Below are positions 1 to 64,000 of a stretch of DNA of 64,000 bases, in pieces (the first letter of the stretch is position 1; each line of letters starts with the position of its first letter). Origin of the DNA: a bacterium (GTDB lineage Bacteria > UBA8248); NCBI GenBank assembly GCA_963692865.2, contig OY843592.1, positions 2,496,001 to 2,560,000 on the forward strand, given 5' to 3'. The translations under genes were made by a program, and so were the position numbers. A model generated the notes under the pieces. The model was given only the letters and a program-made list of their open reading frames with translations, made no database searches and was not told the origin of the DNA.

Positions 1-65
1 CCAGCTTCCTGCACTCCGACGGAACGAACCAGGTGATGCGCATTCGTTCCATGAAGTATTTATAG
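1..65 (+). CDS. C-terminal fragment of a probable acyl-CoA dehydrogenase (partial, window edge)
   Basis: Frame 3 reads SFLHSDGTNQVMRIRSMKYL*, resembling the (Y/H)xEGTxQI(Q/M)R C-terminal motif of acyl-CoA dehydrogenases; stop 11 nt before next gene. Confidence 0.5.
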   Translation, partial: SFLHSDGTNQVMRIRSMKYL

Positions 66-76
66 GCGGGCATGAA

Positions 77-1165
77 ATGACAAAATCGGTCATACGCTCA
101 CTCGAGGCGCTTCCTCTCAAAGTGCCTCTCAAGAAAACGTTTCAAAGCTCGCTCGGCGTCTATACCCACCTCGACGTCGTCGTGGCGCGCCTGCATACCG
201 AAGGCGGGCCGAGCGGCACGGGTTTCACGATGGGCCTGGGCGGCGAGGGCGGCGCCGCCATGCTGCCGTACATCGAAAATGAATTGGCCCCGCTGGCGGT
301 CGGGCAGGACGCCCTGGCCCCCGAGGCGCTTTGGCATCGCATGTGGGCGCCGAACAAGGCGAGAATGCGCGGCGGGCTGGGCTTGTATTCCCTCTCCGCG
401 GTGGACATCGCCTGCTGGGACGTCGTGGCGAAAGCCGCAGGCCTGCCCTTGCATCGCCTGCTGGGCGGGTTTCGCCAAAAAGTGCCCGTTTACGGCAGCG
501 GCGGCTGGCACACGCTCCCGGATTCCGAGTTGCTCGAAGAAGCCCAGGAAGCCGCCTCGCTCGGCATGAGCGGCTACAAGCTGAAGATCGGCACGCCGCG
601 CGACCGGGAACGCCTCGAGTTTCTCAGAAAGAATATGGGCGAGGATTTCATTCTCTATTGCGATGCGAACCAGAACTACAACGTGCGCGAGGCGGTGGAA
701 GTCTCATCCATGCTGGCGGAACTCGGCGTCGCATGGTTCGAGGAGCCCGTGCTGGCCGATTGCGTGGATGACCTCGCGGAAGTGGCCGAAAAGAGCATGG
801 TGCCCACCGCGGCGGGCGAGAACGCCTACATGCGCTGGGGATTTCGAGAGATATGCGAACGCCGGGCGGTCGGTTTCCTGCAGCCGGACGTTTGCCGCTG
901 CGGCGGGGTGACGGAGTTCATCAAAATCGCGCATCTGGCCGATGCCTTCAACATCTCCCTGAGCAGTCATCTGGCCCATGAACTGTCGGTCAGCCTCGTA
1001 GGCGCAACGCCCAGGGGCTATATGGTCGAATACATGGAGTTTTTCTCGCCGGATGATTTCACGCAGGATTTCACGGTGCGCGATGGACATATCCAGGTCC
1101 CCGATGCGCCCGGGCACGGCGTGGAATTCACGCCGGATGCGATTGAGCGATACAGAGTTTCCTGA
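77..1165 (+). CDS. Mandelate racemase/muconate lactonizing enzyme family protein (enolase superfamily)
   Basis: SAVDIACWD, KxK motif (KLKIG), metal ligands in DAN, EEP, GEN; QPD..RCGG; SSH. Confidence 0.9.
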   Translation: MTKSVIRSLEALPLKVPLKKTFQSSLGVYTHLDVVVARLHTEGGPSGTGFTMGLGGEGGAAMLPYIENELAPLAVGQDALAPEALWHRMWAPNKARMRGGLGLYSLSAVDIACWDVVAKAAGLPLHRLLGGFRQKVPVYGSGGWHTLPDSELLEEAQEAASLGMSGYKLKIGTPRDRERLEFLRKNMGEDFILYCDANQNYNVREAVEVSSMLAELGVAWFEEPVLADCVDDLAEVAEKSMVPTAAGENAYMRWGFREICERRAVGFLQPDVCRCGGVTEFIKIAHLADAFNISLSSHLAHELSVSLVGATPRGYMVEYMEFFSPDDFTQDFTVRDGHIQVPDAPGHGVEFTPDAIERYRVS

Positions 1166-1193
1166 ATTTCCAAGAACCATTTCTTGCTAGGAG

Positions 1194-2126
1194 ATGCGCA
1201 TGAGACTGTTGTCATACAATTACAGGGGCCTTGAAAGAGTCGGCGTGTACGTGGGGGATAAAATTGCCCACCTGTCGCGCCTGGCCGGAATTTCAGGCAA
1301 AAAAGAACTCGCATTCGGCAGCATGATAGAACTCATAAAAGCCTGGGAAGCGGATGGCCCTGCGTTGCATGACTTAATCGCGCAGGCGGAAGCGAATGCG
1401 GAAGAGTTGGCTCCCATCCTCATGGCGCCCGAAGACGTGCATCACATATCTCCGGTTCCTCACCCGCCCAAACATGTTCTTTGCATGGGGCTCAACTATC
1501 AGGACCACGTGAACGAGGGTCTGCAGGCGAAGGACGTACAAACGACGAGGGTTGAACTCGACCATCCCATCTTCTTCACAAAAGCGCAGAGTACCCTCAT
1601 CGGGCACAACGAAGGCATACCTGCGCATCGGGTGACGGAAAAACTCGACTATGAGGCCGAAATCGCCGTCATCATCGGGAAGCAAGGGAAAAACATCCCC
1701 AAAGACGAGGTTAATGACCACGTGTTTGGCTACTGTTGCGCAAACGACATCTCCGCGAGAGACATCCAGAGGCGCCACAAGCAGATTTTCAAGGGCAAGA
1801 CTCTTGATGGCACATGTCCGCTTGGACCATACATCGTCCCGAAAGAAGATTATGGCGACCCGATGAACCAGACCATCAGAAGCTGGGTGAACGGAGAAGC
1901 GCGCCAGGATTCGAACACGAACATGATGATTCACGATATTCCCTCGATGATTTCGGTGCTTTCGGAAGGTTTCACCCTGGAGCCGGGCGATATCTTTCTG
2001 ACGGGCACGCCTTCTGGCGTAGGCTACGCGCGAGAAACGCCCTCGTTTCTTGCGCCGGGCGATGTGGTGGAAGTGGAAGTCGGCGGATTGGGCCGTTTGC
2101 GAAACGTAATCGTGGATGTGGATTAG
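1194..2126 (+). CDS. Fumarylacetoacetate hydrolase family protein
   Basis: CMGLNY, FFTK, DYEAE, NDISARD, GKTLDGTCPLGP, LEPGDIFLTGTPSGVG. Confidence 0.92.
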   Translation: MRMRLLSYNYRGLERVGVYVGDKIAHLSRLAGISGKKELAFGSMIELIKAWEADGPALHDLIAQAEANAEELAPILMAPEDVHHISPVPHPPKHVLCMGLNYQDHVNEGLQAKDVQTTRVELDHPIFFTKAQSTLIGHNEGIPAHRVTEKLDYEAEIAVIIGKQGKNIPKDEVNDHVFGYCCANDISARDIQRRHKQIFKGKTLDGTCPLGPYIVPKEDYGDPMNQTIRSWVNGEARQDSNTNMMIHDIPSMISVLSEGFTLEPGDIFLTGTPSGVGYARETPSFLAPGDVVEVEVGGLGRLRNVIVDVD

Positions 2127-2158
2127 CTAATTCGCGAGCAAATCAAGGAGAAAAATGA

Positions 2159-2554
2159 ATGAGTGAGGCATTCTATCCCCCGGCGATTCGGCGTGGGGAT
2201 ACGCAATACGGGGAAGGTTACACGGAAAAACTATTCGGCAGGCTGAATAAGCTCGACCCTGACTTCTCTATGCTATTCCAGCGATTCGTTCATGGAGGTC
2301 TCTACGATCGCGATGTTCTTCCGCACAAGACCAGAGAATTTTGCGCACTCGCAGCTCTGTGCGTCACGGGCCGATTCAACCAAATGCGCTCTCATTTCAC
2401 GGCCGCGAGAAGTTACGGAGCGACGGACAAGGAAATCATGGAAGTGATTTTTCAAATGTCGCCATACAGTGGCGTTCCCGCCGTTTTGGAAAGCCTCCGG
2501 GTGTTCGAGGACTGGTTGGAATCGGGAGGCGCCATGACTGGATACGGGAAATAG
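2159..2554 (+). CDS. Carboxymuconolactone decarboxylase family protein
   Basis: L..KTRE...LAAL, H..AA..GAT..EI.EVIFQ...YSGVP; SD AAGGAG upstream. Confidence 0.85.
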   Translation: MSEAFYPPAIRRGDTQYGEGYTEKLFGRLNKLDPDFSMLFQRFVHGGLYDRDVLPHKTREFCALAALCVTGRFNQMRSHFTAARSYGATDKEIMEVIFQMSPYSGVPAVLESLRVFEDWLESGGAMTGYGK

Positions 2555-2557
2555 ACA

Positions 2558-3388
2558 ATGCTTTCTCCGCTGCCGAGAGAACGCGGCCTGAGAGACAAGG
2601 TGGCGCTCATCACCGGCGCAGGAGGCGGAATTGGACGCGGCATCGCTCGGTGCCTGGCGGAAGAAGGCGCCCATCTGGCGATGGCCGACATCTCACCATC
2701 CGGGGCTGAGATGGCCGCGAGAGAAATGGGCGAATTCGATATGAACGCTATTCCATACGCTCTCGATGTGACAGACAAAAGCCAGTGCATGGACATTGTA
2801 GATGCAATCATAAAAGAATTTGGCAGCTTGGATATTGTGGTTAACAATGCAGGCGTTATTGGCGGAGCGGATTTCAAACTTGGGATGCCTCTATCCGACA
2901 TCAATGAAGATGACTGGGACGACACGTATAACGTCAACGTCAAGGGAGTCTTTCTGTTGTGTCAAGCATCGCTTGAAAAAATGAAGGGGAAGGACTGGGG
3001 GCGCATCATCAATATCTCCTCACGCGCCGGGCGTGATGGCCGCGAAACCATACCCCATTACAGCGCGAGCAAAGCAGCGGTGATTATTTTCACCCAGGCG
3101 CTCGCGCGTGAAGTAGCGCGAGAAGGCATTACGGTGAACGCGGTTTGTCCTGGCCTGATATGGAGCGCAATGTGGGAGCAACTGGCGGAGCAGTTCAAGA
3201 AAAAATTCCCGAACTTCAAAGGGAAAACAGCCAGAGAAGTTTTTGACCATTTTGTGGAACAAACACCCATAGGAGTCGAGCAATCGATCGAAGATATTGG
3301 ACGAGCAGTCGCCTTTTTGGCGAGCGACGATGCGAAAACGATTACCGGCCAAGCTATTCTGGTTGATTCAGGAGCTGTGATGCGCTGA
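2558..3388 (+). CDS. SDR family NAD(P)-dependent oxidoreductase
   Basis: TGAGGGIG, NNAG, YSASK, VNAVCPG. Confidence 0.92.
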   Translation: MLSPLPRERGLRDKVALITGAGGGIGRGIARCLAEEGAHLAMADISPSGAEMAAREMGEFDMNAIPYALDVTDKSQCMDIVDAIIKEFGSLDIVVNNAGVIGGADFKLGMPLSDINEDDWDDTYNVNVKGVFLLCQASLEKMKGKDWGRIINISSRAGRDGRETIPHYSASKAAVIIFTQALAREVAREGITVNAVCPGLIWSAMWEQLAEQFKKKFPNFKGKTAREVFDHFVEQTPIGVEQSIEDIGRAVAFLASDDAKTITGQAILVDSGAVMR

Positions 3389-3546
3389 GGTTATATCTAT
3401 TGAAATTCAGTAGTTCGGTTGACTGGGTGTTTGTTTGACTTGTCTTTTCTGCCTTGATAAGTTGTTTTAACACCTACGGTTCGCTACAGAAACACTTTGT
3501 TTCTTGTGCCAATAAACATTTCGGAAAATTGATGGGACAATGCCCT

Positions 3547-4452
3547 ATGGGTAAGAAGTACACCATCATGGTGATACCGAGCAACTCTAGCGGAACCCGT
3601 CGCCTCAGCATCACGAGGGGAATGATAATTCTGCTGCTCTTATGTTTTTGCTCTCTTGTTGGAGCGACGCTATACCTGACACAAGAGAGAATTTCATTAA
3701 CGAAGCATTTGGCCAAACTCTCCCCCCTGGTACAACAAAACCAAACACAAAGGGAACTTCTTGAAAAATTCACGGGCAAACTCCAATCCCTGGACAACAA
3801 CCTGATACAACTCAAGCAACTTGAAGACCAGCTTCGAATCATGGCCTCGCTGAAACCGGGAAAACGAAAAGACGACCTGGGTGTGGGAGGTGTCTCAAAA
3901 CACGCGCTGTCTCACGACTTAGAGAAACTCGCCCCGTCTGAACAAAGGTTTATTCGGAGATTAAATCGTCAATTCCAAGATATTGAAAAGCGCTCCACCG
4001 AACAGGAAAGCGCGTTCAAAGACCTGCTAAGAGCATTCCGCGACAAAAGTGTATTGCTCGCCCACACACCCTCGATATGGCCTGTCAAGGGTTGGCTTTC
4101 GTCCAGCTTTGGTTACAGAAACTCCCCGTTTACGAATCGGCGAGAATTTCATGCGGGAATTGATGTCGTTGCAAGGGAGGGAACCCCCGTTTTCGCCCCG
4201 GCGGATGGCGTCGTCATTAGTGTAACAAGAGCGGGAGGATTTGGTAAAATTGTTCGAATCCGGCACATGCAGGGTATTGTGACTACATTTGCCCATAATA
4301 GCGTGAATTTAGTGAAAGTCGGTCAGCGTGTAAGGAGAGGTGAGATTATTGCTAGAGTCGGGTCCACAGGCAGATCCACCGGCCCACATCTTCACTACGA
4401 AGTTCGGATCAACGGAGTCGCCGTCAATCCCAGGCTGTATATCGTAGAGTAA
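3547..4452 (+). CDS. M23 family peptidase with N-terminal TM and coiled coil
   Basis: HAGID, FAHN, STGRSTGPHLHYEV; ATG 3547 chosen over TTG 3454; lies upstream of secA. Confidence 0.9.
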   Translation: MGKKYTIMVIPSNSSGTRRLSITRGMIILLLLCFCSLVGATLYLTQERISLTKHLAKLSPLVQQNQTQRELLEKFTGKLQSLDNNLIQLKQLEDQLRIMASLKPGKRKDDLGVGGVSKHALSHDLEKLAPSEQRFIRRLNRQFQDIEKRSTEQESAFKDLLRAFRDKSVLLAHTPSIWPVKGWLSSSFGYRNSPFTNRREFHAGIDVVAREGTPVFAPADGVVISVTRAGGFGKIVRIRHMQGIVTTFAHNSVNLVKVGQRVRRGEIIARVGSTGRSTGPHLHYEVRINGVAVNPRLYIVE

Positions 4453-4570
4453 AAACTGCCACCATCCCGCCTGACGTATTCGCTTTTTCTCTCTAAGACA
4501 CCATGGTAATCTACGTTTGCGCAAAAGGTGATTCGCACCTATGAACCGTATGGAGTGAATGGAGTGATGA

Positions 4571-7393
4571 ATGATAGGCTCAGTTTTTGGATCAAGCAAA
4601 TCGATGTTCAAATCGGTATTCGGGACGGCAAATGACCGCTTGCTCAAAAAGGTGCATCCGGTAGTCACGGAGATAAATTCTTACGAATCCCGCGTGAAAG
4701 AGATTCCTGATTCACAGATGCGCGAGGAAACTGAACACTTCAAAGAGCGGCTCGCCGCCGGTGAAACATTGGATGATATTCTACCGGAAGCGTTTGCTTT
4801 GGTGCGAGAAGCCGGCTGGCGTCATCTCCAAATGCGTCATTTCGATGTTCAACTCATAGGAGGCATTATTCTTCACAGCGGGAAAATTGCCGAGATGAAA
4901 ACCGGGGAAGGCAAAACCCTCGTCGCTACTCTTGCGGCCTATTTGAATGCCTTAGAGGGCAAGGGTGTGCACATCGTTACAGTGAACGACTATCTCGCGA
5001 GCCGCGATTCTGAATGGATGGGCCGTCTGTTTAGAGCACTCGGTCTCACGGTTGGGTGCATACAGCATGGCATGGATGACGACACGCGTCGCCGCGCATA
5101 TGCCTGCGACATTACATACGGCACCAATAATGAGTTCGGGTTCGATTATTTGAGAGACAACATGAAATTCGAGTCCGGCACTAGGGTCATGCGTGAGCTA
5201 AATTACGCCATCGTGGATGAAGTTGATAGTATATTGATTGATGAAGCGAGGACTCCTCTCATCATCAGTGGGCCGGCGGATGAGGCCACACGGATGTATG
5301 GCGTTGTAAACCGCGTCATACGTCCCCTGCTGAAAGAACAGCAAGGCGTTGTCGAGAAAGACCACGAGGAAGAAGACGATGGATATGTCGAAGGCGGCAA
5401 AGATGTTATCAGCAAGAAAAAATACGAATATCTGCTCGTCGATGAAAAAAGCCGAACAGTAAACCTAAAAGAAACGGGTGGGCACGAAGCCGAAAAACTT
5501 CTCCGCCGCTCCGGTATCATGTCGAATGACCAAAGTTTGTATGATATGAGCAGCATCACGGTGCTGCATCATGTGGAACAGGCTCTTAAGGCGCACGTCT
5601 TGTTCACGAAAGACATTGATTATGTCGTGAAGGACAACGAAGTTGTAATAGTCGATGAGTTCACGGGGCGCATGATGCCGGGCAGACGTTTTAGTGATGG
5701 CCTGCATCAGGCGTTGGAAGCGAAAGAGGGCGTCAAGGTTCAGGAAGAAAACGTGACACTGGCGACCATTACGTTCCAGAATTATTTCAGGCTCTACAGC
5801 AAATTGGCCGGCATGACCGGTACAGCGGATACTGAAGCCGCGGAATTCAATTCCACATACAAAATAGATGTGGCCGTCGTGCCGACGAATCGTGAATTGA
5901 TTCGAACCGAACACCCTGACGTGGTCTATCGCTCGGAACATGAAAAGATAGACGCCGTCGTGGACGAGATATTTGAATGCCACAAGAGGGGACAACCAGT
6001 ACTGGTAGGTACAATCAATATAGAAAAAAGTGAAAGACTCGCCTCGATCCTAAAAAGAAGACGTATTCCACATCATGTGCTCAACGCGAAAAACCATAGT
6101 AAAGAAGCGGAAATCATTGCCCAGGCAGGGCGCAAAGGAGCTGTCACCATCTCTACCAACATGGCGGGTCGTGGAACGGACATCCTTCTTGGCGGCAATC
6201 CGGAGTTTCTCGCTTCTGCAAAAACGAACACGAATGAAGGCTCTGAGTATGAGGAGGCACTGAAAGATTTTCGGGTGACTTGTCAAGCAGAGCATGACGA
6301 AGTGGTCAAGCTGGGGGGTCTTCATGTGTTAGCTACCGAACGCCACGAAAGCCGCCGCATCGACAACCAACTCCGTGGCCGCTCAGGCAGGCAGGGGGAC
6401 CCAGGAAGTTCGCGGTTCTTCCTTTCCTTAGAAGATGACTTGCTGCGTATTTTTGGCTCCGACAGAATCAAAGGTTTGATGGAAAAATTAGGGATGGAGG
6501 AGGGGGTTCCCATTGAAGCCAAAATGGTGACGCGCGCCATAGAGAATGCTCAGAAACGCGTTGAGGCGCATCATTTCGAGATGAGAAAACATCTTCTCGA
6601 ATATGATGACGTGATGAATAAGCAACGCGAGGTCATCTATTCAATGCGTCGAGAAATTTTAGAAGGTGCCGATGTACTTGATCGAATCAGAGAATTTGCA
6701 TCTAGTATCCTTGATTCCATTGTTGATTTGCATTTGCCGGAGTCAGAACATTTTGAAGATTGGGATTTGGAGGCTTTCTCGGGCGCGGTTGAGAGTCAAT
6801 ATGGTATCCATGCGACAGTAGAAGGACAAAAAGTCATTTTCTCAACCTCCGATCCCATGGTTGTGGATGTCGAAGAGTTGCCTAGAGATGAACTCGTCCA
6901 AAAAGTCCACAATTTCGTACAGGACGTTTTGGAGGATAAATACCGCGATTTTGATCCTGAGACCGTCCTGGAACTCGCAAAACTCATTTATATCCAGATA
7001 TTGGATACGCAGTGGAAAGACCACCTGACAAACATAGAACAACTCAAAGAGGGAATTGGACTGAGAGGCTATGCGCAGGTAAACCCCTTGAACGAATACA
7101 AGAAAGAAGCTTTTGACATGTTCGGAACAATGACTGAAAGAATTGAGGCAGAGACGGTTCTGTATATGTATCGACTCGATGTTTCGGATGAGGATGTCGT
7201 CTTGGACGAATCGCGCCATGAACAAGAAATGGTATTCTCCCATGCGGACGCGGCGGGATTTGGAGATGCTCCTCCCGGAGAGACAATACAGACATCCACC
7301 CCGGTTAGACGAACCACTCCCAAGGTTGGACGCAATGATCCATGCCCTTGCGGCAGTGGCAAAAAATACAAGTTTTGCTGCGGAAGATCATAA
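4571..7393 (+). CDS. secA: Preprotein translocase ATPase SecA
   Basis: [44 protein letters not shown]-terminal [17 protein letters not shown]. Confidence 0.99.
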
Positions 7394-7502
7394 CGCTTCC
7401 ATACCACATACATGGTATGCAACAACAAGGTTTCTATTCAGGCGATGGATCCGTTAGCTTGCGTCCATTCAAAAATGAAACATTTTCTCTTATCGTGAAG
7501 GT

Positions 7503-8525
7503 ATGAAAATGCAGTTCGGAATCATGCTTAGAGGTCAATTCACTTTGGAAGACGACATGCAATCCCGCTTCCGGGAATTGATGCAACAAGCAAGGAAGGC
7601 GCAAGACTTAGGGTTCGTCTCGGTCACCAAAGGAAACCACTATAGCGCTTACCCACTTCAGGATTTCCAGCAATTGCCTTTTCTCGCTCGTATCAGTGCT
7701 GAAGCCCCAAAGCTGCGTCTTAATGCTGGCATCGTCCTGTTGTCGCTCCACAAACCGATGGATATGGCTGAACAGCTGGCAACGATTGACGTGATGTCAG
7801 GGGGAAAACTTATTTTCGGTGCCGGACTCGGCTACCGTGAAGTGGAATTCAGGGGATTCGGCACAACGCAAAAGGAGAGGGTAAAGCGTCTTGAGGAAAA
7901 CTTGGAAGCCATCAAGCGACTATGGGCAGAAGAAAAAGTTTCGATGAAAGGTTCTCACTTCGAGCTCATCGAAGCATCGTGTCCTATGAAACCTATTCAA
8001 AAACCACATCCTCCAATTTGGATTGGAGCTAACAGCGATGCGGGCATACGCCGTGCAGCAAGGCTGGGAGATTGTTATTACGTGAACCCGCACAATCGCC
8101 TCGACACTACAAAGCGTCAAATCGATCTTTACCGTCGGACATTGGACGAACTCGGCAAACCCTTTCCTGCAGAATTTCCGATGCGCCGCGAGGTGTTCGT
8201 CGCAAAAGACCATGCGGAAGCAATTCGACTCAGCAAGCCTTATCTCGAGATTAAGTATCGTGAATACCATCGCTGGGGCCAGGACAAGGCCATGCCCGAG
8301 GGGGACGACGACCTCGGGCAGCAGTTCGAGGACCTGTTGCAGGACAGGTTTATTCTCGGTTCCCCGGACGAAGTTGCGGATAAAATGCTGGAGTTGGCGA
8401 AACTCGGGATCAATCACCTCATCATCAGCATTCAATGGCCGGGGATGCCGCAATCCCTCGTTTTGGAAACGATGCAATTGCTGGCCGAGCAGGTGTTTCC
8501 AAAAGTTCGGGAAGGGGTGAAATAA
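7503..8525 (+). CDS. LLM class flavin-dependent oxidoreductase
   Basis: AEQLATIDVMSGGKLIFGAGLGYREVEF, KPIQKPHPPIWIGA, GSPDEV. Confidence 0.88.
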   Translation: MKMQFGIMLRGQFTLEDDMQSRFRELMQQARKAQDLGFVSVTKGNHYSAYPLQDFQQLPFLARISAEAPKLRLNAGIVLLSLHKPMDMAEQLATIDVMSGGKLIFGAGLGYREVEFRGFGTTQKERVKRLEENLEAIKRLWAEEKVSMKGSHFELIEASCPMKPIQKPHPPIWIGANSDAGIRRAARLGDCYYVNPHNRLDTTKRQIDLYRRTLDELGKPFPAEFPMRREVFVAKDHAEAIRLSKPYLEIKYREYHRWGQDKAMPEGDDDLGQQFEDLLQDRFILGSPDEVADKMLELAKLGINHLIISIQWPGMPQSLVLETMQLLAEQVFPKVREGVK

Positions 8526-8526
8526 C

Positions 8527-9948
8527 GTGTCGTCAACACCCAGTGAAATACTTTGTCAGTTTGCCCATGAATTGAAATATTCTGATATTCCTCCACAAGT
8601 GGTTCACAAGGCGAAGTTGTTGATTCTCGATTTCATGGGGATTGCCCTGGCGGCCTGTTCGACGGAAATCGACAAGCCCTTGCGCGCAATGACGAATGCC
8701 ATTACTGGAAAAGTTTCGCACAGGGAAAACATTTCCGGTGTGTCAGGTTATTGCAGTGCGATAGGAGAAAAATCTCGAATTCCTGCATCCAACGCCGCTT
8801 TTTTGAACGGCGCACTGGGACATTCCCTCGACTTTGACGACACACACGCGAAGTCAATCATCCATACCGCTGCACCGGTTGTGCCAGCGGCTTTCGCGGG
8901 AGCGGAAGAATTCCAGAAAACGGGAGAAGATTTAATTCGAGCCTGTGTGGCCGGGTTCGAATCGGAAATCAGAATCGGGTTGGCCGCTCCTGGCAAATTC
9001 CATGCCCGCGGCTTCCATATGACGGCCATCGCCGGTACTTTTGGCGCCGCCATAGCGTATGCGCTTCAGAGCGGATTGAGCACTGAAAGAATGAACTGGG
9101 CTCTCGGCATATGTGGAAGCATGGCTGCTGGGCTCTTTGAATATTTGGAAAACGGAAGCCCTGTAAAAGCGCTTCATCCCGGTTGGGCGGCGCATGGTGG
9201 TATTTGTTCCACGATTCTTGCGAGCCATGATTTCGCCGGTCCACAAACAGTATTCGAGGGCAGATTCGGCTTGCTCAAAAGCCATCTCGGTGATGAAGAA
9301 TTCGACGTTGAAGCACTCACACGAAGCCTGTTTGAAACTTGGGAGACTCTGGCCATTGGTTTCAAGCCTTATCCTTGCGGCCATGTGATTCATGCGTTTT
9401 TGGATGCCGGGCTACGCCTCAAAATACGAGAGAAAATACCTCACTCCAGAATCAAAAGCATTATTTGCCATGCGTCCAAAGGAGCAATTGACCTGGTGCT
9501 CGACCCGATCCAGGTAAAGCGAAAACCCAGGGGTGAATACGATGCAAAATTCTCTTTGCCGTATTGTCTGGCGAGTATTTTTGTAAGAGACACGTGTGGA
9601 GTAGATGATTTCGAAAAAAATGCAATAGCAGACCCCGTAGTTCTGGCCCTAGCGGATAAGGTCTCCTTCACCCAGGATGACACCCAAGATTTTCCGAGGT
9701 TCTTCCCTGGCGTCGTAGAAGTTCGCCTAGATGATGGAAACACCTTTATCCAGGAAGAAAAACATCAAAGAGGATGTGCTGAAAACCCATTCACGGATGA
9801 GGATGTGTATGAGAAATTCAAGGACAATGCCCGGCGGAGTCTCTTGCCAGGAAAAGCAGAAGATTTGATGGCGATTGTGATGAATCTCGAAAATTTGGAG
9901 AACGTAAACGCAATTGGTGCATTCTTAAGAAAAGCAACTAATCATTGA
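8527..9948 (+). CDS. MmgE/PrpD family protein
   Basis: AAFLNG..GHSLDFDDTH, RGFH, KALHPG, FKPYPCG, AKFSLPY. Confidence 0.92.
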   Translation: MSSTPSEILCQFAHELKYSDIPPQVVHKAKLLILDFMGIALAACSTEIDKPLRAMTNAITGKVSHRENISGVSGYCSAIGEKSRIPASNAAFLNGALGHSLDFDDTHAKSIIHTAAPVVPAAFAGAEEFQKTGEDLIRACVAGFESEIRIGLAAPGKFHARGFHMTAIAGTFGAAIAYALQSGLSTERMNWALGICGSMAAGLFEYLENGSPVKALHPGWAAHGGICSTILASHDFAGPQTVFEGRFGLLKSHLGDEEFDVEALTRSLFETWETLAIGFKPYPCGHVIHAFLDAGLRLKIREKIPHSRIKSIICHASKGAIDLVLDPIQVKRKPRGEYDAKFSLPYCLASIFVRDTCGVDDFEKNAIADPVVLALADKVSFTQDDTQDFPRFFPGVVEVRLDDGNTFIQEEKHQRGCAENPFTDEDVYEKFKDNARRSLLPGKAEDLMAIVMNLENLENVNAIGAFLRKATNH

Positions 9949-11011
9949 GTGGGTCTTCAATCACCGTCACAAAATCCGGCATAATGCGAAATCTGATCTC
10001 CTCGCCGATGTCTACTCTTAAGTTAGGGTGTACGCGCATTTTCAACCGGCGTCCCTTGCCGATTTCGTCAATTATTTCGACTTCCAACAGGATAGATTGC
10101 CCCACGTAGCGAATGGTGCAAACCTTCGCTCCAAAGGGGCCGTTCGGGACGATTTCAAAACTCTCGGGCCTGATGGAAATAAAAGCATCCGTGCCGAATT
10201 CAAGGTCTCGCATGGAGAGGCAGGGCACGGGCCCGATACTCGTCATCACCTCATCATAGCCGGTCGATAAAATGATGCCTTGCAAGATGTTGGTCTGCCC
10301 GACAAATCGAGCAGTGAATTCCGTGGCAGGGAATTGATAAATTTCACGAGGTGAGCCGCCTTGTTCAACTTTTCCATTTCGCATGATCAAAATATGGTCA
10401 GCCATATACATCGCTTCCTGCGGGTCGTGTGTGACCATCAACGTGGTAACGCCCATTTGTTTGATTAACCTCAGTGTATCCTCGCGCACTTGAATTCGCA
10501 GGTTGATGTCAAGCCCGGTAAATGGTTCGTCTAGAAGCAAAAGCCGGGGGAGAGGCGCTAGCGCCCGAAGCAGGGCAACGCGTTGTTGCTGGCCGCCTGA
10601 AAGAGTGTGGGGGTAAGCACCTGTTAATTCTACGATATCCATCTGGATCATTGCTCTTTGAATTTCAGCCAGCTTTTCCGGTGAAGGGTTGTTGAGGCCG
10701 AATGTGATGTTGTGCAAAACATCCATGTGAGGGAAAAGGGCGTAATCTTGGAACATGAATCCTATGTTTCTCTTTTCCGGTGGTGTCTCGATTCCATTCG
10801 TCGGTTCCGATATGACCTTTTTGTCAAGACGAATCCTCCCAGACTGCAGCGAAGTCAGCCCGGCCACCAAACGCAACAATGTTGTCTTGCCACATCCTGA
10901 AGGCCCAAGCAGACATGCAACTTCTCCCTCTTCGACAGTCAAAGACAGGTTCTCGATGACTTCTTTGGTTCCATATGAATGCGATATATTCTCAATATCG
11001 AGCTTGGCCAT
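9938..11011 (-). CDS. Fe3+ ABC transporter ATP-binding subunit (FbpC-like, C-terminal TOBE)
   Basis: GPSGCGKT, FQDYALFPH, LSGGQQQR, LLLDEP; last gene of Fe3+ ABC cluster. Confidence 0.9.
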   Translation of the reverse strand: MAKLDIENISHSYGTKEVIENLSLTVEEGEVACLLGPSGCGKTTLLRLVAGLTSLQSGRIRLDKKVISEPTNGIETPPEKRNIGFMFQDYALFPHMDVLHNITFGLNNPSPEKLAEIQRAMIQMDIVELTGAYPHTLSGGQQQRVALLRALAPLPRLLLLDEPFTGLDINLRIQVREDTLRLIKQMGVTTLMVTHDPQEAMYMADHILIMRNGKVEQGGSPREIYQFPATEFTARFVGQTNILQGIILSTGYDEVMTSIGPVPCLSMRDLEFGTDAFISIRPESFEIVPNGPFGAKVCTIRYVGQSILLEVEIIDEIGKGRRLKMRVHPNLRVDIGEEIRFRIMPDFVTVIEDPLND

Positions 11012-11025
11012 TTAGAGTGTGGTCC

Positions 11026-12720
11026 TCATCTTCCTGCACCTGGGCGCGCCTCTCGGATGGTGCGGCTCAAATAAATCACGGGCAACAAACCTGCCGCAAC
11101 GATGCTCAAAGAGCCGAGAGCGCTTTCTTCTAAAAGTTCATCCGTAGCCAGTTGGTGAACCTGTGTGGCCAGTGTTTCAAAATTAAACGGACGCAATATG
11201 ATTGTAATGGGGAGTTCTTTCATCGTATCAACAAACACCAATATCGCCGCCGCCAAGATACCGCCACGGAGCATGGGCAAATGAATTCGTTTGAGAGTTT
11301 TGGCCGGCCCTAGGCCAAGCGTCCGAGCTGCGCCATCCATGTTGGGAGTAATTCTCATCAGGCTGGCTTCCATGGTGCCATAGGAAAGCGCGAGGAAACG
11401 AGTCAGATATCCATAGGTGACGGCCGCGACCGTGCCGCTAAACAGCAAACCTGTGGAGATACCGAAAACATTACTAAGAAACCCTTGGATAAGTACATCT
11501 ATCTTGCCCATGGGAATCAGCACGCCGACGGCGAGAACTGCACCGGGTACAGCATATCCAACACTGGCGAACCTAGCAGCCGATTTGAGCAACGGTTTTT
11601 CCTGGAGACGGACGCCATACGCCAGAAAAATGCCTGCCACTACGGATAGAACTGCGCTCAAGGATGATAAAACCAGGCTGTTCGAAAGAATGGAATAAAA
11701 ATCACGTGAAATGCTTTCTTCATAATAGTTCCAAGCGTAATAGCCCAAAATAGATGACGGCAGAATGAATCCGAATCCGATTGGCAACAGACACGTGAGC
11801 ACCGCGCCCAGCATTTTTACGCCTCGCAATTGGTAACTTGGGAGGGTTTGATATTTCGTGGAAGTATTAAAATACCTTTGATTGGCGCGAGATTTTCTCT
11901 CCGCCCACAATAGAAGCAAGACAAAACACAGGGCGACAACGGCAAGTTGAGCAGCGCCTGACAGATTGTTCATGTTGAGCCACACGTCGAAGATTCCGGC
12001 AGTGAGCGTTTCCACGGCAAAGAAATCAACCGTTCCAAAGTCATTCAGCGCTTCCATCAGGGCCAGACTCACACCGATGATCAGCGATGGACGCGCCGAG
12101 GGCAGGGCTATGGAAATAAAACTCTGCCACGCGGTCTTACCCAAAGTTCTGCTCACCTCCAATATACAGACCGATTGTTGAACAAAAGCCACGCGCGCGA
12201 GCAGGTAAACATACGGGTAAAGCGTAAGCGTCATCACGAAAATCGCGCCGCCCAGAGAGCGTATCTCAGGAAACCAGTAGTCCCGACTCGATTCCCATCC
12301 AAAGATGCCGCGTAACAGCGTCTGCACCGGGCCCGCGAATTCAAAAACGTCGGTATACACATAGGCCACGACATACGCAGGCATCGCCAGGGGCAAGAGC
12401 AGCGCCCATTCAAAAATTCGTCGACCCGGAAATCGGCATAGAGTCACCAGCCACGCGGTGCTGGTCCCGATGAGCAGCGTGCCCATGCCTGCTCCCAGCA
12501 TCAGGCCGATTGTGGTCATTACATAGCGCGACAATACGGTCGTGAGCAGGTGGTGCCAGATGTCACCACTAGGCCGAAGGGCGAATATAATAACTGCCAG
12601 GAGAGGAGCCGCAATGAATAATGCGAGCAGAAGGGTTCCGCTCGTCCAGATATCCAATTGGAGCCATTTAGATGACTGCCTCGGGGAGGCGTCTATGTTA
12701 AACCCAACACCTGCACTCAT
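11026..12720 (-). CDS. Fe3+ ABC transporter permease (FbpB/FutB-like)
   Basis: Two TM modules; LPLAMPAYV, ME.LNDFG, VD.MKELP.T..LRPFNFETLA. Confidence 0.92.
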   Translation of the reverse strand: MSAGVGFNIDASPRQSSKWLQLDIWTSGTLLLALFIAAPLLAVIIFALRPSGDIWHHLLTTVLSRYVMTTIGLMLGAGMGTLLIGTSTAWLVTLCRFPGRRIFEWALLLPLAMPAYVVAYVYTDVFEFAGPVQTLLRGIFGWESSRDYWFPEIRSLGGAIFVMTLTLYPYVYLLARVAFVQQSVCILEVSRTLGKTAWQSFISIALPSARPSLIIGVSLALMEALNDFGTVDFFAVETLTAGIFDVWLNMNNLSGAAQLAVVALCFVLLLLWAERKSRANQRYFNTSTKYQTLPSYQLRGVKMLGAVLTCLLPIGFGFILPSSILGYYAWNYYEESISRDFYSILSNSLVLSSLSAVLSVVAGIFLAYGVRLQEKPLLKSAARFASVGYAVPGAVLAVGVLIPMGKIDVLIQGFLSNVFGISTGLLFSGTVAAVTYGYLTRFLALSYGTMEASLMRITPNMDGAARTLGLGPAKTLKRIHLPMLRGGILAAAILVFVDTMKELPITIILRPFNFETLATQVHQLATDELLEESALGSLSIVAAGLLPVIYLSRTIREARPGAGR

Positions 12721-12782
12721 GCCAAACCAATTACGAAATATTCTTCAAATAAATTTGCCTCTTGGAATCTTCTTACAAAAAC

Positions 12783-12838
12783 CAAGACCCCAAAAGCCCT
12801 GTATCTGCAAGAAGGATATTAAGGCTTTTGGGGTCTTG
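12783..12838 (-). terminator. Intercistronic hairpin (terminator or mRNA stabiliser) after the Fe3+ binding-protein gene
   Basis: 16-bp perfect inverted repeat CAAGACCCCAAAAGCC / GGCTTTTGGGGTCTTG with 24-nt loop, T-rich tail on minus strand. Confidence 0.6.
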
Positions 12839-12848
12839 ATACTAGCTG

Positions 12849-13928
12849 CTAGTTGCTGGGTCTGAAGTTATTGTAATCTACCTGGTCTACCAGCTTGGAG
12901 GCGACAGTCCGCTTATTCGCCACTTCGGCCAGATTGATGGTATCGGCCTTGAATTTTCCCCATGAATCGACGAGTGGATGGGTCTTCACGCCCTCTTTCA
13001 ACGGGTATTCATAATTCTGGTCGGCGTAAAGTTTTTGCGCGTATTCGCCACTCAAGAACTCAATGAGACGAACCGCGTTATTGCGATTTTTCGCATGCTT
13101 GGTAACGGCGGCGCCGCTGATGTTAACGTGCGCGCCCCTATCCTTTTGGTTGGGAAATACGATGTATACTGCTTTCGCCCATTCTCTTTGAACTTTCTTT
13201 TTCTTGTTGGTTGCCATTTTCGCCATGTAGTAGGTGTTGGCCAAGGCGAGCTCGCATTCTCCTGCATAAATGGCTTTCGCTTGCGCACGGTCGTTGCCGC
13301 TGGGCTTACGGGCGAGGTTGGACTTGAGGCCCATCAACCATTTCTTGGCTTTCGCTTCGCCCGAATGCGCCACGATGGAGGCGAACAGAGATACGTTGTA
13401 GACGTGCTTGCCGGAACGCGTACAAATCTTGCCTTTCCACTTCGGATCAGCCAGATCCTCATAGCGGGTAATTGCACCCGGTTTTACGCGCTTTTTGCTG
13501 GCGTATATAACGCGTCCGCGAAGCGTGAGCCCAAACCAATGACCCTTGGGATGTCGATAGGACGAGGGGATGTTCTGCTCCAGTACTTTCGACTGCACGG
13601 GTTGCAATAATCCCGCCTCATCCATGTCGTGGAGACGGCCAATATCCACCGTCAACACTGCATCTGCCGCCCCTGGCGTCGCCTTGATCTTCTCAAGCAT
13701 GCCTTTTTTCGCAAAAACCACATTGGTCTTGATGCCTGTTTTTTCAGTGAACGCTTTCAAGATCGGCTTGATGAGAAACGGCTGCCGGTAAGAATATAGG
13801 TTTACAACTTCTTCGGCGCTGACAGCAGTCCTGCCCAAGAACAGGGCAGCCATCATGACAATCATGGTAATTCCAACGTACAACCTTGCACGCTTTGTTT
13901 CGTTTGATGCCGCAAACATAAGTTCCAT
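12849..13928 (-). CDS. Fe3+ ABC transporter substrate-binding protein (FutA/FbpA-like)
   Basis: VNLYSYRQ, RSGKHVYN, GNDRAQ, ANTYY iron-binding tyrosines, NYEYP; signal peptide. Confidence 0.92.
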   Translation of the reverse strand: MELMFAASNETKRARLYVGITMIVMMAALFLGRTAVSAEEVVNLYSYRQPFLIKPILKAFTEKTGIKTNVVFAKKGMLEKIKATPGAADAVLTVDIGRLHDMDEAGLLQPVQSKVLEQNIPSSYRHPKGHWFGLTLRGRVIYASKKRVKPGAITRYEDLADPKWKGKICTRSGKHVYNVSLFASIVAHSGEAKAKKWLMGLKSNLARKPSGNDRAQAKAIYAGECELALANTYYMAKMATNKKKKVQREWAKAVYIVFPNQKDRGAHVNISGAAVTKHAKNRNNAVRLIEFLSGEYAQKLYADQNYEYPLKEGVKTHPLVDSWGKFKADTINLAEVANKRTVASKLVDQVDYNNFRPSN

Positions 13929-14043
13929 CTCCTTTATAGGGGTGTCGGCCTGATGGCGAAATTGCGTGGATAAGTCTCAAGGCAGGCCTTGGGACAAAAA
14001 AGTCAAAACACCTACTGGAATTAGTCTAGTCGTTCAGATTCCC

Positions 14044-14574
14044 TTATTTTTTCGTCAATCCGTCAAAATCGATGACGCTGATATCGCAATGGTAAGAACA
14101 TGTCGGGCATGTATCGACGCTCTCGCAAGAACGGCGAAACTGATGAAATTTCTCTAAAATTTCCTGGTTGCCCGATTCCTCGAAAAAGCGCAGAAGGTCG
14201 AGAAACCTGTCGATGGAGTTGCCGCTCACGTAGTGTTCCATAATGCAGGCATCGATAAAGGCTTGCTTTTCTTCCACTCCCAAAACGTCTGTGAGGAAGT
14301 GCATCAAAATAGAGAATTTGCCCGATACGCCCTTGGCCCGTTTAGCGCCTTCTTCCGTCAAGAGAATGCTTTCATACACGCGATGGGAAACGAGTCCGTT
14401 GGATCGGAGCGTCTTTACCGCGGCGGAAACAGCCGGCTTCGCCACACCCAACATGGAGGCGATATCCGTCACGCGCGCGTAACCTTTGTTCTCCTGAAGG
14501 TCGAATATGGCGCGAAGATAATGTTCTAGGCTGGGCGAAAGGGAGCCGCGTGAGTGGTGAAGCTGTGGAGTCAT
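14044..14574 (-). CDS. DtxR/MntR family metal-dependent transcriptional regulator with Cys-rich C-tail
   Basis: SLEHYL.AIF, ARVTDIA..LGV.KPAVS HTH, LTEEG, DAC.MEH; tail CESVDTCPTCSYHC. Confidence 0.88.
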   Translation of the reverse strand: MTPQLHHSRGSLSPSLEHYLRAIFDLQENKGYARVTDIASMLGVAKPAVSAAVKTLRSNGLVSHRVYESILLTEEGAKRAKGVSGKFSILMHFLTDVLGVEEKQAFIDACIMEHYVSGNSIDRFLDLLRFFEESGNQEILEKFHQFRRSCESVDTCPTCSYHCDISVIDFDGLTKK

Positions 14575-14608
14575 GGTGTAAACCCTTTTTATTAAACATG
14601 TGCCACAA

Positions 14609-14654
14609 TGTTAAATTCAACTAACAATGTTACTTTTATTTTTCCGGTTGTCAA
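14609..14654 (-). promoter_or_regulatory. Sigma70-type promoter with adjacent DtxR-like palindromic operator
   Basis: Minus strand TTGACA (14654-14649)-N16-TAACAT (14632-14627), then dyad TGTTAG-TTGAAT-TTAACA (14626-14609). Confidence 0.6.
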
Positions 14655-14901
14655 GAGCAAAATGGAAAATTTTTCGCTCCATACGCAGGCAGGACAATCA
14701 GGGTGATGAGGGTTTACTTTAAATTAAATACCCAACCGATTGTTTCAAATTGTATTCAGCATCACAACAATTTTGATGAAGAGAAAACCAACCCTTGGCC
14801 TCACGGTATTTTAGTAATGGAAGGAAAAGTCGTTTGCGAGGAATTGCTGAATCATCCACATCAAAGCGGAGAAAACGATTCGTGAAATTTGAATAATGCA
14901 C

Positions 14902-15837
14902 TCATTCCAAAAATGATTGAATGGCGCCGCGAACACCCGCCCATTCCCCTAATTTTCCCAATAGAACTTTCGATGAATAGCAGGCCTGCTCGAAAGAATT
15001 TTCCTCCCAGGCTTTCTGGGCAGTCGGCAGGAAATGCTCCTTCGCGTTCACCAGCCCTCCCACGAGAACGATGCCTTCCGGATTCAGCAAATTCATGATG
15101 CTGCCGATTCCAACCCCAAGGGAATAGCCGCCATTTTTCCATATAGCCTTTGCTGCATGGTCCCCGGAATCGGCCAGTTCGGCCAAGGAAATCGGCGATA
15201 TTTTATCGAGCGACCCGATAGCGGAATCCGGGTGCCGCGCCGCATACGACTTGGCATCTCTTTCCAAAGCCCAACTCGAAAAATATGCTTCCAGACATCC
15301 GCGAGAACCGCAGGCGCACAGCTTGCCGTTTTTTTCGATTACCATATGGCCGACTTCTCCCGCCATTCCAGACGCGCCCCTCCAGATTGCTCCATTTTGA
15401 ACAAGACCTCCACCCACGCCGGTACCCAGCGTAACAATGAACATACTCTCATATCCTTCACCAGCACCGGCGAAATATTCCCCCAGCGCGGCGGCATTCG
15501 CATCGTTCATCATATGAACCGGAGTAGGAGAGAAAGCATCTTTCAACATTCTCAATAATGGTATCCCGCTAAGAGCGGGCAGATTAGGGGAATCGACAAT
15601 TGTGCCGGCGTCTGAATCCAGAACACCTGCAACGGCAACGCCAATGCCCTTGAGACGATTATTTGGATTAAGGGTTTTTGCCGCTTCGATGAATAAATCG
15701 AGATAACTTTGTGTTGTCCGGCAGAGTTTCGTATCCAGGGAGAGACGTTCTTGTAACTCTCCGTCAAGACCGAAAGACGACGCCTTGAGGAAAGATCCCC
15801 CAAGATCGAAGCCAACATAAATATCGGTGCAGGGCAA
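14902..15837 (-). CDS. ROK family sugar kinase (glucokinase-like)
   Basis: GFDLGG, NDANAAALGE, TLGTGVGGG, GEVGH, CACGSRGCLE. Confidence 0.92.
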   Translation of the reverse strand: MPCTDIYVGFDLGGSFLKASSFGLDGELQERLSLDTKLCRTTQSYLDLFIEAAKTLNPNNRLKGIGVAVAGVLDSDAGTIVDSPNLPALSGIPLLRMLKDAFSPTPVHMMNDANAAALGEYFAGAGEGYESMFIVTLGTGVGGGLVQNGAIWRGASGMAGEVGHMVIEKNGKLCACGSRGCLEAYFSSWALERDAKSYAARHPDSAIGSLDKISPISLAELADSGDHAAKAIWKNGGYSLGVGIGSIMNLLNPEGIVLVGGLVNAKEHFLPTAQKAWEENSFEQACYSSKVLLGKLGEWAGVRGAIQSFLE

Positions 15838-15953
15838 TAGTCAGGCCTCTGAAAAGTGGAGTCTTATCTTCCAAGTATTCTCGTTGAGGATTTTACCAAG
15901 AGGAAGGATCAGCGCAATCTATCCTTTGAGTCTACGTTGAGCAGATGAATCGG

Positions 15954-16700
15954 CTACTTCAGGGAAGCGGTCAAATCGCCAGCAACGGAAACACCTGCGG
16001 CATCCCCTTCGAATTCAACTTGGGCGATATAGCTCTCGGCATCGGAAAGCGTATCGTCCGTATCGATCATTAACGCAATGCCGCCAACTACTGGCGCCTC
16101 GGCGCCGAACACGCTTCGATAATCATCCATCACGTTTCGTTTTTCAGTAATCCATTTATCGAGGTGGTCCATACCGCTTCTGACGACGATATAATGGACC
16201 ATTGGGTTCTTGCGGCTTCTTAGAATTGTGCCTTGAGGCGCGTTTGTTTCCCAGACGTAACCAATGAATTGGCTGTTGATAAAACTGGGGAACCTGGGAA
16301 ATACGACGTAAACACCGGCCGCCTGGTCATCGGATTCACTGCTTCTCGCATCCGCGCCATCTGGCAGTTTCGTCACCTTCCATTTCCATGAGAGAACCGG
16401 AAATTTCTTGAGGTCCAGTTTCATTTCCCGGTGAATCGAAACGGACGCCTTTTCGCTTCGCATCCGAAGCACTTTCTCATCATGATTTTTGTCTTGAATC
16501 AATTTGATGTCGGGTGTTCCGCTCCAAACTTTGAGCACCCAATCTTTCGGTATTTGCTTGGAATCTGTAGCGCCCGAACTCTCGGCGAAGTCCGTCACGA
16601 CCACTTTGTCCTTTTGGGCGGACGCAGGGCAAGGCTGTTGCATGGCTACGAAGGGCACCAAAACGGCGAAAATAGCCGTCTGGAATTGCCTCATGATCAT
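15954..16700 (-). CDS. DUF3047 family exported protein
   Basis: LSWKWKV, DDQAAGVYVVF, GYVW, W..EKRNV..DY...FG, IALM.DTDDT; start moved downstream of overlap with next gene. Confidence 0.75.
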   Translation of the reverse strand: MIMRQFQTAIFAVLVPFVAMQQPCPASAQKDKVVVTDFAESSGATDSKQIPKDWVLKVWSGTPDIKLIQDKNHDEKVLRMRSEKASVSIHREMKLDLKKFPVLSWKWKVTKLPDGADARSSESDDQAAGVYVVFPRFPSFINSQFIGYVWETNAPQGTILRSRKNPMVHYIVVRSGMDHLDKWITEKRNVMDDYRSVFGAEAPVVGGIALMIDTDDTLSDAESYIAQVEFEGDAAGVSVAGDLTASLK

Positions 16701-16771
16701 GTCCTGTGGATTTCCCGGCGATTGGGCGACCCGTGGATTCACGGATAACCACCGAGATTTAAGCGGTTCCT

Positions 16772-18166
16772 TTAATTCACCAACACAATCACCATATCCA
16801 TTACGTTGGTTCCCGTCGGCCCGGTGTATAAACACGCTCGCCGTGGGTGGAGGAAATTGTAGCTGTTATTATCACGCAAATAGGTATTTGGGTCAAGCTC
16901 TTGTTTTTGCGACGTTTTTGCAGTTCTCCCGTCAACGATTGCGCCTGCCGCCTCCGTGGGGCCGTCTTTACCATCGGTGCCCGCAGCCAGGAGACAGACG
17001 TTTTGATATCCGCGAATTTCAATGGCGAACGCGAGAGCGAGCTCTTGACATCTGCCTCCCAGGCCATCCCCCAAAACCCTCACCGTTGTTTCGCCGCCGT
17101 ACAGCAGGCACTTGGGAGATTGTGTTGAATGAGAATTACCCAAAATCCTCTTGGCGTCTTCCGCAATCGATTTGCCCGCTTTATCGGCTTTACCGCTGAG
17201 AGAGCCGGTTTGCATTTCAACGCTGTAGCCCATTGATTTTGCTTTTTGATACGCTGCATGTAGAGCGATTTCGTTATTCGCCACTACATGGTGGCTCACG
17301 CGCCTGAATATTTGATCGCCGGGAGAAGGGTTACCCGGAATCTCGCCCCTGCAGCCGGCTTCAATCCTGGTTTTGACTGCTTCAGGTATTTCTCGGAAAA
17401 CACCGTAGCGTTGCAAATATGCTTTCGCCTGAACAAATGTGGACGAATCGCCGGTGGCGGGGCCGGAAGCAATCACGTCTAGTGGGTCGCCAATCACGTC
17501 GGAAACGAGAAGAACGACCATGCGAGCAGGGAAGACTTTTCGGGCCAGATTCCCGCCCTTCAGACCGGACAAGTGCTTTCGGACACAATTGAGGGCCTCG
17601 ATGGGCGCACCTGCTTGCAGCAAAGAATTCGTCACGAACTGTTTGTCATTAAGAGAAATTCCAGGCACCGGTGAGGGCATCAGGGCCGAACCTCCGCCTG
17701 AGAGAAGAAAAATCACTACATCCTCTCGCCGGGCGCCGACAGCCCGTTCTTCGATTTCCCGAGAGGCTTCCAGACCGGAGATGTCGGGAGTGGGGTGTGA
17801 TGCTTCCAGAACTTCGATGCATCTGCATCTTTCCCCATGGCCATATTGGGTGACGACGGCGCCCCCATCGATTCGTTTTCCAAGTCGTCGCTCCACCGCG
17901 CGCGCCATCTGAGAACTTGCCTTTCCCGCTCCCAAGACGATGATTCGCCCTGTTTTATCGAGAGATATTCTTTCCTTGCCGAAAACGACAAACTCTCGTT
18001 CCCTGTCGAATTTTATGTAGCGGTAAACGGCTTCACCCGCATGTGCCGCATTCAGCCCGGCCCGGAAGATTGCGCGCGCGTCTCGCTTCAAGGATCTGCG
18101 GAGTTTTGATTTTGCGTAACGAGCCATTTTATTGATTGAGGAAATAGAACGTGAATAGTGCTTCAC
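16772..18166 (-). CDS. Glycerate 2-kinase (MOFRL family)
   Basis: GAGKAS, ASHPTPD, LLSGGGSAL, SDVIGD, GGETTV, GTDG.DGPT, TGPTGTNVMD. Confidence 0.92.
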   Translation of the reverse strand: MKHYSRSISSINKMARYAKSKLRRSLKRDARAIFRAGLNAAHAGEAVYRYIKFDREREFVVFGKERISLDKTGRIIVLGAGKASSQMARAVERRLGKRIDGGAVVTQYGHGERCRCIEVLEASHPTPDISGLEASREIEERAVGARREDVVIFLLSGGGSALMPSPVPGISLNDKQFVTNSLLQAGAPIEALNCVRKHLSGLKGGNLARKVFPARMVVLLVSDVIGDPLDVIASGPATGDSSTFVQAKAYLQRYGVFREIPEAVKTRIEAGCRGEIPGNPSPGDQIFRRVSHHVVANNEIALHAAYQKAKSMGYSVEMQTGSLSGKADKAGKSIAEDAKRILGNSHSTQSPKCLLYGGETTVRVLGDGLGGRCQELALAFAIEIRGYQNVCLLAAGTDGKDGPTEAAGAIVDGRTAKTSQKQELDPNTYLRDNNSYNFLHPRRACLYTGPTGTNVMDMVIVLVN

Positions 18167-18245
18167 CCTTTTCTTTGATCCGATGTAATCTTGATTTTAC
18201 ATGAAATCGGTGGTTCTTGCCCGGCGTCAAATTAAAGGAGAAGAA

Positions 18246-19250
18246 GTGGCGAGTGTCGGAATCATTGCCAACCCGCAATCAGGAAAAGACATTCGTAGGC
18301 TGGTTGCGTTGGCGAGTTCTTTCAGCAACAACGAAAAGGTGCTCATACTTCGCCGCGTGATGGCTGGTCTGGTGGCGATGGGCCTCGACAGGATATTGAT
18401 GTTCAACGACCTCGGTTCCTTGGGAGCCGTTGCGCTCGATGGCTTTCGCCAGGATAACAAGTCCTCGAAAGTGAAGCTTTTTGACGTGGACGCCACGGGA
18501 GAGACGGCGGATTCCACCAAAGCGGCTCGCAAACTCGCCGAACTGGGAGTTCGATGTATTATTGTTCTCGGGGGCGATGGCACTTGCCGCGCCGTCGCCA
18601 AGGGATGCGGAAAAACCGCCTTAATTCCATTGTCGACCGGGACGAACAATGCCTTTCCTTTTGCGTGGGAAGGGACAGTGGCCGGTATGGCCGCTGCTTT
18701 GTATGCTTTTCAGCCGAGAGTCTATCAAGGCGAGATGCAAGTAACGAAACAACTCCATGTGGATCTGAATGGCGCCTCCGAAAGCGCCCTGGTTGATATC
18801 GCGATTCTCAAGGAATCATTCTACGGCGCGCGCGCAATTTGGGATGTGGGACGTGTGGACTCGCTCGCGCTCACGAGAAGCGAACCAGGGCGTTTGGGAC
18901 TTTCTTCTTTGGGCGCAAGTATACACCCGGTCGATGCGCATGAGCCGCTGGGACTGTGGTTGAAATTGGGAACGAAGAGCAAGAGCAATCACCACATTCT
19001 TTCTCCTATCGGGCCGGGGCAGGTTGCTTCCGCCGTGGTGATGGAACACGAGGTCGTCAAACCGGGAGAAAGCGTAAGATATCGTGCGCCGAATGTACGC
19101 GTGCTGGCCTTCGATGGAGAGCGGGAGCATCTGTTGAGCAAAGGCGCAGAGGTAGAAATATCATTGCGGATCGATGGACCGACAATACTGAACGTTCCCG
19201 CCATATTGAAGAAAGCAGCCATTCGAGGTGATTTTCAAATCAAGAATTGA
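18246..19250 (+). CDS. AcoX-like ATP-NAD kinase family protein
   Basis: VGIIANPQSGKDIRRLVA, VLGGDGT, STGTNN.FP, AFDGERE; GTG start after AAGGAG. Confidence 0.8.
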   Translation: MASVGIIANPQSGKDIRRLVALASSFSNNEKVLILRRVMAGLVAMGLDRILMFNDLGSLGAVALDGFRQDNKSSKVKLFDVDATGETADSTKAARKLAELGVRCIIVLGGDGTCRAVAKGCGKTALIPLSTGTNNAFPFAWEGTVAGMAAALYAFQPRVYQGEMQVTKQLHVDLNGASESALVDIAILKESFYGARAIWDVGRVDSLALTRSEPGRLGLSSLGASIHPVDAHEPLGLWLKLGTKSKSNHHILSPIGPGQVASAVVMEHEVVKPGESVRYRAPNVRVLAFDGEREHLLSKGAEVEISLRIDGPTILNVPAILKKAAIRGDFQIKN

Positions 19251-19304
19251 TGGGCACGGCTTCACCATCGTTTCTTGGAGAGCAGGAGATATAATCGAAT
19301 ATGG

Positions 19305-19363
19305 TTGACAAAAAAATCCCGAGCGTTTATTCTGCGTTAGCACTCAGTTCTGTCGAGTGCCAA
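19305..19363 (+). promoter_or_regulatory. Sigma70 promoter followed by CIRCE (HrcA operator)
   Basis: TTGACA (19305)-N17-TATTCT (19328); TTAGCACTC-N9-GAGTGCCAA (19337-19363), 17/18 match to the CIRCE consensus. Confidence 0.85.
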
Positions 19364-19509
19364 GATATTGATAATAAAGAATTTAATTGGTTTTCATGTT
19401 CACCTCGAAAGTTCTTGATGTTTAAATCACACAAATGAATCGCTCAGCTTGATATTCTGGGAAGAGCAAAACGGCTTGGACGCAATCGAATAATTTTGCA
19501 TAGATTCTT

Positions 19510-20490
19510 TTGGGGAGTCCTTCGTTGATACGGGTTGAAAACCTAACCAAGTATTACGGCAACCTTCGTGGTGTGACGGATATATCCTTCCAGGTCGAGG
19601 AGGGAGAGGTACTGGGTTTTCTCGGCCCTAACGGCGCCGGAAAATCCACGACCATGCGCATTTTGACGGGATATATGCCGCCTAATTCCGGTTCAGCATG
19701 GGTAGCCGGCATCAATGTTTCAGAATCGCCGCTGGAAGCACAGAAAAACATGGGATACCTCCCCGAAAACAATCCTCTGTACGGCGAAATGACCGTTACA
19801 GCCTACTTGAATTTCGTGGCTTCGATGAAAGGCATGAGCGGCGCGGAGAAATCTGCCGGCATCCAAAGAGTAGTCGGCAGTTGCGGACTCGATGAGGTCG
19901 CCAACCGTCTCATCGGCAATCTCTCGAAAGGGTATCGGCAACGCGTCGGTTTGGCGCAAGCTATGGTAAACGATCCGCCCGTGCTGATTCTCGACGAGCC
20001 AACTTCAGGTCTGGACCCGGCGCAGATCGTTGAAATCCGGAATCTGATTTCAGAACTCAAGGGGAACCGGACCCTTATATTGAGCACGCACATTCTGCCG
20101 GAAGTGAACATGGTTTGTGATCGGGTTGTGATCATCCACCAGGGAAGAGTTGCGGCCGAGGGCGCACTCGATGCTCTGGCGGCGAACCTGCAGGCGGGTT
20201 CGACCATACGTGTTTCCGCGACCGGGACCACAAACGCGCTATCCGATAAAATGAAGGCGGTGCCGGGAGTTGAGCGTATAGAATTGCTGGGCACGTCGAC
20301 GGGGGAGGAAGCGCATTTTGAAGTGTCCGCAAAAGGAGGCGAAGACATTCGCTCCGATCTTGTGGCCGCCGTATCCGCTGCGGAGGGTAAACTCACTGAA
20401 ATTCGTCAGGTGAGGCTGACGCTGGAAGACCTTTTTGTTCGCATCGTCAGCGGGGAGCAAAAGCATGATGAGGAAACCGTAAATGCATAA
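19510..20490 (+). CDS. ABC transporter ATP-binding protein (GldA-like)
   Basis: GPNGAGKST, LSKGYRQRVGLAQA, ILDEPT, LSTHIL.EV. Confidence 0.9.
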   Translation: MGSPSLIRVENLTKYYGNLRGVTDISFQVEEGEVLGFLGPNGAGKSTTMRILTGYMPPNSGSAWVAGINVSESPLEAQKNMGYLPENNPLYGEMTVTAYLNFVASMKGMSGAEKSAGIQRVVGSCGLDEVANRLIGNLSKGYRQRVGLAQAMVNDPPVLILDEPTSGLDPAQIVEIRNLISELKGNRTLILSTHILPEVNMVCDRVVIIHQGRVAAEGALDALAANLQAGSTIRVSATGTTNALSDKMKAVPGVERIELLGTSTGEEAHFEVSAKGGEDIRSDLVAAVSAAEGKLTEIRQVRLTLEDLFVRIVSGEQKHDEETVNA

Positions 20491-21259
20491 CACCTTGTGG
20501 ATATGCCGGCGTGAACTCGCCTCTTTTTTCTTCTCGCCTATTGCTTACGTGGTCCTCGCGGCATGGACGGTATTGATGGGTGTCTTCTATTCCGGCGCTT
20601 TTCTCTCCTATGCCGTCGTTTCCATGCAATTGGCCAGAAACCCCCAAGCTGCTGCGCAATACAACATCACGCCGACTTCCGCCGTCCTCGAGCCGATTTT
20701 CTCCAGCGTAACCGTTATCCTCTTGTTCGTCGCTCCGTTGCTTACAATGCGATTGTTCAGCGAAGAGAAAAAACAGGGCACCATAGAGTTGATGCTCACA
20801 TTCCCACTGCGTAACGGACAAATGTTCGCTGGCAAATACCTCTCCATTTTGTCCTTCTATCTGATAATGCTGGCAATTACTCTCGTCTATCCGATTATTC
20901 TGAGTACTTTCGTCAAAGTGGACTGGACGATCGTCTCCTCGGCCTATTTGGGAATGGTATTGACGGGCATGGCGTTCCTTTCCGTTGGTCTGTTGGCCAG
21001 TTCATGGACTTCGAATCAAATCGTCGCAGCCATGGTCGCCTTCATGATTCTTCTCGCAACTTTCCTGATGGAAGCTCTCGCGATAGCAGCCGGTGAGCCA
21101 TTGTCCTCGATTCTCAGGCATCTTTCATTAGGCATGCACTTGCGAAATTTCATTCGGGGCATCATCGACACGCGCGATATTATCTACCTCGTCAACATCA
21201 ATATTTTGTGTGGTTTTCTCGTGCTCAGATCCCTAGAATATTACAGGTGGAGAGGGTAG
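20483..21259 (+). CDS. ABC-2 permease (GldF-like)
   Basis: RELASFF.SPIAY, PLLTMRLFSEEKK.GT.EL.LT.P, GIID.RD. Confidence 0.88.
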   Translation: MHNTLWICRRELASFFFSPIAYVVLAAWTVLMGVFYSGAFLSYAVVSMQLARNPQAAAQYNITPTSAVLEPIFSSVTVILLFVAPLLTMRLFSEEKKQGTIELMLTFPLRNGQMFAGKYLSILSFYLIMLAITLVYPIILSTFVKVDWTIVSSAYLGMVLTGMAFLSVGLLASSWTSNQIVAAMVAFMILLATFLMEALAIAAGEPLSSILRHLSLGMHLRNFIRGIIDTRDIIYLVNINILCGFLVLRSLEYYRWRG

Positions 21260-21263
21260 GGAC

Positions 21264-22952
21264 TTGGAAAACAGAAATCTTTACTTGTTCATCGCCTCCG
21301 CCGTCTTGTTGCTGATCGGTATCTCCGGCTGGGCCGGCCATGACCAGTTTTCCGACCCTCCCCGATGGGCGTACGCCACTATTGCCCTGGGGATAGTTTG
21401 TTTCGGGTACACGGTTTGGATTTCGCGGCGCGAACTTCAAGGCGGCATCCGGCTCCGCTCCACCCGAACGGGCATACAGGTTGCGCTCATGATCGTTGTG
21501 GTGACTGCAATTTTGGTCGTCGTTGAACTCGTGAGCGTAAAGCACTTCAAGCGCTGGGACGTCACTCCGGGAAATTTCTACAGCTTATCCGCGAAAACCA
21601 TGAATCTGCTGAACAAACTCGACAGAGAAAAAAAGCGGATCGAAATCATTGCATTTACCCGCAAGCTCGAAGAACCTGCGATAACGGAAATTTTAGAGCA
21701 ATATACCCGGGCGTCGACACAGGTAACGTTCCGCTTTCTGAACCTGGACGCCTCCCCACGCACCGCTAAAAAATACGACGTAGACGCCTATGGCACATTA
21801 GTCGTGATTCACCATTCCGGCAAAGAGGAAATCGAGAGGCAAAGAAAATCGAATTCCACGAACCAAGAGAAGAAGCCGACTTTCCGATCGGAAAAGATAT
21901 TCGAGCTTTCGGAAAACGCGATCGCCAATGCGATACTGAAAACCATCCAAACCGAGCAAAAGCGCGTATATTACCTCACTGGCCACGGTGAACGGCTCTT
22001 CACAGGGCAAGGGCGCGAAGCGATGCGGGCGCTGGCCATCGGCATGAGGGATGACAACTACCTGGTGGAAGAACTTTTGCTTCTGAGAAAAAAGGGCGTG
22101 CCTGAAAATACCAGCATGTTGATTATTGCGGCCCCCCAAAAAGAACTGGAAGAAATTGAAATCAAGTATATTGACGATTACATAAGATCCGGCGGAAGAC
22201 TTCTCGTTTTCCTGGAGCCCGACACAAAACCGGGGCGTCTCACAGCGCTCCTGGAGAGATATGGCTTCAAAATTCCTCAATCTTTCGTCGTCGATCCCGA
22301 ATCCGTTCGCTTTGAGTTGGCGGGCGGAAATATCATCACGCCGTTTGCCGTTAACTACGGACTGCACGACATCACCAAGCAATTACAGGGTTTGGCGACG
22401 GTGTTTCCTACGGTAAGGAAGGTATCAGCCAAGGGCATGCCCAAGGCGGGGCTGCATTCCGAAGAATTGGTCAAAACGGGCGCCGGAAGCTTTACCGTCG
22501 AGAGCGTGTCGCTTCAGAACGGACAACTCACCTTCGATCCGAAAACCAAAAAAGACGGCCCGATCCCAATCGGCGCCGCCGTCACCGTCACGCTGGATCT
22601 GTACAAGCTCGCACAAGGGCAAGGCGCTCAGGATGACGCGAAAAAGTCCGGATCCCGAAAGAGTGCAAACGGAAAAAACGAGGCGCGGATTGTCGTGTTT
22701 GGGGACGCCGATTTTGCGAGTGATGCTTTCATCGGTTCACAAGGCAATGGGAATCTCGTCTTGAACACCATTAACTGGCTCGGCGGTGAAAAAGACCTGA
22801 TTACCATTCGACCCAAGAGCCGTACGGGCGAACCTCTCGTTCTGGCCGGTGGAGAGGGCCGGTTCGTTCATTTGTTTACGGTCTGGATCATGCCCTTGTT
22901 CATCATACTTATCGGAGCCGCCGTCTACGTTCGGAGAAGGCAACTGCGGTGA
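21264..22952 (+). CDS. GldG family ABC auxiliary membrane protein
   Basis: R.D.T....YSLS..T, YYLTGHGE, GGRLLVFL, VVFGDADF, GN.NL.LN.INWL, C-terminal TM. Confidence 0.88.
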   Translation: MENRNLYLFIASAVLLLIGISGWAGHDQFSDPPRWAYATIALGIVCFGYTVWISRRELQGGIRLRSTRTGIQVALMIVVVTAILVVVELVSVKHFKRWDVTPGNFYSLSAKTMNLLNKLDREKKRIEIIAFTRKLEEPAITEILEQYTRASTQVTFRFLNLDASPRTAKKYDVDAYGTLVVIHHSGKEEIERQRKSNSTNQEKKPTFRSEKIFELSENAIANAILKTIQTEQKRVYYLTGHGERLFTGQGREAMRALAIGMRDDNYLVEELLLLRKKGVPENTSMLIIAAPQKELEEIEIKYIDDYIRSGGRLLVFLEPDTKPGRLTALLERYGFKIPQSFVVDPESVRFELAGGNIITPFAVNYGLHDITKQLQGLATVFPTVRKVSAKGMPKAGLHSEELVKTGAGSFTVESVSLQNGQLTFDPKTKKDGPIPIGAAVTVTLDLYKLAQGQGAQDDAKKSGSRKSANGKNEARIVVFGDADFASDAFIGSQGNGNLVLNTINWLGGEKDLITIRPKSRTGEPLVLAGGEGRFVHLFTVWIMPLFIILIGAAVYVRRRQLR

Positions 22953-24811
22953 ACCCCCGGAAGAATCTCATATTACTGCTCGTCTTGCTGGTCATCGGGG
23001 GGGCGTATTACGTCTATGACGTGAAATGGGCCGCCGAGAAGAAGACCGCCGAGGAACGGAAGGTCAAACTCCTGAAAGGCATTGACCAAAAAGCGCTGAT
23101 AAGAATTGACCTATCGAGGAAAGAGGAACCCTACGAGATTATCCGTACGGAGAAAGGGTGGCGTTTCGTGAAACCCATCGACGCCGTTGTCGATGCCGAT
23201 GAGGCGGAGAAACTCCTGGAAGCGGCGACGAAACTCCGGGAACGCGTCCGAATTGGAGACGTGAAAGACAGGGCGGAGTTCGGTATGGACAAGCCCGGGA
23301 TGAAAATTGTTTTTGGGCTGAAAGACAAGGACGACGTTTCCGTCGAAATCGGCGATAGAACTCCCACGCGTGAATTTCGATATGCGGCCTTGGCGAAGAC
23401 TCCCGGAATATTCACCCTCCAGCTTTCCGACATCGCCAAATTCGACAAGACGGTATTCAGCATTCGGGACAGGTCGATTGTTCCCGTTCTGCCCGAGAGC
23501 GCCAATAAGGTGGTCGTGGAACCTGATGATGGCAACGGCTTCACCGTAGTTCGCAAAGGCAAGAACGAATGGGCGCTGACGAAACCCCTTCAGGACAGGG
23601 CCGACGCCATCGATTCCGAGGGTATCGTATCCACCCTGAAATGGGACAAAGCGCAAAAATTCGTTGAAGAAAAACCCGAGAACCTCTCGCCCTACGGGCT
23701 GGATAAACCCCAATTGACGGTGCGCATCTTTACCGGAGACGATCAAAAACCCGAGGACGGCGTTATCCTCGGCGACAGAAAAGTAGGACCGCCCGACCCG
23801 AGAAGCGCCGAGAAGAAGCCGAAGGTTTACCGCTACGCCAGGAGACTATCCGGCGGCCCCGTGATGCTTATCAATGAGAAGACGTTCAAGGATTTACCCA
23901 AATCCGTATTCTCCTTGAGGCACAAGACCGTCATCGACTATGACGTCGACCATATCAAGCGCATCCTGATCGAGTCGAAATCCCGGAAACTCGACGTCGT
24001 CCGAAAGGCGAAAAAGGAGTGGGAACTCCACGTCGCGACGCCCGACGGGAAGCGGGAAAAACTCCTTGGCCGCCACAAGCACGTGGACGACCTCATGTGG
24101 GACATCAAGTGGATCAATTCGATTGCCTACGTGGATGACCCGGGCGATGATTTGTCGAAATACGGCCTTGAGCGGCCGGACGGCAAGGGCGCGCCGCTTC
24201 GCTACACCCTCTGGCTGAAGAAGAAAGAAGACGCGCCTCTGGAGGATAAGTCTTTGATTATCGGGCGCTTCGTGGAGAAGGAGAAGAGGGCCTATGGCCG
24301 AGTCGAGGGCGAAAAACGCCTGTTCGCCGTAAAGAAAGAAGATTATGACAAGATCACGAAAACGCCCTATTTCCTGAGCGAGCGGCGCTTGCTCCTTTAC
24401 GCGAAAGATGCTGAAATTACGGAAGTTACGGCGCGTTTTCCGAATCAATCCTCCATGAAGCTGGAGCGTTTCGGCGGCGGATGGCGTTTCCTCTCCCCGG
24501 AGGGCAGGGAGGCCGAACCCGGCAACGTGGAAGACCTCGTCGGCGCGCTCCGCGATTTCGAGCGGGAAGGGGAGGCCAAGCCCGGCGAAGCGCCTGATTT
24601 CAAAGACTTTATCGTAGAGCTCTCGGGCAGGGACATCCGCCACGGAGAGTGGGGGCCGTTCCGTTTCGCCGGCAAGGAAGGCTCGGAATTCATCTACGTG
24701 CGCGAGGGCGGGAAGGTCCACCGCATCACCAAGAAATGGAATGAAGACAAGCTGCCCAAGTCATTGAAAGACTGGGAAAAAGAAGAACAAAAAGAAGAAG
24801 GTTCCACATAG
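22949..24811 (+). CDS. DUF4340 repeat membrane-anchored protein
   Basis: N-terminal TM; repeated W....P...AD and (F/Y)G(M/L)(D/E)(K/R)P modules; usual fourth gene of gldAFG-like operons. Confidence 0.8.
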   Translation: MNPRKNLILLLVLLVIGGAYYVYDVKWAAEKKTAEERKVKLLKGIDQKALIRIDLSRKEEPYEIIRTEKGWRFVKPIDAVVDADEAEKLLEAATKLRERVRIGDVKDRAEFGMDKPGMKIVFGLKDKDDVSVEIGDRTPTREFRYAALAKTPGIFTLQLSDIAKFDKTVFSIRDRSIVPVLPESANKVVVEPDDGNGFTVVRKGKNEWALTKPLQDRADAIDSEGIVSTLKWDKAQKFVEEKPENLSPYGLDKPQLTVRIFTGDDQKPEDGVILGDRKVGPPDPRSAEKKPKVYRYARRLSGGPVMLINEKTFKDLPKSVFSLRHKTVIDYDVDHIKRILIESKSRKLDVVRKAKKEWELHVATPDGKREKLLGRHKHVDDLMWDIKWINSIAYVDDPGDDLSKYGLERPDGKGAPLRYTLWLKKKEDAPLEDKSLIIGRFVEKEKRAYGRVEGEKRLFAVKKEDYDKITKTPYFLSERRLLLYAKDAEITEVTARFPNQSSMKLERFGGGWRFLSPEGREAEPGNVEDLVGALRDFEREGEAKPGEAPDFKDFIVELSGRDIRHGEWGPFRFAGKEGSEFIYVREGGKVHRITKKWNEDKLPKSLKDWEKEEQKEEGST

Positions 24812-24880
24812 GATTCAGATCTCGCCCCACCCGGCTCGGCTCTTTTTCTTGAGGCCGCCCGCCCGGGTGATTTTCACCCC

Positions 24881-25110
24881 CGCAACTCCCCGCAAATCCG
24901 CGCATTTGCCGTTATCGAGAGAGTCGCGAACCATGGCAGAATTCCCCTGCGCTCGGGTGTGGCGGCGGAGTCCGGTCGGCTGGACTGGTTTTCGCGGGCG
25001 CATCTGCCCGCATTTGCGCGCATTTCCCCTCGTTAATTTATCGAAAAACCCCGTGAATTTATCTGATTTTATCCAAATTTATCGAATTGTTTTCGGGAAT
25101 TTATCGAAAA
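24881..25110. repeat. Helically phased short-motif arrays (10-11-bp period)
   Basis: CGCA at 24881/24891/24901; CGCAT at 24999/25009/25019; TTTATC at 25037/25058/25068/25078/25100. Confidence 0.65.
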
Positions 25111-25495
25111 CAAGTTGTCCTGCCGGGAGGATCTCGCTCGAATCGGCCGCGACAATTCCAGCTGAATGCGAGGCCCGGAAAATGCGGCATCGGGAGCGGG
25201 ACCTCCATCTCTGCCGGGCGCCTCATCCCCGATAAGCGAGTGGAAGGAGTCGCTCAATCCCCGAAGGAGGGAGAACGCCATCCAGCGCGCGAACGGACGC
25301 TCCTGGCGAGCGGTTCGCGCCGCGTCCGCTGCCTCATTTCCCATTCGAGCAGGACGCCCCCGCAAAAACTCATGCCTGTTCACCCGGTTCCGGCGAGGGC
25401 GATAAGCGCTGATTTGGACGGAAGGCATAGAGCGCGGCGCATGGCCAAGCGCAGGCGCCCCGCATCGATTCTCCAGGCGATACTCTCAAGACGCA

Positions 25496-26896
25496 TCAAA
25501 ACGACTCGAACGTGGGCGACTTGCTCCAGCCGCCGCTTTCCTCCTCCAGGGCGTGGGCGATTCTGTAGAGCGCGGCTTCGCTGAAATCAGGGCCGACGAA
25601 CTGCGCCGCAAGCGGCAGCTCCTCTTTGGAAAAACCACAGGGCAGGGATATGGCGGGCGCGCCCAGGGTGTTGACCCAGCGCGTGAAGCGCGTGAGGGAG
25701 GCGATCAGCCCCTCGGCTTCCGAGCGCGCCTGTGCGTGTGAGGGCGCGGGAGTGGGCGTCGTCGGACCCGCCAGAACGTCCACGGCGGAGAACACCTCGC
25801 GCTCGTAATGACGAATCAACCCCTCGCGCCTGGCGAGCGCTGCGCGATATTCGGCCGAATGAATCCCGCGCCCGGCTTCCAGGCGCGCCAGAATTTCCGG
25901 CGTCACCCGATCCGCGTATCTTTCCAGACGCTCGCCGTGCAGCATGAGCGCCTCGTATTTGAAGATCGTATTGGCGAGAAGTTCCAGTTCCTCGACGTGG
26001 GGAGGCGTCATCGGAACCAGTCGCGCGCCCAGCCGCTCCAGCGCCTCGCACACCTCCGCATAAGCCGCTTTCATCTCCTCGGAAACGCCGCCGAGTTGCG
26101 AACCCTCCACAACCCCCACGCGAACGCCCCCGATGCCTTTCTCCAGGGTTTGAATGTAATCGGGCACGGGTTGTTTGCTCGATCTCGCATCGAGAGGGTC
26201 TGCCCCCGCGACGGCGGAGAGCACAAGCGCGTTGTCCGCCACCGTTCGGGTGAGCGGGCCGAAGGTGTCGAGCGTCCACGAGAGCGCCATCCCCCCATGC
26301 CGGCTCACGCGGCCGTTCGTGGGTTTGAGGCCCACGACGCCGCAGAACGCCGCCGGCAGCCGGATGGAGCCGCCCGTATCCGTGCCGATTGCGGCCAGCG
26401 CCAACCCCGCGGCCACCGCGCACCCCGACCCGCTGCTCGAACCGCCCGTAACGCGCCCCTGCTTCCAGGGGTTCTGCGGATCACCGAAATGCTTGTTGCG
26501 CCCCGTCGGTCCCATGGCGAGTTCCGCCATGTTGAGTTTGCCCATGTTGACGGCGCCGGCTTCATGAAGCCGCTTCCAGACGCTCGACGGCGCGTCCCGG
26601 GGCGGGTCGTCTTCGAACATCACGCTTCCGCAAGTCGTGGGAGTTCCCGGAATGTGGCAGAGGTCCTTGTAGGCCACGGGAACCCCGTCGAGCGGGCCGA
26701 TTTCGTTGCCGAAGCGGAACCTTCGTTCGGATTCGCGCGCCTCCCGGCGCATCTCTCTCTCGCTGACGTGAAGATACGCCCTCAGATGGAGGTTCCATTT
26801 TTTGATGCGGGCGAGGGCGTCATCGACGACTTCGACAGGCGAGACCTCACCGGCCCGGTAGGCGTCTCGAAGCGCCGTTATCGTCCAGTCACTCAT
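25496..26896 (-). CDS. Amidase signature family protein
   Basis: GPLDGVP..YKD, GGSSSGSG, GTDTGGSIR.PAA.CG.VGLKPT. Confidence 0.93.
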   Translation of the reverse strand: MSDWTITALRDAYRAGEVSPVEVVDDALARIKKWNLHLRAYLHVSEREMRREARESERRFRFGNEIGPLDGVPVAYKDLCHIPGTPTTCGSVMFEDDPPRDAPSSVWKRLHEAGAVNMGKLNMAELAMGPTGRNKHFGDPQNPWKQGRVTGGSSSGSGCAVAAGLALAAIGTDTGGSIRLPAAFCGVVGLKPTNGRVSRHGGMALSWTLDTFGPLTRTVADNALVLSAVAGADPLDARSSKQPVPDYIQTLEKGIGGVRVGVVEGSQLGGVSEEMKAAYAEVCEALERLGARLVPMTPPHVEELELLANTIFKYEALMLHGERLERYADRVTPEILARLEAGRGIHSAEYRAALARREGLIRHYEREVFSAVDVLAGPTTPTPAPSHAQARSEAEGLIASLTRFTRWVNTLGAPAISLPCGFSKEELPLAAQFVGPDFSEAALYRIAHALEEESGGWSKSPTFESF

Positions 26897-26915
26897 CGGC
26901 GGGTTCCGGGAAAGA

Positions 26916-27183
26916 GGGGCCGTTGAAAAAGTCTCATAGAGGAAGCACGCTGAATTTCACTCCCCCCTTGAGGGTCGGGCATCCCGAGGGGAATGCCCGA
27001 TAACGAGGCAAGGGCGAAGCCCGCAGGCGAGTTGGTGGGGGGAGCTTTTTCTGTGGCATGTCCCCCCACCGAATCGGCCTTCGCCCAAGGGCTCGGCCTC
27101 TTCGACTCCCCCTCAAGGGGGGAGTGAAATTCAAAAGCGTGCGCGCGACCAAAATCGCTCTCCAAGACTTTTCCAACAACCCC
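26916..27183. mobile_element. Non-autonomous TIR element carrying a family-A long palindrome
   Basis: Ends GGGGCCGTTGAAAAAGTCT / AGACTTTTCCAACAACCCC; flanking direct repeat AAGA; internal 24-bp perfect IR 26951-27133. Confidence 0.7.
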
Positions 27184-27202
27184 AAGAGCGGGGCCGGATG
27201 CG

Positions 27203-27757
27203 TCATCCGCTTCCAGGGTAGCCCGGGGCCTGGAGGACGCGCGTCATCTGGTCCTGATGGAGAAAATCGTGCGTGCCCGAATAGACGATGCGATCGTAAA
27301 TATCGAGGTCGCCGTAGCGGAAATGCTCATGCGTGTAGCGGCTCATGTCGGCGCCGCGGTGCGGGAGTATCATCTGGTGAACCGCCTCCCTGTTGGGCAT
27401 GAGCCTGCCGATCATCTCGCGGAAATCGCCTTCGCCTTTCGGGATGAGGAAATCGGGCGCCGGAACGTGGCCTTGCTCCCTGCGCCTGAGCGCCTCCCGG
27501 CTCATCTTCTGCGGATTCTCAGGCGCCGTATCCCACGAACCGGACTCCTCCGCCTCGGCGAGCCTCTTCTCGATGAAGCGCGCGTAATAATTGTCCGTCA
27601 AGAGAATGTGCTCGAGATTCTGATGCAGGGACCATTCGCCGTCGGGAGGCCGCCAGTGCACGTGAGCGGGGTCGACCCCCTCCAGGAAGGAGATCAGGTT
27701 TCTCCTGTCTTTGAAAGCCGAGTCGAAGGCCTCGTCGAACATTTCTTCCGGAGTCAT
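27203..27757 (-). CDS. DinB superfamily protein
   Basis: RP..GEWS....LEH, H..YG.L, HD..H..Q histidine pattern. Confidence 0.85.
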   Translation of the reverse strand: MTPEEMFDEAFDSAFKDRRNLISFLEGVDPAHVHWRPPDGEWSLHQNLEHILLTDNYYARFIEKRLAEAEESGSWDTAPENPQKMSREALRRREQGHVPAPDFLIPKGEGDFREMIGRLMPNREAVHQMILPHRGADMSRYTHEHFRYGDLDIYDRIVYSGTHDFLHQDQMTRVLQAPGYPGSG

Positions 27758-27826
27758 TTTTCAGCTTCCTTCACATCGTGCCGGGTGAGGGGTTTCAAGC
27801 CTGATTGAAGGATTTACGAGCGGGTT

Positions 27827-28735
27827 TCAGGAATCCCTCCCGGCGCCGGGAGAGCGCACCTCGATGTCCAGCCATTCCTCCCACAGCTTGATGAGCGAGG
27901 CGTATTCTTCGGCCCCGTACCCTTTCTGAATCGCCATTTCGTATACGTGATGCGCAGCGCTTGCGATGAAGGTGGGAACGCGAAGTTCGCGTGCCAGTTC
28001 GAGGCACAGGTCGGAGTCTTTCGTCGCGAGGTCGGTCGTCATCCCCGGCGTGAACTCTCCCGGCAGGATGTGCTTTCTGAGCCTGTCCTCCACCTGGCGG
28101 CTGCGGCCCGAACTGACGGCGATGACGTCGCACAACAAATCGGGGTCGCCCCCCGCCGCGACGCCCAGGGCCATGGCCTCGGTCAACGCCGCGAGGTTCA
28201 CGTGCGAGAGCATGTTGTTTACGACCTTGAACAGCATGCCCATGCCGGATGCGCCGCAATGGAAGATGTTTTTTCCGAAATGCGAGAGCAGGGGCTTGAG
28301 CCTCTCGAACCCCGCCTCGCCGCCGCCCACCATCAGCGTGAGTGTGCCCGCATGCGCCCCCTGCACGCCTCCGCTTACGGCGGCGTCCATCAACTCGGCC
28401 CCTTGCGCTTTGACTAGGGGGGCCAGTTCCTGGATGAGGGAGGGGGAGACGGTGCTCGTCTCCGCCAGGAGCGCGCCGTCGCGCGCGCCCGCCAGAATTC
28501 CCTCCTCGCCCAGAATCACTTCGCGCGATATGTTCGGGTGCGGCAAAGACGTGAAAATAACCTCCGAGCGGGAGGCCACATCCGCCGGGTTGCGTCCTGC
28601 GCGCGCGCCCTTGTTCTCGGCCGCCAGAGTGGCTTCCTCTCGAACGTCGTAAGCCGTTACTTCATGACCGGCGCGAATGAGATGGGCGCAAATCTCGCTT
28701 CCCATCCTTCCCAGGCCGATGAAACCAAGCTCCAC
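27827..28735 (-). CDS. 3-hydroxyisobutyrate dehydrogenase / tartronate semialdehyde reductase family protein
   Basis: GFIGLGRMG, DAAVSGG...A..GTLT.MVGG, KVVNN, KD. Confidence 0.9.
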   Translation of the reverse strand: MELGFIGLGRMGSEICAHLIRAGHEVTAYDVREEATLAAENKGARAGRNPADVASRSEVIFTSLPHPNISREVILGEEGILAGARDGALLAETSTVSPSLIQELAPLVKAQGAELMDAAVSGGVQGAHAGTLTLMVGGGEAGFERLKPLLSHFGKNIFHCGASGMGMLFKVVNNMLSHVNLAALTEAMALGVAAGGDPDLLCDVIAVSSGRSRQVEDRLRKHILPGEFTPGMTTDLATKDSDLCLELARELRVPTFIASAAHHVYEMAIQKGYGAEEYASLIKLWEEWLDIEVRSPGAGRDS

Positions 28736-28787
28736 CTCTCGCCTCCTTGCCGGATGCGCCGTCTGCTCATCGTAAACGAATATAAAA

Positions 28788-28864
<77 letters not shown>

Positions 28865-28975
28865 ACCGAAAGAAAGGTTCCGCGCAAAAGGCCCGTGCGG
28901 GTGGGCCGGACCGCGCCGGGTTCTCGGCGAAAGAAATATCTCAGGCTATTTAGTAAGGCTTAAGCGTTGCTTTCG

Positions 28976-29662
28976 TCAAGGGCTTCGCGTCATCAAGGCC
29001 GGGGAAATGTATTTGTCTCGGAAACGGCGCTTTGAGGAAGAAGGGGAAATTCCGGGAAGGGGAGGAGGGGAGAAGAATTTGGGAGCCCGTGGGGCGCCGC
29101 GGTATATCGTGGTGACCCGGTGGCCTCCCGTTCTTGAAACCGTGGTGCGCGTCATCTCGCGCAACGGGACAACCTGTCCGCCGACCAGCAGACGCATTCG
29201 CCCTTTTTTGAGAATCACGGTGGTGAAGTGGCTGTAGGCTTTCAGGGCGAATTCCACTCCCTTGCCGCGCAACATTCCCGCAGGTGTTGTAATGCTCAAG
29301 CTCAGGTCGCATGTAGCCTGAGCGCACTTCACTGCGCCCCTGTTGAGTTTCGCCGTATACGCGCCGCCCCGCTTCATGCCGATGAACTCGAAGGAAGTAT
29401 TCGGCTCCACCACGAGCCGGCAACCCGGACGCCGCCGGAAATGGATGAGCGCACGCGAACTGGCGCTCGTGACGATGTGATCGCCCGGGAGCATCGAGCG
29501 TTTGCCTCTCAGGGAAACTTTTTTTCCGCGCGAGAAAACGATGTGTGGCTGACCGGATATGGCTCTCATTTCGACGAGGAATTCGTTTTCCGCGGCAGCG
29601 GATGAAACCACGCACAGGGGAAACAGATGCACCCCAAGAATCAATATCTTGAGCCAAGTCAT
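28976..29662 (-). CDS. FecR-domain exported protein
   Basis: Signal peptide; L.PGD.I.T...SRA, V.PNT, L.RG.V, I.TPAG...GKG.EF; Pro-rich tail. Confidence 0.65.
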   Translation of the reverse strand: MTWLKILILGVHLFPLCVVSSAAAENEFLVEMRAISGQPHIVFSRGKKVSLRGKRSMLPGDHIVTSASSRALIHFRRRPGCRLVVEPNTSFEFIGMKRGGAYTAKLNRGAVKCAQATCDLSLSITTPAGMLRGKGVEFALKAYSHFTTVILKKGRMRLLVGGQVVPLREMTRTTVSRTGGHRVTTIYRGAPRAPKFFSPPPLPGISPSSSKRRFRDKYISPALMTRSP

Positions 29663-29941
29663 GTCATCCCCGTGGAGAAGCGGCTAAGCGGCAGACCTCT
29701 CGGAATTATGTAAAGGATTTTTCAGGGATTTGCAAGTTCCCTAACTACCGGAAATATAATCCCGTCCCGAACTTCGGGCGATAGGGGTTGTCGGAAAATC
29801 CCTCTCCGCCTCATCCTGAGTAGCGGCGAAGCCGCGTATCGAAGGTCAATCGCGACCAATGCGGGAGCGATTGCCAGCAAGAAGGGGAGCGCTCCCCTCG
29901 ACAGACTCGGGCAAGCCCTTCGATACAAACGCTCCTTTCTC

Positions 29942-30173
29942 GGGGTTGTTGAAAAGTCCTTGCAGGTCAGTCGGTAATCCCGCCGTAGGTCAGACATATA
30001 TGTCTGACATATCATGCGGCCCTTTTCCGGAGAGGCGAAAAGGCTGGGCCGCATGATATGCGACCCCTGCAATCGAGATTACGCGCCGGAATGACGATCA
30101 AAACCGTCGAACCCTCCCTCCCCGGTCGGCTGCATTCGCCGAGTCGCGAAATCAGGTGTTTTTCAACATCCCT
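29942..30173. mobile_element. Inner TIR element inserted in a hairpin loop
   Basis: GGGGTTGTTGAAAA...TTTTCAACATCCCT, exact direct repeat TTCTC on both sides; cargo is a GTAG REP doublet. Confidence 0.75.
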
Positions 30174-30386
30174 TTCTCCGTCGCGTTTGACCTTCGGCGG
30201 CTACTCAGGGTGAGGGAAGAGGCGTCGTCGGTCTGGAGGGGTCGCAGACCAGGGTGTCGCTTTTACCCCCTTGACAGGGGGTAAAGGCAGCGCGCTCTCA
30301 CAAGGGGAGGGTGGAAGAAAAGCCCCCCTGACAAGGGGGGTTGGGGGGTTCGATGGGGGATAGAGGCGATTCCCCGTCCGGGCCGC

Positions 30387-30685
30387 TTACCTGGTTCGCT
30401 CGATGAGCGCGCGCAGGGCCATGCGGCTTTCCGCCTGCCGTCGATGAGTTCGCGCAGGGCGGTCATCGCCTCTGCATGCCTGCGTTCGGAGTCGATCATC
30501 GCTTTGTCGTGCTTGGCCATCGCCTCATCGTGCTTGCGCCGGGATTCGGCCATGGCTTCGTCGCGCTTGCGATTGGAGTCAGCGGCGCGCATGTCGGCGC
30601 CCCTGGCCATCTCGCGGAAGCCGTAGTAGATGAGCGCGAGGCCGCCGTAGGAGGCGATGAGGTTGAGGCGTTCGTACGCCGTCAT
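30387..30685 (-). pseudogene. Small membrane-anchored coiled-coil repeat protein with apparent 1-nt frameshift
   Basis: MTAYERLNLIASYGGLALIYYG, then (R/H)DEAMA-type repeats; 299 nt; adding 1 nt near 30438 yields ...ALRELIDGQAESRMALRALIERTR*. Confidence 0.55.
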
Positions 30686-30776
30686 GCGTATCTTCCCGGA
30701 GTCGGGTCGATCAGAATCCTCGCGTGCGTCAGCTACTGTAAAAAAGAAGCCGCCCTTCGCCAAACTCGACCGGGGA

Positions 30777-31306
30777 GGGGTTGTTGAAAAAGTTCCCCAA
30801 AAGGGTTGCTGACCCGCGCCAATCGAGAGTGTTCATCGTCATTCCGGTGTCGGAGCCGACCGATGAGGCAGGGTTCGACGGAATCCAGAAATGTCCCACG
30901 TGGGACATTTCACCTTGTTTTTTCGACTTTGCTCTTTGCCTTTCCCCGCACAAGTGGTGAGAACATGAAATACCGAATCGCATTGAGCCTGATCGGCTCT
31001 GGATTCCGGCATACGCCGGAATGACGGTGGTTTATCTCGGTCGATGAGAAAAAGAGAGCGGGCGGGCCGCTGCTTCGGACAGGTCGCGACCTATCCTTAC
31101 GGTTCCTTGATGGAATTTCACCCGTAGGGGCGGACCTGTGTGTCCGCCCCGTCTGTTGCCTCTCTCTTGTGCGCAATAGTTTCGGTCAACGATTGTATCT
31201 GCGGGCTGCAAGGATGACCGCATTACATACCGGGTGATGGGCGGACACACAGGTCCGCCCCTACGAAACCACTAACCTTTGAAATCGGGGGTTTTTCAAC
31301 AGTCCC
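30777..31306. mobile_element. TIR element carrying CGTC- and GTAG-type REP doublets
   Basis: GGGGTTGTTGAAAA...TTTTCAACAGTCCC; flanks GGGGA/GCGGA; perfect 26-bp inverted GTAG pair 31124-31149 / 31239-31264. Confidence 0.7.
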
Positions 31307-31350
31307 GCGGAGGGAGCGTTCGCTGCCCCGGCGAGGGTTTTTCGACAAGC

Positions 31351-31829
31351 CTAGATGAGCGGGCTGCGGCGCGCCGTGATGACGCCGGTCCTCATGCCCG
31401 CCGTGTGCAAACCGCCCCTCAGGCGGCCGTGTTCTATCTTCATGCACCTGTCCATGACGACCAGCAGGCCCGCCGCCCGCGCGCGTTCGGCCTCGGCCTC
31501 GTTCACCACTTCGAATTGCAGCCACAGCGATTTCGCGCCGACTGCTATCGCCTCGTCCACCACCTCCGCAATTTCATCCGGCCTGCGAAACACGTCCACC
31601 ACGTCGGGAGGGTCGGGTATCGAGGCAACGTCGGGGTAGGATTTCCGGCCCAGTACCTGCTCGTATCTCGGGTTCACCGGAATCACTTCGTAGCCCATCC
31701 TCTGGAGGTAGTACCCGACGAAATAGCTCGGCCTCGATTCGTTCGCCGACAGCCCCACCATCGCCACGCGGCGGTGGTTTCTGAGGATGCGGCGTATCGT
31801 GCGCGGGTTCTGGAATTCGGGAAATGTCA

Positions 31830-31830
<1 letters not shown>
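31351..31830 (-). CDS. CoA-binding protein (YccU-like)
   Basis: VAMVGLS....RPSY.V..YL...GY.VIPVNP, DVVDVFRR, LWLQ, VMDRC; start overlaps metY stop. Confidence 0.9.
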
Positions 31831-33682
<1,852 letters not shown>

Positions 33683-33731
33683 GTTTTCGTGATTCGTCAC
33701 GTCGTCAACCGACGGGGGAGGAGACAAGACT

Positions 33732-34169
33732 CTCCCCCTGAGTATCTGGCTTCCCGAGGGGAAAGCCGGACGAAGAGGCCGAGCGGTTTACGCGAAGGCC
33801 GATTCGGTGGGGGGACATGCCACTGAATAAAAATCTCCCCCCACCAACTCGCCCGCGGGCTTCGCCCTTGTCTCGTTGACTCCCCCTCAAAAGAAGCTGT
33901 TGAAAAACTCTTCTCCGCCTCATCCTGAGTAGCGGCGGGGCCGCGCATCGAAGGATGCCCGCTCGCCCCGGCGTGGGGCGTTCGATTCTCCTCGCCCTTC
34001 GACAGGCTCAGGACAGGCCCCTTCGATACGCCGCCTTCGGCGGCTACTCAGGGTGAGGAAAGAGGCGTTGGCGGTTTGCGGGAGTCGAAGACGGGGGCTT
34101 TTTCAACAACCCCCTCAAGGGGGGAGTGAAATTGAGTGCGCTCCTTCTGTGGACTTTTTCAACAACCCC
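33732..34169. repeat. Family-A long palindrome (reverse orientation) interrupted by a TIR element
   Basis: Homologous to 26951-27133 and 41972-42160; arm split at CCCCTCAA and resumed at 34111; extra TIR right end at 34156-34169. Confidence 0.7.
33893..34113. mobile_element. TIR element carrying family-B palindrome (CATCCTGAGTAGC...GCTACTCAGGGTG)
   Basis: GAAGCTGTTGAAAA...TTTTCAACAACCCC with CTCAA present on both flanks. Confidence 0.7.
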
Positions 34170-34275
34170 CTCCAGGAGGTGAATTCTCATCAGGAGCATT
34201 GATTTTATCTCCCCGGCTGCACCATAATCCCTATCGTGATGATCGCGCCCGCTCCACCACGCCGCATGAAAGACC

Positions 34276-35031
34276 ATGGCCCGGATACTTCTTTGCAACG
34301 ATGACGGCATCGATTCGGAAGGATTAAAGGCTCTCTACGCGGCTCTCGCCCCGCTGGGGGATTTGATCGTCGTCGCCCCGGACAGGGAGCAGAGCGCGGC
34401 GGGACACTCCCTGAGCCTGCATCGCCCCCTGCGCATCAATGAACGGGAGCATAACTGGTTCGCCGTGGACGGCACCCCAACCGACTGCGTGAATCTCGCC
34501 CTGAACGGCCTGTTCAAGAACGAACACCCCGACATGCTCGTCTCCGGCATCAACCGGGGCGGAAACATGGGCGACGACATCACCTACTCGGGAACCGTGG
34601 CCGCCGCGATGGAGGCCACCCTCCTGGGGCTTCCGGCGGTGGCGGTCTCCCTCGCCCACGAGGACGGGGAGACGCTCGATTTTGAGCTGGCGAAAAAAGT
34701 TGCGCGCGCCGCCGCGCGGGAAGTATTATCCCGTGGACTGGAGCCGGGCGTTCTTCTGAACGTCAACGTCCCGAACGTTTCTCCGCAAAAATGCCGGGGA
34801 GAGAAGGTCACCCGCCAGGGCAAGCGCGTTTACGAAGAAGCCATCGTAGAGAAAATCGACCCGCGCGGACGCGAGTATTACTGGATAGGGGGAGGCAGCC
34901 TCCTGTGGAAGGACGAGCCCGACACGGACTTCGAGGCCGTTTCGAACCACCAGGTTTCCATCACCCCCCTGCGGCTCGACCTCACGGACTACGACGCGAT
35001 GAAAGGGCTGGAATCTTGGCGTTTTCATTAA
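34276..35031 (+). CDS. surE: 5'/3'-nucleotidase SurE
   Basis: ILLCNDDG, VAPDREQS, DGTPTDCV, SGINRG.N.G.D..YSGTV.AA. Confidence 0.97.
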   Translation: MARILLCNDDGIDSEGLKALYAALAPLGDLIVVAPDREQSAAGHSLSLHRPLRINEREHNWFAVDGTPTDCVNLALNGLFKNEHPDMLVSGINRGGNMGDDITYSGTVAAAMEATLLGLPAVAVSLAHEDGETLDFELAKKVARAAAREVLSRGLEPGVLLNVNVPNVSPQKCRGEKVTRQGKRVYEEAIVEKIDPRGREYYWIGGGSLLWKDEPDTDFEAVSNHQVSITPLRLDLTDYDAMKGLESWRFH

Positions 35032-35696
35032 GCGGGAGAAGGGAGGACCGCCGGCGCCGCGCGCGCGAGGAGATGGTGGAGGGGCAAATCATCGCCCGCG
35101 GCATCGCGGACGCCCGCGTCGTCGAGGCCTTGCGCGAGGTGCCGAGGCACCATTTCGCGCCCGAGATATTCAGCGAAACCGCCTACGCCGACAAGGCCCT
35201 GCCCATCGGGCACGGGCAGACGATCTCACAGCCCTACATGGTGGCCGCCACGCTCGAGGCTCTGGAACTCAAGGGCGGGGAGAAGGTGCTTGAGATCGGG
35301 GCGGGTTCGGGTTACCTTACCGCGCTTTTGGGGAGGCTCGCGGGCTCCGTCCGCGCGATCGAGCGGGTGCCCGAACTGGCGGTGAGGGCCAGGGAGCGGC
35401 TTGATTCTTTCGGCCTGACGAATTATATGCTCTGGACGGCGGACGGCACCTACGGGTGGCCGGAGGAGGCGCCCTTCGACGTCATCGTGAGCGCGGCGTC
35501 GGCGCCCCGCGTCCCGGAGCCCTGGAAGCGGCAGATAGCCCCCGGCGGGCGCATCGTCATGCCCCTGGGGGAGGGGGAGAGGCAGACTCTCGTACGATAC
35601 CGCGTCTCCCGGACCGGCGAGATACTTGCCCCCGAGAAGTTGGTGAACTGCGTTTTCGTGAAACTGGTGGGAAAATACGGCTGGGAGAAACCATAA
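35016..35696 (+). CDS. pcm: Protein-L-isoaspartate O-methyltransferase
   Basis: [40 protein letters not shown]; start uncertain (TTG 35016 or ATG 35073). Confidence 0.93.
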
Positions 35697-35730
35697 AAAC
35701 GGCGATTCCGCCGTCTGAGGGATTGTGCGT

Positions 35731-35807
<77 letters not shown>

Positions 35808-36098
35808 TTTTCTCATCGCGTCCCATCAGTGGACTTGGGCGGTATGCGAATCTGACCCGGAGATTGCCGGGATCCCGATACTTAAAGTAATACTTCATGT
35901 TTATTCGAAACTATCAAATTAAATTTAATCCTGAAATATCCGATGGATGTCTTTACATACTTATTGAAATACATTGGATATATTGCCGCTCAATGCTAGG
36001 TAATATAAGTGTGAATTTCACGCCGACGGATTCACCTCGCCCCGTTTTCTCTGGCTGAAACGCAACTTGTTCCACGACGAAAAAAAGGAGTTCCGTGC

Positions 36099-36716
36099 GG
36101 GGTTGTGGAAAAGTCCGATTTCGAGAAATGGTGAATGCCATGGACAGGAAAAAGGAAAGACTTCCTCACTGGTGGGGAACGCAACGTTCTTGTGTCGGGG
36201 ACGCATACATGCGTCCCTGCTTTTTCGCCACTCGCCACGGGCCGCATGTATGCGGCCCCTGCAGAACCATCACGATCCGCAAGGGATTGTTGAAAAAATC
36301 CCCGATGAAGAAGGATTTGACACGAACGAGGAGCGGGCGATTGTGTGTTGGTAGCGCGACCTGTCCCTGCGGATTCGATTCAAAACGCGGGAGGTGTGTA
36401 GGGGCGTCGAACTTCCCTCTTCGGAAGTTCGACCGTGGCCGCCCGCATGGGAATATGTCTATCCCCATGGTTGCGCTTCGCATGGACAGGCACGGGGGCC
36501 TGTCCATGCAGCCCTTGCAGCTTTGCTCGTCATTCCGGCGCATGCCGGAATCCAGGGACTTTGCTTTTGTATTTGTTTTTTCGCTTTTTCGTTTTTCCTG
36601 GTCGTCCTGCGATTCGGTATCCCCGTCTGCTCTGGGTTCCGGCTTTCGCCGGAATGACGGTGGAACACTCCCGATTGGGGGCAATAACCCCTTAGGAAGA
36701 CTTCTTCAACAGCCCC
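36099..36716. repeat. REP mosaic with two TIR left ends and one right end
   Basis: Left ends at 36099 and 36283, right end TTCAACAGCCCC ending 36716; GTAG and CGTC doublets; 36528-36716 homologous to 40216-40429; no clear flanking direct repeat. Confidence 0.7.
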
Positions 36717-36743
36717 ATGAACCCCCGGCTTCCCGCACCCCAT

Positions 36744-36780
36744 AAAAAAAAGAGGCGCCCCGTGAGGGACGCCCCCTTTT
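36744..36780 (-). terminator. Intrinsic terminator of metY paralogue 2
   Basis: Minus strand GGGGCGTCCC-TCAC-GGGGCGCCTC followed by T8. Confidence 0.8.
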
Positions 36781-36800
36781 CGTTTCTCTCTTGCGATGCG

Positions 36801-38111
36801 CTACGCCGCGTCCAGAGCCTGCTCGAGATCGGCGATGATGTCGTCGATGTGCTCGATGCCGACCGAAAGCCGCACGTAGCCCGGCGTCACGCCCGTCTGT
36901 TCCTGCTCCTCGGGGCTGAGCTGGGAGTGCGTGGTGCTCGCCGGGTGGATGGCGAGGCTCCTCGAATCTCCGATGTTCGCCACGTGGTAGAACATCTTGA
37001 GCGCGTTGATGAAGTTCTGCCCCGCCTCGTATCCGCCGGTGAGGTCGATTCCGACCAGGCCGCCGTAGCCGCCCTTGAGATACGCATCCGCGCGGCGGCG
37101 GAACTCCCCGTCCATGAGGCCGGGGAAAATCGTGGTGTTCACCTTGGGGTGGGCGTTCAGGTAATCCGCTACGGCGGCGGCGTTTTGGCAGTGGCGCTCC
37201 ATCCGCAGGGGCAGGGTTTCCAGACCCTGCAGGAACAGGAAGGTGTTGAAGGGGCTCATCGCCTGGCCGGAATCGCGCAGGAGCGTGACGCGCGCCTTGA
37301 TGATGTAGGCGATGGGGCCGAGCGGTTTGACGGCTTGGCTCCACACGGCGCCGTGGTAGCTCGGGTCCGGCTGGTTGAGGTAGGGCTGCCTTTCGGGGTG
37401 CGCCTCCCAGTCGAAGTTGCCGGCGTCGATGATGATGCCGCCGATGGAGTTGCCGTGTCCGCCGATGTATTTCGTGCACGATGAGGCGATGACGGCCGCG
37501 CCGTGCTCGAAGGGCTTGCAGAGACCATGCGCCGCCGTGTTGTCCACGATGAGGGGGATCCCCAGCTCGCGCCCGAGGTCGGAAACCTCCCGGATCGGGA
37601 AGACGTGCAGTTTCGGGTTCGGCAGCGTCTCCGCGTAGTAGGCGCGCGTCTTATCGTCCGTCGCCCGGACGAAATTCTCCGGATCTTCCGGGTCCACGAA
37701 ACGGCACTCGATGCCGATGTCCTCCAACTGGTTGGCGAAGAGGTTCCAGGTGCCGCCGTAGAGGTCCGTCGAACTCACGATGTTGTCGCCCGCGCGGGCC
37801 ACGTTCATCACCGCCATCATCGAGGCCGACTGGCCCGAGGATACGGCGAGGCCGCCGACGCCGCCCTCGAGGGCCGCCAGGCGTTTTTCCAGCACGTCGT
37901 TCGTGGGGTTCATGATCCGCGTGTAGATGTTGCCGAGCTCCTTCAGCGCGAAAAGATTCGCCGCGTGGTCCGTGCTGTCGAACTGGTAGGAGGACGTCTG
38001 GTAAATCGGCACGGCCACGGCGTTCGTGGCGGGGTCCTTGCGGTATCCGGCATGAAGGACGATTGATTCATCATTGCTGAGCTCCAGTATCTCCGCTGTT
38101 TCCACGGTCAT
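36801..38111 (-). CDS. metY: O-acetylhomoserine/O-acetylserine sulfhydrylase, paralogue 2
   Basis: [50 protein letters not shown]; ATG 38111. Confidence 0.93.
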   Translation of the reverse strand: MTVETAEILELSNDESIVLHAGYRKDPATNAVAVPIYQTSSYQFDSTDHAANLFALKELGNIYTRIMNPTNDVLEKRLAALEGGVGGLAVSSGQSASMMAVMNVARAGDNIVSSTDLYGGTWNLFANQLEDIGIECRFVDPEDPENFVRATDDKTRAYYAETLPNPKLHVFPIREVSDLGRELGIPLIVDNTAAHGLCKPFEHGAAVIASSCTKYIGGHGNSIGGIIIDAGNFDWEAHPERQPYLNQPDPSYHGAVWSQAVKPLGPIAYIIKARVTLLRDSGQAMSPFNTFLFLQGLETLPLRMERHCQNAAAVADYLNAHPKVNTTIFPGLMDGEFRRRADAYLKGGYGGLVGIDLTGGYEAGQNFINALKMFYHVANIGDSRSLAIHPASTTHSQLSPEEQEQTGVTPGYVRLSVGIEHIDDIIADLEQALDAA

Positions 38112-38239
38112 TTCCAAAACCCTCTCTCTAAAAGAAAAGATAGCGGCAGGGGATCGAGAGGCCTTGCAGGAAACTCGCAACCCCTGCCGTTTTGAAGACA
38201 CAAAGATGCGAATCTACACAAAATCAATGGATTCGGCAA
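38112..38239 (-). promoter_or_regulatory. Promoter and structured 5' leader of metY paralogue 2
   Basis: TTGCCG-N17-TAGATT (38239-38211); 9-bp stem CGGCAGGGG/CCCCTGCCG (38189-38144) followed by T-rich tract and SD. Confidence 0.5.
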
Positions 38240-38400
38240 ATACAATTCCAGCAAGGGCGCAACACGTCCATATCGCCCGAGCGGTTGACCCGGCACGGCT
38301 CCTGCATGAATATAGCGCGCTGAATCCGGCGTCATATCCGTTCGAAAACGGCGAGGGAAATGCTCGCCCCATCACACACACGAAAGGAGAAGGCAGCGTC

Positions 38401-39588
38401 ATGAGAAGACAGGCGTCACGCGCGAACCAGAACTGGATTTTCGATAATTTCCTGAAACTCTCGGACAACGAAGACGTTCTCCACCCCGGCATCATGGGCA
38501 CGCGCTACGAGAGGGGTTTCCGGCACCAGGACCTGGAGGCCGTCTACTCGCGGGTCTCGGGCCGCCGCTCCATCCCGCTTCTGTGGGGAAAACAGGCCGC
38601 CCTGCAGGAGAAGAAGGCGCGCGCGGCGGAAGAGGCGGGAAACCGCGTGACCGCCGCCATGCACTACAACCGCGCGGGCCTTTGCTACGGGCGCGGCCAG
38701 CACTTGATCCCCGTGGACGGGCATCCGCGGAAGAAGGAATACTACGCGGGCGTCTCTCGCTGTTTCGAGAAGATGCGCGAAATGAGGGGCGGCGACATCC
38801 AGAAACACCAGGTGGAGTTCGACCCCGGCAAGAACGCGTACTTCTATTACTGGCCCCAGGCAGGCGATGAGCCCAGGCCCACCGTACTGCTCATCCCCGG
38901 CATGGACATGATCAAGGAAGACGGCCTGTTGCCCTACAACAACTGGTTTCACGCGCGCGGTATGAACTTCGCCATCATGGACGGACCGGGGCAGGGCGAG
39001 TGCAACATCAACCAGGTGTGGGTGGATCACCACAACTACGCGCGCGCGGGCAGCAGGGTCATCGACTGGCTCGCCGAGCGCGAGGAGGTGGATTCCTCCA
39101 GAATAGGCATCATGGGCATGAGCATGGGCAGCCGCTGGACGGTGGAAATCGCCGCCCAGGACGAGCGCGTCAACACCGTCGTCGGCCAGATGGCGAACGT
39201 GGGGCCTTCGGACATCATCTTCGACCAGGCCCAGCCCAACTTCAAGCGCATCTACATGTACATGACGAACATTCTCGACGAGGATGCGTTCGACGAATTC
39301 GTCGAGGAGCGCGACGCCATCTGGCTGCCCCTGGTGGGGGAGATGAAGTCGAACTACCTCCTCGTGGCGGGCGACATGGACGAGCTCTGCACGCCCGACG
39401 ACATCGACGTCTTCTTCGAGCACCTCACCTGCCCGCGCGAGCTATGGCTCTACGAGGGTGTTTTCCATCCCATGGGCGAGGTCGCGGCGGACATGTACCC
39501 CGCCATCGCGGACTGGATGCTGCACACGCTGGAGGGCGGCCTGCCCGCGGACCACGACAAGCGGGTGATCGTCCCGGAAGGGGGGTAA
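38401..39588 (+). CDS. Alpha/beta hydrolase (FrsA / 2,6-dihydroxypseudooxynicotine hydrolase-like)
   Basis: PGMD..KE, DGPGQGE, nucleophile elbow GMSMG, GD.DEL, FH; SD AGGAG. Confidence 0.8.
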   Translation: MRRQASRANQNWIFDNFLKLSDNEDVLHPGIMGTRYERGFRHQDLEAVYSRVSGRRSIPLLWGKQAALQEKKARAAEEAGNRVTAAMHYNRAGLCYGRGQHLIPVDGHPRKKEYYAGVSRCFEKMREMRGGDIQKHQVEFDPGKNAYFYYWPQAGDEPRPTVLLIPGMDMIKEDGLLPYNNWFHARGMNFAIMDGPGQGECNINQVWVDHHNYARAGSRVIDWLAEREEVDSSRIGIMGMSMGSRWTVEIAAQDERVNTVVGQMANVGPSDIIFDQAQPNFKRIYMYMTNILDEDAFDEFVEERDAIWLPLVGEMKSNYLLVAGDMDELCTPDDIDVFFEHLTCPRELWLYEGVFHPMGEVAADMYPAIADWMLHTLEGGLPADHDKRVIVPEGG

Positions 39589-39613
39589 GGCGCAGACGCG
39601 GACCCCCGGAGAG

Positions 39614-40429
39614 GGGGTTGTCGGAAAAGCCTCCAGGGGGGAAGGGAATCCCGATCATCGAATTCTTCACCGCCAGGACAGGCCCCTGTGCCTGTCCTGG
39701 CGAAGCACAACCGCGGGGACAGACATCTTCGATACGGGCGACCGCGGGGGCCGCCCCTACGTTACAAACCGCGATGGGTATATATTCTCTTCCCGGTCGG
39801 CTCCACAACGCCGAGCCACGAAACCGGCTGATTTCCCGCGTCCCTCGATACGACGCTTACGCGCCTACTCGGGATGAGGGTGTTTTAGTTTCCTCACCCT
39901 GAGTAGCCGCCGGAGGTCAAACGCGACTGATGAGGGGGTGTTGAAAAACCCCTTGCGAGCCGGCCGGGATCTCACCGTAGGGGCCGCATATCATGCGGCC
40001 CTGCCTTGTCGCCTTCACAATACGGGTCGCATGATATGTCAGACATATATGTCTGACCTGCCAAACTCTGCGAAACGAAACGCAGGGGCGGATCTGTGTG
40101 TCCGCCCGACCCCGGAACAGGGTTTTTCAACAGCCCCGATGAAGGAGCGTTTGTATCGAAGGGCGTCCCCGGACAGGCGCGGGGGCCTGTCCCTGCGGGT
40201 GGATATGGTTTTGATCGTCATTCCGGTGTCAAACCGACCAAGGCGGGAGGGTTCGACGGAATCCGGGGACTTTGTTTTTGAATTTGTCTTTTCGCTTATC
40301 GTTTTTCTTGGTCGTCTTGCGATTCGATATTCTCGTCCGTTCTGGATTCCGGCATTCGCCGGAATGACGGTGAACGCTCTCGATTGGGGAGGGGCGACAC
40401 CCCCTTTGGGAGACTTTTCCGACAACCCC
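39614..40429. mobile_element. Outer composite TIR element (816 bp)
   Basis: 21-bp terminal IR with one mismatch (GGGGTTGTCGGAAAAG[C/T]CTCC); flanks CGGAGAG/GGGTGAG; contains REPs and an inner element. Confidence 0.75.
39934..40137. mobile_element. Inner TIR element inserted in a hairpin loop
   Basis: GGGGGTGTTGAAAA...TTTTCAACAGCCCC with exact direct repeat GATGA on both sides. Confidence 0.8.
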
Positions 40430-40557
40430 GGGTGAGTTGGAGCGCACGTTGATGCGCTCACGAATTGCGTTCCGGCGAGGCGAGGGCTTCTGCGCGACTT
40501 GACGAGACGCGCCCGCCCGCTACAATCAGGAAGAATCAATCGCCCTTGGATTATCGG

Positions 40558-41007
40558 ATGCGAACCATCATCGGCGTCATCGGCGATTCCGATCCGGCTC
40601 CCGAAACGGCCGACCTGGCCGAGGAGGCGGGCGGCGAGATTGCGCGCGCGGGCGCAGTCCTCGTGTGCGGGGGGCTGGGAGGCGTCATGCAGGCCGCGGC
40701 GCGCGGGGCGAAGGAAGCGGGCGGCCTCACGGTGGGCGTCCTGCCCTCGTACGACGCCGGGTCCGCCAACGCGTTCATCGACATCCCTATCGTCACCGGA
40801 ATGGGCCACGCCCGGAACGTCGTCATCGCGGCGACGGCCCACGCGCTCATCGCCATGGCGGGCGCGTACGGCACGCTTTCTGAGATCGCCATCGGCCTCA
40901 AGCTCGGCAAGCGCGTCGTCTCTCTGGGGCGCGACGCAAGCCCCGCGGGAGTCGTCCCGGCGGCGAGCGCCCGCGAGGCCGTGCGGATGGCCCTGGGCGG
41001 CTCATGA
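40558..41007 (+). CDS. LOG/SLOG superfamily protein (TIGR00725-like)
   Basis: IGVIG, LVCGGLGGVM.AA.RGA...GG.TVG.LP, TGMG.ARN, G.YGTLSEI. Confidence 0.88.
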   Translation: MRTIIGVIGDSDPAPETADLAEEAGGEIARAGAVLVCGGLGGVMQAAARGAKEAGGLTVGVLPSYDAGSANAFIDIPIVTGMGHARNVVIAATAHALIAMAGAYGTLSEIAIGLKLGKRVVSLGRDASPAGVVPAASAREAVRMALGGS

Positions 41008-41072
41008 GGGACGCAGTGGACAGGAAGTCATCACGCATCTCGCCCGTTCCGGGTCCGCGGGGCCGGCGCGCC

Positions 41073-41903
41073 ATGCGGCGAAGCGCGTTCGTCTTGTTCC
41101 TCTGTTTCCTTACCGGTTGCGCGCTCGTCGCACCACCCCTGCCGACGCCCAAGCGAACTCACCGCGATGCGGGCGGGGTCCACCACACCGTAAAACGCGG
41201 CGAGAACCTCTGGCGCATCGGGCGCGCCTATGGGGTGGGGGTCGAACAAATCGCCGTCCTGAACGGCATCGACAATCCGGATCGTCTGGAAATCGGCCAG
41301 CGGCTCTTCATACCGGGCGCCAGGAGCAAACACCTCGTACGGAAGAACGTCAGCGCCACTCCGCCCGAACGACGCCCCCGCTGGGCGGCTCCGCGCCCCC
41401 GCAAGTCGCCGCCGCGCCGGAAGGCTTCCGTAAGGCCGACCCGGAAATCCAGCCCGAAGCCGAAAAGCGCCGCCCGGAAGCACCGCGTGAACAAGAGGAG
41501 GACGCCGCACCGCAGGGCGTACGGCAAAAGGCCCAAATTCTCCTGGCCCCTGCGGGGACGCCTGATTCGCCGCTTCAAGGGGAGCGGCAGCCGCAAGGCG
41601 GACGGCATCCTCATCGCCGCCCGCGAGCGCGCCCAGGTCCGGGCCGCCGCTCCCGGCCGCGTCATCTATTCCGATTTCGGCCCCGGAAACCTGGGCCGCC
41701 TCATCATCCTGCGCCACCACGGGGGGGAGTACCACTCCGTTTACGCGAACGTCGCCGAGAATCTCGTGCGCAAGGGGCAGCAGGTTTCGCGCGGCGCGCC
41801 CATCGCGCTCACGGGCCGCACGCCGCGCTTCCGGACCGCGCGCCTTCACTTCGAGATCCGCCATCGCACGCGCCCCAGGAACCCGCTCTCCTATTTGCCG
41901 TAG
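41073..41903 (+). CDS. nlpD: LysM + M23 lipoprotein (NlpD-like amidase activator)
   Basis: Lipobox LTGC, LysM HTVKRGENL..I, Arg/Lys/Pro linker, degenerate M23 (DGILI, YAN, LHFEIR); alternative start 41004. Confidence 0.8.
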   Translation: MRRSAFVLFLCFLTGCALVAPPLPTPKRTHRDAGGVHHTVKRGENLWRIGRAYGVGVEQIAVLNGIDNPDRLEIGQRLFIPGARSKHLVRKNVSATPPERRPRWAAPRPRKSPPRRKASVRPTRKSSPKPKSAARKHRVNKRRTPHRRAYGKRPKFSWPLRGRLIRRFKGSGSRKADGILIAARERAQVRAAAPGRVIYSDFGPGNLGRLIILRHHGGEYHSVYANVAENLVRKGQQVSRGAPIALTGRTPRFRTARLHFEIRHRTRPRNPLSYLP

Positions 41904-41905
41904 AA

Positions 41906-42209
41906 GGGGTTGTTAAAAAAGTCCCGATTTCATGGTTCGGTTTTTGGAATCAACAGATGAGAGAGAAGAACCACTCCCCCCTTGAGGGGGAGTCAACGAG
42001 GCAAGGGCGAAGCCCGCAGGCGAGTTGGTGGGGGGTAGAATTCGGAATGGCGATCAAACACGTTTTACCCCCACCGAATCGGCCTTCGCAAAAATCGCTC
42101 GGCCTCTTCGTCGGGCTTTCCCCTCGGGAAGCCCGACCCTCAAGGGGGAGTGAATTTCAAAAGAGTGCGTGTAACCAAATTCACTCTACAGGGGTTTTTC
42201 AACAGATCC
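41906..42209. mobile_element. TIR element carrying a family-A palindrome
   Basis: GGGGTTGTTAAAAA...TTTTCAACAGATCC; flanks TAGAA/TGGAA, the left one including the nlpD stop codon. Confidence 0.7.
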
Positions 42210-42365
42210 TGGAATTCATGGGTTATCGTGATGACATGCCGTGATGAGGATGCTATGTAGGGTTCTCTCGTCCGCCGGATTCGAAACCGGGGTAGATGCC
42301 GCACCACACACGGCACGGAACGCCGTGAGGCGGCGAAAACGCTTTCATCCGCGAGGGGTAGATTC

Positions 42366-42893
42366 ATGTCCGACATCAGCCGGCTTCTGGCGCACGTTCG
42401 CGACGTGCCCGACTTCCCGAAAGAGGGCATTCTGTTCAAGGACATCACGCCCATGCTCCAGAACGCCGAGGCCTTTCAGCAGGCGGTGGACATGGCGGCG
42501 GAGCCCTTGATGGGGGAGGGGATCGACGTCGTTCTGGGCGTCGAGGCGCGCGGCTTCATCATCGGAGCGCCCCTGGCCTACAAACTCGGCGCGGGCTTCG
42601 CCCTGGTGCGAAAGGCGGGGAAGCTCCCCTGGGAGAAGACCCGGGCCGCCTATGAACTCGAATACGGCGCGGACGCGCTCGAAATCCACAAGGACGCCGT
42701 CGCGCCCGGCATGAAGGTGCTGATCGCAGACGACGTGCTCGCCACGGGCGGCACCGCCGCCGCCTGCATATCGCTCGTGGAATCGCTCGGCGGGAGCATC
42801 CACGGCTTTTCATTCCTCATCGAGCTCGCGTTCCTGAACGGACGGGAAAAACTCGCTCCACACCACGTTCGCTCTCTGATAACATACGACTGA
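42366..42893 (+). CDS. apt: Adenine phosphoribosyltransferase
   Basis: PDFPK.GILFKDIT, EARGF, RK.GKLP, YELEYG, DDVLATGGT. Confidence 0.97.
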   Translation: MSDISRLLAHVRDVPDFPKEGILFKDITPMLQNAEAFQQAVDMAAEPLMGEGIDVVLGVEARGFIIGAPLAYKLGAGFALVRKAGKLPWEKTRAAYELEYGADALEIHKDAVAPGMKVLIADDVLATGGTAAACISLVESLGGSIHGFSFLIELAFLNGREKLAPHHVRSLITYD

Positions 42894-42918
42894 CGCGCCT
42901 CGCCGCGCGCGGCTCCTG

Positions 42919-42995
42919 GCCCCCGTAGCTCAGCAGGATAGAGCGCCGGATTCCTAATCCGTAGGCCGCAGGTTCGAATCCTGCCGGGGGTACCA
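42919..42995 (+). tRNA. tRNA-Arg (CCT)
   Basis: GCCCCCGTAGCTCAGCAGGATAGAGCG-CCGGA-TT CCT AA-TCCGT...GGTTCGAATCC...CGGGGGTACCA. Confidence 0.96.
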
Positions 42996-43157
42996 GAAAC
43001 CTAACTCCTCACTGTTGGTATTTCCCAAGAACTAGGCCTCCTGTGATTTGAAAATCAATTCTCCTTGACAGCCTAACTGGCCTTTTCTATATCATCCAAT
43101 CGACCTAGGAATTACATGTAATTCCTTTTTTCATACCTTTACACGAGGAAATTTCTG

Positions 43158-43652
43158 ATGCGTATTTTGCTCACTGTTTGTTGTTTGTTAATTGCCTCCG
43201 GCTGCGCGACCTTTGTTTCCGGCACCTCACAATCCATCTTGGTCGATGTCATTAACGCAAAAGGTGCATCATGCACTGGTATCGACAAGCGAGGCAGACG
43301 ATATCACTGGGTCAATACTCCTAGCGCGACGACGGTTCATAAAGGAGACGGACCAATGGTTTTAACGTGTGAGAAAAAAGGTTTCAAAAAAACAACGCAC
43401 TCATTCGATGAAACTTTAGTCGCCTCTACTTTGGGAAACATCATTCTCGGTGGAGGCATCGGGATTTTGGTCGACGCCGCAAGTGGCGCTGCGCAGGAAT
43501 ATCCGACCAAAGTAAGTGTCATCATGGAGCCTGAGGATTCGGCATCCGATAGCCTCAAAAAGCAGTACCAGGAGTTGAAAAAAGAATTGGCCGAAAAAAT
43601 GAAGAAGGAAAAAGAGGCAGAGAAGAAAGAAATCTCTGAGGCAGGAAAATAA
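43158..43652 (+). CDS. Hypothetical lipoprotein
   Basis: Lipobox ASGC, GNIILGGGIG..VD..SGA...YP motif, charged C-terminal helix; SD GAGG; lower GC than neighbours. Confidence 0.75.
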   Translation: MRILLTVCCLLIASGCATFVSGTSQSILVDVINAKGASCTGIDKRGRRYHWVNTPSATTVHKGDGPMVLTCEKKGFKKTTHSFDETLVASTLGNIILGGGIGILVDAASGAAQEYPTKVSVIMEPEDSASDSLKKQYQELKKELAEKMKKEKEAEKKEISEAGK

Positions 43653-43696
43653 GAGCCTGATTTTCGAGATTCATGTGAAGAAATTGTTTTAGTTCC

Positions 43697-43978
43697 TCAA
43701 GTCCACCAGTCGAGCGCGTAGGAGCCGGCGAAGAGGAGGCCGCCGAGGCCCATGAGGCCGACGGCGGGTTTCGCGGCGCCGATGGAGAGCGCCCCCAGGC
43801 CGCCGCACAGCATCAAGGCGCCCGTGCCCCACATGACCTTCACGACGATCGCCTTGGCGTCGATGACGTTCAATGGCCGCTCGTCGCCGCTGTTCGCCTC
43901 GATGGTTTCCCCGCAAGCGGGGCAGGTTTCGTCGTCTGGGGTTTCGGCTCCGCATTCAGGGCACCGTGTCTCGGCCAT
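43697..43978 (-). CDS. Small zinc-ribbon membrane protein
   Basis: CPECG-x8-CPACG followed by two hydrophobic helices; SD AGGAAGG. Confidence 0.65.
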   Translation of the reverse strand: MAETRCPECGAETPDDETCPACGETIEANSGDERPLNVIDAKAIVVKVMWGTGALMLCGGLGALSIGAAKPAVGLMGLGGLLFAGSYALDWWT

Positions 43979-44206
43979 GGCGTCTTCCTTCCTCGAAACA
44001 GGCGGGTGGATGAGAGGCATTCGTTATGCGTGCGGCATTTTCCCACAACGCCTGTGCATAGGAAACGCGCCGGAAATTTTTTCGCGTGAATATGCTTGCG
44101 CCACTGCCGCCGCACCCTCTCTCTCGCTTTCCGCTCATGCGCGCCGTGTGGGATGATGGCCGGAATTCATCCCGCGCGCCCAGGAAATGAATGAGGAGCA
44201 ACTGTC

Positions 44207-45124
44207 GTGCAATATCATATCGACCCCGAGCGCGTCGTCGTAACGGAACCCGTGCCTGGTTCGGAATACCCGGTTCACCTGATGTACGTCGAACTGCTGG
44301 ACGGCGTATATGCGCCCATAGGGCTGCGGACGCCTGCAGGCGCTGCGCCGCACCCCACCGTGCTGCTCGGGCGGGGAAACGGCGGCGGCGGAATGGCCTG
44401 GGTGCGCGAGGCGACCCGGAACATGGGCTGCATCCAGGAGCGCCTGCTGGAGGCGGGTTACGCCTGCGCCTGGCTGAGATACCGCGCGGAGGTGGAACTC
44501 GGCTACAACAACGGCGGCCGCCTCGTCGAGGACGTGCGCCAGGGCCGCCAGCTTCTGAACCGCTCGCCGCTCGAGTATGAAGACGAAATCGCGATCATCG
44601 AATACATGAAGACGCTGCCCGAGGTGGACGGGGAGCGCATCGGCCTGATGGGCGTGAGCCACGCGGGCGAGATGATACTCAAGATAACGTCCGAATACGG
44701 CGGCGCGCGCGCCTGCGTGGCCTGCGAGCCGGCCTCTCATGAATTTCTCGATCTCGCGCCGGACGATACCGCCTTCGTGAACGAGGAGACGAAGCTCCGA
44801 AACATCGAGGGCATGATGATGCGCGAGGTCGAGAAGGTGCGGGCGCGCATCAATAAGGAACTCGCGCTCGAAAGGATGAGGAGCATTCAAACGCCGATAC
44901 TCATCATGGGCAGGGATGCGGATCACCTCCAGGGCGTCTTCCGCGCCACGTTCGATTTGATGGTCGAGGCGGGCGCCGACGTCGAGTGGACCTCATACGA
45001 TCACCCGGTGCACGGCTACATCTTTCCCGAGCGGGGAGCGGACGGGGAGTACGCCGTCGACGCGGCGCAGGAGGCGGCGATCTCGAAGTGCATCGCCTAC
45101 TTGGACAAACACATGAAGAACTGA
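44207..45124 (+). CDS. Alpha/beta hydrolase (dienelactone hydrolase / S9-like)
   Basis: VD.ERIGLMGVSHAG elbow, PILIMGRD.D, HG near C-terminus; SD GAGGAG. Confidence 0.75.
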   Translation: MQYHIDPERVVVTEPVPGSEYPVHLMYVELLDGVYAPIGLRTPAGAAPHPTVLLGRGNGGGGMAWVREATRNMGCIQERLLEAGYACAWLRYRAEVELGYNNGGRLVEDVRQGRQLLNRSPLEYEDEIAIIEYMKTLPEVDGERIGLMGVSHAGEMILKITSEYGGARACVACEPASHEFLDLAPDDTAFVNEETKLRNIEGMMMREVEKVRARINKELALERMRSIQTPILIMGRDADHLQGVFRATFDLMVEAGADVEWTSYDHPVHGYIFPERGADGEYAVDAAQEAAISKCIAYLDKHMKN

Positions 45125-45202
45125 GCTATACTATTCTTGAAAGACGCGCCGGGAGCCCGAGGCGTTCCCGAACATCCGCCGCGAAGACGGACACCGAAAC
45201 CC

Positions 45203-46663
45203 ATGGAATCCCGGACGAGAATTTTCTCCTGCCTTGTGGATGACTTCCTGAAAACCGGTGCGCTGATAGTTCCGGCTTCGGAGAATCTCAGGCTGGTCAT
45301 TTCCCGAATGGCGGAGAAGAACGCAAACTGCGTTCTCGCGACGGATGAGGAGGGCAGGCTCACCGGCATCTTTACGGAAAAAGACGTTACGCGCCGCGTC
45401 GCCCTGCGGTGCGACGGCTCGGAGACGATAGGGCAGGTGATGACGTCCCGCGTCTGGTCCGCGAAACAGGGGGACTACCTCTATCACACCATCGCGAGGA
45501 TGCGCCGCCTCGGCCACCGCCACATGCCCGTGGTGGATGAGGCGAACCGCCCACTCGGCCTGCTGGATCTGCAGGACGCCATGGCCGTGGCGGCCGCGAA
45601 TGTGGTGGAGCACATCGACGCGCTCACGCAGGTCCCGGAACTCTACGGCCTGCAGGAGGTGAAAGCCGTGCAGGCGGTCGTGGCGCAGGAACTGCTCGAA
45701 GACAACCTCCCCGCGCCGGAGATTCAGGCGCTGCTCACGCACGTGAACAACGACATCTACCGGCAGGTGGTCGAGAAAGTGACGGGGACCATCGAAAAGG
45801 CGGGCGGGGGCGCGCCGCCCGTGCGGTACGCCGTGATCGTCATGGGCTCGGGCGGGCGGGGGGAGAACTTCATCAACCCGGATCAGGACAACGGCATCAT
45901 CCTCGAAGACTATCCCGTGGAGCGGCACAACGAAGTCAACGACTATTTCATCCGCTTCTCGGAACTGCTGACCTGGAATCTCGAAGCCATCGGCTTTCCC
46001 CTGTGCGACGGCAACGTGATGGCCACGAACCCGCTTTGGCGCAAATCAATCTCCGAGTGGAAGCGCCAGACCCTGCGCTGGTTCCAGAAGAGGAGCACGT
46101 TCCAGGTTCAGTTGAGCGACGTCTTCTTCGATTTCGACATCGCCTGCGGGGATCTCTCCCTGGGACAAGAGTTGCGGAATCACATCACGGGGTTCGTCCA
46201 GAAAGAACCCGCCGTGCTCCAGGCGATGTTCCAGACCGAGGCCGACAGGCACGTCGCTCTCGGCCTGTTCGGCATCCTGCGCGCGGAACGAGTGGGAGAG
46301 GGCCTGCCGCAGGCGATAAACCTCAAGCACGGGGGCATCCTCCCCCTTGTCGGGGCCGTGCGGCTTCTCGCCCTGAAAGAGGGCATCGAGGCGACCTCCA
46401 CCTACGAGCGCATCCGCCTGCTGCACGAAGCGGGGGTTTTCAGCGACGATGAGGCGGACGACTACACCGCCGCCATCGAGCATATGACTTATCTGCTCCT
46501 GCGCCAGCAGTTGAGGGACTTCAGGCGTATCAGGAAGGCGACGCGCTACGTGAGGAAATCGGCGATGTCGCGAAGGGAGAAACAGGTACTCAAGATGTCT
46601 TTCAAGGCGGTTCGCTCGCTCAAGGAGCGGGTGCGTTCGGAGTTCACCGGCGAGATTCTTTGA
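45203..46663 (+). CDS. CBS-pair plus DUF294 nucleotidyltransferase-like protein
   Basis: GIFTEKD and HMPVVD CBS motifs; MGSGGRGE....DQDNG; C.GNVMATNP.W; INLK..G..P.V..VR. Confidence 0.88.
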   Translation: MESRTRIFSCLVDDFLKTGALIVPASENLRLVISRMAEKNANCVLATDEEGRLTGIFTEKDVTRRVALRCDGSETIGQVMTSRVWSAKQGDYLYHTIARMRRLGHRHMPVVDEANRPLGLLDLQDAMAVAAANVVEHIDALTQVPELYGLQEVKAVQAVVAQELLEDNLPAPEIQALLTHVNNDIYRQVVEKVTGTIEKAGGGAPPVRYAVIVMGSGGRGENFINPDQDNGIILEDYPVERHNEVNDYFIRFSELLTWNLEAIGFPLCDGNVMATNPLWRKSISEWKRQTLRWFQKRSTFQVQLSDVFFDFDIACGDLSLGQELRNHITGFVQKEPAVLQAMFQTEADRHVALGLFGILRAERVGEGLPQAINLKHGGILPLVGAVRLLALKEGIEATSTYERIRLLHEAGVFSDDEADDYTAAIEHMTYLLLRQQLRDFRRIRKATRYVRKSAMSRREKQVLKMSFKAVRSLKERVRSEFTGEIL

Positions 46664-46690
46664 GAAACCCTTCCTTGAGAATCACGATAC

Positions 46691-46941
46691 GGAGTTGCTG
46701 AAAAACTCCCTCAAGGGGAGATGACGGCGCGCATTCGGGGCTGTTGAAAAAACCCGGGACAGCGACCGTGGGGACAGGCCTCTGTGCCTGTCCGATAGCC
46801 TGACAAAGGACAACCACGGAGGGTTGTCCCTACGGGGCCGTTGCCCCCCTGACAAGGGATGGTTGCGGGTTTCGTCCTCGCTCCGCTAACGGGTTCCCCG
46901 AGAGAAGAAATCCGGCCCCCAACGGCTTTTTCAACAGTCTC
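46691..46941. mobile_element. TIR element carrying a GTAG REP doublet
   Basis: GGAGTTGCTGAAAA...TTTTCAACAGTCTC, direct repeat ATAC; second internal left end at 46737. Confidence 0.65.
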
Positions 46942-47554
46942 ATACGGGCGCCTTGAACCGGTCGAACACCCGCCCGAAGCGCCAGGCGTAGAACTCCACG
47001 CTCTCGTACAGGCCCGCGCGGTTATAGGGCTCCTCAGCCCAGAACGCCCGCGCCGACTCGATGTCGGGAAAATCGAGCAAGAGCACGCTGCCGTTCCTGG
47101 TCTCGCCGTCATCGGTGCCCAGGGGGCCGCGCGCCATCACCGAGTCGCCGTGCTCGGTCAGGTAGGCGACGTGCTCTTCATGCAGGGTCTTTCGGACCGC
47201 GCCGCCGTCCGCCTTGTCCAGGGCGTGGACGTAGAACTGGAGGTTTCCCTCTTTTCGCGGACAGTCGCGCCAGGAGTAGGGCACGGTGGCGCGCCAGCGC
47301 CGAATCGAGGGCCGCTCCTGAATCCCCTCGATGATGAACGGCTCGTTCGCCACGTGCGCCTCCGCCGCGGCGCGGTCGGCCAAGTCGAGAATACGGAAAC
47401 TGCCCAGTTCGCGCTCGCCGTCGTCGGTCAGGAACGGGCCCGCGAAGCGGGTGACGCCGTCGAAGCTCTTGAGATAATCGAGATGCGCCTTGCGGTGCAC
47501 GTCCCTCAGGGAGGCCGCCTCGGGCCTGTCGTAAATCTTGATGACGAATTCCAC
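46940..47554 (-). CDS. Tandem two-domain YciI family protein
   Basis: Two R....H..YL...(A/R)GP...DDGE...GS....D....A......EP(F/Y) repeats; GTG start after AAGGA. Confidence 0.85.
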   Translation of the reverse strand: MEFVIKIYDRPEAASLRDVHRKAHLDYLKSFDGVTRFAGPFLTDDGERELGSFRILDLADRAAAEAHVANEPFIIEGIQERPSIRRWRATVPYSWRDCPRKEGNLQFYVHALDKADGGAVRKTLHEEHVAYLTEHGDSVMARGPLGTDDGETRNGSVLLLDFPDIESARAFWAEEPYNRAGLYESVEFYAWRFGRVFDRFKAPV

Positions 47555-47676
47555 GAATGATTTCCTTCTGATGAGAAGTGAAAAGAGTCTGTCGTGAAGT
47601 ATCAGGTATCTGTGATGACGCCCGGATTCTATGTGCGGATGCGCCAGGCCGCAACGGACGCAGCGGGGCGCATTGC

Positions 47677-48001
47677 GGAGTTGTTGAGAAGTCCCGAAAA
47701 GGAGGGTTGGGGGGGTCTGTAGGGGTCGCATACGGGATTTTTGAAAAATCCTAAAGGGAGAGCGCGCTGAATTTCACTCCCCCCTTGAGGGGGTCGGGCT
47801 TCCCGAGGGGAAAGCCCGACAGAGGCCGAGCGGTTTGTGCGAAGGCCGATGTGGTGGGGGGACATGCCACGGAAAAAGCTCCCCCCACCGGCGCGACTTC
47901 GGACTACGTCCTCGTCTTGCCGACTCCCCCTCAAGGGGGGAGTGAACTTCAAAAGCGTGCGCGCAACCCAAAATCGCTTCCTGGACTTTCCCAACAACCC
48001 C
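47677..48001. mobile_element. TIR element(s) carrying a family-A palindrome with inverted interior
   Basis: Left ends at 47677 and 47734, right end TTCCCAACAACCCC; 47768-47951 homologous to 26951-27133. Confidence 0.65.
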
Positions 48002-48048
48002 TTACGAAGAAGACGGAATGGCGCTCGCCCCCTTCGGGCCGGGCGTCC

Positions 48049-49239
48049 TCACCCGTCGCAGCGGAACGCCTTCATGGGGAAGGTGTGCAGGGAGCGGAAC
48101 CCCTCCCGGGTGACGACCCCCATGTCGCCCATCTGCACGCCCCGGCCTTCGGAATCCATCGGGTTCGGCTGAATCACCATCACCATGTTTTCGCGGTACT
48201 TGAAGTCGGCCGGCGGAGCGAGGTAGTTCGATCCCCGGATGCCGATGGAGGGCTGGAGCAGGTCCGTGCCGAAGCCGTGAGCGAGCGAATCGTATATCTG
48301 GAAACCCTTCTTGGGCAGCGGGTCCGTGGCCTCGAAAACGGCCTGGGCGGAGTTGCCCGCCTTCATCGTTTTGCCCACGCCCTCGTACACCTCGACGGCG
48401 GCGTCGAGCAGCGCCTGGTACGGAGGCGTCGGGTCCGCCCCGATGGTGAAGGTGCGCAGGCTCTGGCCAGCGTAGCCGTAATACGCCGCGCTGATCTCCA
48501 TGATGAGGGCGTCGCCCGCTTCGAGTTTTCTCCTCGTGGGGTTCTGCCAGGGTACGGGCGTGCGGGGATTCGCCATCGGCGTGGCCGTCACGAACTGCAC
48601 CATCTGTTCGCCGCCCTGCTCACGGAACGCGGCGGCCATCCGGCCCGACAACTCGATTTCCGGGATGCCCGGCTTCGCGTGGATTCGGGCCGCTTCCATG
48701 GCGAGGTCCGTGAGCCGCGCCGCCTCGGTCAGCCACTCGATTTCCTCATCGCTCTTTATCAGCCTCAAGTCCCTGAATCTGGCGCTCACGTCCACCCACT
48801 CCGCTTCGGGGAAGCGTTCCGCCAGATAGTCCATGTGCTCGAAGGGCAGCAGAATCTTGAAGCGGGGGTTGATGCCCACCAGGCCGACCCGCGCGTTCCC
48901 CAGCCCCAGGGCGTCGAGCTGATCCGCCATGCGTTCGGGGTTGCCGTACGCACCGTGGCGCACGTCCTCGAAGATGCACTGCATCTGCGCGTTGTGCAGG
49001 TGGTTGTACAAACCCGTGAAGAGGGAAGGGGGGCCTTCTTTCGGGAAAATCAGATAGCAGTGGTTGAAATCCCGGTAGCAAGAAAGCCAGTAGATGTTCG
49101 CCTGGGCGTTGCGGTTCGTGCCGCCCATGCCGAAGAACAACAGGGCGTCGAGGCCTTCTTCTTCCATCAGGTCCTTCGCCGCCGCATGCCGCCTGTTCAT
49201 TTCTGCTTCCGAGAAGCGCGGATACCATTCTTCTGCCAT
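48049..49239 (-). CDS. M24 (creatinase / Xaa-Pro peptidase fold) family protein
   Basis: Creatinase_N-like N-terminus, R.IKSDEEI, PG..E.E, L..GD, GY....RTF.IG, HGFG. Confidence 0.85.
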   Translation of the reverse strand: MAEEWYPRFSEAEMNRRHAAAKDLMEEEGLDALLFFGMGGTNRNAQANIYWLSCYRDFNHCYLIFPKEGPPSLFTGLYNHLHNAQMQCIFEDVRHGAYGNPERMADQLDALGLGNARVGLVGINPRFKILLPFEHMDYLAERFPEAEWVDVSARFRDLRLIKSDEEIEWLTEAARLTDLAMEAARIHAKPGIPEIELSGRMAAAFREQGGEQMVQFVTATPMANPRTPVPWQNPTRRKLEAGDALIMEISAAYYGYAGQSLRTFTIGADPTPPYQALLDAAVEVYEGVGKTMKAGNSAQAVFEATDPLPKKGFQIYDSLAHGFGTDLLQPSIGIRGSNYLAPPADFKYRENMVMVIQPNPMDSEGRGVQMGDMGVVTREGFRSLHTFPMKAFRCDG

Positions 49240-49357
49240 TTCGCCTCCTTGCGCGATAATCCCTCGTGGGAGAGAATAATCTTGTCAACGGAAATTTTCA
49301 GTCTGCGCGGCGCATTATAGCGGGCGCATCAAGAATATACGACCGGGGAGGAAGCGT

Positions 49358-50452
49358 ATGAGCATCATCGGCCATGGCGTGATTTCAAGAAAAGCGGGCG
49401 AAAGCACGGAAGTGGAGGAAATCGAACTCGGCTCCCCGGGCCCGGGCGAGGTGCTGGTGAAAATCCAGGCCAGCGGCGTCTGCCACACCGACCTGCATTA
49501 CAAGCTCGGAAAAATCGGGGACGAATTTCCCTACCTGCTCGGTCACGAGGGCTCCGGTATCGTTCAGGAGGTGGGGGAGGGCGTGTCCGACCTCGCCGTG
49601 GGCGACTACGTCGTTCTGGCCTGGCGCGCCCCCTGCGGCCTGTGCCGGTTCTGCGCCATCGGCCAGCCGAACCTTTGCGCCGCCAGCCTGAACGCTGAAT
49701 CCAAGATGCGGGCGAAAAGAGACGGGCAGGTGTTGAGCCCTTCCATCGGCATCGGCACGTTCTGCACGCACACCGTCGTCGCCGCGAAACAGGCCGTGAA
49801 GGTGCCTGCCGTCTGCACGCCGGAGCAGGCCTGCCTCATCGGCTGCGGCGTCATGACGGGCGTGGGCGCATGCCTCTACACGGCGCAGGTGCGGCGCGGG
49901 AGCAGCGTGGCCGTGTATGGATGCGGGGGGGTGGGCTGCAGCGTCATCATGGGCGCCAAAATGTCGCGCGCGTCCAAGATCATCGGCGTCGACATCGCCG
50001 AGAACAAGCTGGACTGGGCCAGGGAATTCGGCGCCACCGACGTCGTGAACGCGTCCGAAACCGACCCGGTGGAAGCCATCAAGGAGCTGACCGGCGGGAA
50101 CGGCGTCGATTACTCCTTCGAGGCCGTGGGCACGCCGCAGACGCTCCTGCAAGCCCTCTGGTCGCGCGATCTGGCGGGAACCTGCACGCTCATCGGCGTT
50201 CCCGCCCCCGACATGATGATGGAGCTGCCCATGCTCCAGTTCTTCGGCCTGGGCGGCGCGATGCGCGTGTCCTGGTACGGGGACTGCCTGCCTTCGAGGG
50301 ACTTCCCGCTGCTCGCCGACTGGTACGAAAAGGGAGAACTCGACCTCGACCGCATGGTCACGAAGGTGATCGGTCTCGAAGACGTGGAGCCCGCGTTCGA
50401 GGCCATGGAGCGCGGCGAAACCCTGCGTTCCGTCATCCGGAACCCGGATTAG
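49358..50452 (+). CDS. Zn-dependent MDR dehydrogenase similar to mycothiol-dependent formaldehyde dehydrogenase / MscR
   Basis: GVCHTD, GHEG, CGLCRFC..G.PNLC, GCGVMTG, GCGGVG, SWYGDCLP.RDFP. Confidence 0.85.
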   Translation: MSIIGHGVISRKAGESTEVEEIELGSPGPGEVLVKIQASGVCHTDLHYKLGKIGDEFPYLLGHEGSGIVQEVGEGVSDLAVGDYVVLAWRAPCGLCRFCAIGQPNLCAASLNAESKMRAKRDGQVLSPSIGIGTFCTHTVVAAKQAVKVPAVCTPEQACLIGCGVMTGVGACLYTAQVRRGSSVAVYGCGGVGCSVIMGAKMSRASKIIGVDIAENKLDWAREFGATDVVNASETDPVEAIKELTGGNGVDYSFEAVGTPQTLLQALWSRDLAGTCTLIGVPAPDMMMELPMLQFFGLGGAMRVSWYGDCLPSRDFPLLADWYEKGELDLDRMVTKVIGLEDVEPAFEAMERGETLRSVIRNPD

Positions 50453-50523
50453 ATTATATAAACTAAAACATGAGGAAGGCCTTGTATCTTATTGTTTACA
50501 AACCCTAACCAGGGACGTGTGAT

Positions 50524-53412
50524 CTAATCATCCAGGGCGTCGGCGAGCGCTTCGGCGATGTGAACGGCCTTCCTGCCGACGCCGGTTGCGATTTGCTGGC
50601 GGCAGGAGACGCCGTTGGCGATGATCGCCGCGTCCTCATCGCCCTCCCTGAGAGCCGGGAAGAGTTTCGTCTCGCCGATGGCGAGCGAGATGTCGAAGTG
50701 CTCTTTCTCGTAACCGAACGAACCGGCCATCCCGCAGCAGCCCGAGGGAATCTGGGTCACTTCCAGATCGGGAACCATGCCCAGTATTCCGAGGGAAGGG
50801 CCTGTACCCACCAGCGCTTTCTGGTGGCAATGGCCGTGAAAGAGGGCATTTTGCCGTTTCGGGGTTTTGAATTTCAGGTCGAGTTCGCCCTTGTCCCGCA
50901 GGCTCTGGAGAAATTCCTCGAGCATCCAGGAATTCTCCGCCAGACGCCCGGGCGCATCGCCCGCCACGAGGTCGGGGTATTCATCCCGGAAGGTGAGCAG
51001 GCAACTCGGCTCCACGCCGATGATCGGAAGGCCCGCCTCGATGGCGGGGGTCAGCCTCGCGATGTTCTCCTGCGCCAGCTTCTGGCCCTCGCGCAAGAGG
51101 CCGTGCGATATCATGGGCCGCCCGCAGCAGCCCGTCTCCGCCAGTCCGACCTCGAAGCCGGCCGCCTCCAGCACCTTGACCGCGGCCTTGCCGATTTCGG
51201 GGTAGTTGAAGTTCGTGAACGTGTCGTTCAGGAACAAGACTTTTCCCCGCGCGCCGACCCCGTTTCGCGCGGAAGGCCGGTTCTTGAACCACTCCTCGAA
51301 GGTGGGCGTCACAAGGGGCGGGAGCCTTCTTCGCTTGTCTACGCCCAGGAACCTGTCCAGCAGGGAGCGCACGAAGCCGTTCCCGAGCGTCCAGTTCACG
51401 ATGGGCGCCACCGGGACGCTCAGGCGGTTGATCTGCGCGATGCGCCCCATCATCCGCACGCGCAGGGGCACGCCGTTCTTGTCGTAGTAGGCCTGCAGCA
51501 CCTCCGCCTTGATCTTCGCCATGTCCACGCTCGAGGGGCACTCCGCCTTGCAGCCCTTGCACGAGATGCAAAGGTCCAGCACCTCATAGAGCCGCTCGCT
51601 GCCCAGGTCCTCTCCGGGGATTCCGTTCGCAATGACTTCCCGGAGCGCGTTCGCCCGCCCGCGCGTGGAGTGCTCCTCCTCCATCGTCGCCTGGTAGGAG
51701 GGGCACATCGTGCCGTCGCGCTTGCGGCACGCGCCCACCCCGTTGCATAGCTCGATCGCGCGCGCGAAGCCGCCGTCGCCCGAAAAATCCATGATGGTCG
51801 GTATCTCGGGCGTCTTGTAGGAGCCGTCGAAACGCAGATTCCGGGTGAAGGGGAGGGCGTTCACGATTTTTCCGGGGTTCATCCGGTTTTCGGGGTCGAA
51901 GAGCCGCTTCACCTCGACGAAAGCTCCATAGAGCCTCTCGCCGAAGAATTTCGGGACCCACTGGCTTCTCGCCAGGCCGTCGCCGTGCTCTCCGCTCATG
52001 GCGCCGCCGTATTCGAGCACGAGGTCCGAGACCTCCTCTGCGATGGCGGCCATTTTCTCGATCTCCTCATGCTCTTTGAGGTTGATGAGCGGGCGCAGAT
52101 GCAGCAGGCCCACGCTCGTGTGGCCGTAGTAGGAGGTGGCCGTATCGTACTTCTTCATGATCGCTTCGAAATGCCGGTAATAATCCAATAAATGTTCGGG
52201 GGCCACCGCGCAATCCTCCACGAAGGCGCAGGGCTTCCAGTCGCCCCGGCGTCCGAGGAGAAAGCCCAGCCCCGCCTTGCGCATGTTCAGGCAGTCCTGC
52301 TTGTGGGCGGGGTCGTCCAGCGGAACGCGCGCGTAGCCGATGTTCTTCGCTTCGAGTTCATCGTGGAGGCGCCTGACCTTCTCCCTGGCCTCGTCGTCGT
52401 TTTCGGCGAAAAACTCAATCGTCAGGAAAGAGTCCGGATCACCCACCACGAAACTGTCCATGAGGCGCTGGGCTTCGAGGTTTTGCTTGGCGAGATCGAT
52501 GATGACCCGGTCGATAATCTCTATCGCCGCCACGTCGTGGGCCAGAATCGTCGTGCTTGCGGCGAGAGCCTCCTCGATACTGTGGAAATGCGCCACCAGG
52601 ACGCCTAACGCCCTGGGCTTGGGGCACACGCGCACCTTGGCCTCCGTCACCACGGCCAGCGTGCCTTCCGCGCCCACCATGAGCTTGGCGAGGTTGAAGG
52701 GCTGCGTCTCATCGGCGAGTTCATCGAGGTTGTATCCGCTCACGCGGCGCATGATCTTGGGATAGCGGTCCTCAATCTCCACGCGCTGCTCGTCCACGAT
52801 GCCCTTGAGCGCCTTGTGGAGCCTGCCCGCGCGCGAATCTTCCCGCATGAGATTTTCCAAAGATTCCGCGTCATGCGGCCCGAAGGAGAAGGGCTCTCCG
52901 TCTGCGAAATAGCCGGAAACTTCGATGACGTGATCCACCGTCTTCCCGTAGACGATGGAGCGCGAACCCGAAGAGTTGTTCCCCAGCATACCGCCGATGG
53001 TGGCGCGGCTGCTCGTGGAGGTATTGGGGCCGAAGACGAATCCGTGCGGGCTCAAGAAATCGTTGAAATGATCCTGCACCAGTCCCGGCTGGACGCGCGC
53101 CCATTCCTCGTCGGCGTTCAGTTCGATCACCCGGTTCATGTATTTGGAAAAATCGAGCACCAGCGCTTCGCCCACGGTCTGGCCGGCGAGGCTGGTGCCG
53201 CCGCCCCGGGGCAGGATGGCGGCGTTGTGCCTTTGGGCGATCTGAAGCGTTTTTCGCACGTCGGCGTCCGTTTTCGGCAGTATGACGCCCACGGGTTCTA
53301 TCTCGTACATGCTCGCGTCGGTGCTGTATATTTTTCGGGTAAAGACGTCGAAACGCACTTCGCCTTCAATCGCTTCGTGCAACTCTTCTTCAAGCGATAC
53401 GGTAACTTCCAT
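50524..53412 (-). CDS. FAD-binding and Fe-S-binding oxidoreductase (YdiJ-like 2-hydroxyacid dehydrogenase)
   Basis: PRGGGTSLAGQ, SGEHGDG, CNGVGAC, CISCKGCKAEC, CCG domains. Confidence 0.92.
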   Translation of the reverse strand: MEVTVSLEEELHEAIEGEVRFDVFTRKIYSTDASMYEIEPVGVILPKTDADVRKTLQIAQRHNAAILPRGGGTSLAGQTVGEALVLDFSKYMNRVIELNADEEWARVQPGLVQDHFNDFLSPHGFVFGPNTSTSSRATIGGMLGNNSSGSRSIVYGKTVDHVIEVSGYFADGEPFSFGPHDAESLENLMREDSRAGRLHKALKGIVDEQRVEIEDRYPKIMRRVSGYNLDELADETQPFNLAKLMVGAEGTLAVVTEAKVRVCPKPRALGVLVAHFHSIEEALAASTTILAHDVAAIEIIDRVIIDLAKQNLEAQRLMDSFVVGDPDSFLTIEFFAENDDEAREKVRRLHDELEAKNIGYARVPLDDPAHKQDCLNMRKAGLGFLLGRRGDWKPCAFVEDCAVAPEHLLDYYRHFEAIMKKYDTATSYYGHTSVGLLHLRPLINLKEHEEIEKMAAIAEEVSDLVLEYGGAMSGEHGDGLARSQWVPKFFGERLYGAFVEVKRLFDPENRMNPGKIVNALPFTRNLRFDGSYKTPEIPTIMDFSGDGGFARAIELCNGVGACRKRDGTMCPSYQATMEEEHSTRGRANALREVIANGIPGEDLGSERLYEVLDLCISCKGCKAECPSSVDMAKIKAEVLQAYYDKNGVPLRVRMMGRIAQINRLSVPVAPIVNWTLGNGFVRSLLDRFLGVDKRRRLPPLVTPTFEEWFKNRPSARNGVGARGKVLFLNDTFTNFNYPEIGKAAVKVLEAAGFEVGLAETGCCGRPMISHGLLREGQKLAQENIARLTPAIEAGLPIIGVEPSCLLTFRDEYPDLVAGDAPGRLAENSWMLEEFLQSLRDKGELDLKFKTPKRQNALFHGHCHQKALVGTGPSLGILGMVPDLEVTQIPSGCCGMAGSFGYEKEHFDISLAIGETKLFPALREGDEDAAIIANGVSCRQQIATGVGRKAVHIAEALADALDD

Positions 53413-53594
53413 ACGTTACCTCATTGTTTCTAAAAGATAATAAACAGTATGTTTAATAAATTACTTTAAGTCTGGTTAGCGGGTTCATCATATGCCAGAC
53501 CCGTTATGGAGACAAGAGAAGTATCGCCCCTTTCCGTTCTCTTCGCCACACGGGTTTGCCAAAGGGTGGGGCTGCGCGTAAAGTTTCGGGCCTG

Positions 53595-54620
53595 ATGCCC
53601 GAGAGAAGGATATGCGCTTTGGACTACCACGATTTGGCGCGACGCGCCTTGGAAGATGAAAGACCCGGACGAGACGAGGCGCTCTCCGTCATCAATGCGC
53701 CCGATGACGAGATTCTCAAACTTCTGGACGCCGCCTTCTCCGTGCGGCGCGCGTATTTCGGGAAAAAAGTACAGATCCACTACCTCATCAACGCCAAGAG
53801 CGGCATTTGTCCCGAAGATTGCGGATACTGCTCCCAATCTTCCGTCTCAAGCGCCCGGATCGACAGATACGAACTGGTGGACGAAGAACAACTTATGGAA
53901 GGGGCTTCGCGGGCCGAGGCCGCCGGTTCGAGGCGCTACTGCATCGTCATCAGCGCGCGCGGACCGTCGGACGCGGAAATCGAAAGACTCTGCCGGGCCG
54001 TCTCCACGATCAAGTCGCGCCACCGCCTCTCCGTGTGCTGCTCTCTCGGACTGCTGGAAGCTGCCCAGGCCGTCAGGCTCAACGAGGCCGGGGTGGACCG
54101 CTTCAATCACAACCTCAATACGAGCGCGCGTTATTATCCCCGAATCTGTTCCACTCACACCTACGCCGACCGCGTGGACACCCTGAACGCCGCGCGCGGG
54201 GCCGGTCTCGAATTGTGCTCGGGCGTTATTTTCGGGCAAGGGGAGAGCGCGGAGGACGTCGTCTCCGTTTGCGAGGCGCTGAGCGCGCTCGCGCCCGAAT
54301 CCATACCGGTCAACTTTCTCAACCCGATAGGCGGCACGCCGCTCGAAGGAAGACCGCTCCTCGGGCCGCTCGCCTGCCTCAAACTGCTCTGTCTGATGCG
54401 CTTCTACAACCCACGCTCGGAAATTCGCGTCGCCGGGGGAAGGGAAGTTCAACTGAGAGATTTTCAGCCTCTCGCGCTCTACCCGGCCAACTCGATTTTC
54501 GTGGACGGCTACCTCACGACACCCGGCCAGGAGTCGGCCGCGGCGCGACGCATGATCCGTGACGCGGGATTCGAACTCGACACAGAAGGCCACGCCGACC
54601 CGGTCTTGTCGGGGCGATAA
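53595..54620 (+). CDS. bioB: Biotin synthase
   Basis: Radical SAM CPEDCGYC, CCSLG, FNHNLNTS, CSG.IFG.GE, IPVNFL, IRVAGGRE, ANSIF...YLTT. Confidence 0.96.
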   Translation: MPERRICALDYHDLARRALEDERPGRDEALSVINAPDDEILKLLDAAFSVRRAYFGKKVQIHYLINAKSGICPEDCGYCSQSSVSSARIDRYELVDEEQLMEGASRAEAAGSRRYCIVISARGPSDAEIERLCRAVSTIKSRHRLSVCCSLGLLEAAQAVRLNEAGVDRFNHNLNTSARYYPRICSTHTYADRVDTLNAARGAGLELCSGVIFGQGESAEDVVSVCEALSALAPESIPVNFLNPIGGTPLEGRPLLGPLACLKLLCLMRFYNPRSEIRVAGGREVQLRDFQPLALYPANSIFVDGYLTTPGQESAAARRMIRDAGFELDTEGHADPVLSGR

Positions 54621-54839
54621 TCGGGCGAGGAGCGCGTTTCGAGGCATTCACCATGAAGGGGACAGTAAGAGATAGTAAATGAAATTATTTTAGGTATTTA
54701 TATGCTTTCATATCATAAGTCACATTAGCACCGGGTCAGCTGTTATCCGGGCTTGAGCAAGGCTAATTCCGCAGGAACTCCACGAAGTAACTGCCGACCG
54801 CGTCAACACAAGCAAGAGAAAAAACTTGACTGCTCCGCG

Positions 54840-56078
54840 CTAGTCCCTGAAGTCGTCCCGAACTTCGGGTCCCGCCATCGCCACCCCGATGGGCGTGAGC
54901 ACATGCAATACACGAAGCGCGTCATCATGGAGCTTCAATACCTCTTCGAGGCGCTTGTAGGCCTGCGGTGCTTCATCCGTATCGGCTCCTCGAAGCACAA
55001 CTTCCATCTTGGCGATCCACTCATTCATCTGTTCTCGCGTAATCGCGCCGCCCTTGCGAATCAGACGGCCCTTGCGCCATTTTTTCCTGCCGGCGGCCTT
55101 CGTTCTGCTCATCACCCGGCCCGCGCCGTGAATTGTCGAGTAGAGGAGGGATTTCGACCCCGATGTCTCCACGCCTTCGGCGATGACGGAAATATCCCCC
55201 ATGCTCCCGCCGATAAAGCATTTCTGGCCCGGCCAGGCGGGCGTGGCGCCCTTGCGCACCACGATATAACGCTCGCCGCCGTGCTCTTCCTCCCACGCGA
55301 AATTGTGATGGTTGTGGACCTCCCACTCGGAAGCGGCGCCCAGGATTTCGAGCACTCGGCCTCCCACGTAATTCCTCCCGGCGTAGGCGTAGCGCCCCGC
55401 CAGCTTCATGGCGGCGAAATAGTCTCCTCCCAGGGGGGAGGCGAGTGAAAACACGGTGGCGGGAGCGTGCATATCCTCTCGGGCGGGCGGATCGGCGAAC
55501 TTCCTGTTTTTCGCCAGATTCAAAAACCCGGTGCACGTCTTGTGGCCAAAGCCCCTGGAGCCGAAATGAATCCCGATCCAGAGCGCGTCGTCCGCCTCGT
55601 CGACGAATAAATCGACGTAATGATTGCCCGCGCCGACCGTGCCCAGCTGGGAGCGCGCGAGCGGCTTCAAATCCTCGAGTTCGGGCATCAACTTCCATGA
55701 GGGGTCATCGAAAAGCGCATCGTCTATGGGCTCAGGATTCTTCCGGCCCATGCCGAATTCGAGGTTCCGGAATATCTCGTCCATGATGGCGGAGAGACTG
55801 GGGCGCACGTCCGATGCCTTCAGGTTCGTCCTGATGGCCTTGTTGCCGCAGGCGATGTCATAGCCCACGCCACTCGGCGATACGGCGTTCTCGTAGGCGA
55901 TGATTCCGCCGATGGGCATGGAGTACCCCAAATGATGATCGGCGCATAGAGCGCCGGCGCGCGCTTCTTCATCGGCGAGACAGCACTCGATCTGGCGAAG
56001 AGCGCCTTCATCGAGAGGATGTCCGCGGACGGCGAGGGGTTTATCTTTGATATGAGTCGCCATGACCCAGTCTATCAT
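54840..56078 (-). CDS. rtcB: RtcB family RNA 2',3'-cyclic phosphate ligase
   Basis: D.H.GY..PIGG, VGYDIACG, LGTVG.GNHY, HFGSRG.G, HN.A, RKGATPA, GSMG, HGAGR.MSR. Confidence 0.95.
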   Translation of the reverse strand: MIDWVMATHIKDKPLAVRGHPLDEGALRQIECCLADEEARAGALCADHHLGYSMPIGGIIAYENAVSPSGVGYDIACGNKAIRTNLKASDVRPSLSAIMDEIFRNLEFGMGRKNPEPIDDALFDDPSWKLMPELEDLKPLARSQLGTVGAGNHYVDLFVDEADDALWIGIHFGSRGFGHKTCTGFLNLAKNRKFADPPAREDMHAPATVFSLASPLGGDYFAAMKLAGRYAYAGRNYVGGRVLEILGAASEWEVHNHHNFAWEEEHGGERYIVVRKGATPAWPGQKCFIGGSMGDISVIAEGVETSGSKSLLYSTIHGAGRVMSRTKAAGRKKWRKGRLIRKGGAITREQMNEWIAKMEVVLRGADTDEAPQAYKRLEEVLKLHDDALRVLHVLTPIGVAMAGPEVRDDFRD

Positions 56079-56180
56079 GCAGGGGAGTTCAAGAAAAAGG
56101 TGAGGAATCGGGCCGGGGTATTATTTTACATAACATATCTTATCGTTATTTTCCTGCATGGTGAATTTCCGGGATGCCCG

Positions 56181-56846
56181 TTATTTGGCGGCTCTTTCGC
56201 CGCTCAGCTTCGCGCGGATATGACCGCTCAAAAACGGACTCTCAGGATGCTTTTTGCTCAATTCCTCGTAAGTCTTGCGCGCATCCTCCGTCCGGCCGAG
56301 CTTCTCCTGACAATCGGCAATGGATATATACAGATCCTCGGACGTGAAGAAACTCCCTTTTTTGAGAATCGATTCCCAGACCGAGACGGCCTCGGCGCAG
56401 GCGCCCTCCAGCATCAAGACGGAGGCGATTCCGCGTTTCGCCAGTTCCTTGTCGGTCTCCGAAGAAATGCTGCTCTTCTCCACGAGTTCATACTGCGCCC
56501 GCGCGCCCTGGTATTGTTTTCTCTCGCGCAGCAAGGCCGCCAGGTGCAATCGCGCCAGAAGGCCCGGACGCGAGCGTGGATGCTCGTCCGCCACTTTTTG
56601 GAACGCGGCTTCCGCCGCCTCGCCGCCCGGAGAAGCGGTTTTGGCCAAACCATATGCCAAGGCCGCCTTTTCGCGTGCGCGCTCATCCCACATCCGGTAG
56701 CCCACAAAAACGGCGGCCACCAGAATAACGGCGCCCAGCCCCATATAGAGAATCTTCTGGTTTTCGGCGAACCAGAGAACCACCTTTCTTCCCTGAGTCT
56801 GCAGCGCATCCGGCTGGCGGATTTCCTTTCTGAAAGTTCTGGCCAT
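56181..56846 (-). CDS. Membrane-anchored TPR protein (YfgM-like)
   Basis: N-terminal TM then TPR helices (A.L.LA, A...Y, HP.SP). Confidence 0.75.
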   Translation of the reverse strand: MARTFRKEIRQPDALQTQGRKVVLWFAENQKILYMGLGAVILVAAVFVGYRMWDERAREKAALAYGLAKTASPGGEAAEAAFQKVADEHPRSRPGLLARLHLAALLRERKQYQGARAQYELVEKSSISSETDKELAKRGIASVLMLEGACAEAVSVWESILKKGSFFTSEDLYISIADCQEKLGRTEDARKTYEELSKKHPESPFLSGHIRAKLSGERAAK

Positions 56847-57015
56847 CTTACGATAATCCTTTAGTATGAAAATCCTGTTCGACTACCCGTATTCAAAGTT
56901 CTCACGCGGTTGCCGTCTTTGGAAATGAGCGGGTGGCACGATAAGCGGAACGGACGGTTCCGTCAATCGCGCTTCGAAATCGGAGGCGGAATCAAAAGGT
57001 GAAATCCGGCAAGTT

Positions 57016-57438
57016 TCAACGGTTCTTATCAAGAATTTCGAGTATTTCCCGGAGTTCCTGGCGCATCCACGTCAGGTCGACGTTTTCCCGACTCGGGTTT
57101 TCAAACGGCAGCACAGGAGCGATTTCCGGCCCGGCCTCGACCGGCTTTTTCGCCTTGTTCGCTTCGGCTCGCGCTGCTCGTTGTTTTTGAAGCTGCTTCT
57201 TGGCTCCGGCAATGGTGAAGTTCTCTTCGTACAACAACTGCTTGATCGAAAAAACGAGTTCCACGTCTTTGCGGCGATATACCCGTTGCCCGGAGTCACC
57301 TTTCGCCGGCCGGAGCATTCGGAATTCACTCTCCCAGTAGCGCAGCACATGAGGCTTCGTGCCCGTCAATTCCGCAACCTCACCGATTTTGAAGAACAGT
57401 TTGTCGGGTATCTGCTGATTCGGGGCGGTCCGGGCCAT
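57016..57438 (-). CDS. MerR family transcriptional regulator
   Basis: [12 protein letters not shown]....[16 protein letters not shown]...DV, LLYEE.FTIAGAK; SD GGGAG. Confidence 0.92.
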
Positions 57439-57448
57439 TGTCGACTCC

Positions 57449-58699
57449 CTATTTACGCAACCTGCGACGAACAACGATGGCGTCCCCGAATCCGTCCTGA
57501 CGTATTTTCTTCCTGAACGCCAACGCCTCGCGGAGGCTCCCGAACTTCCCGGTTCGTATCCTGTAAAGCCGCCTCGTCTCTGCGCGCCGGAGACGGGAGG
57601 CGAGCTCGCCTCGAAAACCGGAATCCTCCACGCGGTCCAAGAGCAGAGCGGCATCTTCCAGATTCCTGAAACTACCCACCGCTACTTTCCATTGATTATC
57701 CGATCGGTATACCCTGGCTCCGATCTTTTTCTTCCTCGCCCTGCTCGCCAGGACCCGCGCCTCGGCCAGACTCGAAAACGAACCGAGACGCACCTCCGTC
57801 ATTCGGCGGCTGCTGCGCCTCCTCGCACGGTTCGTGCCTGCAACCTTGAAGGCTGAAAATCCTTTTTGCTTCAAGCGTTTTGAAAATGACTCCGCGCAAC
57901 GCCGGGTGCTGCAGGAAGCCACCTGCACGCTGTAATAAAAACTCCGGGTCGCCTTGCGGGCGTCTCCCCGAATGATCCGAGCCGGCTTTTTCCCGGCAAG
58001 CTGTTTTCCGGGTTTCGCCCTTTCGGGAGGGGCTTTCTTCTCGGGCTTTGGCGCCGCAGGCGTCGTTTCGCGCCTCGGTTTCGCCGTCATCCCAGGCGGA
58101 GGGACGGGCTTTTGCATCGTCGGAGTTGCGGCGAGCGGCGTCTTTTCAGCCCGGTTTGGAGGCGTGTTTTTTTCCAACATCGCTACGGCGGCGGACGGCG
58201 CTTTCCCCGTCGGGCCTGGGGCTGTGGAATTTCGTCTGATTGTCGGCGCGGCGGGTGGCGCCGTTGTTTCGGTCGGCCTCGATGGCGAGGGTCGCCCGGA
58301 CTGCATGTTTGGCTCCGGTGCGCCCATGGTTCTTTTTGGGGCTTGCGAGCCTGCGGACCGAGAAAACCGCTCATTGGCCCGGGGAGACTGCCTCTCGCGT
58401 ACCGAAGCGCCTCCCATTTTCGCCAAGCGTGTTTTTCTTTGTTGTTCCTGCTTCAGGCGGGCTTGTTCGATCTGCGCCTCTTTTTTGACTTTGGGAAGCC
58501 ACCAGAACTGGTAACCCGCCCATGCCACTCCGCCCAGCATGACGCATACGAAAAGAATGACCATCAATGCATCGACGAATCCGCCTCTGCGACGCTCGTA
58601 ATCCCCTCCTCCGTCTCCGGAGTCGGAGTTGGTTCCCGAGTCGTCGTCCCTTTCTTCGTCATCATCGCCTTCCAGAAGATTCACCCCTTTACTCGCCAT
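57449..58699 (-). CDS. SPOR-domain cell envelope/division protein
   Basis: Acidic N-tail, one TM, Pro-rich linker, multiple SPOR repeats (YSVQVAS, V.LGSF, V.VGSF, YRIRTG.F). Confidence 0.8.
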
Positions 58700-58724
58700 G
58701 ACAGGAACCCTCTATGTGCGAAAT

Positions 58725-60812
58725 TTAGTCGTTCTCGCGAACTTCCGCCGCCTCGGATATGATTTTTTCAGAAATCTGCCCCGGCACTTCCTCGTAATGT
58801 GAAAACTCCACGGAGAAATCGCCCCGGTCCGCGGTAAGCGACCGCAGTGCGGGCGCGTAGTTCAACACCTCCGCCATGGGAACCTGGGATTTAATGACCT
58901 GTTTGCCGCCAACGCCGGGGTCCATGCCGAGCACCCTGCCCCTGCGAGAGTTCATGTCCCCGATGATGTCGCCCATATACTCTTCGGGAAGAATGATTTG
59001 CATGTTCATGATTGGCTCGAGAAGGGTCGGCCTGCATTCCTGAACGCCTTTCTTGAAGCCCAGAGAACCGGCAATCTTGAACGCCATCTCAGAACTGTCG
59101 ACGTTGTGAAAACTGCCGTCATACAGCGTGATCTTGAGGTCCGTAACGGGATAGCCCGCCAGGGTCCCCGAGTCCATCGCTTCGACAATCCCCTTCTCTA
59201 CGGCCGGAATAAACGTCTTGGGAATCGCGCCGCCCACGATCTTGTCCACGAACTCGAACCCGCCGCCGCGTTGCAGCGGCTCGATTTCAAGCCAGGTGTC
59301 TCCAAACTGCCCTCGCCCACCGGTTTGTTTCTTGTAGCGGCCCTGCACCTTGGTTCTGCCCTTAATCGTTTCCTTATACGGCACGCGCGGAGTCTTCATC
59401 TCCACTTCTACGCCATATTTGCGCTTGATGCGCTCGACCATCACTTCGATGTGTAAAACGCCCAGGCCCGAAAGGAGCATCTCTTTCGTCTGAGGGTCGC
59501 GACTGACGGTGAGCGCGGGGTCCTCATCGCGCAAACGCGTGAGGGCCGTGCTGAGTTTCTCCTCATCGCCTTTGCTCTTGGGCGCCACGGCATAGGAAAT
59601 GACGGGCGAGGGAAAGTTGATGGGCTCGAACACGATGGAGCCGGCCTCATCGCAAAGCGTATCTCCGGTTCTCGTGGTTTTCAGCTTGGCGAGCGCCGCG
59701 ATATCTCCCGGGACGAGTCTGTCGGAAACGGGAGACTGGCTTTTCCCTTGAATGAAGAACAAAGAACCGATTCTCTCTTTCTCCGATTGCGTGGTGTTGA
59801 GAACGCCGGTATCGGAAGAAACCTCGCCCGAGACCACCCGGAAATAATTCAACTTGCCGGCGAATGCGTCTACAACCGTCTTGAACACCAGGGCGCGGAA
59901 GGGTTCTTCCGCATCCGCCTGAATGTTCACCTCCTCGTCATCGGAATTTTTCGCCTTGAACACGTGCGAAGATGGCGACGCGCCGAACTGCTCAATCGCC
60001 TGGAGCAAAAGGTCCGTGCCTACGTTTTTCAAACCGCAACCGCACAAGACCGGCAAAAAGGAACCTTCATGGATTCCCTGGCGCAACCCTTCGACAATCT
60101 CATCCGGTGAGAGTTCTTCCCCCTCCAGATATTTCTCAAGGACTTCTTCGTTCGCTTCCGCCGCGAACTCGATGAGCTGCCCGCGATACTCTTCACAGGC
60201 ATCTGCAAGTTCGGCCGGAACGTCGCCTTCCACGGCCTTGCCGTTGCCCTCCTCCTGGTAGGTGTAGGCCTTGCCCGAAATGAGATCGACGACTCCGTTG
60301 AAATCGGCGCCGGGATTCACGGGTAATTGAAGCACGACGAGACGTTTGTTGATCGTCTTCTCCGCATACTCCATCGCGCGGCTCAAGTCGGCTTGTTCAT
60401 GATCCATCTGGTTCAGATATATGAACGTGCACAAACCCTCTTCTTCGGCCCAGGCCAACACTTTTTCGGTGATCACCTTCGGCTCCGAGTGCGCATTCAG
60501 AACGACGACGGCGCTGTCGCATGCGCGAATGGCCGCAACGGTGTCGGATATGAAATTCGAATATCCCGGCGTATCGAGAAGATTGAAGCGGTGCCTGTTC
60601 CAATCGGCGTAGGCCACAGCGCCCAGGATGGAGGAATTTCTCTTTACTTCTTCAGGTTCCGAGTCGAGTATGGTGTTCCCGGCGTCCACCTTTCCTTGCC
60701 TGTCCGTGCTTCCCGCTGTGAAGAGGCAGGCTTCCACGAGAGAAGTTTTTCCGTTTCCTCCCTCTCCCACAAAGGCAATGTTTCGGATTTTGTCTGTTTC
60801 GTGCGACGCCAT
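58725..60812 (-). CDS. Elongation factor G paralogue (EF-G II type)
   Basis: Full five-domain EF-G; GEGGNGKT, DTPGY, NQMD, KKQTGGRGQFG, DGSFH.VDSSE.AF; lacks RGITI; not in str operon. Confidence 0.92.
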   Translation of the reverse strand: MASHETDKIRNIAFVGEGGNGKTSLVEACLFTAGSTDRQGKVDAGNTILDSEPEEVKRNSSILGAVAYADWNRHRFNLLDTPGYSNFISDTVAAIRACDSAVVVLNAHSEPKVITEKVLAWAEEEGLCTFIYLNQMDHEQADLSRAMEYAEKTINKRLVVLQLPVNPGADFNGVVDLISGKAYTYQEEGNGKAVEGDVPAELADACEEYRGQLIEFAAEANEEVLEKYLEGEELSPDEIVEGLRQGIHEGSFLPVLCGCGLKNVGTDLLLQAIEQFGASPSSHVFKAKNSDDEEVNIQADAEEPFRALVFKTVVDAFAGKLNYFRVVSGEVSSDTGVLNTTQSEKERIGSLFFIQGKSQSPVSDRLVPGDIAALAKLKTTRTGDTLCDEAGSIVFEPINFPSPVISYAVAPKSKGDEEKLSTALTRLRDEDPALTVSRDPQTKEMLLSGLGVLHIEVMVERIKRKYGVEVEMKTPRVPYKETIKGRTKVQGRYKKQTGGRGQFGDTWLEIEPLQRGGGFEFVDKIVGGAIPKTFIPAVEKGIVEAMDSGTLAGYPVTDLKITLYDGSFHNVDSSEMAFKIAGSLGFKKGVQECRPTLLEPIMNMQIILPEEYMGDIIGDMNSRRGRVLGMDPGVGGKQVIKSQVPMAEVLNYAPALRSLTADRGDFSVEFSHYEEVPGQISEKIISEAAEVREND

Positions 60813-61030
60813 CTACCCCAACTCCTCTTATATCAGCCGTTTGGCAACGTGACGTTCAGCCAGAGTCTCTCGCCCGACCCGGTGATGAGTGCGAAAACCA
60901 GCATTTCTGGAATCCTGCCATTCAAGGTTTGCTTTGTCAATCAGAATGAATTACTTGCAGGGCATCATTAAAGCTGGGCATGAACTATGAAATTGGGCGT
61001 GCGCCCCCGAACCCTCGAAAATCCTTGAGG

Positions 61031-62398
61031 TTATCGCCTCGCTCTTGCGTTTCGTCTTCGGGGGGCGTCCGTCCCCCTTTGGCGGAAGCTCACCCGAAGC
61101 GGCGTACCCTCAAAATCAAATCGCTCTCTCAACCTGTTTTCCACGTACCTCCCGTATTGTTCCAGGGGGATCCGGCTTACGAGACTCGCAAAGAGTATGA
61201 TATGGGGCGGCGAAACGCCGCTCTGCGTGGAATAATACACCTTTGGGCGCCGCCCTCCTGAAACCGTGGGCGGGGGGTGGGAATGAACGATTTCCGCTAT
61301 CGCCCGGTTCAATTGTCCGGTGGGAACGCGCCTGACGTAAGACTCGAAGATTTTCTCTACGACATCGAAAACACGCTCGCATCTCTGCCCCGTCAGAGCG
61401 GAGACGGAAAGAACCGGCGCGAACTGGATGTGGACCAGTTTGTCCTTGATCTCGCGTACTTTCTCGTCAAACGTCTTGCTCCCCTTCGCCAGGAGGTCCC
61501 ATTTGTTCAACAAGATCGCGCAGGCTCGGCCGGATTCCTTGATGTGGCGGGCTATTTGCGCATCCATCGCCTTCGGGCCTTCAGCCGCGTCGATGAGAAG
61601 CAAAGCGATCTGGGCGCGCTCGATGCTGCGATAAGCCATTATCATACTCACCGCCTCCACCTGGCGCTTGCCGATCTTTCCTCTTCTCCTGATGCCGGCC
61701 GTATCGACGAGACGATAGGATTTTCCTTCTCTTATGCACAGGGAATCCACGGGGTCTCGCGTCGTGCCGGGCACGGGACTCACTAAGGTGCGTTCGCTTC
61801 CCAGAATTTGATTCACGAAAGAGGATTTCCCCACGTTCGGGCGGCCGACCACGGCGATACGAAGCTCATTCGTATCTTCGCTCTCCTCGACCCCGGTTTC
61901 ACTGGAAGCGATGCGAAACGCTTCGTCCATCACCTCGGACACGCCTGAACCGTGCTCCGCCGAAACGGGCCGAACCTCCCCGAGACCGAGTTGGTAGAAA
62001 TCCCATTCCGTCTCTCGCGCGCGCCTGGAATCCGATTTGTTCACGATGAGCAGCACCGGTTTTTGCGAGACGCGGAGCATATGCGCCACCTCATGGTCTC
62101 CGGGAAGAAGGCCCTCGATTCCGTCGACGAGAAATAAAACGACATCGCTTTCCTCGACGGCGACCGCCGTCTGTTCCTGAATTTTCGGCGAGAACGGATC
62201 TCCTTCCGCAGCGGCGATGCCTCCCGTATCGACAGCGAGAAATTTCTGGCCTTCCCACTCTCCTTCTCCGTAGCGCCTGTCCCGCGTCACCCCCGGCTCT
62301 GCCTGCACGATGGCGTCGCGTCTGCCGATGAGGCGATTGAAGAGCGTGGATTTCCCCACATTCGGGCGACCGACGATTACGAAGACGGGAGAAGGCAT
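61031..62398 (-). CDS. der: Ribosome biogenesis GTPase Der (EngA)
   Basis: Two G domains (GRPNVGKS twice, DTGG/DTAG, NKSD/NKWD) and KH-like tail. Confidence 0.97.
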   Translation of the reverse strand: MPSPVFVIVGRPNVGKSTLFNRLIGRRDAIVQAEPGVTRDRRYGEGEWEGQKFLAVDTGGIAAAEGDPFSPKIQEQTAVAVEESDVVLFLVDGIEGLLPGDHEVAHMLRVSQKPVLLIVNKSDSRRARETEWDFYQLGLGEVRPVSAEHGSGVSEVMDEAFRIASSETGVEESEDTNELRIAVVGRPNVGKSSFVNQILGSERTLVSPVPGTTRDPVDSLCIREGKSYRLVDTAGIRRRGKIGKRQVEAVSMIMAYRSIERAQIALLLIDAAEGPKAMDAQIARHIKESGRACAILLNKWDLLAKGSKTFDEKVREIKDKLVHIQFAPVLSVSALTGQRCERVFDVVEKIFESYVRRVPTGQLNRAIAEIVHSHPPPTVSGGRRPKVYYSTQSGVSPPHIILFASLVSRIPLEQYGRYVENRLRERFDFEGTPLRVSFRQRGTDAPRRRNARARR

Positions 62399-62426
62399 GG
62401 AGGTGTATCCAGATGAGGAATGGGTT

Positions 62427-63803
62427 TTAGCGTGCCAGAGCGCTCTTCCCGGCCTTGCCGGAGCCGACGCCCACAAACCGCATGATACCTTCTGCAATCC
62501 CTTCCGCAAGCGCCTGGCGGTACTTGGGACTGCGCATCCGCCGCGCTTCCCGACGGTTCGAGATGAAGGCGACCTCGACCAATATGCTCGGCATCCGGGC
62601 GCCGAGCAGCACATAAAACGGCCCGCGCTTTACGCCCAAATTGCGGACGCCGCGATAACCCGGCCTCAGGCGCGAGAGCATCGCTTGTTGAATCTGCCGG
62701 GCCAATTTTTGTGATTCGTTGACCTTCGTCCTCAACCCCAGGTCGTTGAGTATCTTTTCCAAATCATCCATGCGCTCGATTGTCGTCCCGCTCTCTCTGG
62801 CCGCCAATCTGCGCGCTCTCTCAGACGAGGCCTCGCTCAAAAGATAGGTTTCGATTCCGCGAAGGCGCCGTGAACGCGCGCTGTTCGCATGAATCGACAC
62901 GAAAATGTCCGCGCCATGCTCATTGGCGAACGCCGTCCTCGAAGGAAGGGAAACGTACCTATCGGTGGTTCGAGTGAGATAGATTCGGTTGCCGCGCAAG
63001 GCATGCCTCAATACACGTCTGGTTCTAAAGGCAATATCCAGTGCGACATCTTTTTCCTTTATGCCGGACAAGCCGACCGCGCCCGGGTCTTTGCCCCCAT
63101 GTCCCGGGTCCAGGACGATTCTGCCAAGACCGTGGCGAAATCTTTGCGTCAAATCCATTTCTCGGCGCGTCAGTGATTTGCGGCGAGGAGGCGTTCGGAG
63201 TGCGCGAGTGGGTTTTTCGGGTTCCGGGCGCTTGCGCTTCCTCCTTCGGGAAAGTTTCGAGATGCTCTCGCTTTTGGCCCACACGTCAACCACGATGCGC
63301 TGCGGACTCGGGAGGGTGAAAATACGGTATTTGACGTCGTCAGCGTTCGCGATATCAATCACGAAGCGCAGGCTGTTCTTGCGCGGCTTGCCGAACCTGA
63401 GCCGGGATACGATGCTTTTTTTCGGGGTAAATTTCGGAATTCGAGCGCTCCGTCCAATGCGCCCTCGAGGGATGTCGATAAAAATTCGCGTAGGCTTCTT
63501 CAAGGCGCCCGATTTGAAATCAAACGTTTCGCGGTTCAATATGAAGACTATCCGCGCATAACCCGGTGTCGAAAATTTTCGAATCCCGATAATGCCAGCA
63601 CTCGACCCCTGCACGCCGCGAGCACTTCCCTCACCTTGCGGCCAGACAACGAGCAACAAAACGAGAGGGAGAAACAGATTCCCCGACAACCGTTTTGTCT
63701 TTTTTCTCCTGCCCGGCGTGGCGAACAAATTTCCGACCACAGAAATTTCTCCCGGGGCGGGCGGCGTATCGGGTGCGAAGAATTCTAGGTGCCCTGTTGC
63801 CAA
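62427..63803 (-). CDS. N-acetylmuramoyl-L-alanine amidase with AMIN domains (AmiC-like)
   Basis: [35 protein letters not shown]; start uncertain. Confidence 0.92.
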
Positions 63804-64000
63804 CTCTTCAAGTATTGTTCCTGTTCATCCGTGAGCGTATCGATCTCCACACCCATGCTCTGTAGTTTCAGGCGGGCGATATCGTCATCCAACTCCTGGG
63901 GCACGGAATACACCTCGTTTCCCAGATTCTGGCCTTCCTTCACGATGTATTCAGCGGCCAGGGCCTGATTGGCGAAGCTCATGTCCATCACGCTGCTCGG
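63785..64000 (-). CDS. ahcY: Adenosylhomocysteinase, C-terminal part (partial)
   Basis: [13 protein letters not shown]...VY.VP..LD..IA.LKL...GV.ID.LT.EQ..YL.SW..GT. Confidence 0.92.

Follow-up and report, generated by a model that had tools for sequence, protein, structure and literature searches.

How did small hairpins that begin with GTC and end with GAC come to lie within repeats between the genes of an uncultured marine bacterium? We examined these hairpins, which are 20–31 nt long, in a window of 64,000 nucleotides (the whole stretch of DNA analysed), in the genome it belongs to (G000) and in related species. An earlier note, made from the letters of the window alone, had listed ten hairpins, and all 10 were present at their positions. 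Five of the ten are imperfect, not three as that note had it: perfect GTCRRRY/RYYYGAC arms occur at 29989, 36406, 40038, 42110 and 47793, the hairpin at 26974 ends in GAT, the one at 33744 starts with ATC, and at 30849, 33271 and 40228 the arms contain mismatches or G-T pairs. Five instances of the strict motif, complementary arms being required, were found in the window, as compared with a mean of 0.095 and a maximum of 1 in 200 dinucleotide shuffles; a scan of contig C1 (the chromosome) returned 197 instances versus 5 once the sequence was reversed. The consensus proposed earlier (GTCRRRY) is enriched but too narrow, with the 28-nt family including compensated arm variants outside it (GTCTGGC..GCCAGAC, GTTGGGC..GCCCAAC, GTCGGTC..GACCGAC and GTCGGCC..GGCCGAC). 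The feature common to all hairpin families is GTC...GAC.

The hairpins are dispersed over ~300 intergenic sites and fall into discrete families, including a 20-nt palindrome (P20, n = 170), a 28-nt hairpin (n = 92) and a 31-nt type. By sequence there are at least three: the 20-nt palindrome, 26–30-nt hairpins with a CCCGAGG..GGAA tip and 30–31-nt hairpins with a CCGACC..GGAGG loop. Their stems are 7–12 bp and start with G-C, and their loops are 0–4 nt in the 20-nt type and at least 13 nt in the 31-nt type; in a ~27-nt family the loop CGACC..GGAG is constant and the stems vary freely. They are hosted by GTAG-tagged REPs, dRS3-like CGTC-tagged REPs and a ~180-nt composite repeat (H1-M2). Hairpin type is largely bound to host type, the 28-nt hairpin occurring with H1 and the 31-nt type with the dRS3-like REPs, and nearly all 92 instances of the 28-nt hairpin point the same way with respect to their host. 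P20 is present in at least three different GTAG REP families, and GTAG, or a form differing from it at one base, stands before most of its 170 instances. A T or C in front of the 31-nt type gives TGTC or CGTC (TGTCGGAG, n = 14; CGTCGGAG, n = 5; and others), and since most 28-nt instances are followed by G, the bottom strand there reads CGTC. The GTC foot is base-paired with GAC, including where CGTC or TGTC can be read. The replication-strand bias expected for single-strand transposition was absent from 8 families.

In the window, P20 follows GTAG (29985–29988) as a perfect 20-nt palindrome at 29989–30008, where it replaces GGGCCGC. These 7 nt are the 5' arm of a GTAG-tagged REP, the rest of which (ATATCATGCGGCCC) lies at 30009–30022. 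A second P20 palindrome at 40038–40057, before CTGC, replaces the GTAG-proximal arm of a REP (GGGTCGCATGATAT, 40024–40037). The 28-nt hairpin GTCGAACTTCCC..GGAAGTTCGAC at 36406–36433 also lies in a GTAG-tagged REP, between GTAGGGGC (36398–36405) and CGTGGCCGCCC (36434–36444); 6 nt had been thought to be replaced here, but comparison with the commonest empty form gives 7 nt (GGCCCCC). Two hairpins on the + strand occupy dRS3-like CGTC-tagged REPs. One is a 31-nt hairpin with loop CCGACC..GG at 30849–30879 that replaces GAAAGCC between CGTCATTCCGGT (30837–30848) and GGAATCC (30880–30886), and the other is the 30-nt hairpin GTCAAACCGACC..GGGTTCGAC at 40228–40257, between CGTCATTCCGGT (40216–40227) and GGAATCC (40258–40264). 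The 30-nt hairpin GTCGGACCCGAC..GGGTTCGAC at 33271–33300 (+ strand) has the same loop type as the hairpin at 30849, and a search of the genome with its flanks found no empty counterpart. A 28-nt variant, GTCGGGCATCCC..GCCCGAT, at 26974–27001 (+ strand) lies between CACTCCCCCCTTGAGG (26958–26973) and the M2 hairpin AACGAGGC..GCGAGTT, and a degenerate 28-nt hairpin, ATCTGGC..GCCGGAC, at 33744–33771 (+ strand) lies in a decayed H1-left/M2 context.

Two composite repeats in the window carry both states, with one half filled by a hairpin and the other empty. The complete composite at 41972–42152 is empty on the left, where an H1 hairpin with the 7-mer GGGAGTC (41988–41994) is followed by M2, and filled on the right, where a 28-nt hairpin at 42110–42137 is followed by CCTCAAGGGGGAGTG; the intergenic region that contains it is 308 nt here versus 0–19 nt at the corresponding position in 8 related species. 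The composite at 47775–47944 is filled on the left by a 28-nt hairpin (47793–47820), its register shifted by 2 nt, and empty on the right (7-mer GACTCCC at 47922–47928, + strand). An Rfam scan of the window matched only 3 tRNAs.

The central claim of the earlier note was that a hairpin stands in place of a fixed 7 nt of unrelated host repeats without target duplication. For 632 multi-copy GTC..GAC instances, the exact 10-nt flanks were searched genome-wide with 0–16 nt between them. Of 177 flank/insert combinations, 161 had 7 nt as the alternative to the hairpin, a count dominated by two host families with about nine distinct host contexts beneath it; the remaining alternatives were 8 nt (13), 6 nt (2) and 2 nt (1). 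With perfect-stem GTC hairpins the figure was 135 of 140. As a control, 700 of 1895 other multi-copy hairpins were sampled and gave only 10 short alternatives, 5 of which were the GTT variant of the 28-nt family. The replaced 7-mers are GGGAGTC, GAGTCAC/GAGTCAT/GAGTCGA, GGGCCGC, GGCGGAC, GGCCCCC, GGGGCCC, GAAAGCC and GCAAACC, to which a comparison among hairpin copies added GGCTGTT or GGTTGTT, and they usually have the form G-N5-C. The shifted register at 47793 noticed earlier was borne out by the three GAGTC 7-mers, and two registers exist in one host. In two contexts the 8 nt "replaced" are nearly the hairpin's own 3' arm (GAATTGAC vs GAATCGAC; GGTTCGAC), and these resemble either an insertion of 23 nt accompanied by inverted copying or a deletion. 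The 7-nt replacement rule is real, and stricter than could be seen from the window alone.

The empty form is taken as the original because the 7-mers complete the host's own hairpin. Among 71 composites, 38 were mixed, 22 empty in both halves and 11 filled in both, where independence predicts 34.6, 23.8 and 12.5, respectively; the two halves are filled or empty independently of each other. The same M2 subtypes hold both states, as exemplified by GAAGAGGCC with 11 empty and 21 filled. The studied genome has 111 empty H1 and 42 exact 28-nt hairpins, one relative (G008) has 60 and 0, and another (G022) has 92 and 1. The empty form is more widely distributed across the genus than the filled one. 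The hairpin families are confined to this one genus, being carried by 15–16 of 22 other species and by 0 of 18 genomes outside it.

Of the "ultra-short mobile unit" proposed earlier, the discrete unit replacing a fixed 7 nt has stood; that the hairpins are mobile is what we infer, and in ~167 kb of haplotype pairs (97–98%) none of 8 loci had gained or lost its hairpin, all being filled in both. Larger modules did differ between those haplotypes. Activity is below detection at 2–3% divergence. At two orthologous composites (L076 and L092) the outer arms are shared and everything inside is different; since all inner modules differ at once between species, the products of a few old events could have been rearranged by gene conversion or by the swapping of cassettes. 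The repeats are almost wholly turned over in the orthologous intergenic regions of 12 related species, so these contain no clean pair of filled and empty forms whose inner modules agree. Public contigs from four runs of one study, which break at repeats, gave no evidence of filled/empty polymorphism at 28000–47999; those of runs X22, X23 and X24 span the 36406 hairpin unchanged, and other joints came from other repeat copies.

The earlier note had suggested looking for a longer element with a recombinase and the same ends. The sole repeat of at least 500 bp with more than 4 copies is a 1467-bp insertion sequence (IS) of the IS110/IS1111 family, located outside the window in 6 identical copies (PF01548 matched 6 times). 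It has a DEDD transposase, a 12-bp subterminal inverted repeat (TAATCGGGTNGG, 11/12 matched), terminal extensions of 7 bp (GATGGGG) on the left and 3 bp (GAG) on the right, and non-coding regions of 116 nt upstream and 310 nt downstream of the gene; its transposase, subterminal repeats, extensions, downstream region and target agree with the IS1111 family. Four of the 6 copies are flanked by GTCGGCC and GGCCGAC and occupy precisely the hairpin position, and these four and a copy in a relative (G017) are inside one 29-nt hairpin, GTCGGCCTTCCCGAGGAGGAAAGGCCGAC, at the composite's hairpin position. Different flanks surround the remaining two copies, as well as copies in relatives. Because the IS ends lie inside the hairpin and the flanks of other copies differ, the hairpin is the target of the IS and not its ends or its footprint. 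An element at the hairpin position thus exists, but the hairpin arms are not its ends, and the reading of the hairpins as excision footprints found no support. Other than at this IS, no longer elements flanked by hairpin halves were found; half-sites pair at 20–31 nt, not around genes. A MITE was likewise rejected: inverted arms are present, but 7 host nt are lost, not duplicated, and the only multi-copy IS has other ends.

The host repeats fit the GTAG- and CGTC-tagged REPs and the BIME/NIME mosaics as described in the available parts of Di Nocera et al. 2013 (PMC3733652) and Bentley 2007 (PMC1797815). The CGTC-1/dRS3 layout outlined there (PMC3733652), with a tag, an 8-bp stem starting with AT, a 4-nt loop and a CCA tail, is matched by CGTCATTCCGGCGAAAGCCGGAATCCA, and the host of the 31-nt hairpins is of this type; GTCATTCCGG is present 441 times, with CGAAAGCC after it 175 times, ATTCCGGCGAAAGCCGGAAT is present 148 times, and the tail is GGAATCCA. 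The same parts of that paper (PMC3733652) report REPs nested in other palindromes, and CGTC-tagged REPs for which a transposase is not known. The micro-hairpins differ in that GTC is paired with GAC at both feet; unlike CGTC REPs (8–9 bp stem starting with A-T, loop of 4–5 nt, CCA tail), they lack the CCA and have stems and loops outside that range, and the available parts of PMC3733652 and PMC1797815 do not describe a fixed 7-nt host replacement. As in the REPIN/RAYT system, a GTAG head lies next to a palindrome, but the RAYT (Y1 transposase) gene is absent from G000. Also similar are the small dispersed repeats (SDR) of Nostocaceae (Elhai et al. 2008), which, according to papers citing that work, are very small repeats thought to be mobile with no known enzyme, the 21-nt SDR5 being said to insert between two bases of HIP1, another short repeat. 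These are likewise very small repeats at a precise point of another short repeat; however, as the citing papers describe them, they belong to a different phylum, have different sequences and insert between two bases, whereas 7 host bases are lost here. One citing paper reports that no SDR-like repeats were found outside Nostocaceae. The 1467-bp IS shares a folded-repeat target with IS1111-family elements that target REPs or attC hairpins, as far as the available part of Siddiquee et al. 2024 (PMC11187229) describes them; the parallel accounts for the use of one hairpin subfamily as a target, but not for the 7-nt replacement. A search of the available literature found no paper on extragenic palindromes that concerned both Nitrospin* bacteria and sponges.

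We propose that the GTC...GAC hairpins form a tier of their own, made up of very small, REP-like palindromic cassettes that were written into older repeats, an explanation that, taken whole, we consider evenly poised between right and wrong. In a writing event a host tract fixed at 7 nt, in most cases G-N5-C, would give way to a hairpin without target duplication. The first events may have required a trans-acting enzyme making two cuts 7 nt apart; the nearest known chemistry would be a tyrosine-recombinase-like staggered cut tolerant of unlike overlaps. Later spread would have come about by host-repeat amplification and gene conversion among copies, and one hairpin subfamily was turned secondarily into the landing site of the IS1111-type IS. 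More tentatively, the hairpins could possibly reflect an undescribed cut-and-replace recombination in which a G-N5-C tract of 7 nt leaves a folded repeat and a 20–31-nt GTC...GAC cassette enters, in which case they would be among the smallest mobile DNA units and the first such system outside cyanobacteria, with an enzyme outside the transposase families searched. Searches across the genus for Y1 transposase, TnpB and reverse transcriptase identified no enzyme that tracks hairpin load: G000 (completeness 97.4%) has no Y1 transposase (PF01797, 0 matches), TnpB or reverse transcriptase, and weak PF01797 matches in 11 of 22 relatives are unrelated to that load. The genome has 11 tyrosine recombinase matches.

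A doubtful but serious alternative dispenses with dedicated mobility: each chimera would have arisen once, by template switching or illegitimate recombination as in a BIME/NIME-like mosaic, and then spread with host-repeat amplification and gene conversion, the hairpins being alternative modules. The binding of hairpin type to host type and the fixed orientation favor it, as does the frequent turnover of modules between haplotypes and species while change at the hairpin level was unseen. Chimeras are common: in 46 rows, for instance, H1-left continues into the right arm of the TTTTTCAACAG hairpin. Junctions within hairpins are accordingly a general trait of the mosaic. Single chimeras leave unexplained the exact 7-nt loss in about nine contexts, with two registers in one host, the GTC..GAC feet on unrelated hairpin sequences, and the 20-nt palindrome in three REP families. 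It is unlikely that selection instead keeps the hairpins as structural switches in a composite that is transcribed or single-stranded. Predicted folds do differ, the empty form giving two neighbouring hairpins and the filled form a three-way junction; double changes in the arms compensate each other, the stems of M2 covary on either side of a constant tandem G-A, and the ~27-nt family with its constant loop and variable stems is of the kind expected. But DNA palindromes can gain compensated arms without selection, the composite halves have modest z-scores (−1.7 to −2.1), no Rfam family other than tRNA matched in the window and none at the IS locus, and neither the fixed 7 nt nor the lineage-specific rise of filled forms would be explained.

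Two known recombination systems could also be invoked. That the IS1111-type recombinase with a guide RNA makes the hairpins, as footprints, mini-derivatives or by-products at target-like sites, is quite improbable. Its singular copy number and its insertions within GTCGGCCTTCCCGAGGAGGAAAGGCCGAC speak for a connection, as does a hairpin at C1 3606989 whose loop holds the last 8–13 nt of the IS right end. Against it, the IS (at ≥89% identity) is found in only 5 of 22 other species versus hairpins in 15–16, one relative (G011) has 54 exact 28-nt hairpins and no IS copy, and the 20-nt palindrome is unlike the IS ends. The IS1111 family, moreover, recombines without loss of target bases. A role for the hairpins as attC-like sites, or as mini-cassettes, in a tyrosine recombinase system of integron type is very improbable. 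They share with attC an imperfect hairpin and a 7-nt foot of patterned purines and pyrimidines, GTCRRRY resembling the integron core GTTRRRY, and the 28-nt hairpin may be read as 11 + 6 + 11, the layout typical of tyrosine-recombinase core sites. The integron analogy drawn earlier nevertheless found no support: relative to attC (RYYYAAC ... GTTRRRY) the feet are in reversed order with GTC for GTT, the best integron integrase match (TIGR02249) scored 84.7 bits, below the cut-off of 265, and the scattered sites contain no cassette arrays or cassette ORFs.

The origin and movement of REP-type repeats is a long-standing open question. The 7-nt loss in about nine contexts, the GTC..GAC feet and the independent filled and empty states provide a countable signature for any mechanism, and the IS is a naturally occurring case of an IS1111-type element that targets a micro-hairpin. 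If no enzyme is involved, the hairpins would show the extent to which gene conversion alone can structure a repeat mosaic. If the process is enzyme-driven, short defined cassettes would be inserted while a fixed tract is deleted, and we know of no described bacterial recombinase that does so. The replacement rule suggests that very small cassettes are written into DNA in a way not described before.

We examined the short GTC..GAC hairpins of 20-31 nt (micro-hairpins) of the window, and all ten that the earlier note had reported were present where it had placed them. In its strict form, GTCRRRY and a complementary RYYYGAC separated by 5-20 nt, the motif was enriched: the window has 5 occurrences, whereas 200 dinucleotide shuffles averaged 0.095 and never exceeded 1, and a genome scan gave 197 matches on C1, the main contig of the source genome G000, versus 5 in reversed sequence. 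When 5-30 nt were permitted between the arms, the lengths of the 203 genome-wide matches were clustered rather than spread (124 of 20 nt, 40 of 28 nt and 19 of 31 nt). The 20-nt form, P20 (GTCRGACATATATGTCYGAC), is perfectly palindromic, and 170 copies were counted when up to 2 mismatches were allowed. The 28-nt hairpin, GTCGGGCTTCCCGAGGGGAAAGCCCGAC, has 92 copies at no more than 4 mismatches, relatives of 26, 29 and 30 nt, and compensated arm variants such as GTCTGGC/GCCAGAC and GTTGGGC/GCCCAAC. A third type of 30-31 nt carries the loop CCGACC..GGAGG; its 31-nt form belongs to a wider family of ~27-nt hairpins in which the loop CGACC..GGAG is constant and the stems vary freely; that family is found genome-wide and is exemplified in the window at 30849-30879 and 33271-33300. 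Most members of this wider family are without GTC..GAC feet. The proposed RRRY rule for the arms was therefore too narrow; common to the families are a GTC foot on one side and a GAC foot on the other. The constant loop of the ~27-nt family is purine-rich and its compensated stems are very diverse, with 128 stems of at least 6 bp among about 1050 loose motif matches.

The replacement of host bases by these hairpins was analyzed with a flank test meant to avoid hand-picking, in which the exact 10-nt flanks of 632 multi-copy GTC..GAC hairpin instances were searched on both strands with 0-16 nt between them. The earlier observation that a hairpin stands in place of 7 host nucleotides was borne out in 161 of 177 flank/insert combinations, the others having 8 nt (13), 6 nt (2) or 2 nt (1); for hairpins with perfect stems alone, the figure was 135 of 140. 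A control sample of 700 from 1895 other multi-copy hairpins yielded only 10 short alternatives; five of these belonged to the 28-nt family in its GTT variant and were likewise 7 nt. Two hosts dominate the 161 of 177 count, and the weight of the argument lies in how many contexts show the rule, not in that figure. The replaced 7-mers are GGGAGTC between GAGG and the adjoining ~33-nt hairpin M2; GAGTCAC, GAGTCAT or GAGTCGA between GAGGGG and AGAGG, in the same host as GGGAGTC but shifted by 2 nt; GGGCCGC between GTAG and ATATCA; GGCGGAC between GTAGG and CTGTGT; GGCCCCC between GTAGGGGC and CGTGG; GGGGCCC between GGCACR and GCCCCT; GAAAGCC between CCGGY and GGAATC; GGTTTGC between AGGGAG and GGAATC; and, by comparison of individual repeat copies, GGCTGTT between GAGGG and GAAAAA. 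The pattern is real and specific, a hairpin of the GTC..GAC class and exactly 7 host bases being alternatives in about nine contexts. The replaced bases form the 5' arm, the 3' arm, or the loop and part of an arm of the host hairpin depending on the case, so host hairpin geometry does not set the length. Most of the 7-mers have, like the hairpin, G as their first and C as their last base, and the event can equally be read as the replacement of N5 between a retained G and a retained C. There were two exceptional contexts in which the alternating 8 nt almost equalled the hairpin's own 3' arm (GAATTGAC vs GAATCGAC; GGTTCGAC). The difference in both is a 23-nt piece whose start is an inverted copy of adjoining host bases; either insertion with inverted copying or deletion between short direct repeats could account for these cases.

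The small repeats that host the hairpins form a dense mosaic across the genome. P20 is nearly always preceded by GTAG or a one-base variant and followed by either ATATCATGCGRCCC or CTAC; its empty host, GTAG-GGGYCGCATATCATGCGRCCC, is a GTAG-tagged intergenic palindromic repeat (REP) with 159 copies. The 31-nt type lies in CGTCATTCCGG..GGAATCC, the empty form of which (CGTC-ATTCCGGC-GAAA-GCCGGAAT-CCA) has a layout that fits the CGTC-1 REPs, equated with Neisseria dRS3 in the sections of Di Nocera et al. 2013 (PMC3733652) that deal with them. The 28-nt type is located between CACTCCCCCCTTGAGG and M2, and in its empty host GGGAGTC takes the place of the hairpin and closes a local hairpin, H1 (CACTCCCCCC-TTGA-GGGGGGAGT; 93 copies). 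M2, which adjoins micro-hairpins at window 27002-27042, 41995-42035 and 47821-47861 and occurs at about 180 places genome-wide, has stems that covary around a constant tandem G-A and is followed by GGTGGGGGG. It looks like a conserved structure; it had no match in Rfam. The tandem G-A/A-G is kept in the stem while the flanking pairs covary, as in GAAGAGGCC/GGCCGATTC, GATGAAGCC/GGCTGAATC and GGTGAAGCC/GGCTGAACC. Two such halves facing each other, with inner anchors 110-210 nt apart, make up a composite of ~180 nt, present in the window at 41972-42152 and 47775-47944. The intergenic region with the first of these is 308 nt in G000 versus 0-19 nt in the 8 related species where both of its anchors were found. 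The window corresponds to C1:2496001-2560000. Cumulative GC skew of the chromosome peaks at about 44000-50000 of the window (C1 about 2.54 Mb) and is lowest at 0.71 Mb, and the replication terminus probably lies inside the window. The G+C content at window 2000-23000 is 0.47-0.54 versus 0.61 for the genome, which may mark the segment as foreign or atypical in some other way.

In predicted single-strand folds, the filled half of a composite forms a three-way junction in which a C-run pairs with a distal G-run and the hairpin and M2 are the branches, and the empty half forms the local H1 hairpin and M2; the z-scores of these folds, -1.7 to -2.1, are modest. The hairpin inserted in dRS3-like hosts is predicted to lengthen the host stem. 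Because the 7-mers complete the host's own hairpin, the empty form is the original state. Empty H1 was found in 16 of 22 other species of the genus, the exact 28-nt hairpin in 15 and P20 in 16, the last being commonest in G000 (133 sites). Counts of empty H1 and filled hosts were 60 and 0 in G008, 92 and 1 in G022, 111 and 42 in G000, and 125 and 58 in G013; G011 and G017 are, like G000 and G013, rich in hairpins. Hosts and hairpins were both absent in six species, and the 28-nt hairpin was found in none of 18 genomes outside the genus. Another genome of the genus, G015, is 8 Mb, twice the usual size, with 85 reverse-transcriptase matches, many of them interrupted by internal stops; neither hairpins nor host repeats were detected in it.

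The only repeat of at least 500 bp with more than 4 copies in G000 is an insertion sequence (IS) of 1467 bp with a DEDD (IS110-family) transposase. Its six identical copies are at C1:11681-13147 (positions 1385-2851 of locus L123) and near C1 834 kb, 1781 kb, 1825 kb, 1958 kb and 3896 kb, and the sequence common to them runs from (AA)GATGGGGTAATCGGGT to ACCCGATTAGAG(AA). A subterminal inverted repeat of 12 bp (11 of 12 matched) leaves 7 nt outside it at the left end of the element and 3 nt at the right, and the non-coding sequence measures 116 nt upstream and 310 nt downstream, all marks of the IS1111 family as set out in the relevant parts of Siddiquee et al. 2024 (PMC11187229). Four copies are flanked by GTCGGCC.. 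and ..GGCCGAC, exactly where a composite carries its hairpin, and are on the loop side of a 29-nt hairpin; the outer flanks of the remaining two are unrelated. The flanks when joined read GTCGGCCTTCCCGAGGAGGAAAGGCCGAC, one base from an intact 29-nt hairpin at C1 415007, and a copy in the related genome G017 is inside the same hairpin, so the hairpin is the target of the IS. A longer recombinase-bearing element, as anticipated earlier, does occupy the hairpin position, but the hairpin is its target and not its ends. Copies in G013 and G018 are at other sites with loosely similar flanks. The 3' non-coding region of the IS holds CTTCCGCCTCGG (L123 2585-2596; C1:12881-12892); its complement, CCGAGGCGGAAG, corresponds to the loop of the intact hairpin except for one extra A in the latter, the target reading CCGAGGCGGAA(A)G; CTTCCGCCTCGG is a possible seekRNA guide. 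A hairpin at C1 3606989 has the terminal bases of the right IS end in its loop and is probably a remnant of imprecise IS loss. The IS was rejected as the maker of the hairpins: related genome G011 has 54 exact 28-nt hairpins and no IS copy, and the IS was found at no less than 89% identity in only 5 of the 22 other species.

A search of G000 for other enzymes returned no Y1 transposase, TnpB or RVT_1 reverse transcriptase, none of which tracks hairpin load across the genus, and no integron integrase above the cut-off. There was no replication-strand bias in the 8 families tested, which counts against lagging-strand single-strand transposition. Tyrosine-recombinase matches numbered 11. Four C1 loci (about 205 kb, 3259 kb, 3429 kb and 3807 kb) contain two tyrosine-recombinase genes each, about 1.2 kb apart, which suggests copies of a multi-recombinase element.

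The G000 assembly (4.15 Mb, 61% G+C, 8 contigs) mixes two strains, since contigs C2-C8 are second haplotypes of parts of C1 at 97-98% identity over ~167 kb aligned; the repeats could thus be compared between strains. No filled/empty difference was detected between haplotypes, the 8 true micro-hairpin loci in aligned blocks being filled in both, and no hairpin indel of this kind was seen in the aligned sequence. These results count against activity today. The haplotypes differ by larger modules. One has a 152-nt piece inside a dRS3-like CGTC REP, flanked by the direct repeat ATTCCGGCA (C5:28263-28415 vs C1:344526-344534), matching the dRS3-RS-dRS3 units of Neisseria NIMEs; another difference is a 56-nt module with flanks GGGGTTGTTGAAAAA, and a whole cassette bounded by GGGYTGTTGAAAAA and TTTTTCAACARCCC is swapped. 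Orthologous composites in other species keep the outer arms and flanks while all inner parts differ; hence gene conversion or the swapping of cassettes is frequent. By such exchange a small number of old events could have been spread or shuffled. The main rival explanation, which we regard as rather unlikely, holds conversion alone responsible for the spread of a few old accidents; it leaves the fixed 7-nt length unexplained. The two halves of composites are filled or empty independently: among 71, 38 were mixed, 22 both empty and 11 both filled, where independence predicts 34.6, 23.8 and 12.5. Identical M2 subtypes were found with and without the hairpin.

The nearest described systems are the CGTC- and GTAG-tagged REPs and their mosaics, as far as the pertinent sections of Di Nocera et al. 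2013 (PMC3733652) and Bentley 2007 (PMC1797815) describe them, the small dispersed repeats of Nostocaceae, compared by the descriptions in citing papers only, and the IS1111 elements aimed at REPs and attC sites in the portions of Siddiquee et al. 2024 (PMC11187229) on targeting, where the target role resembles that of the hairpin here. The most likely explanation, to which we give about an even chance, is a specific replacement reaction followed by spread: a putative enzyme would swap a fixed host tract for a hairpin, and amplification and gene conversion would later spread the hairpins.
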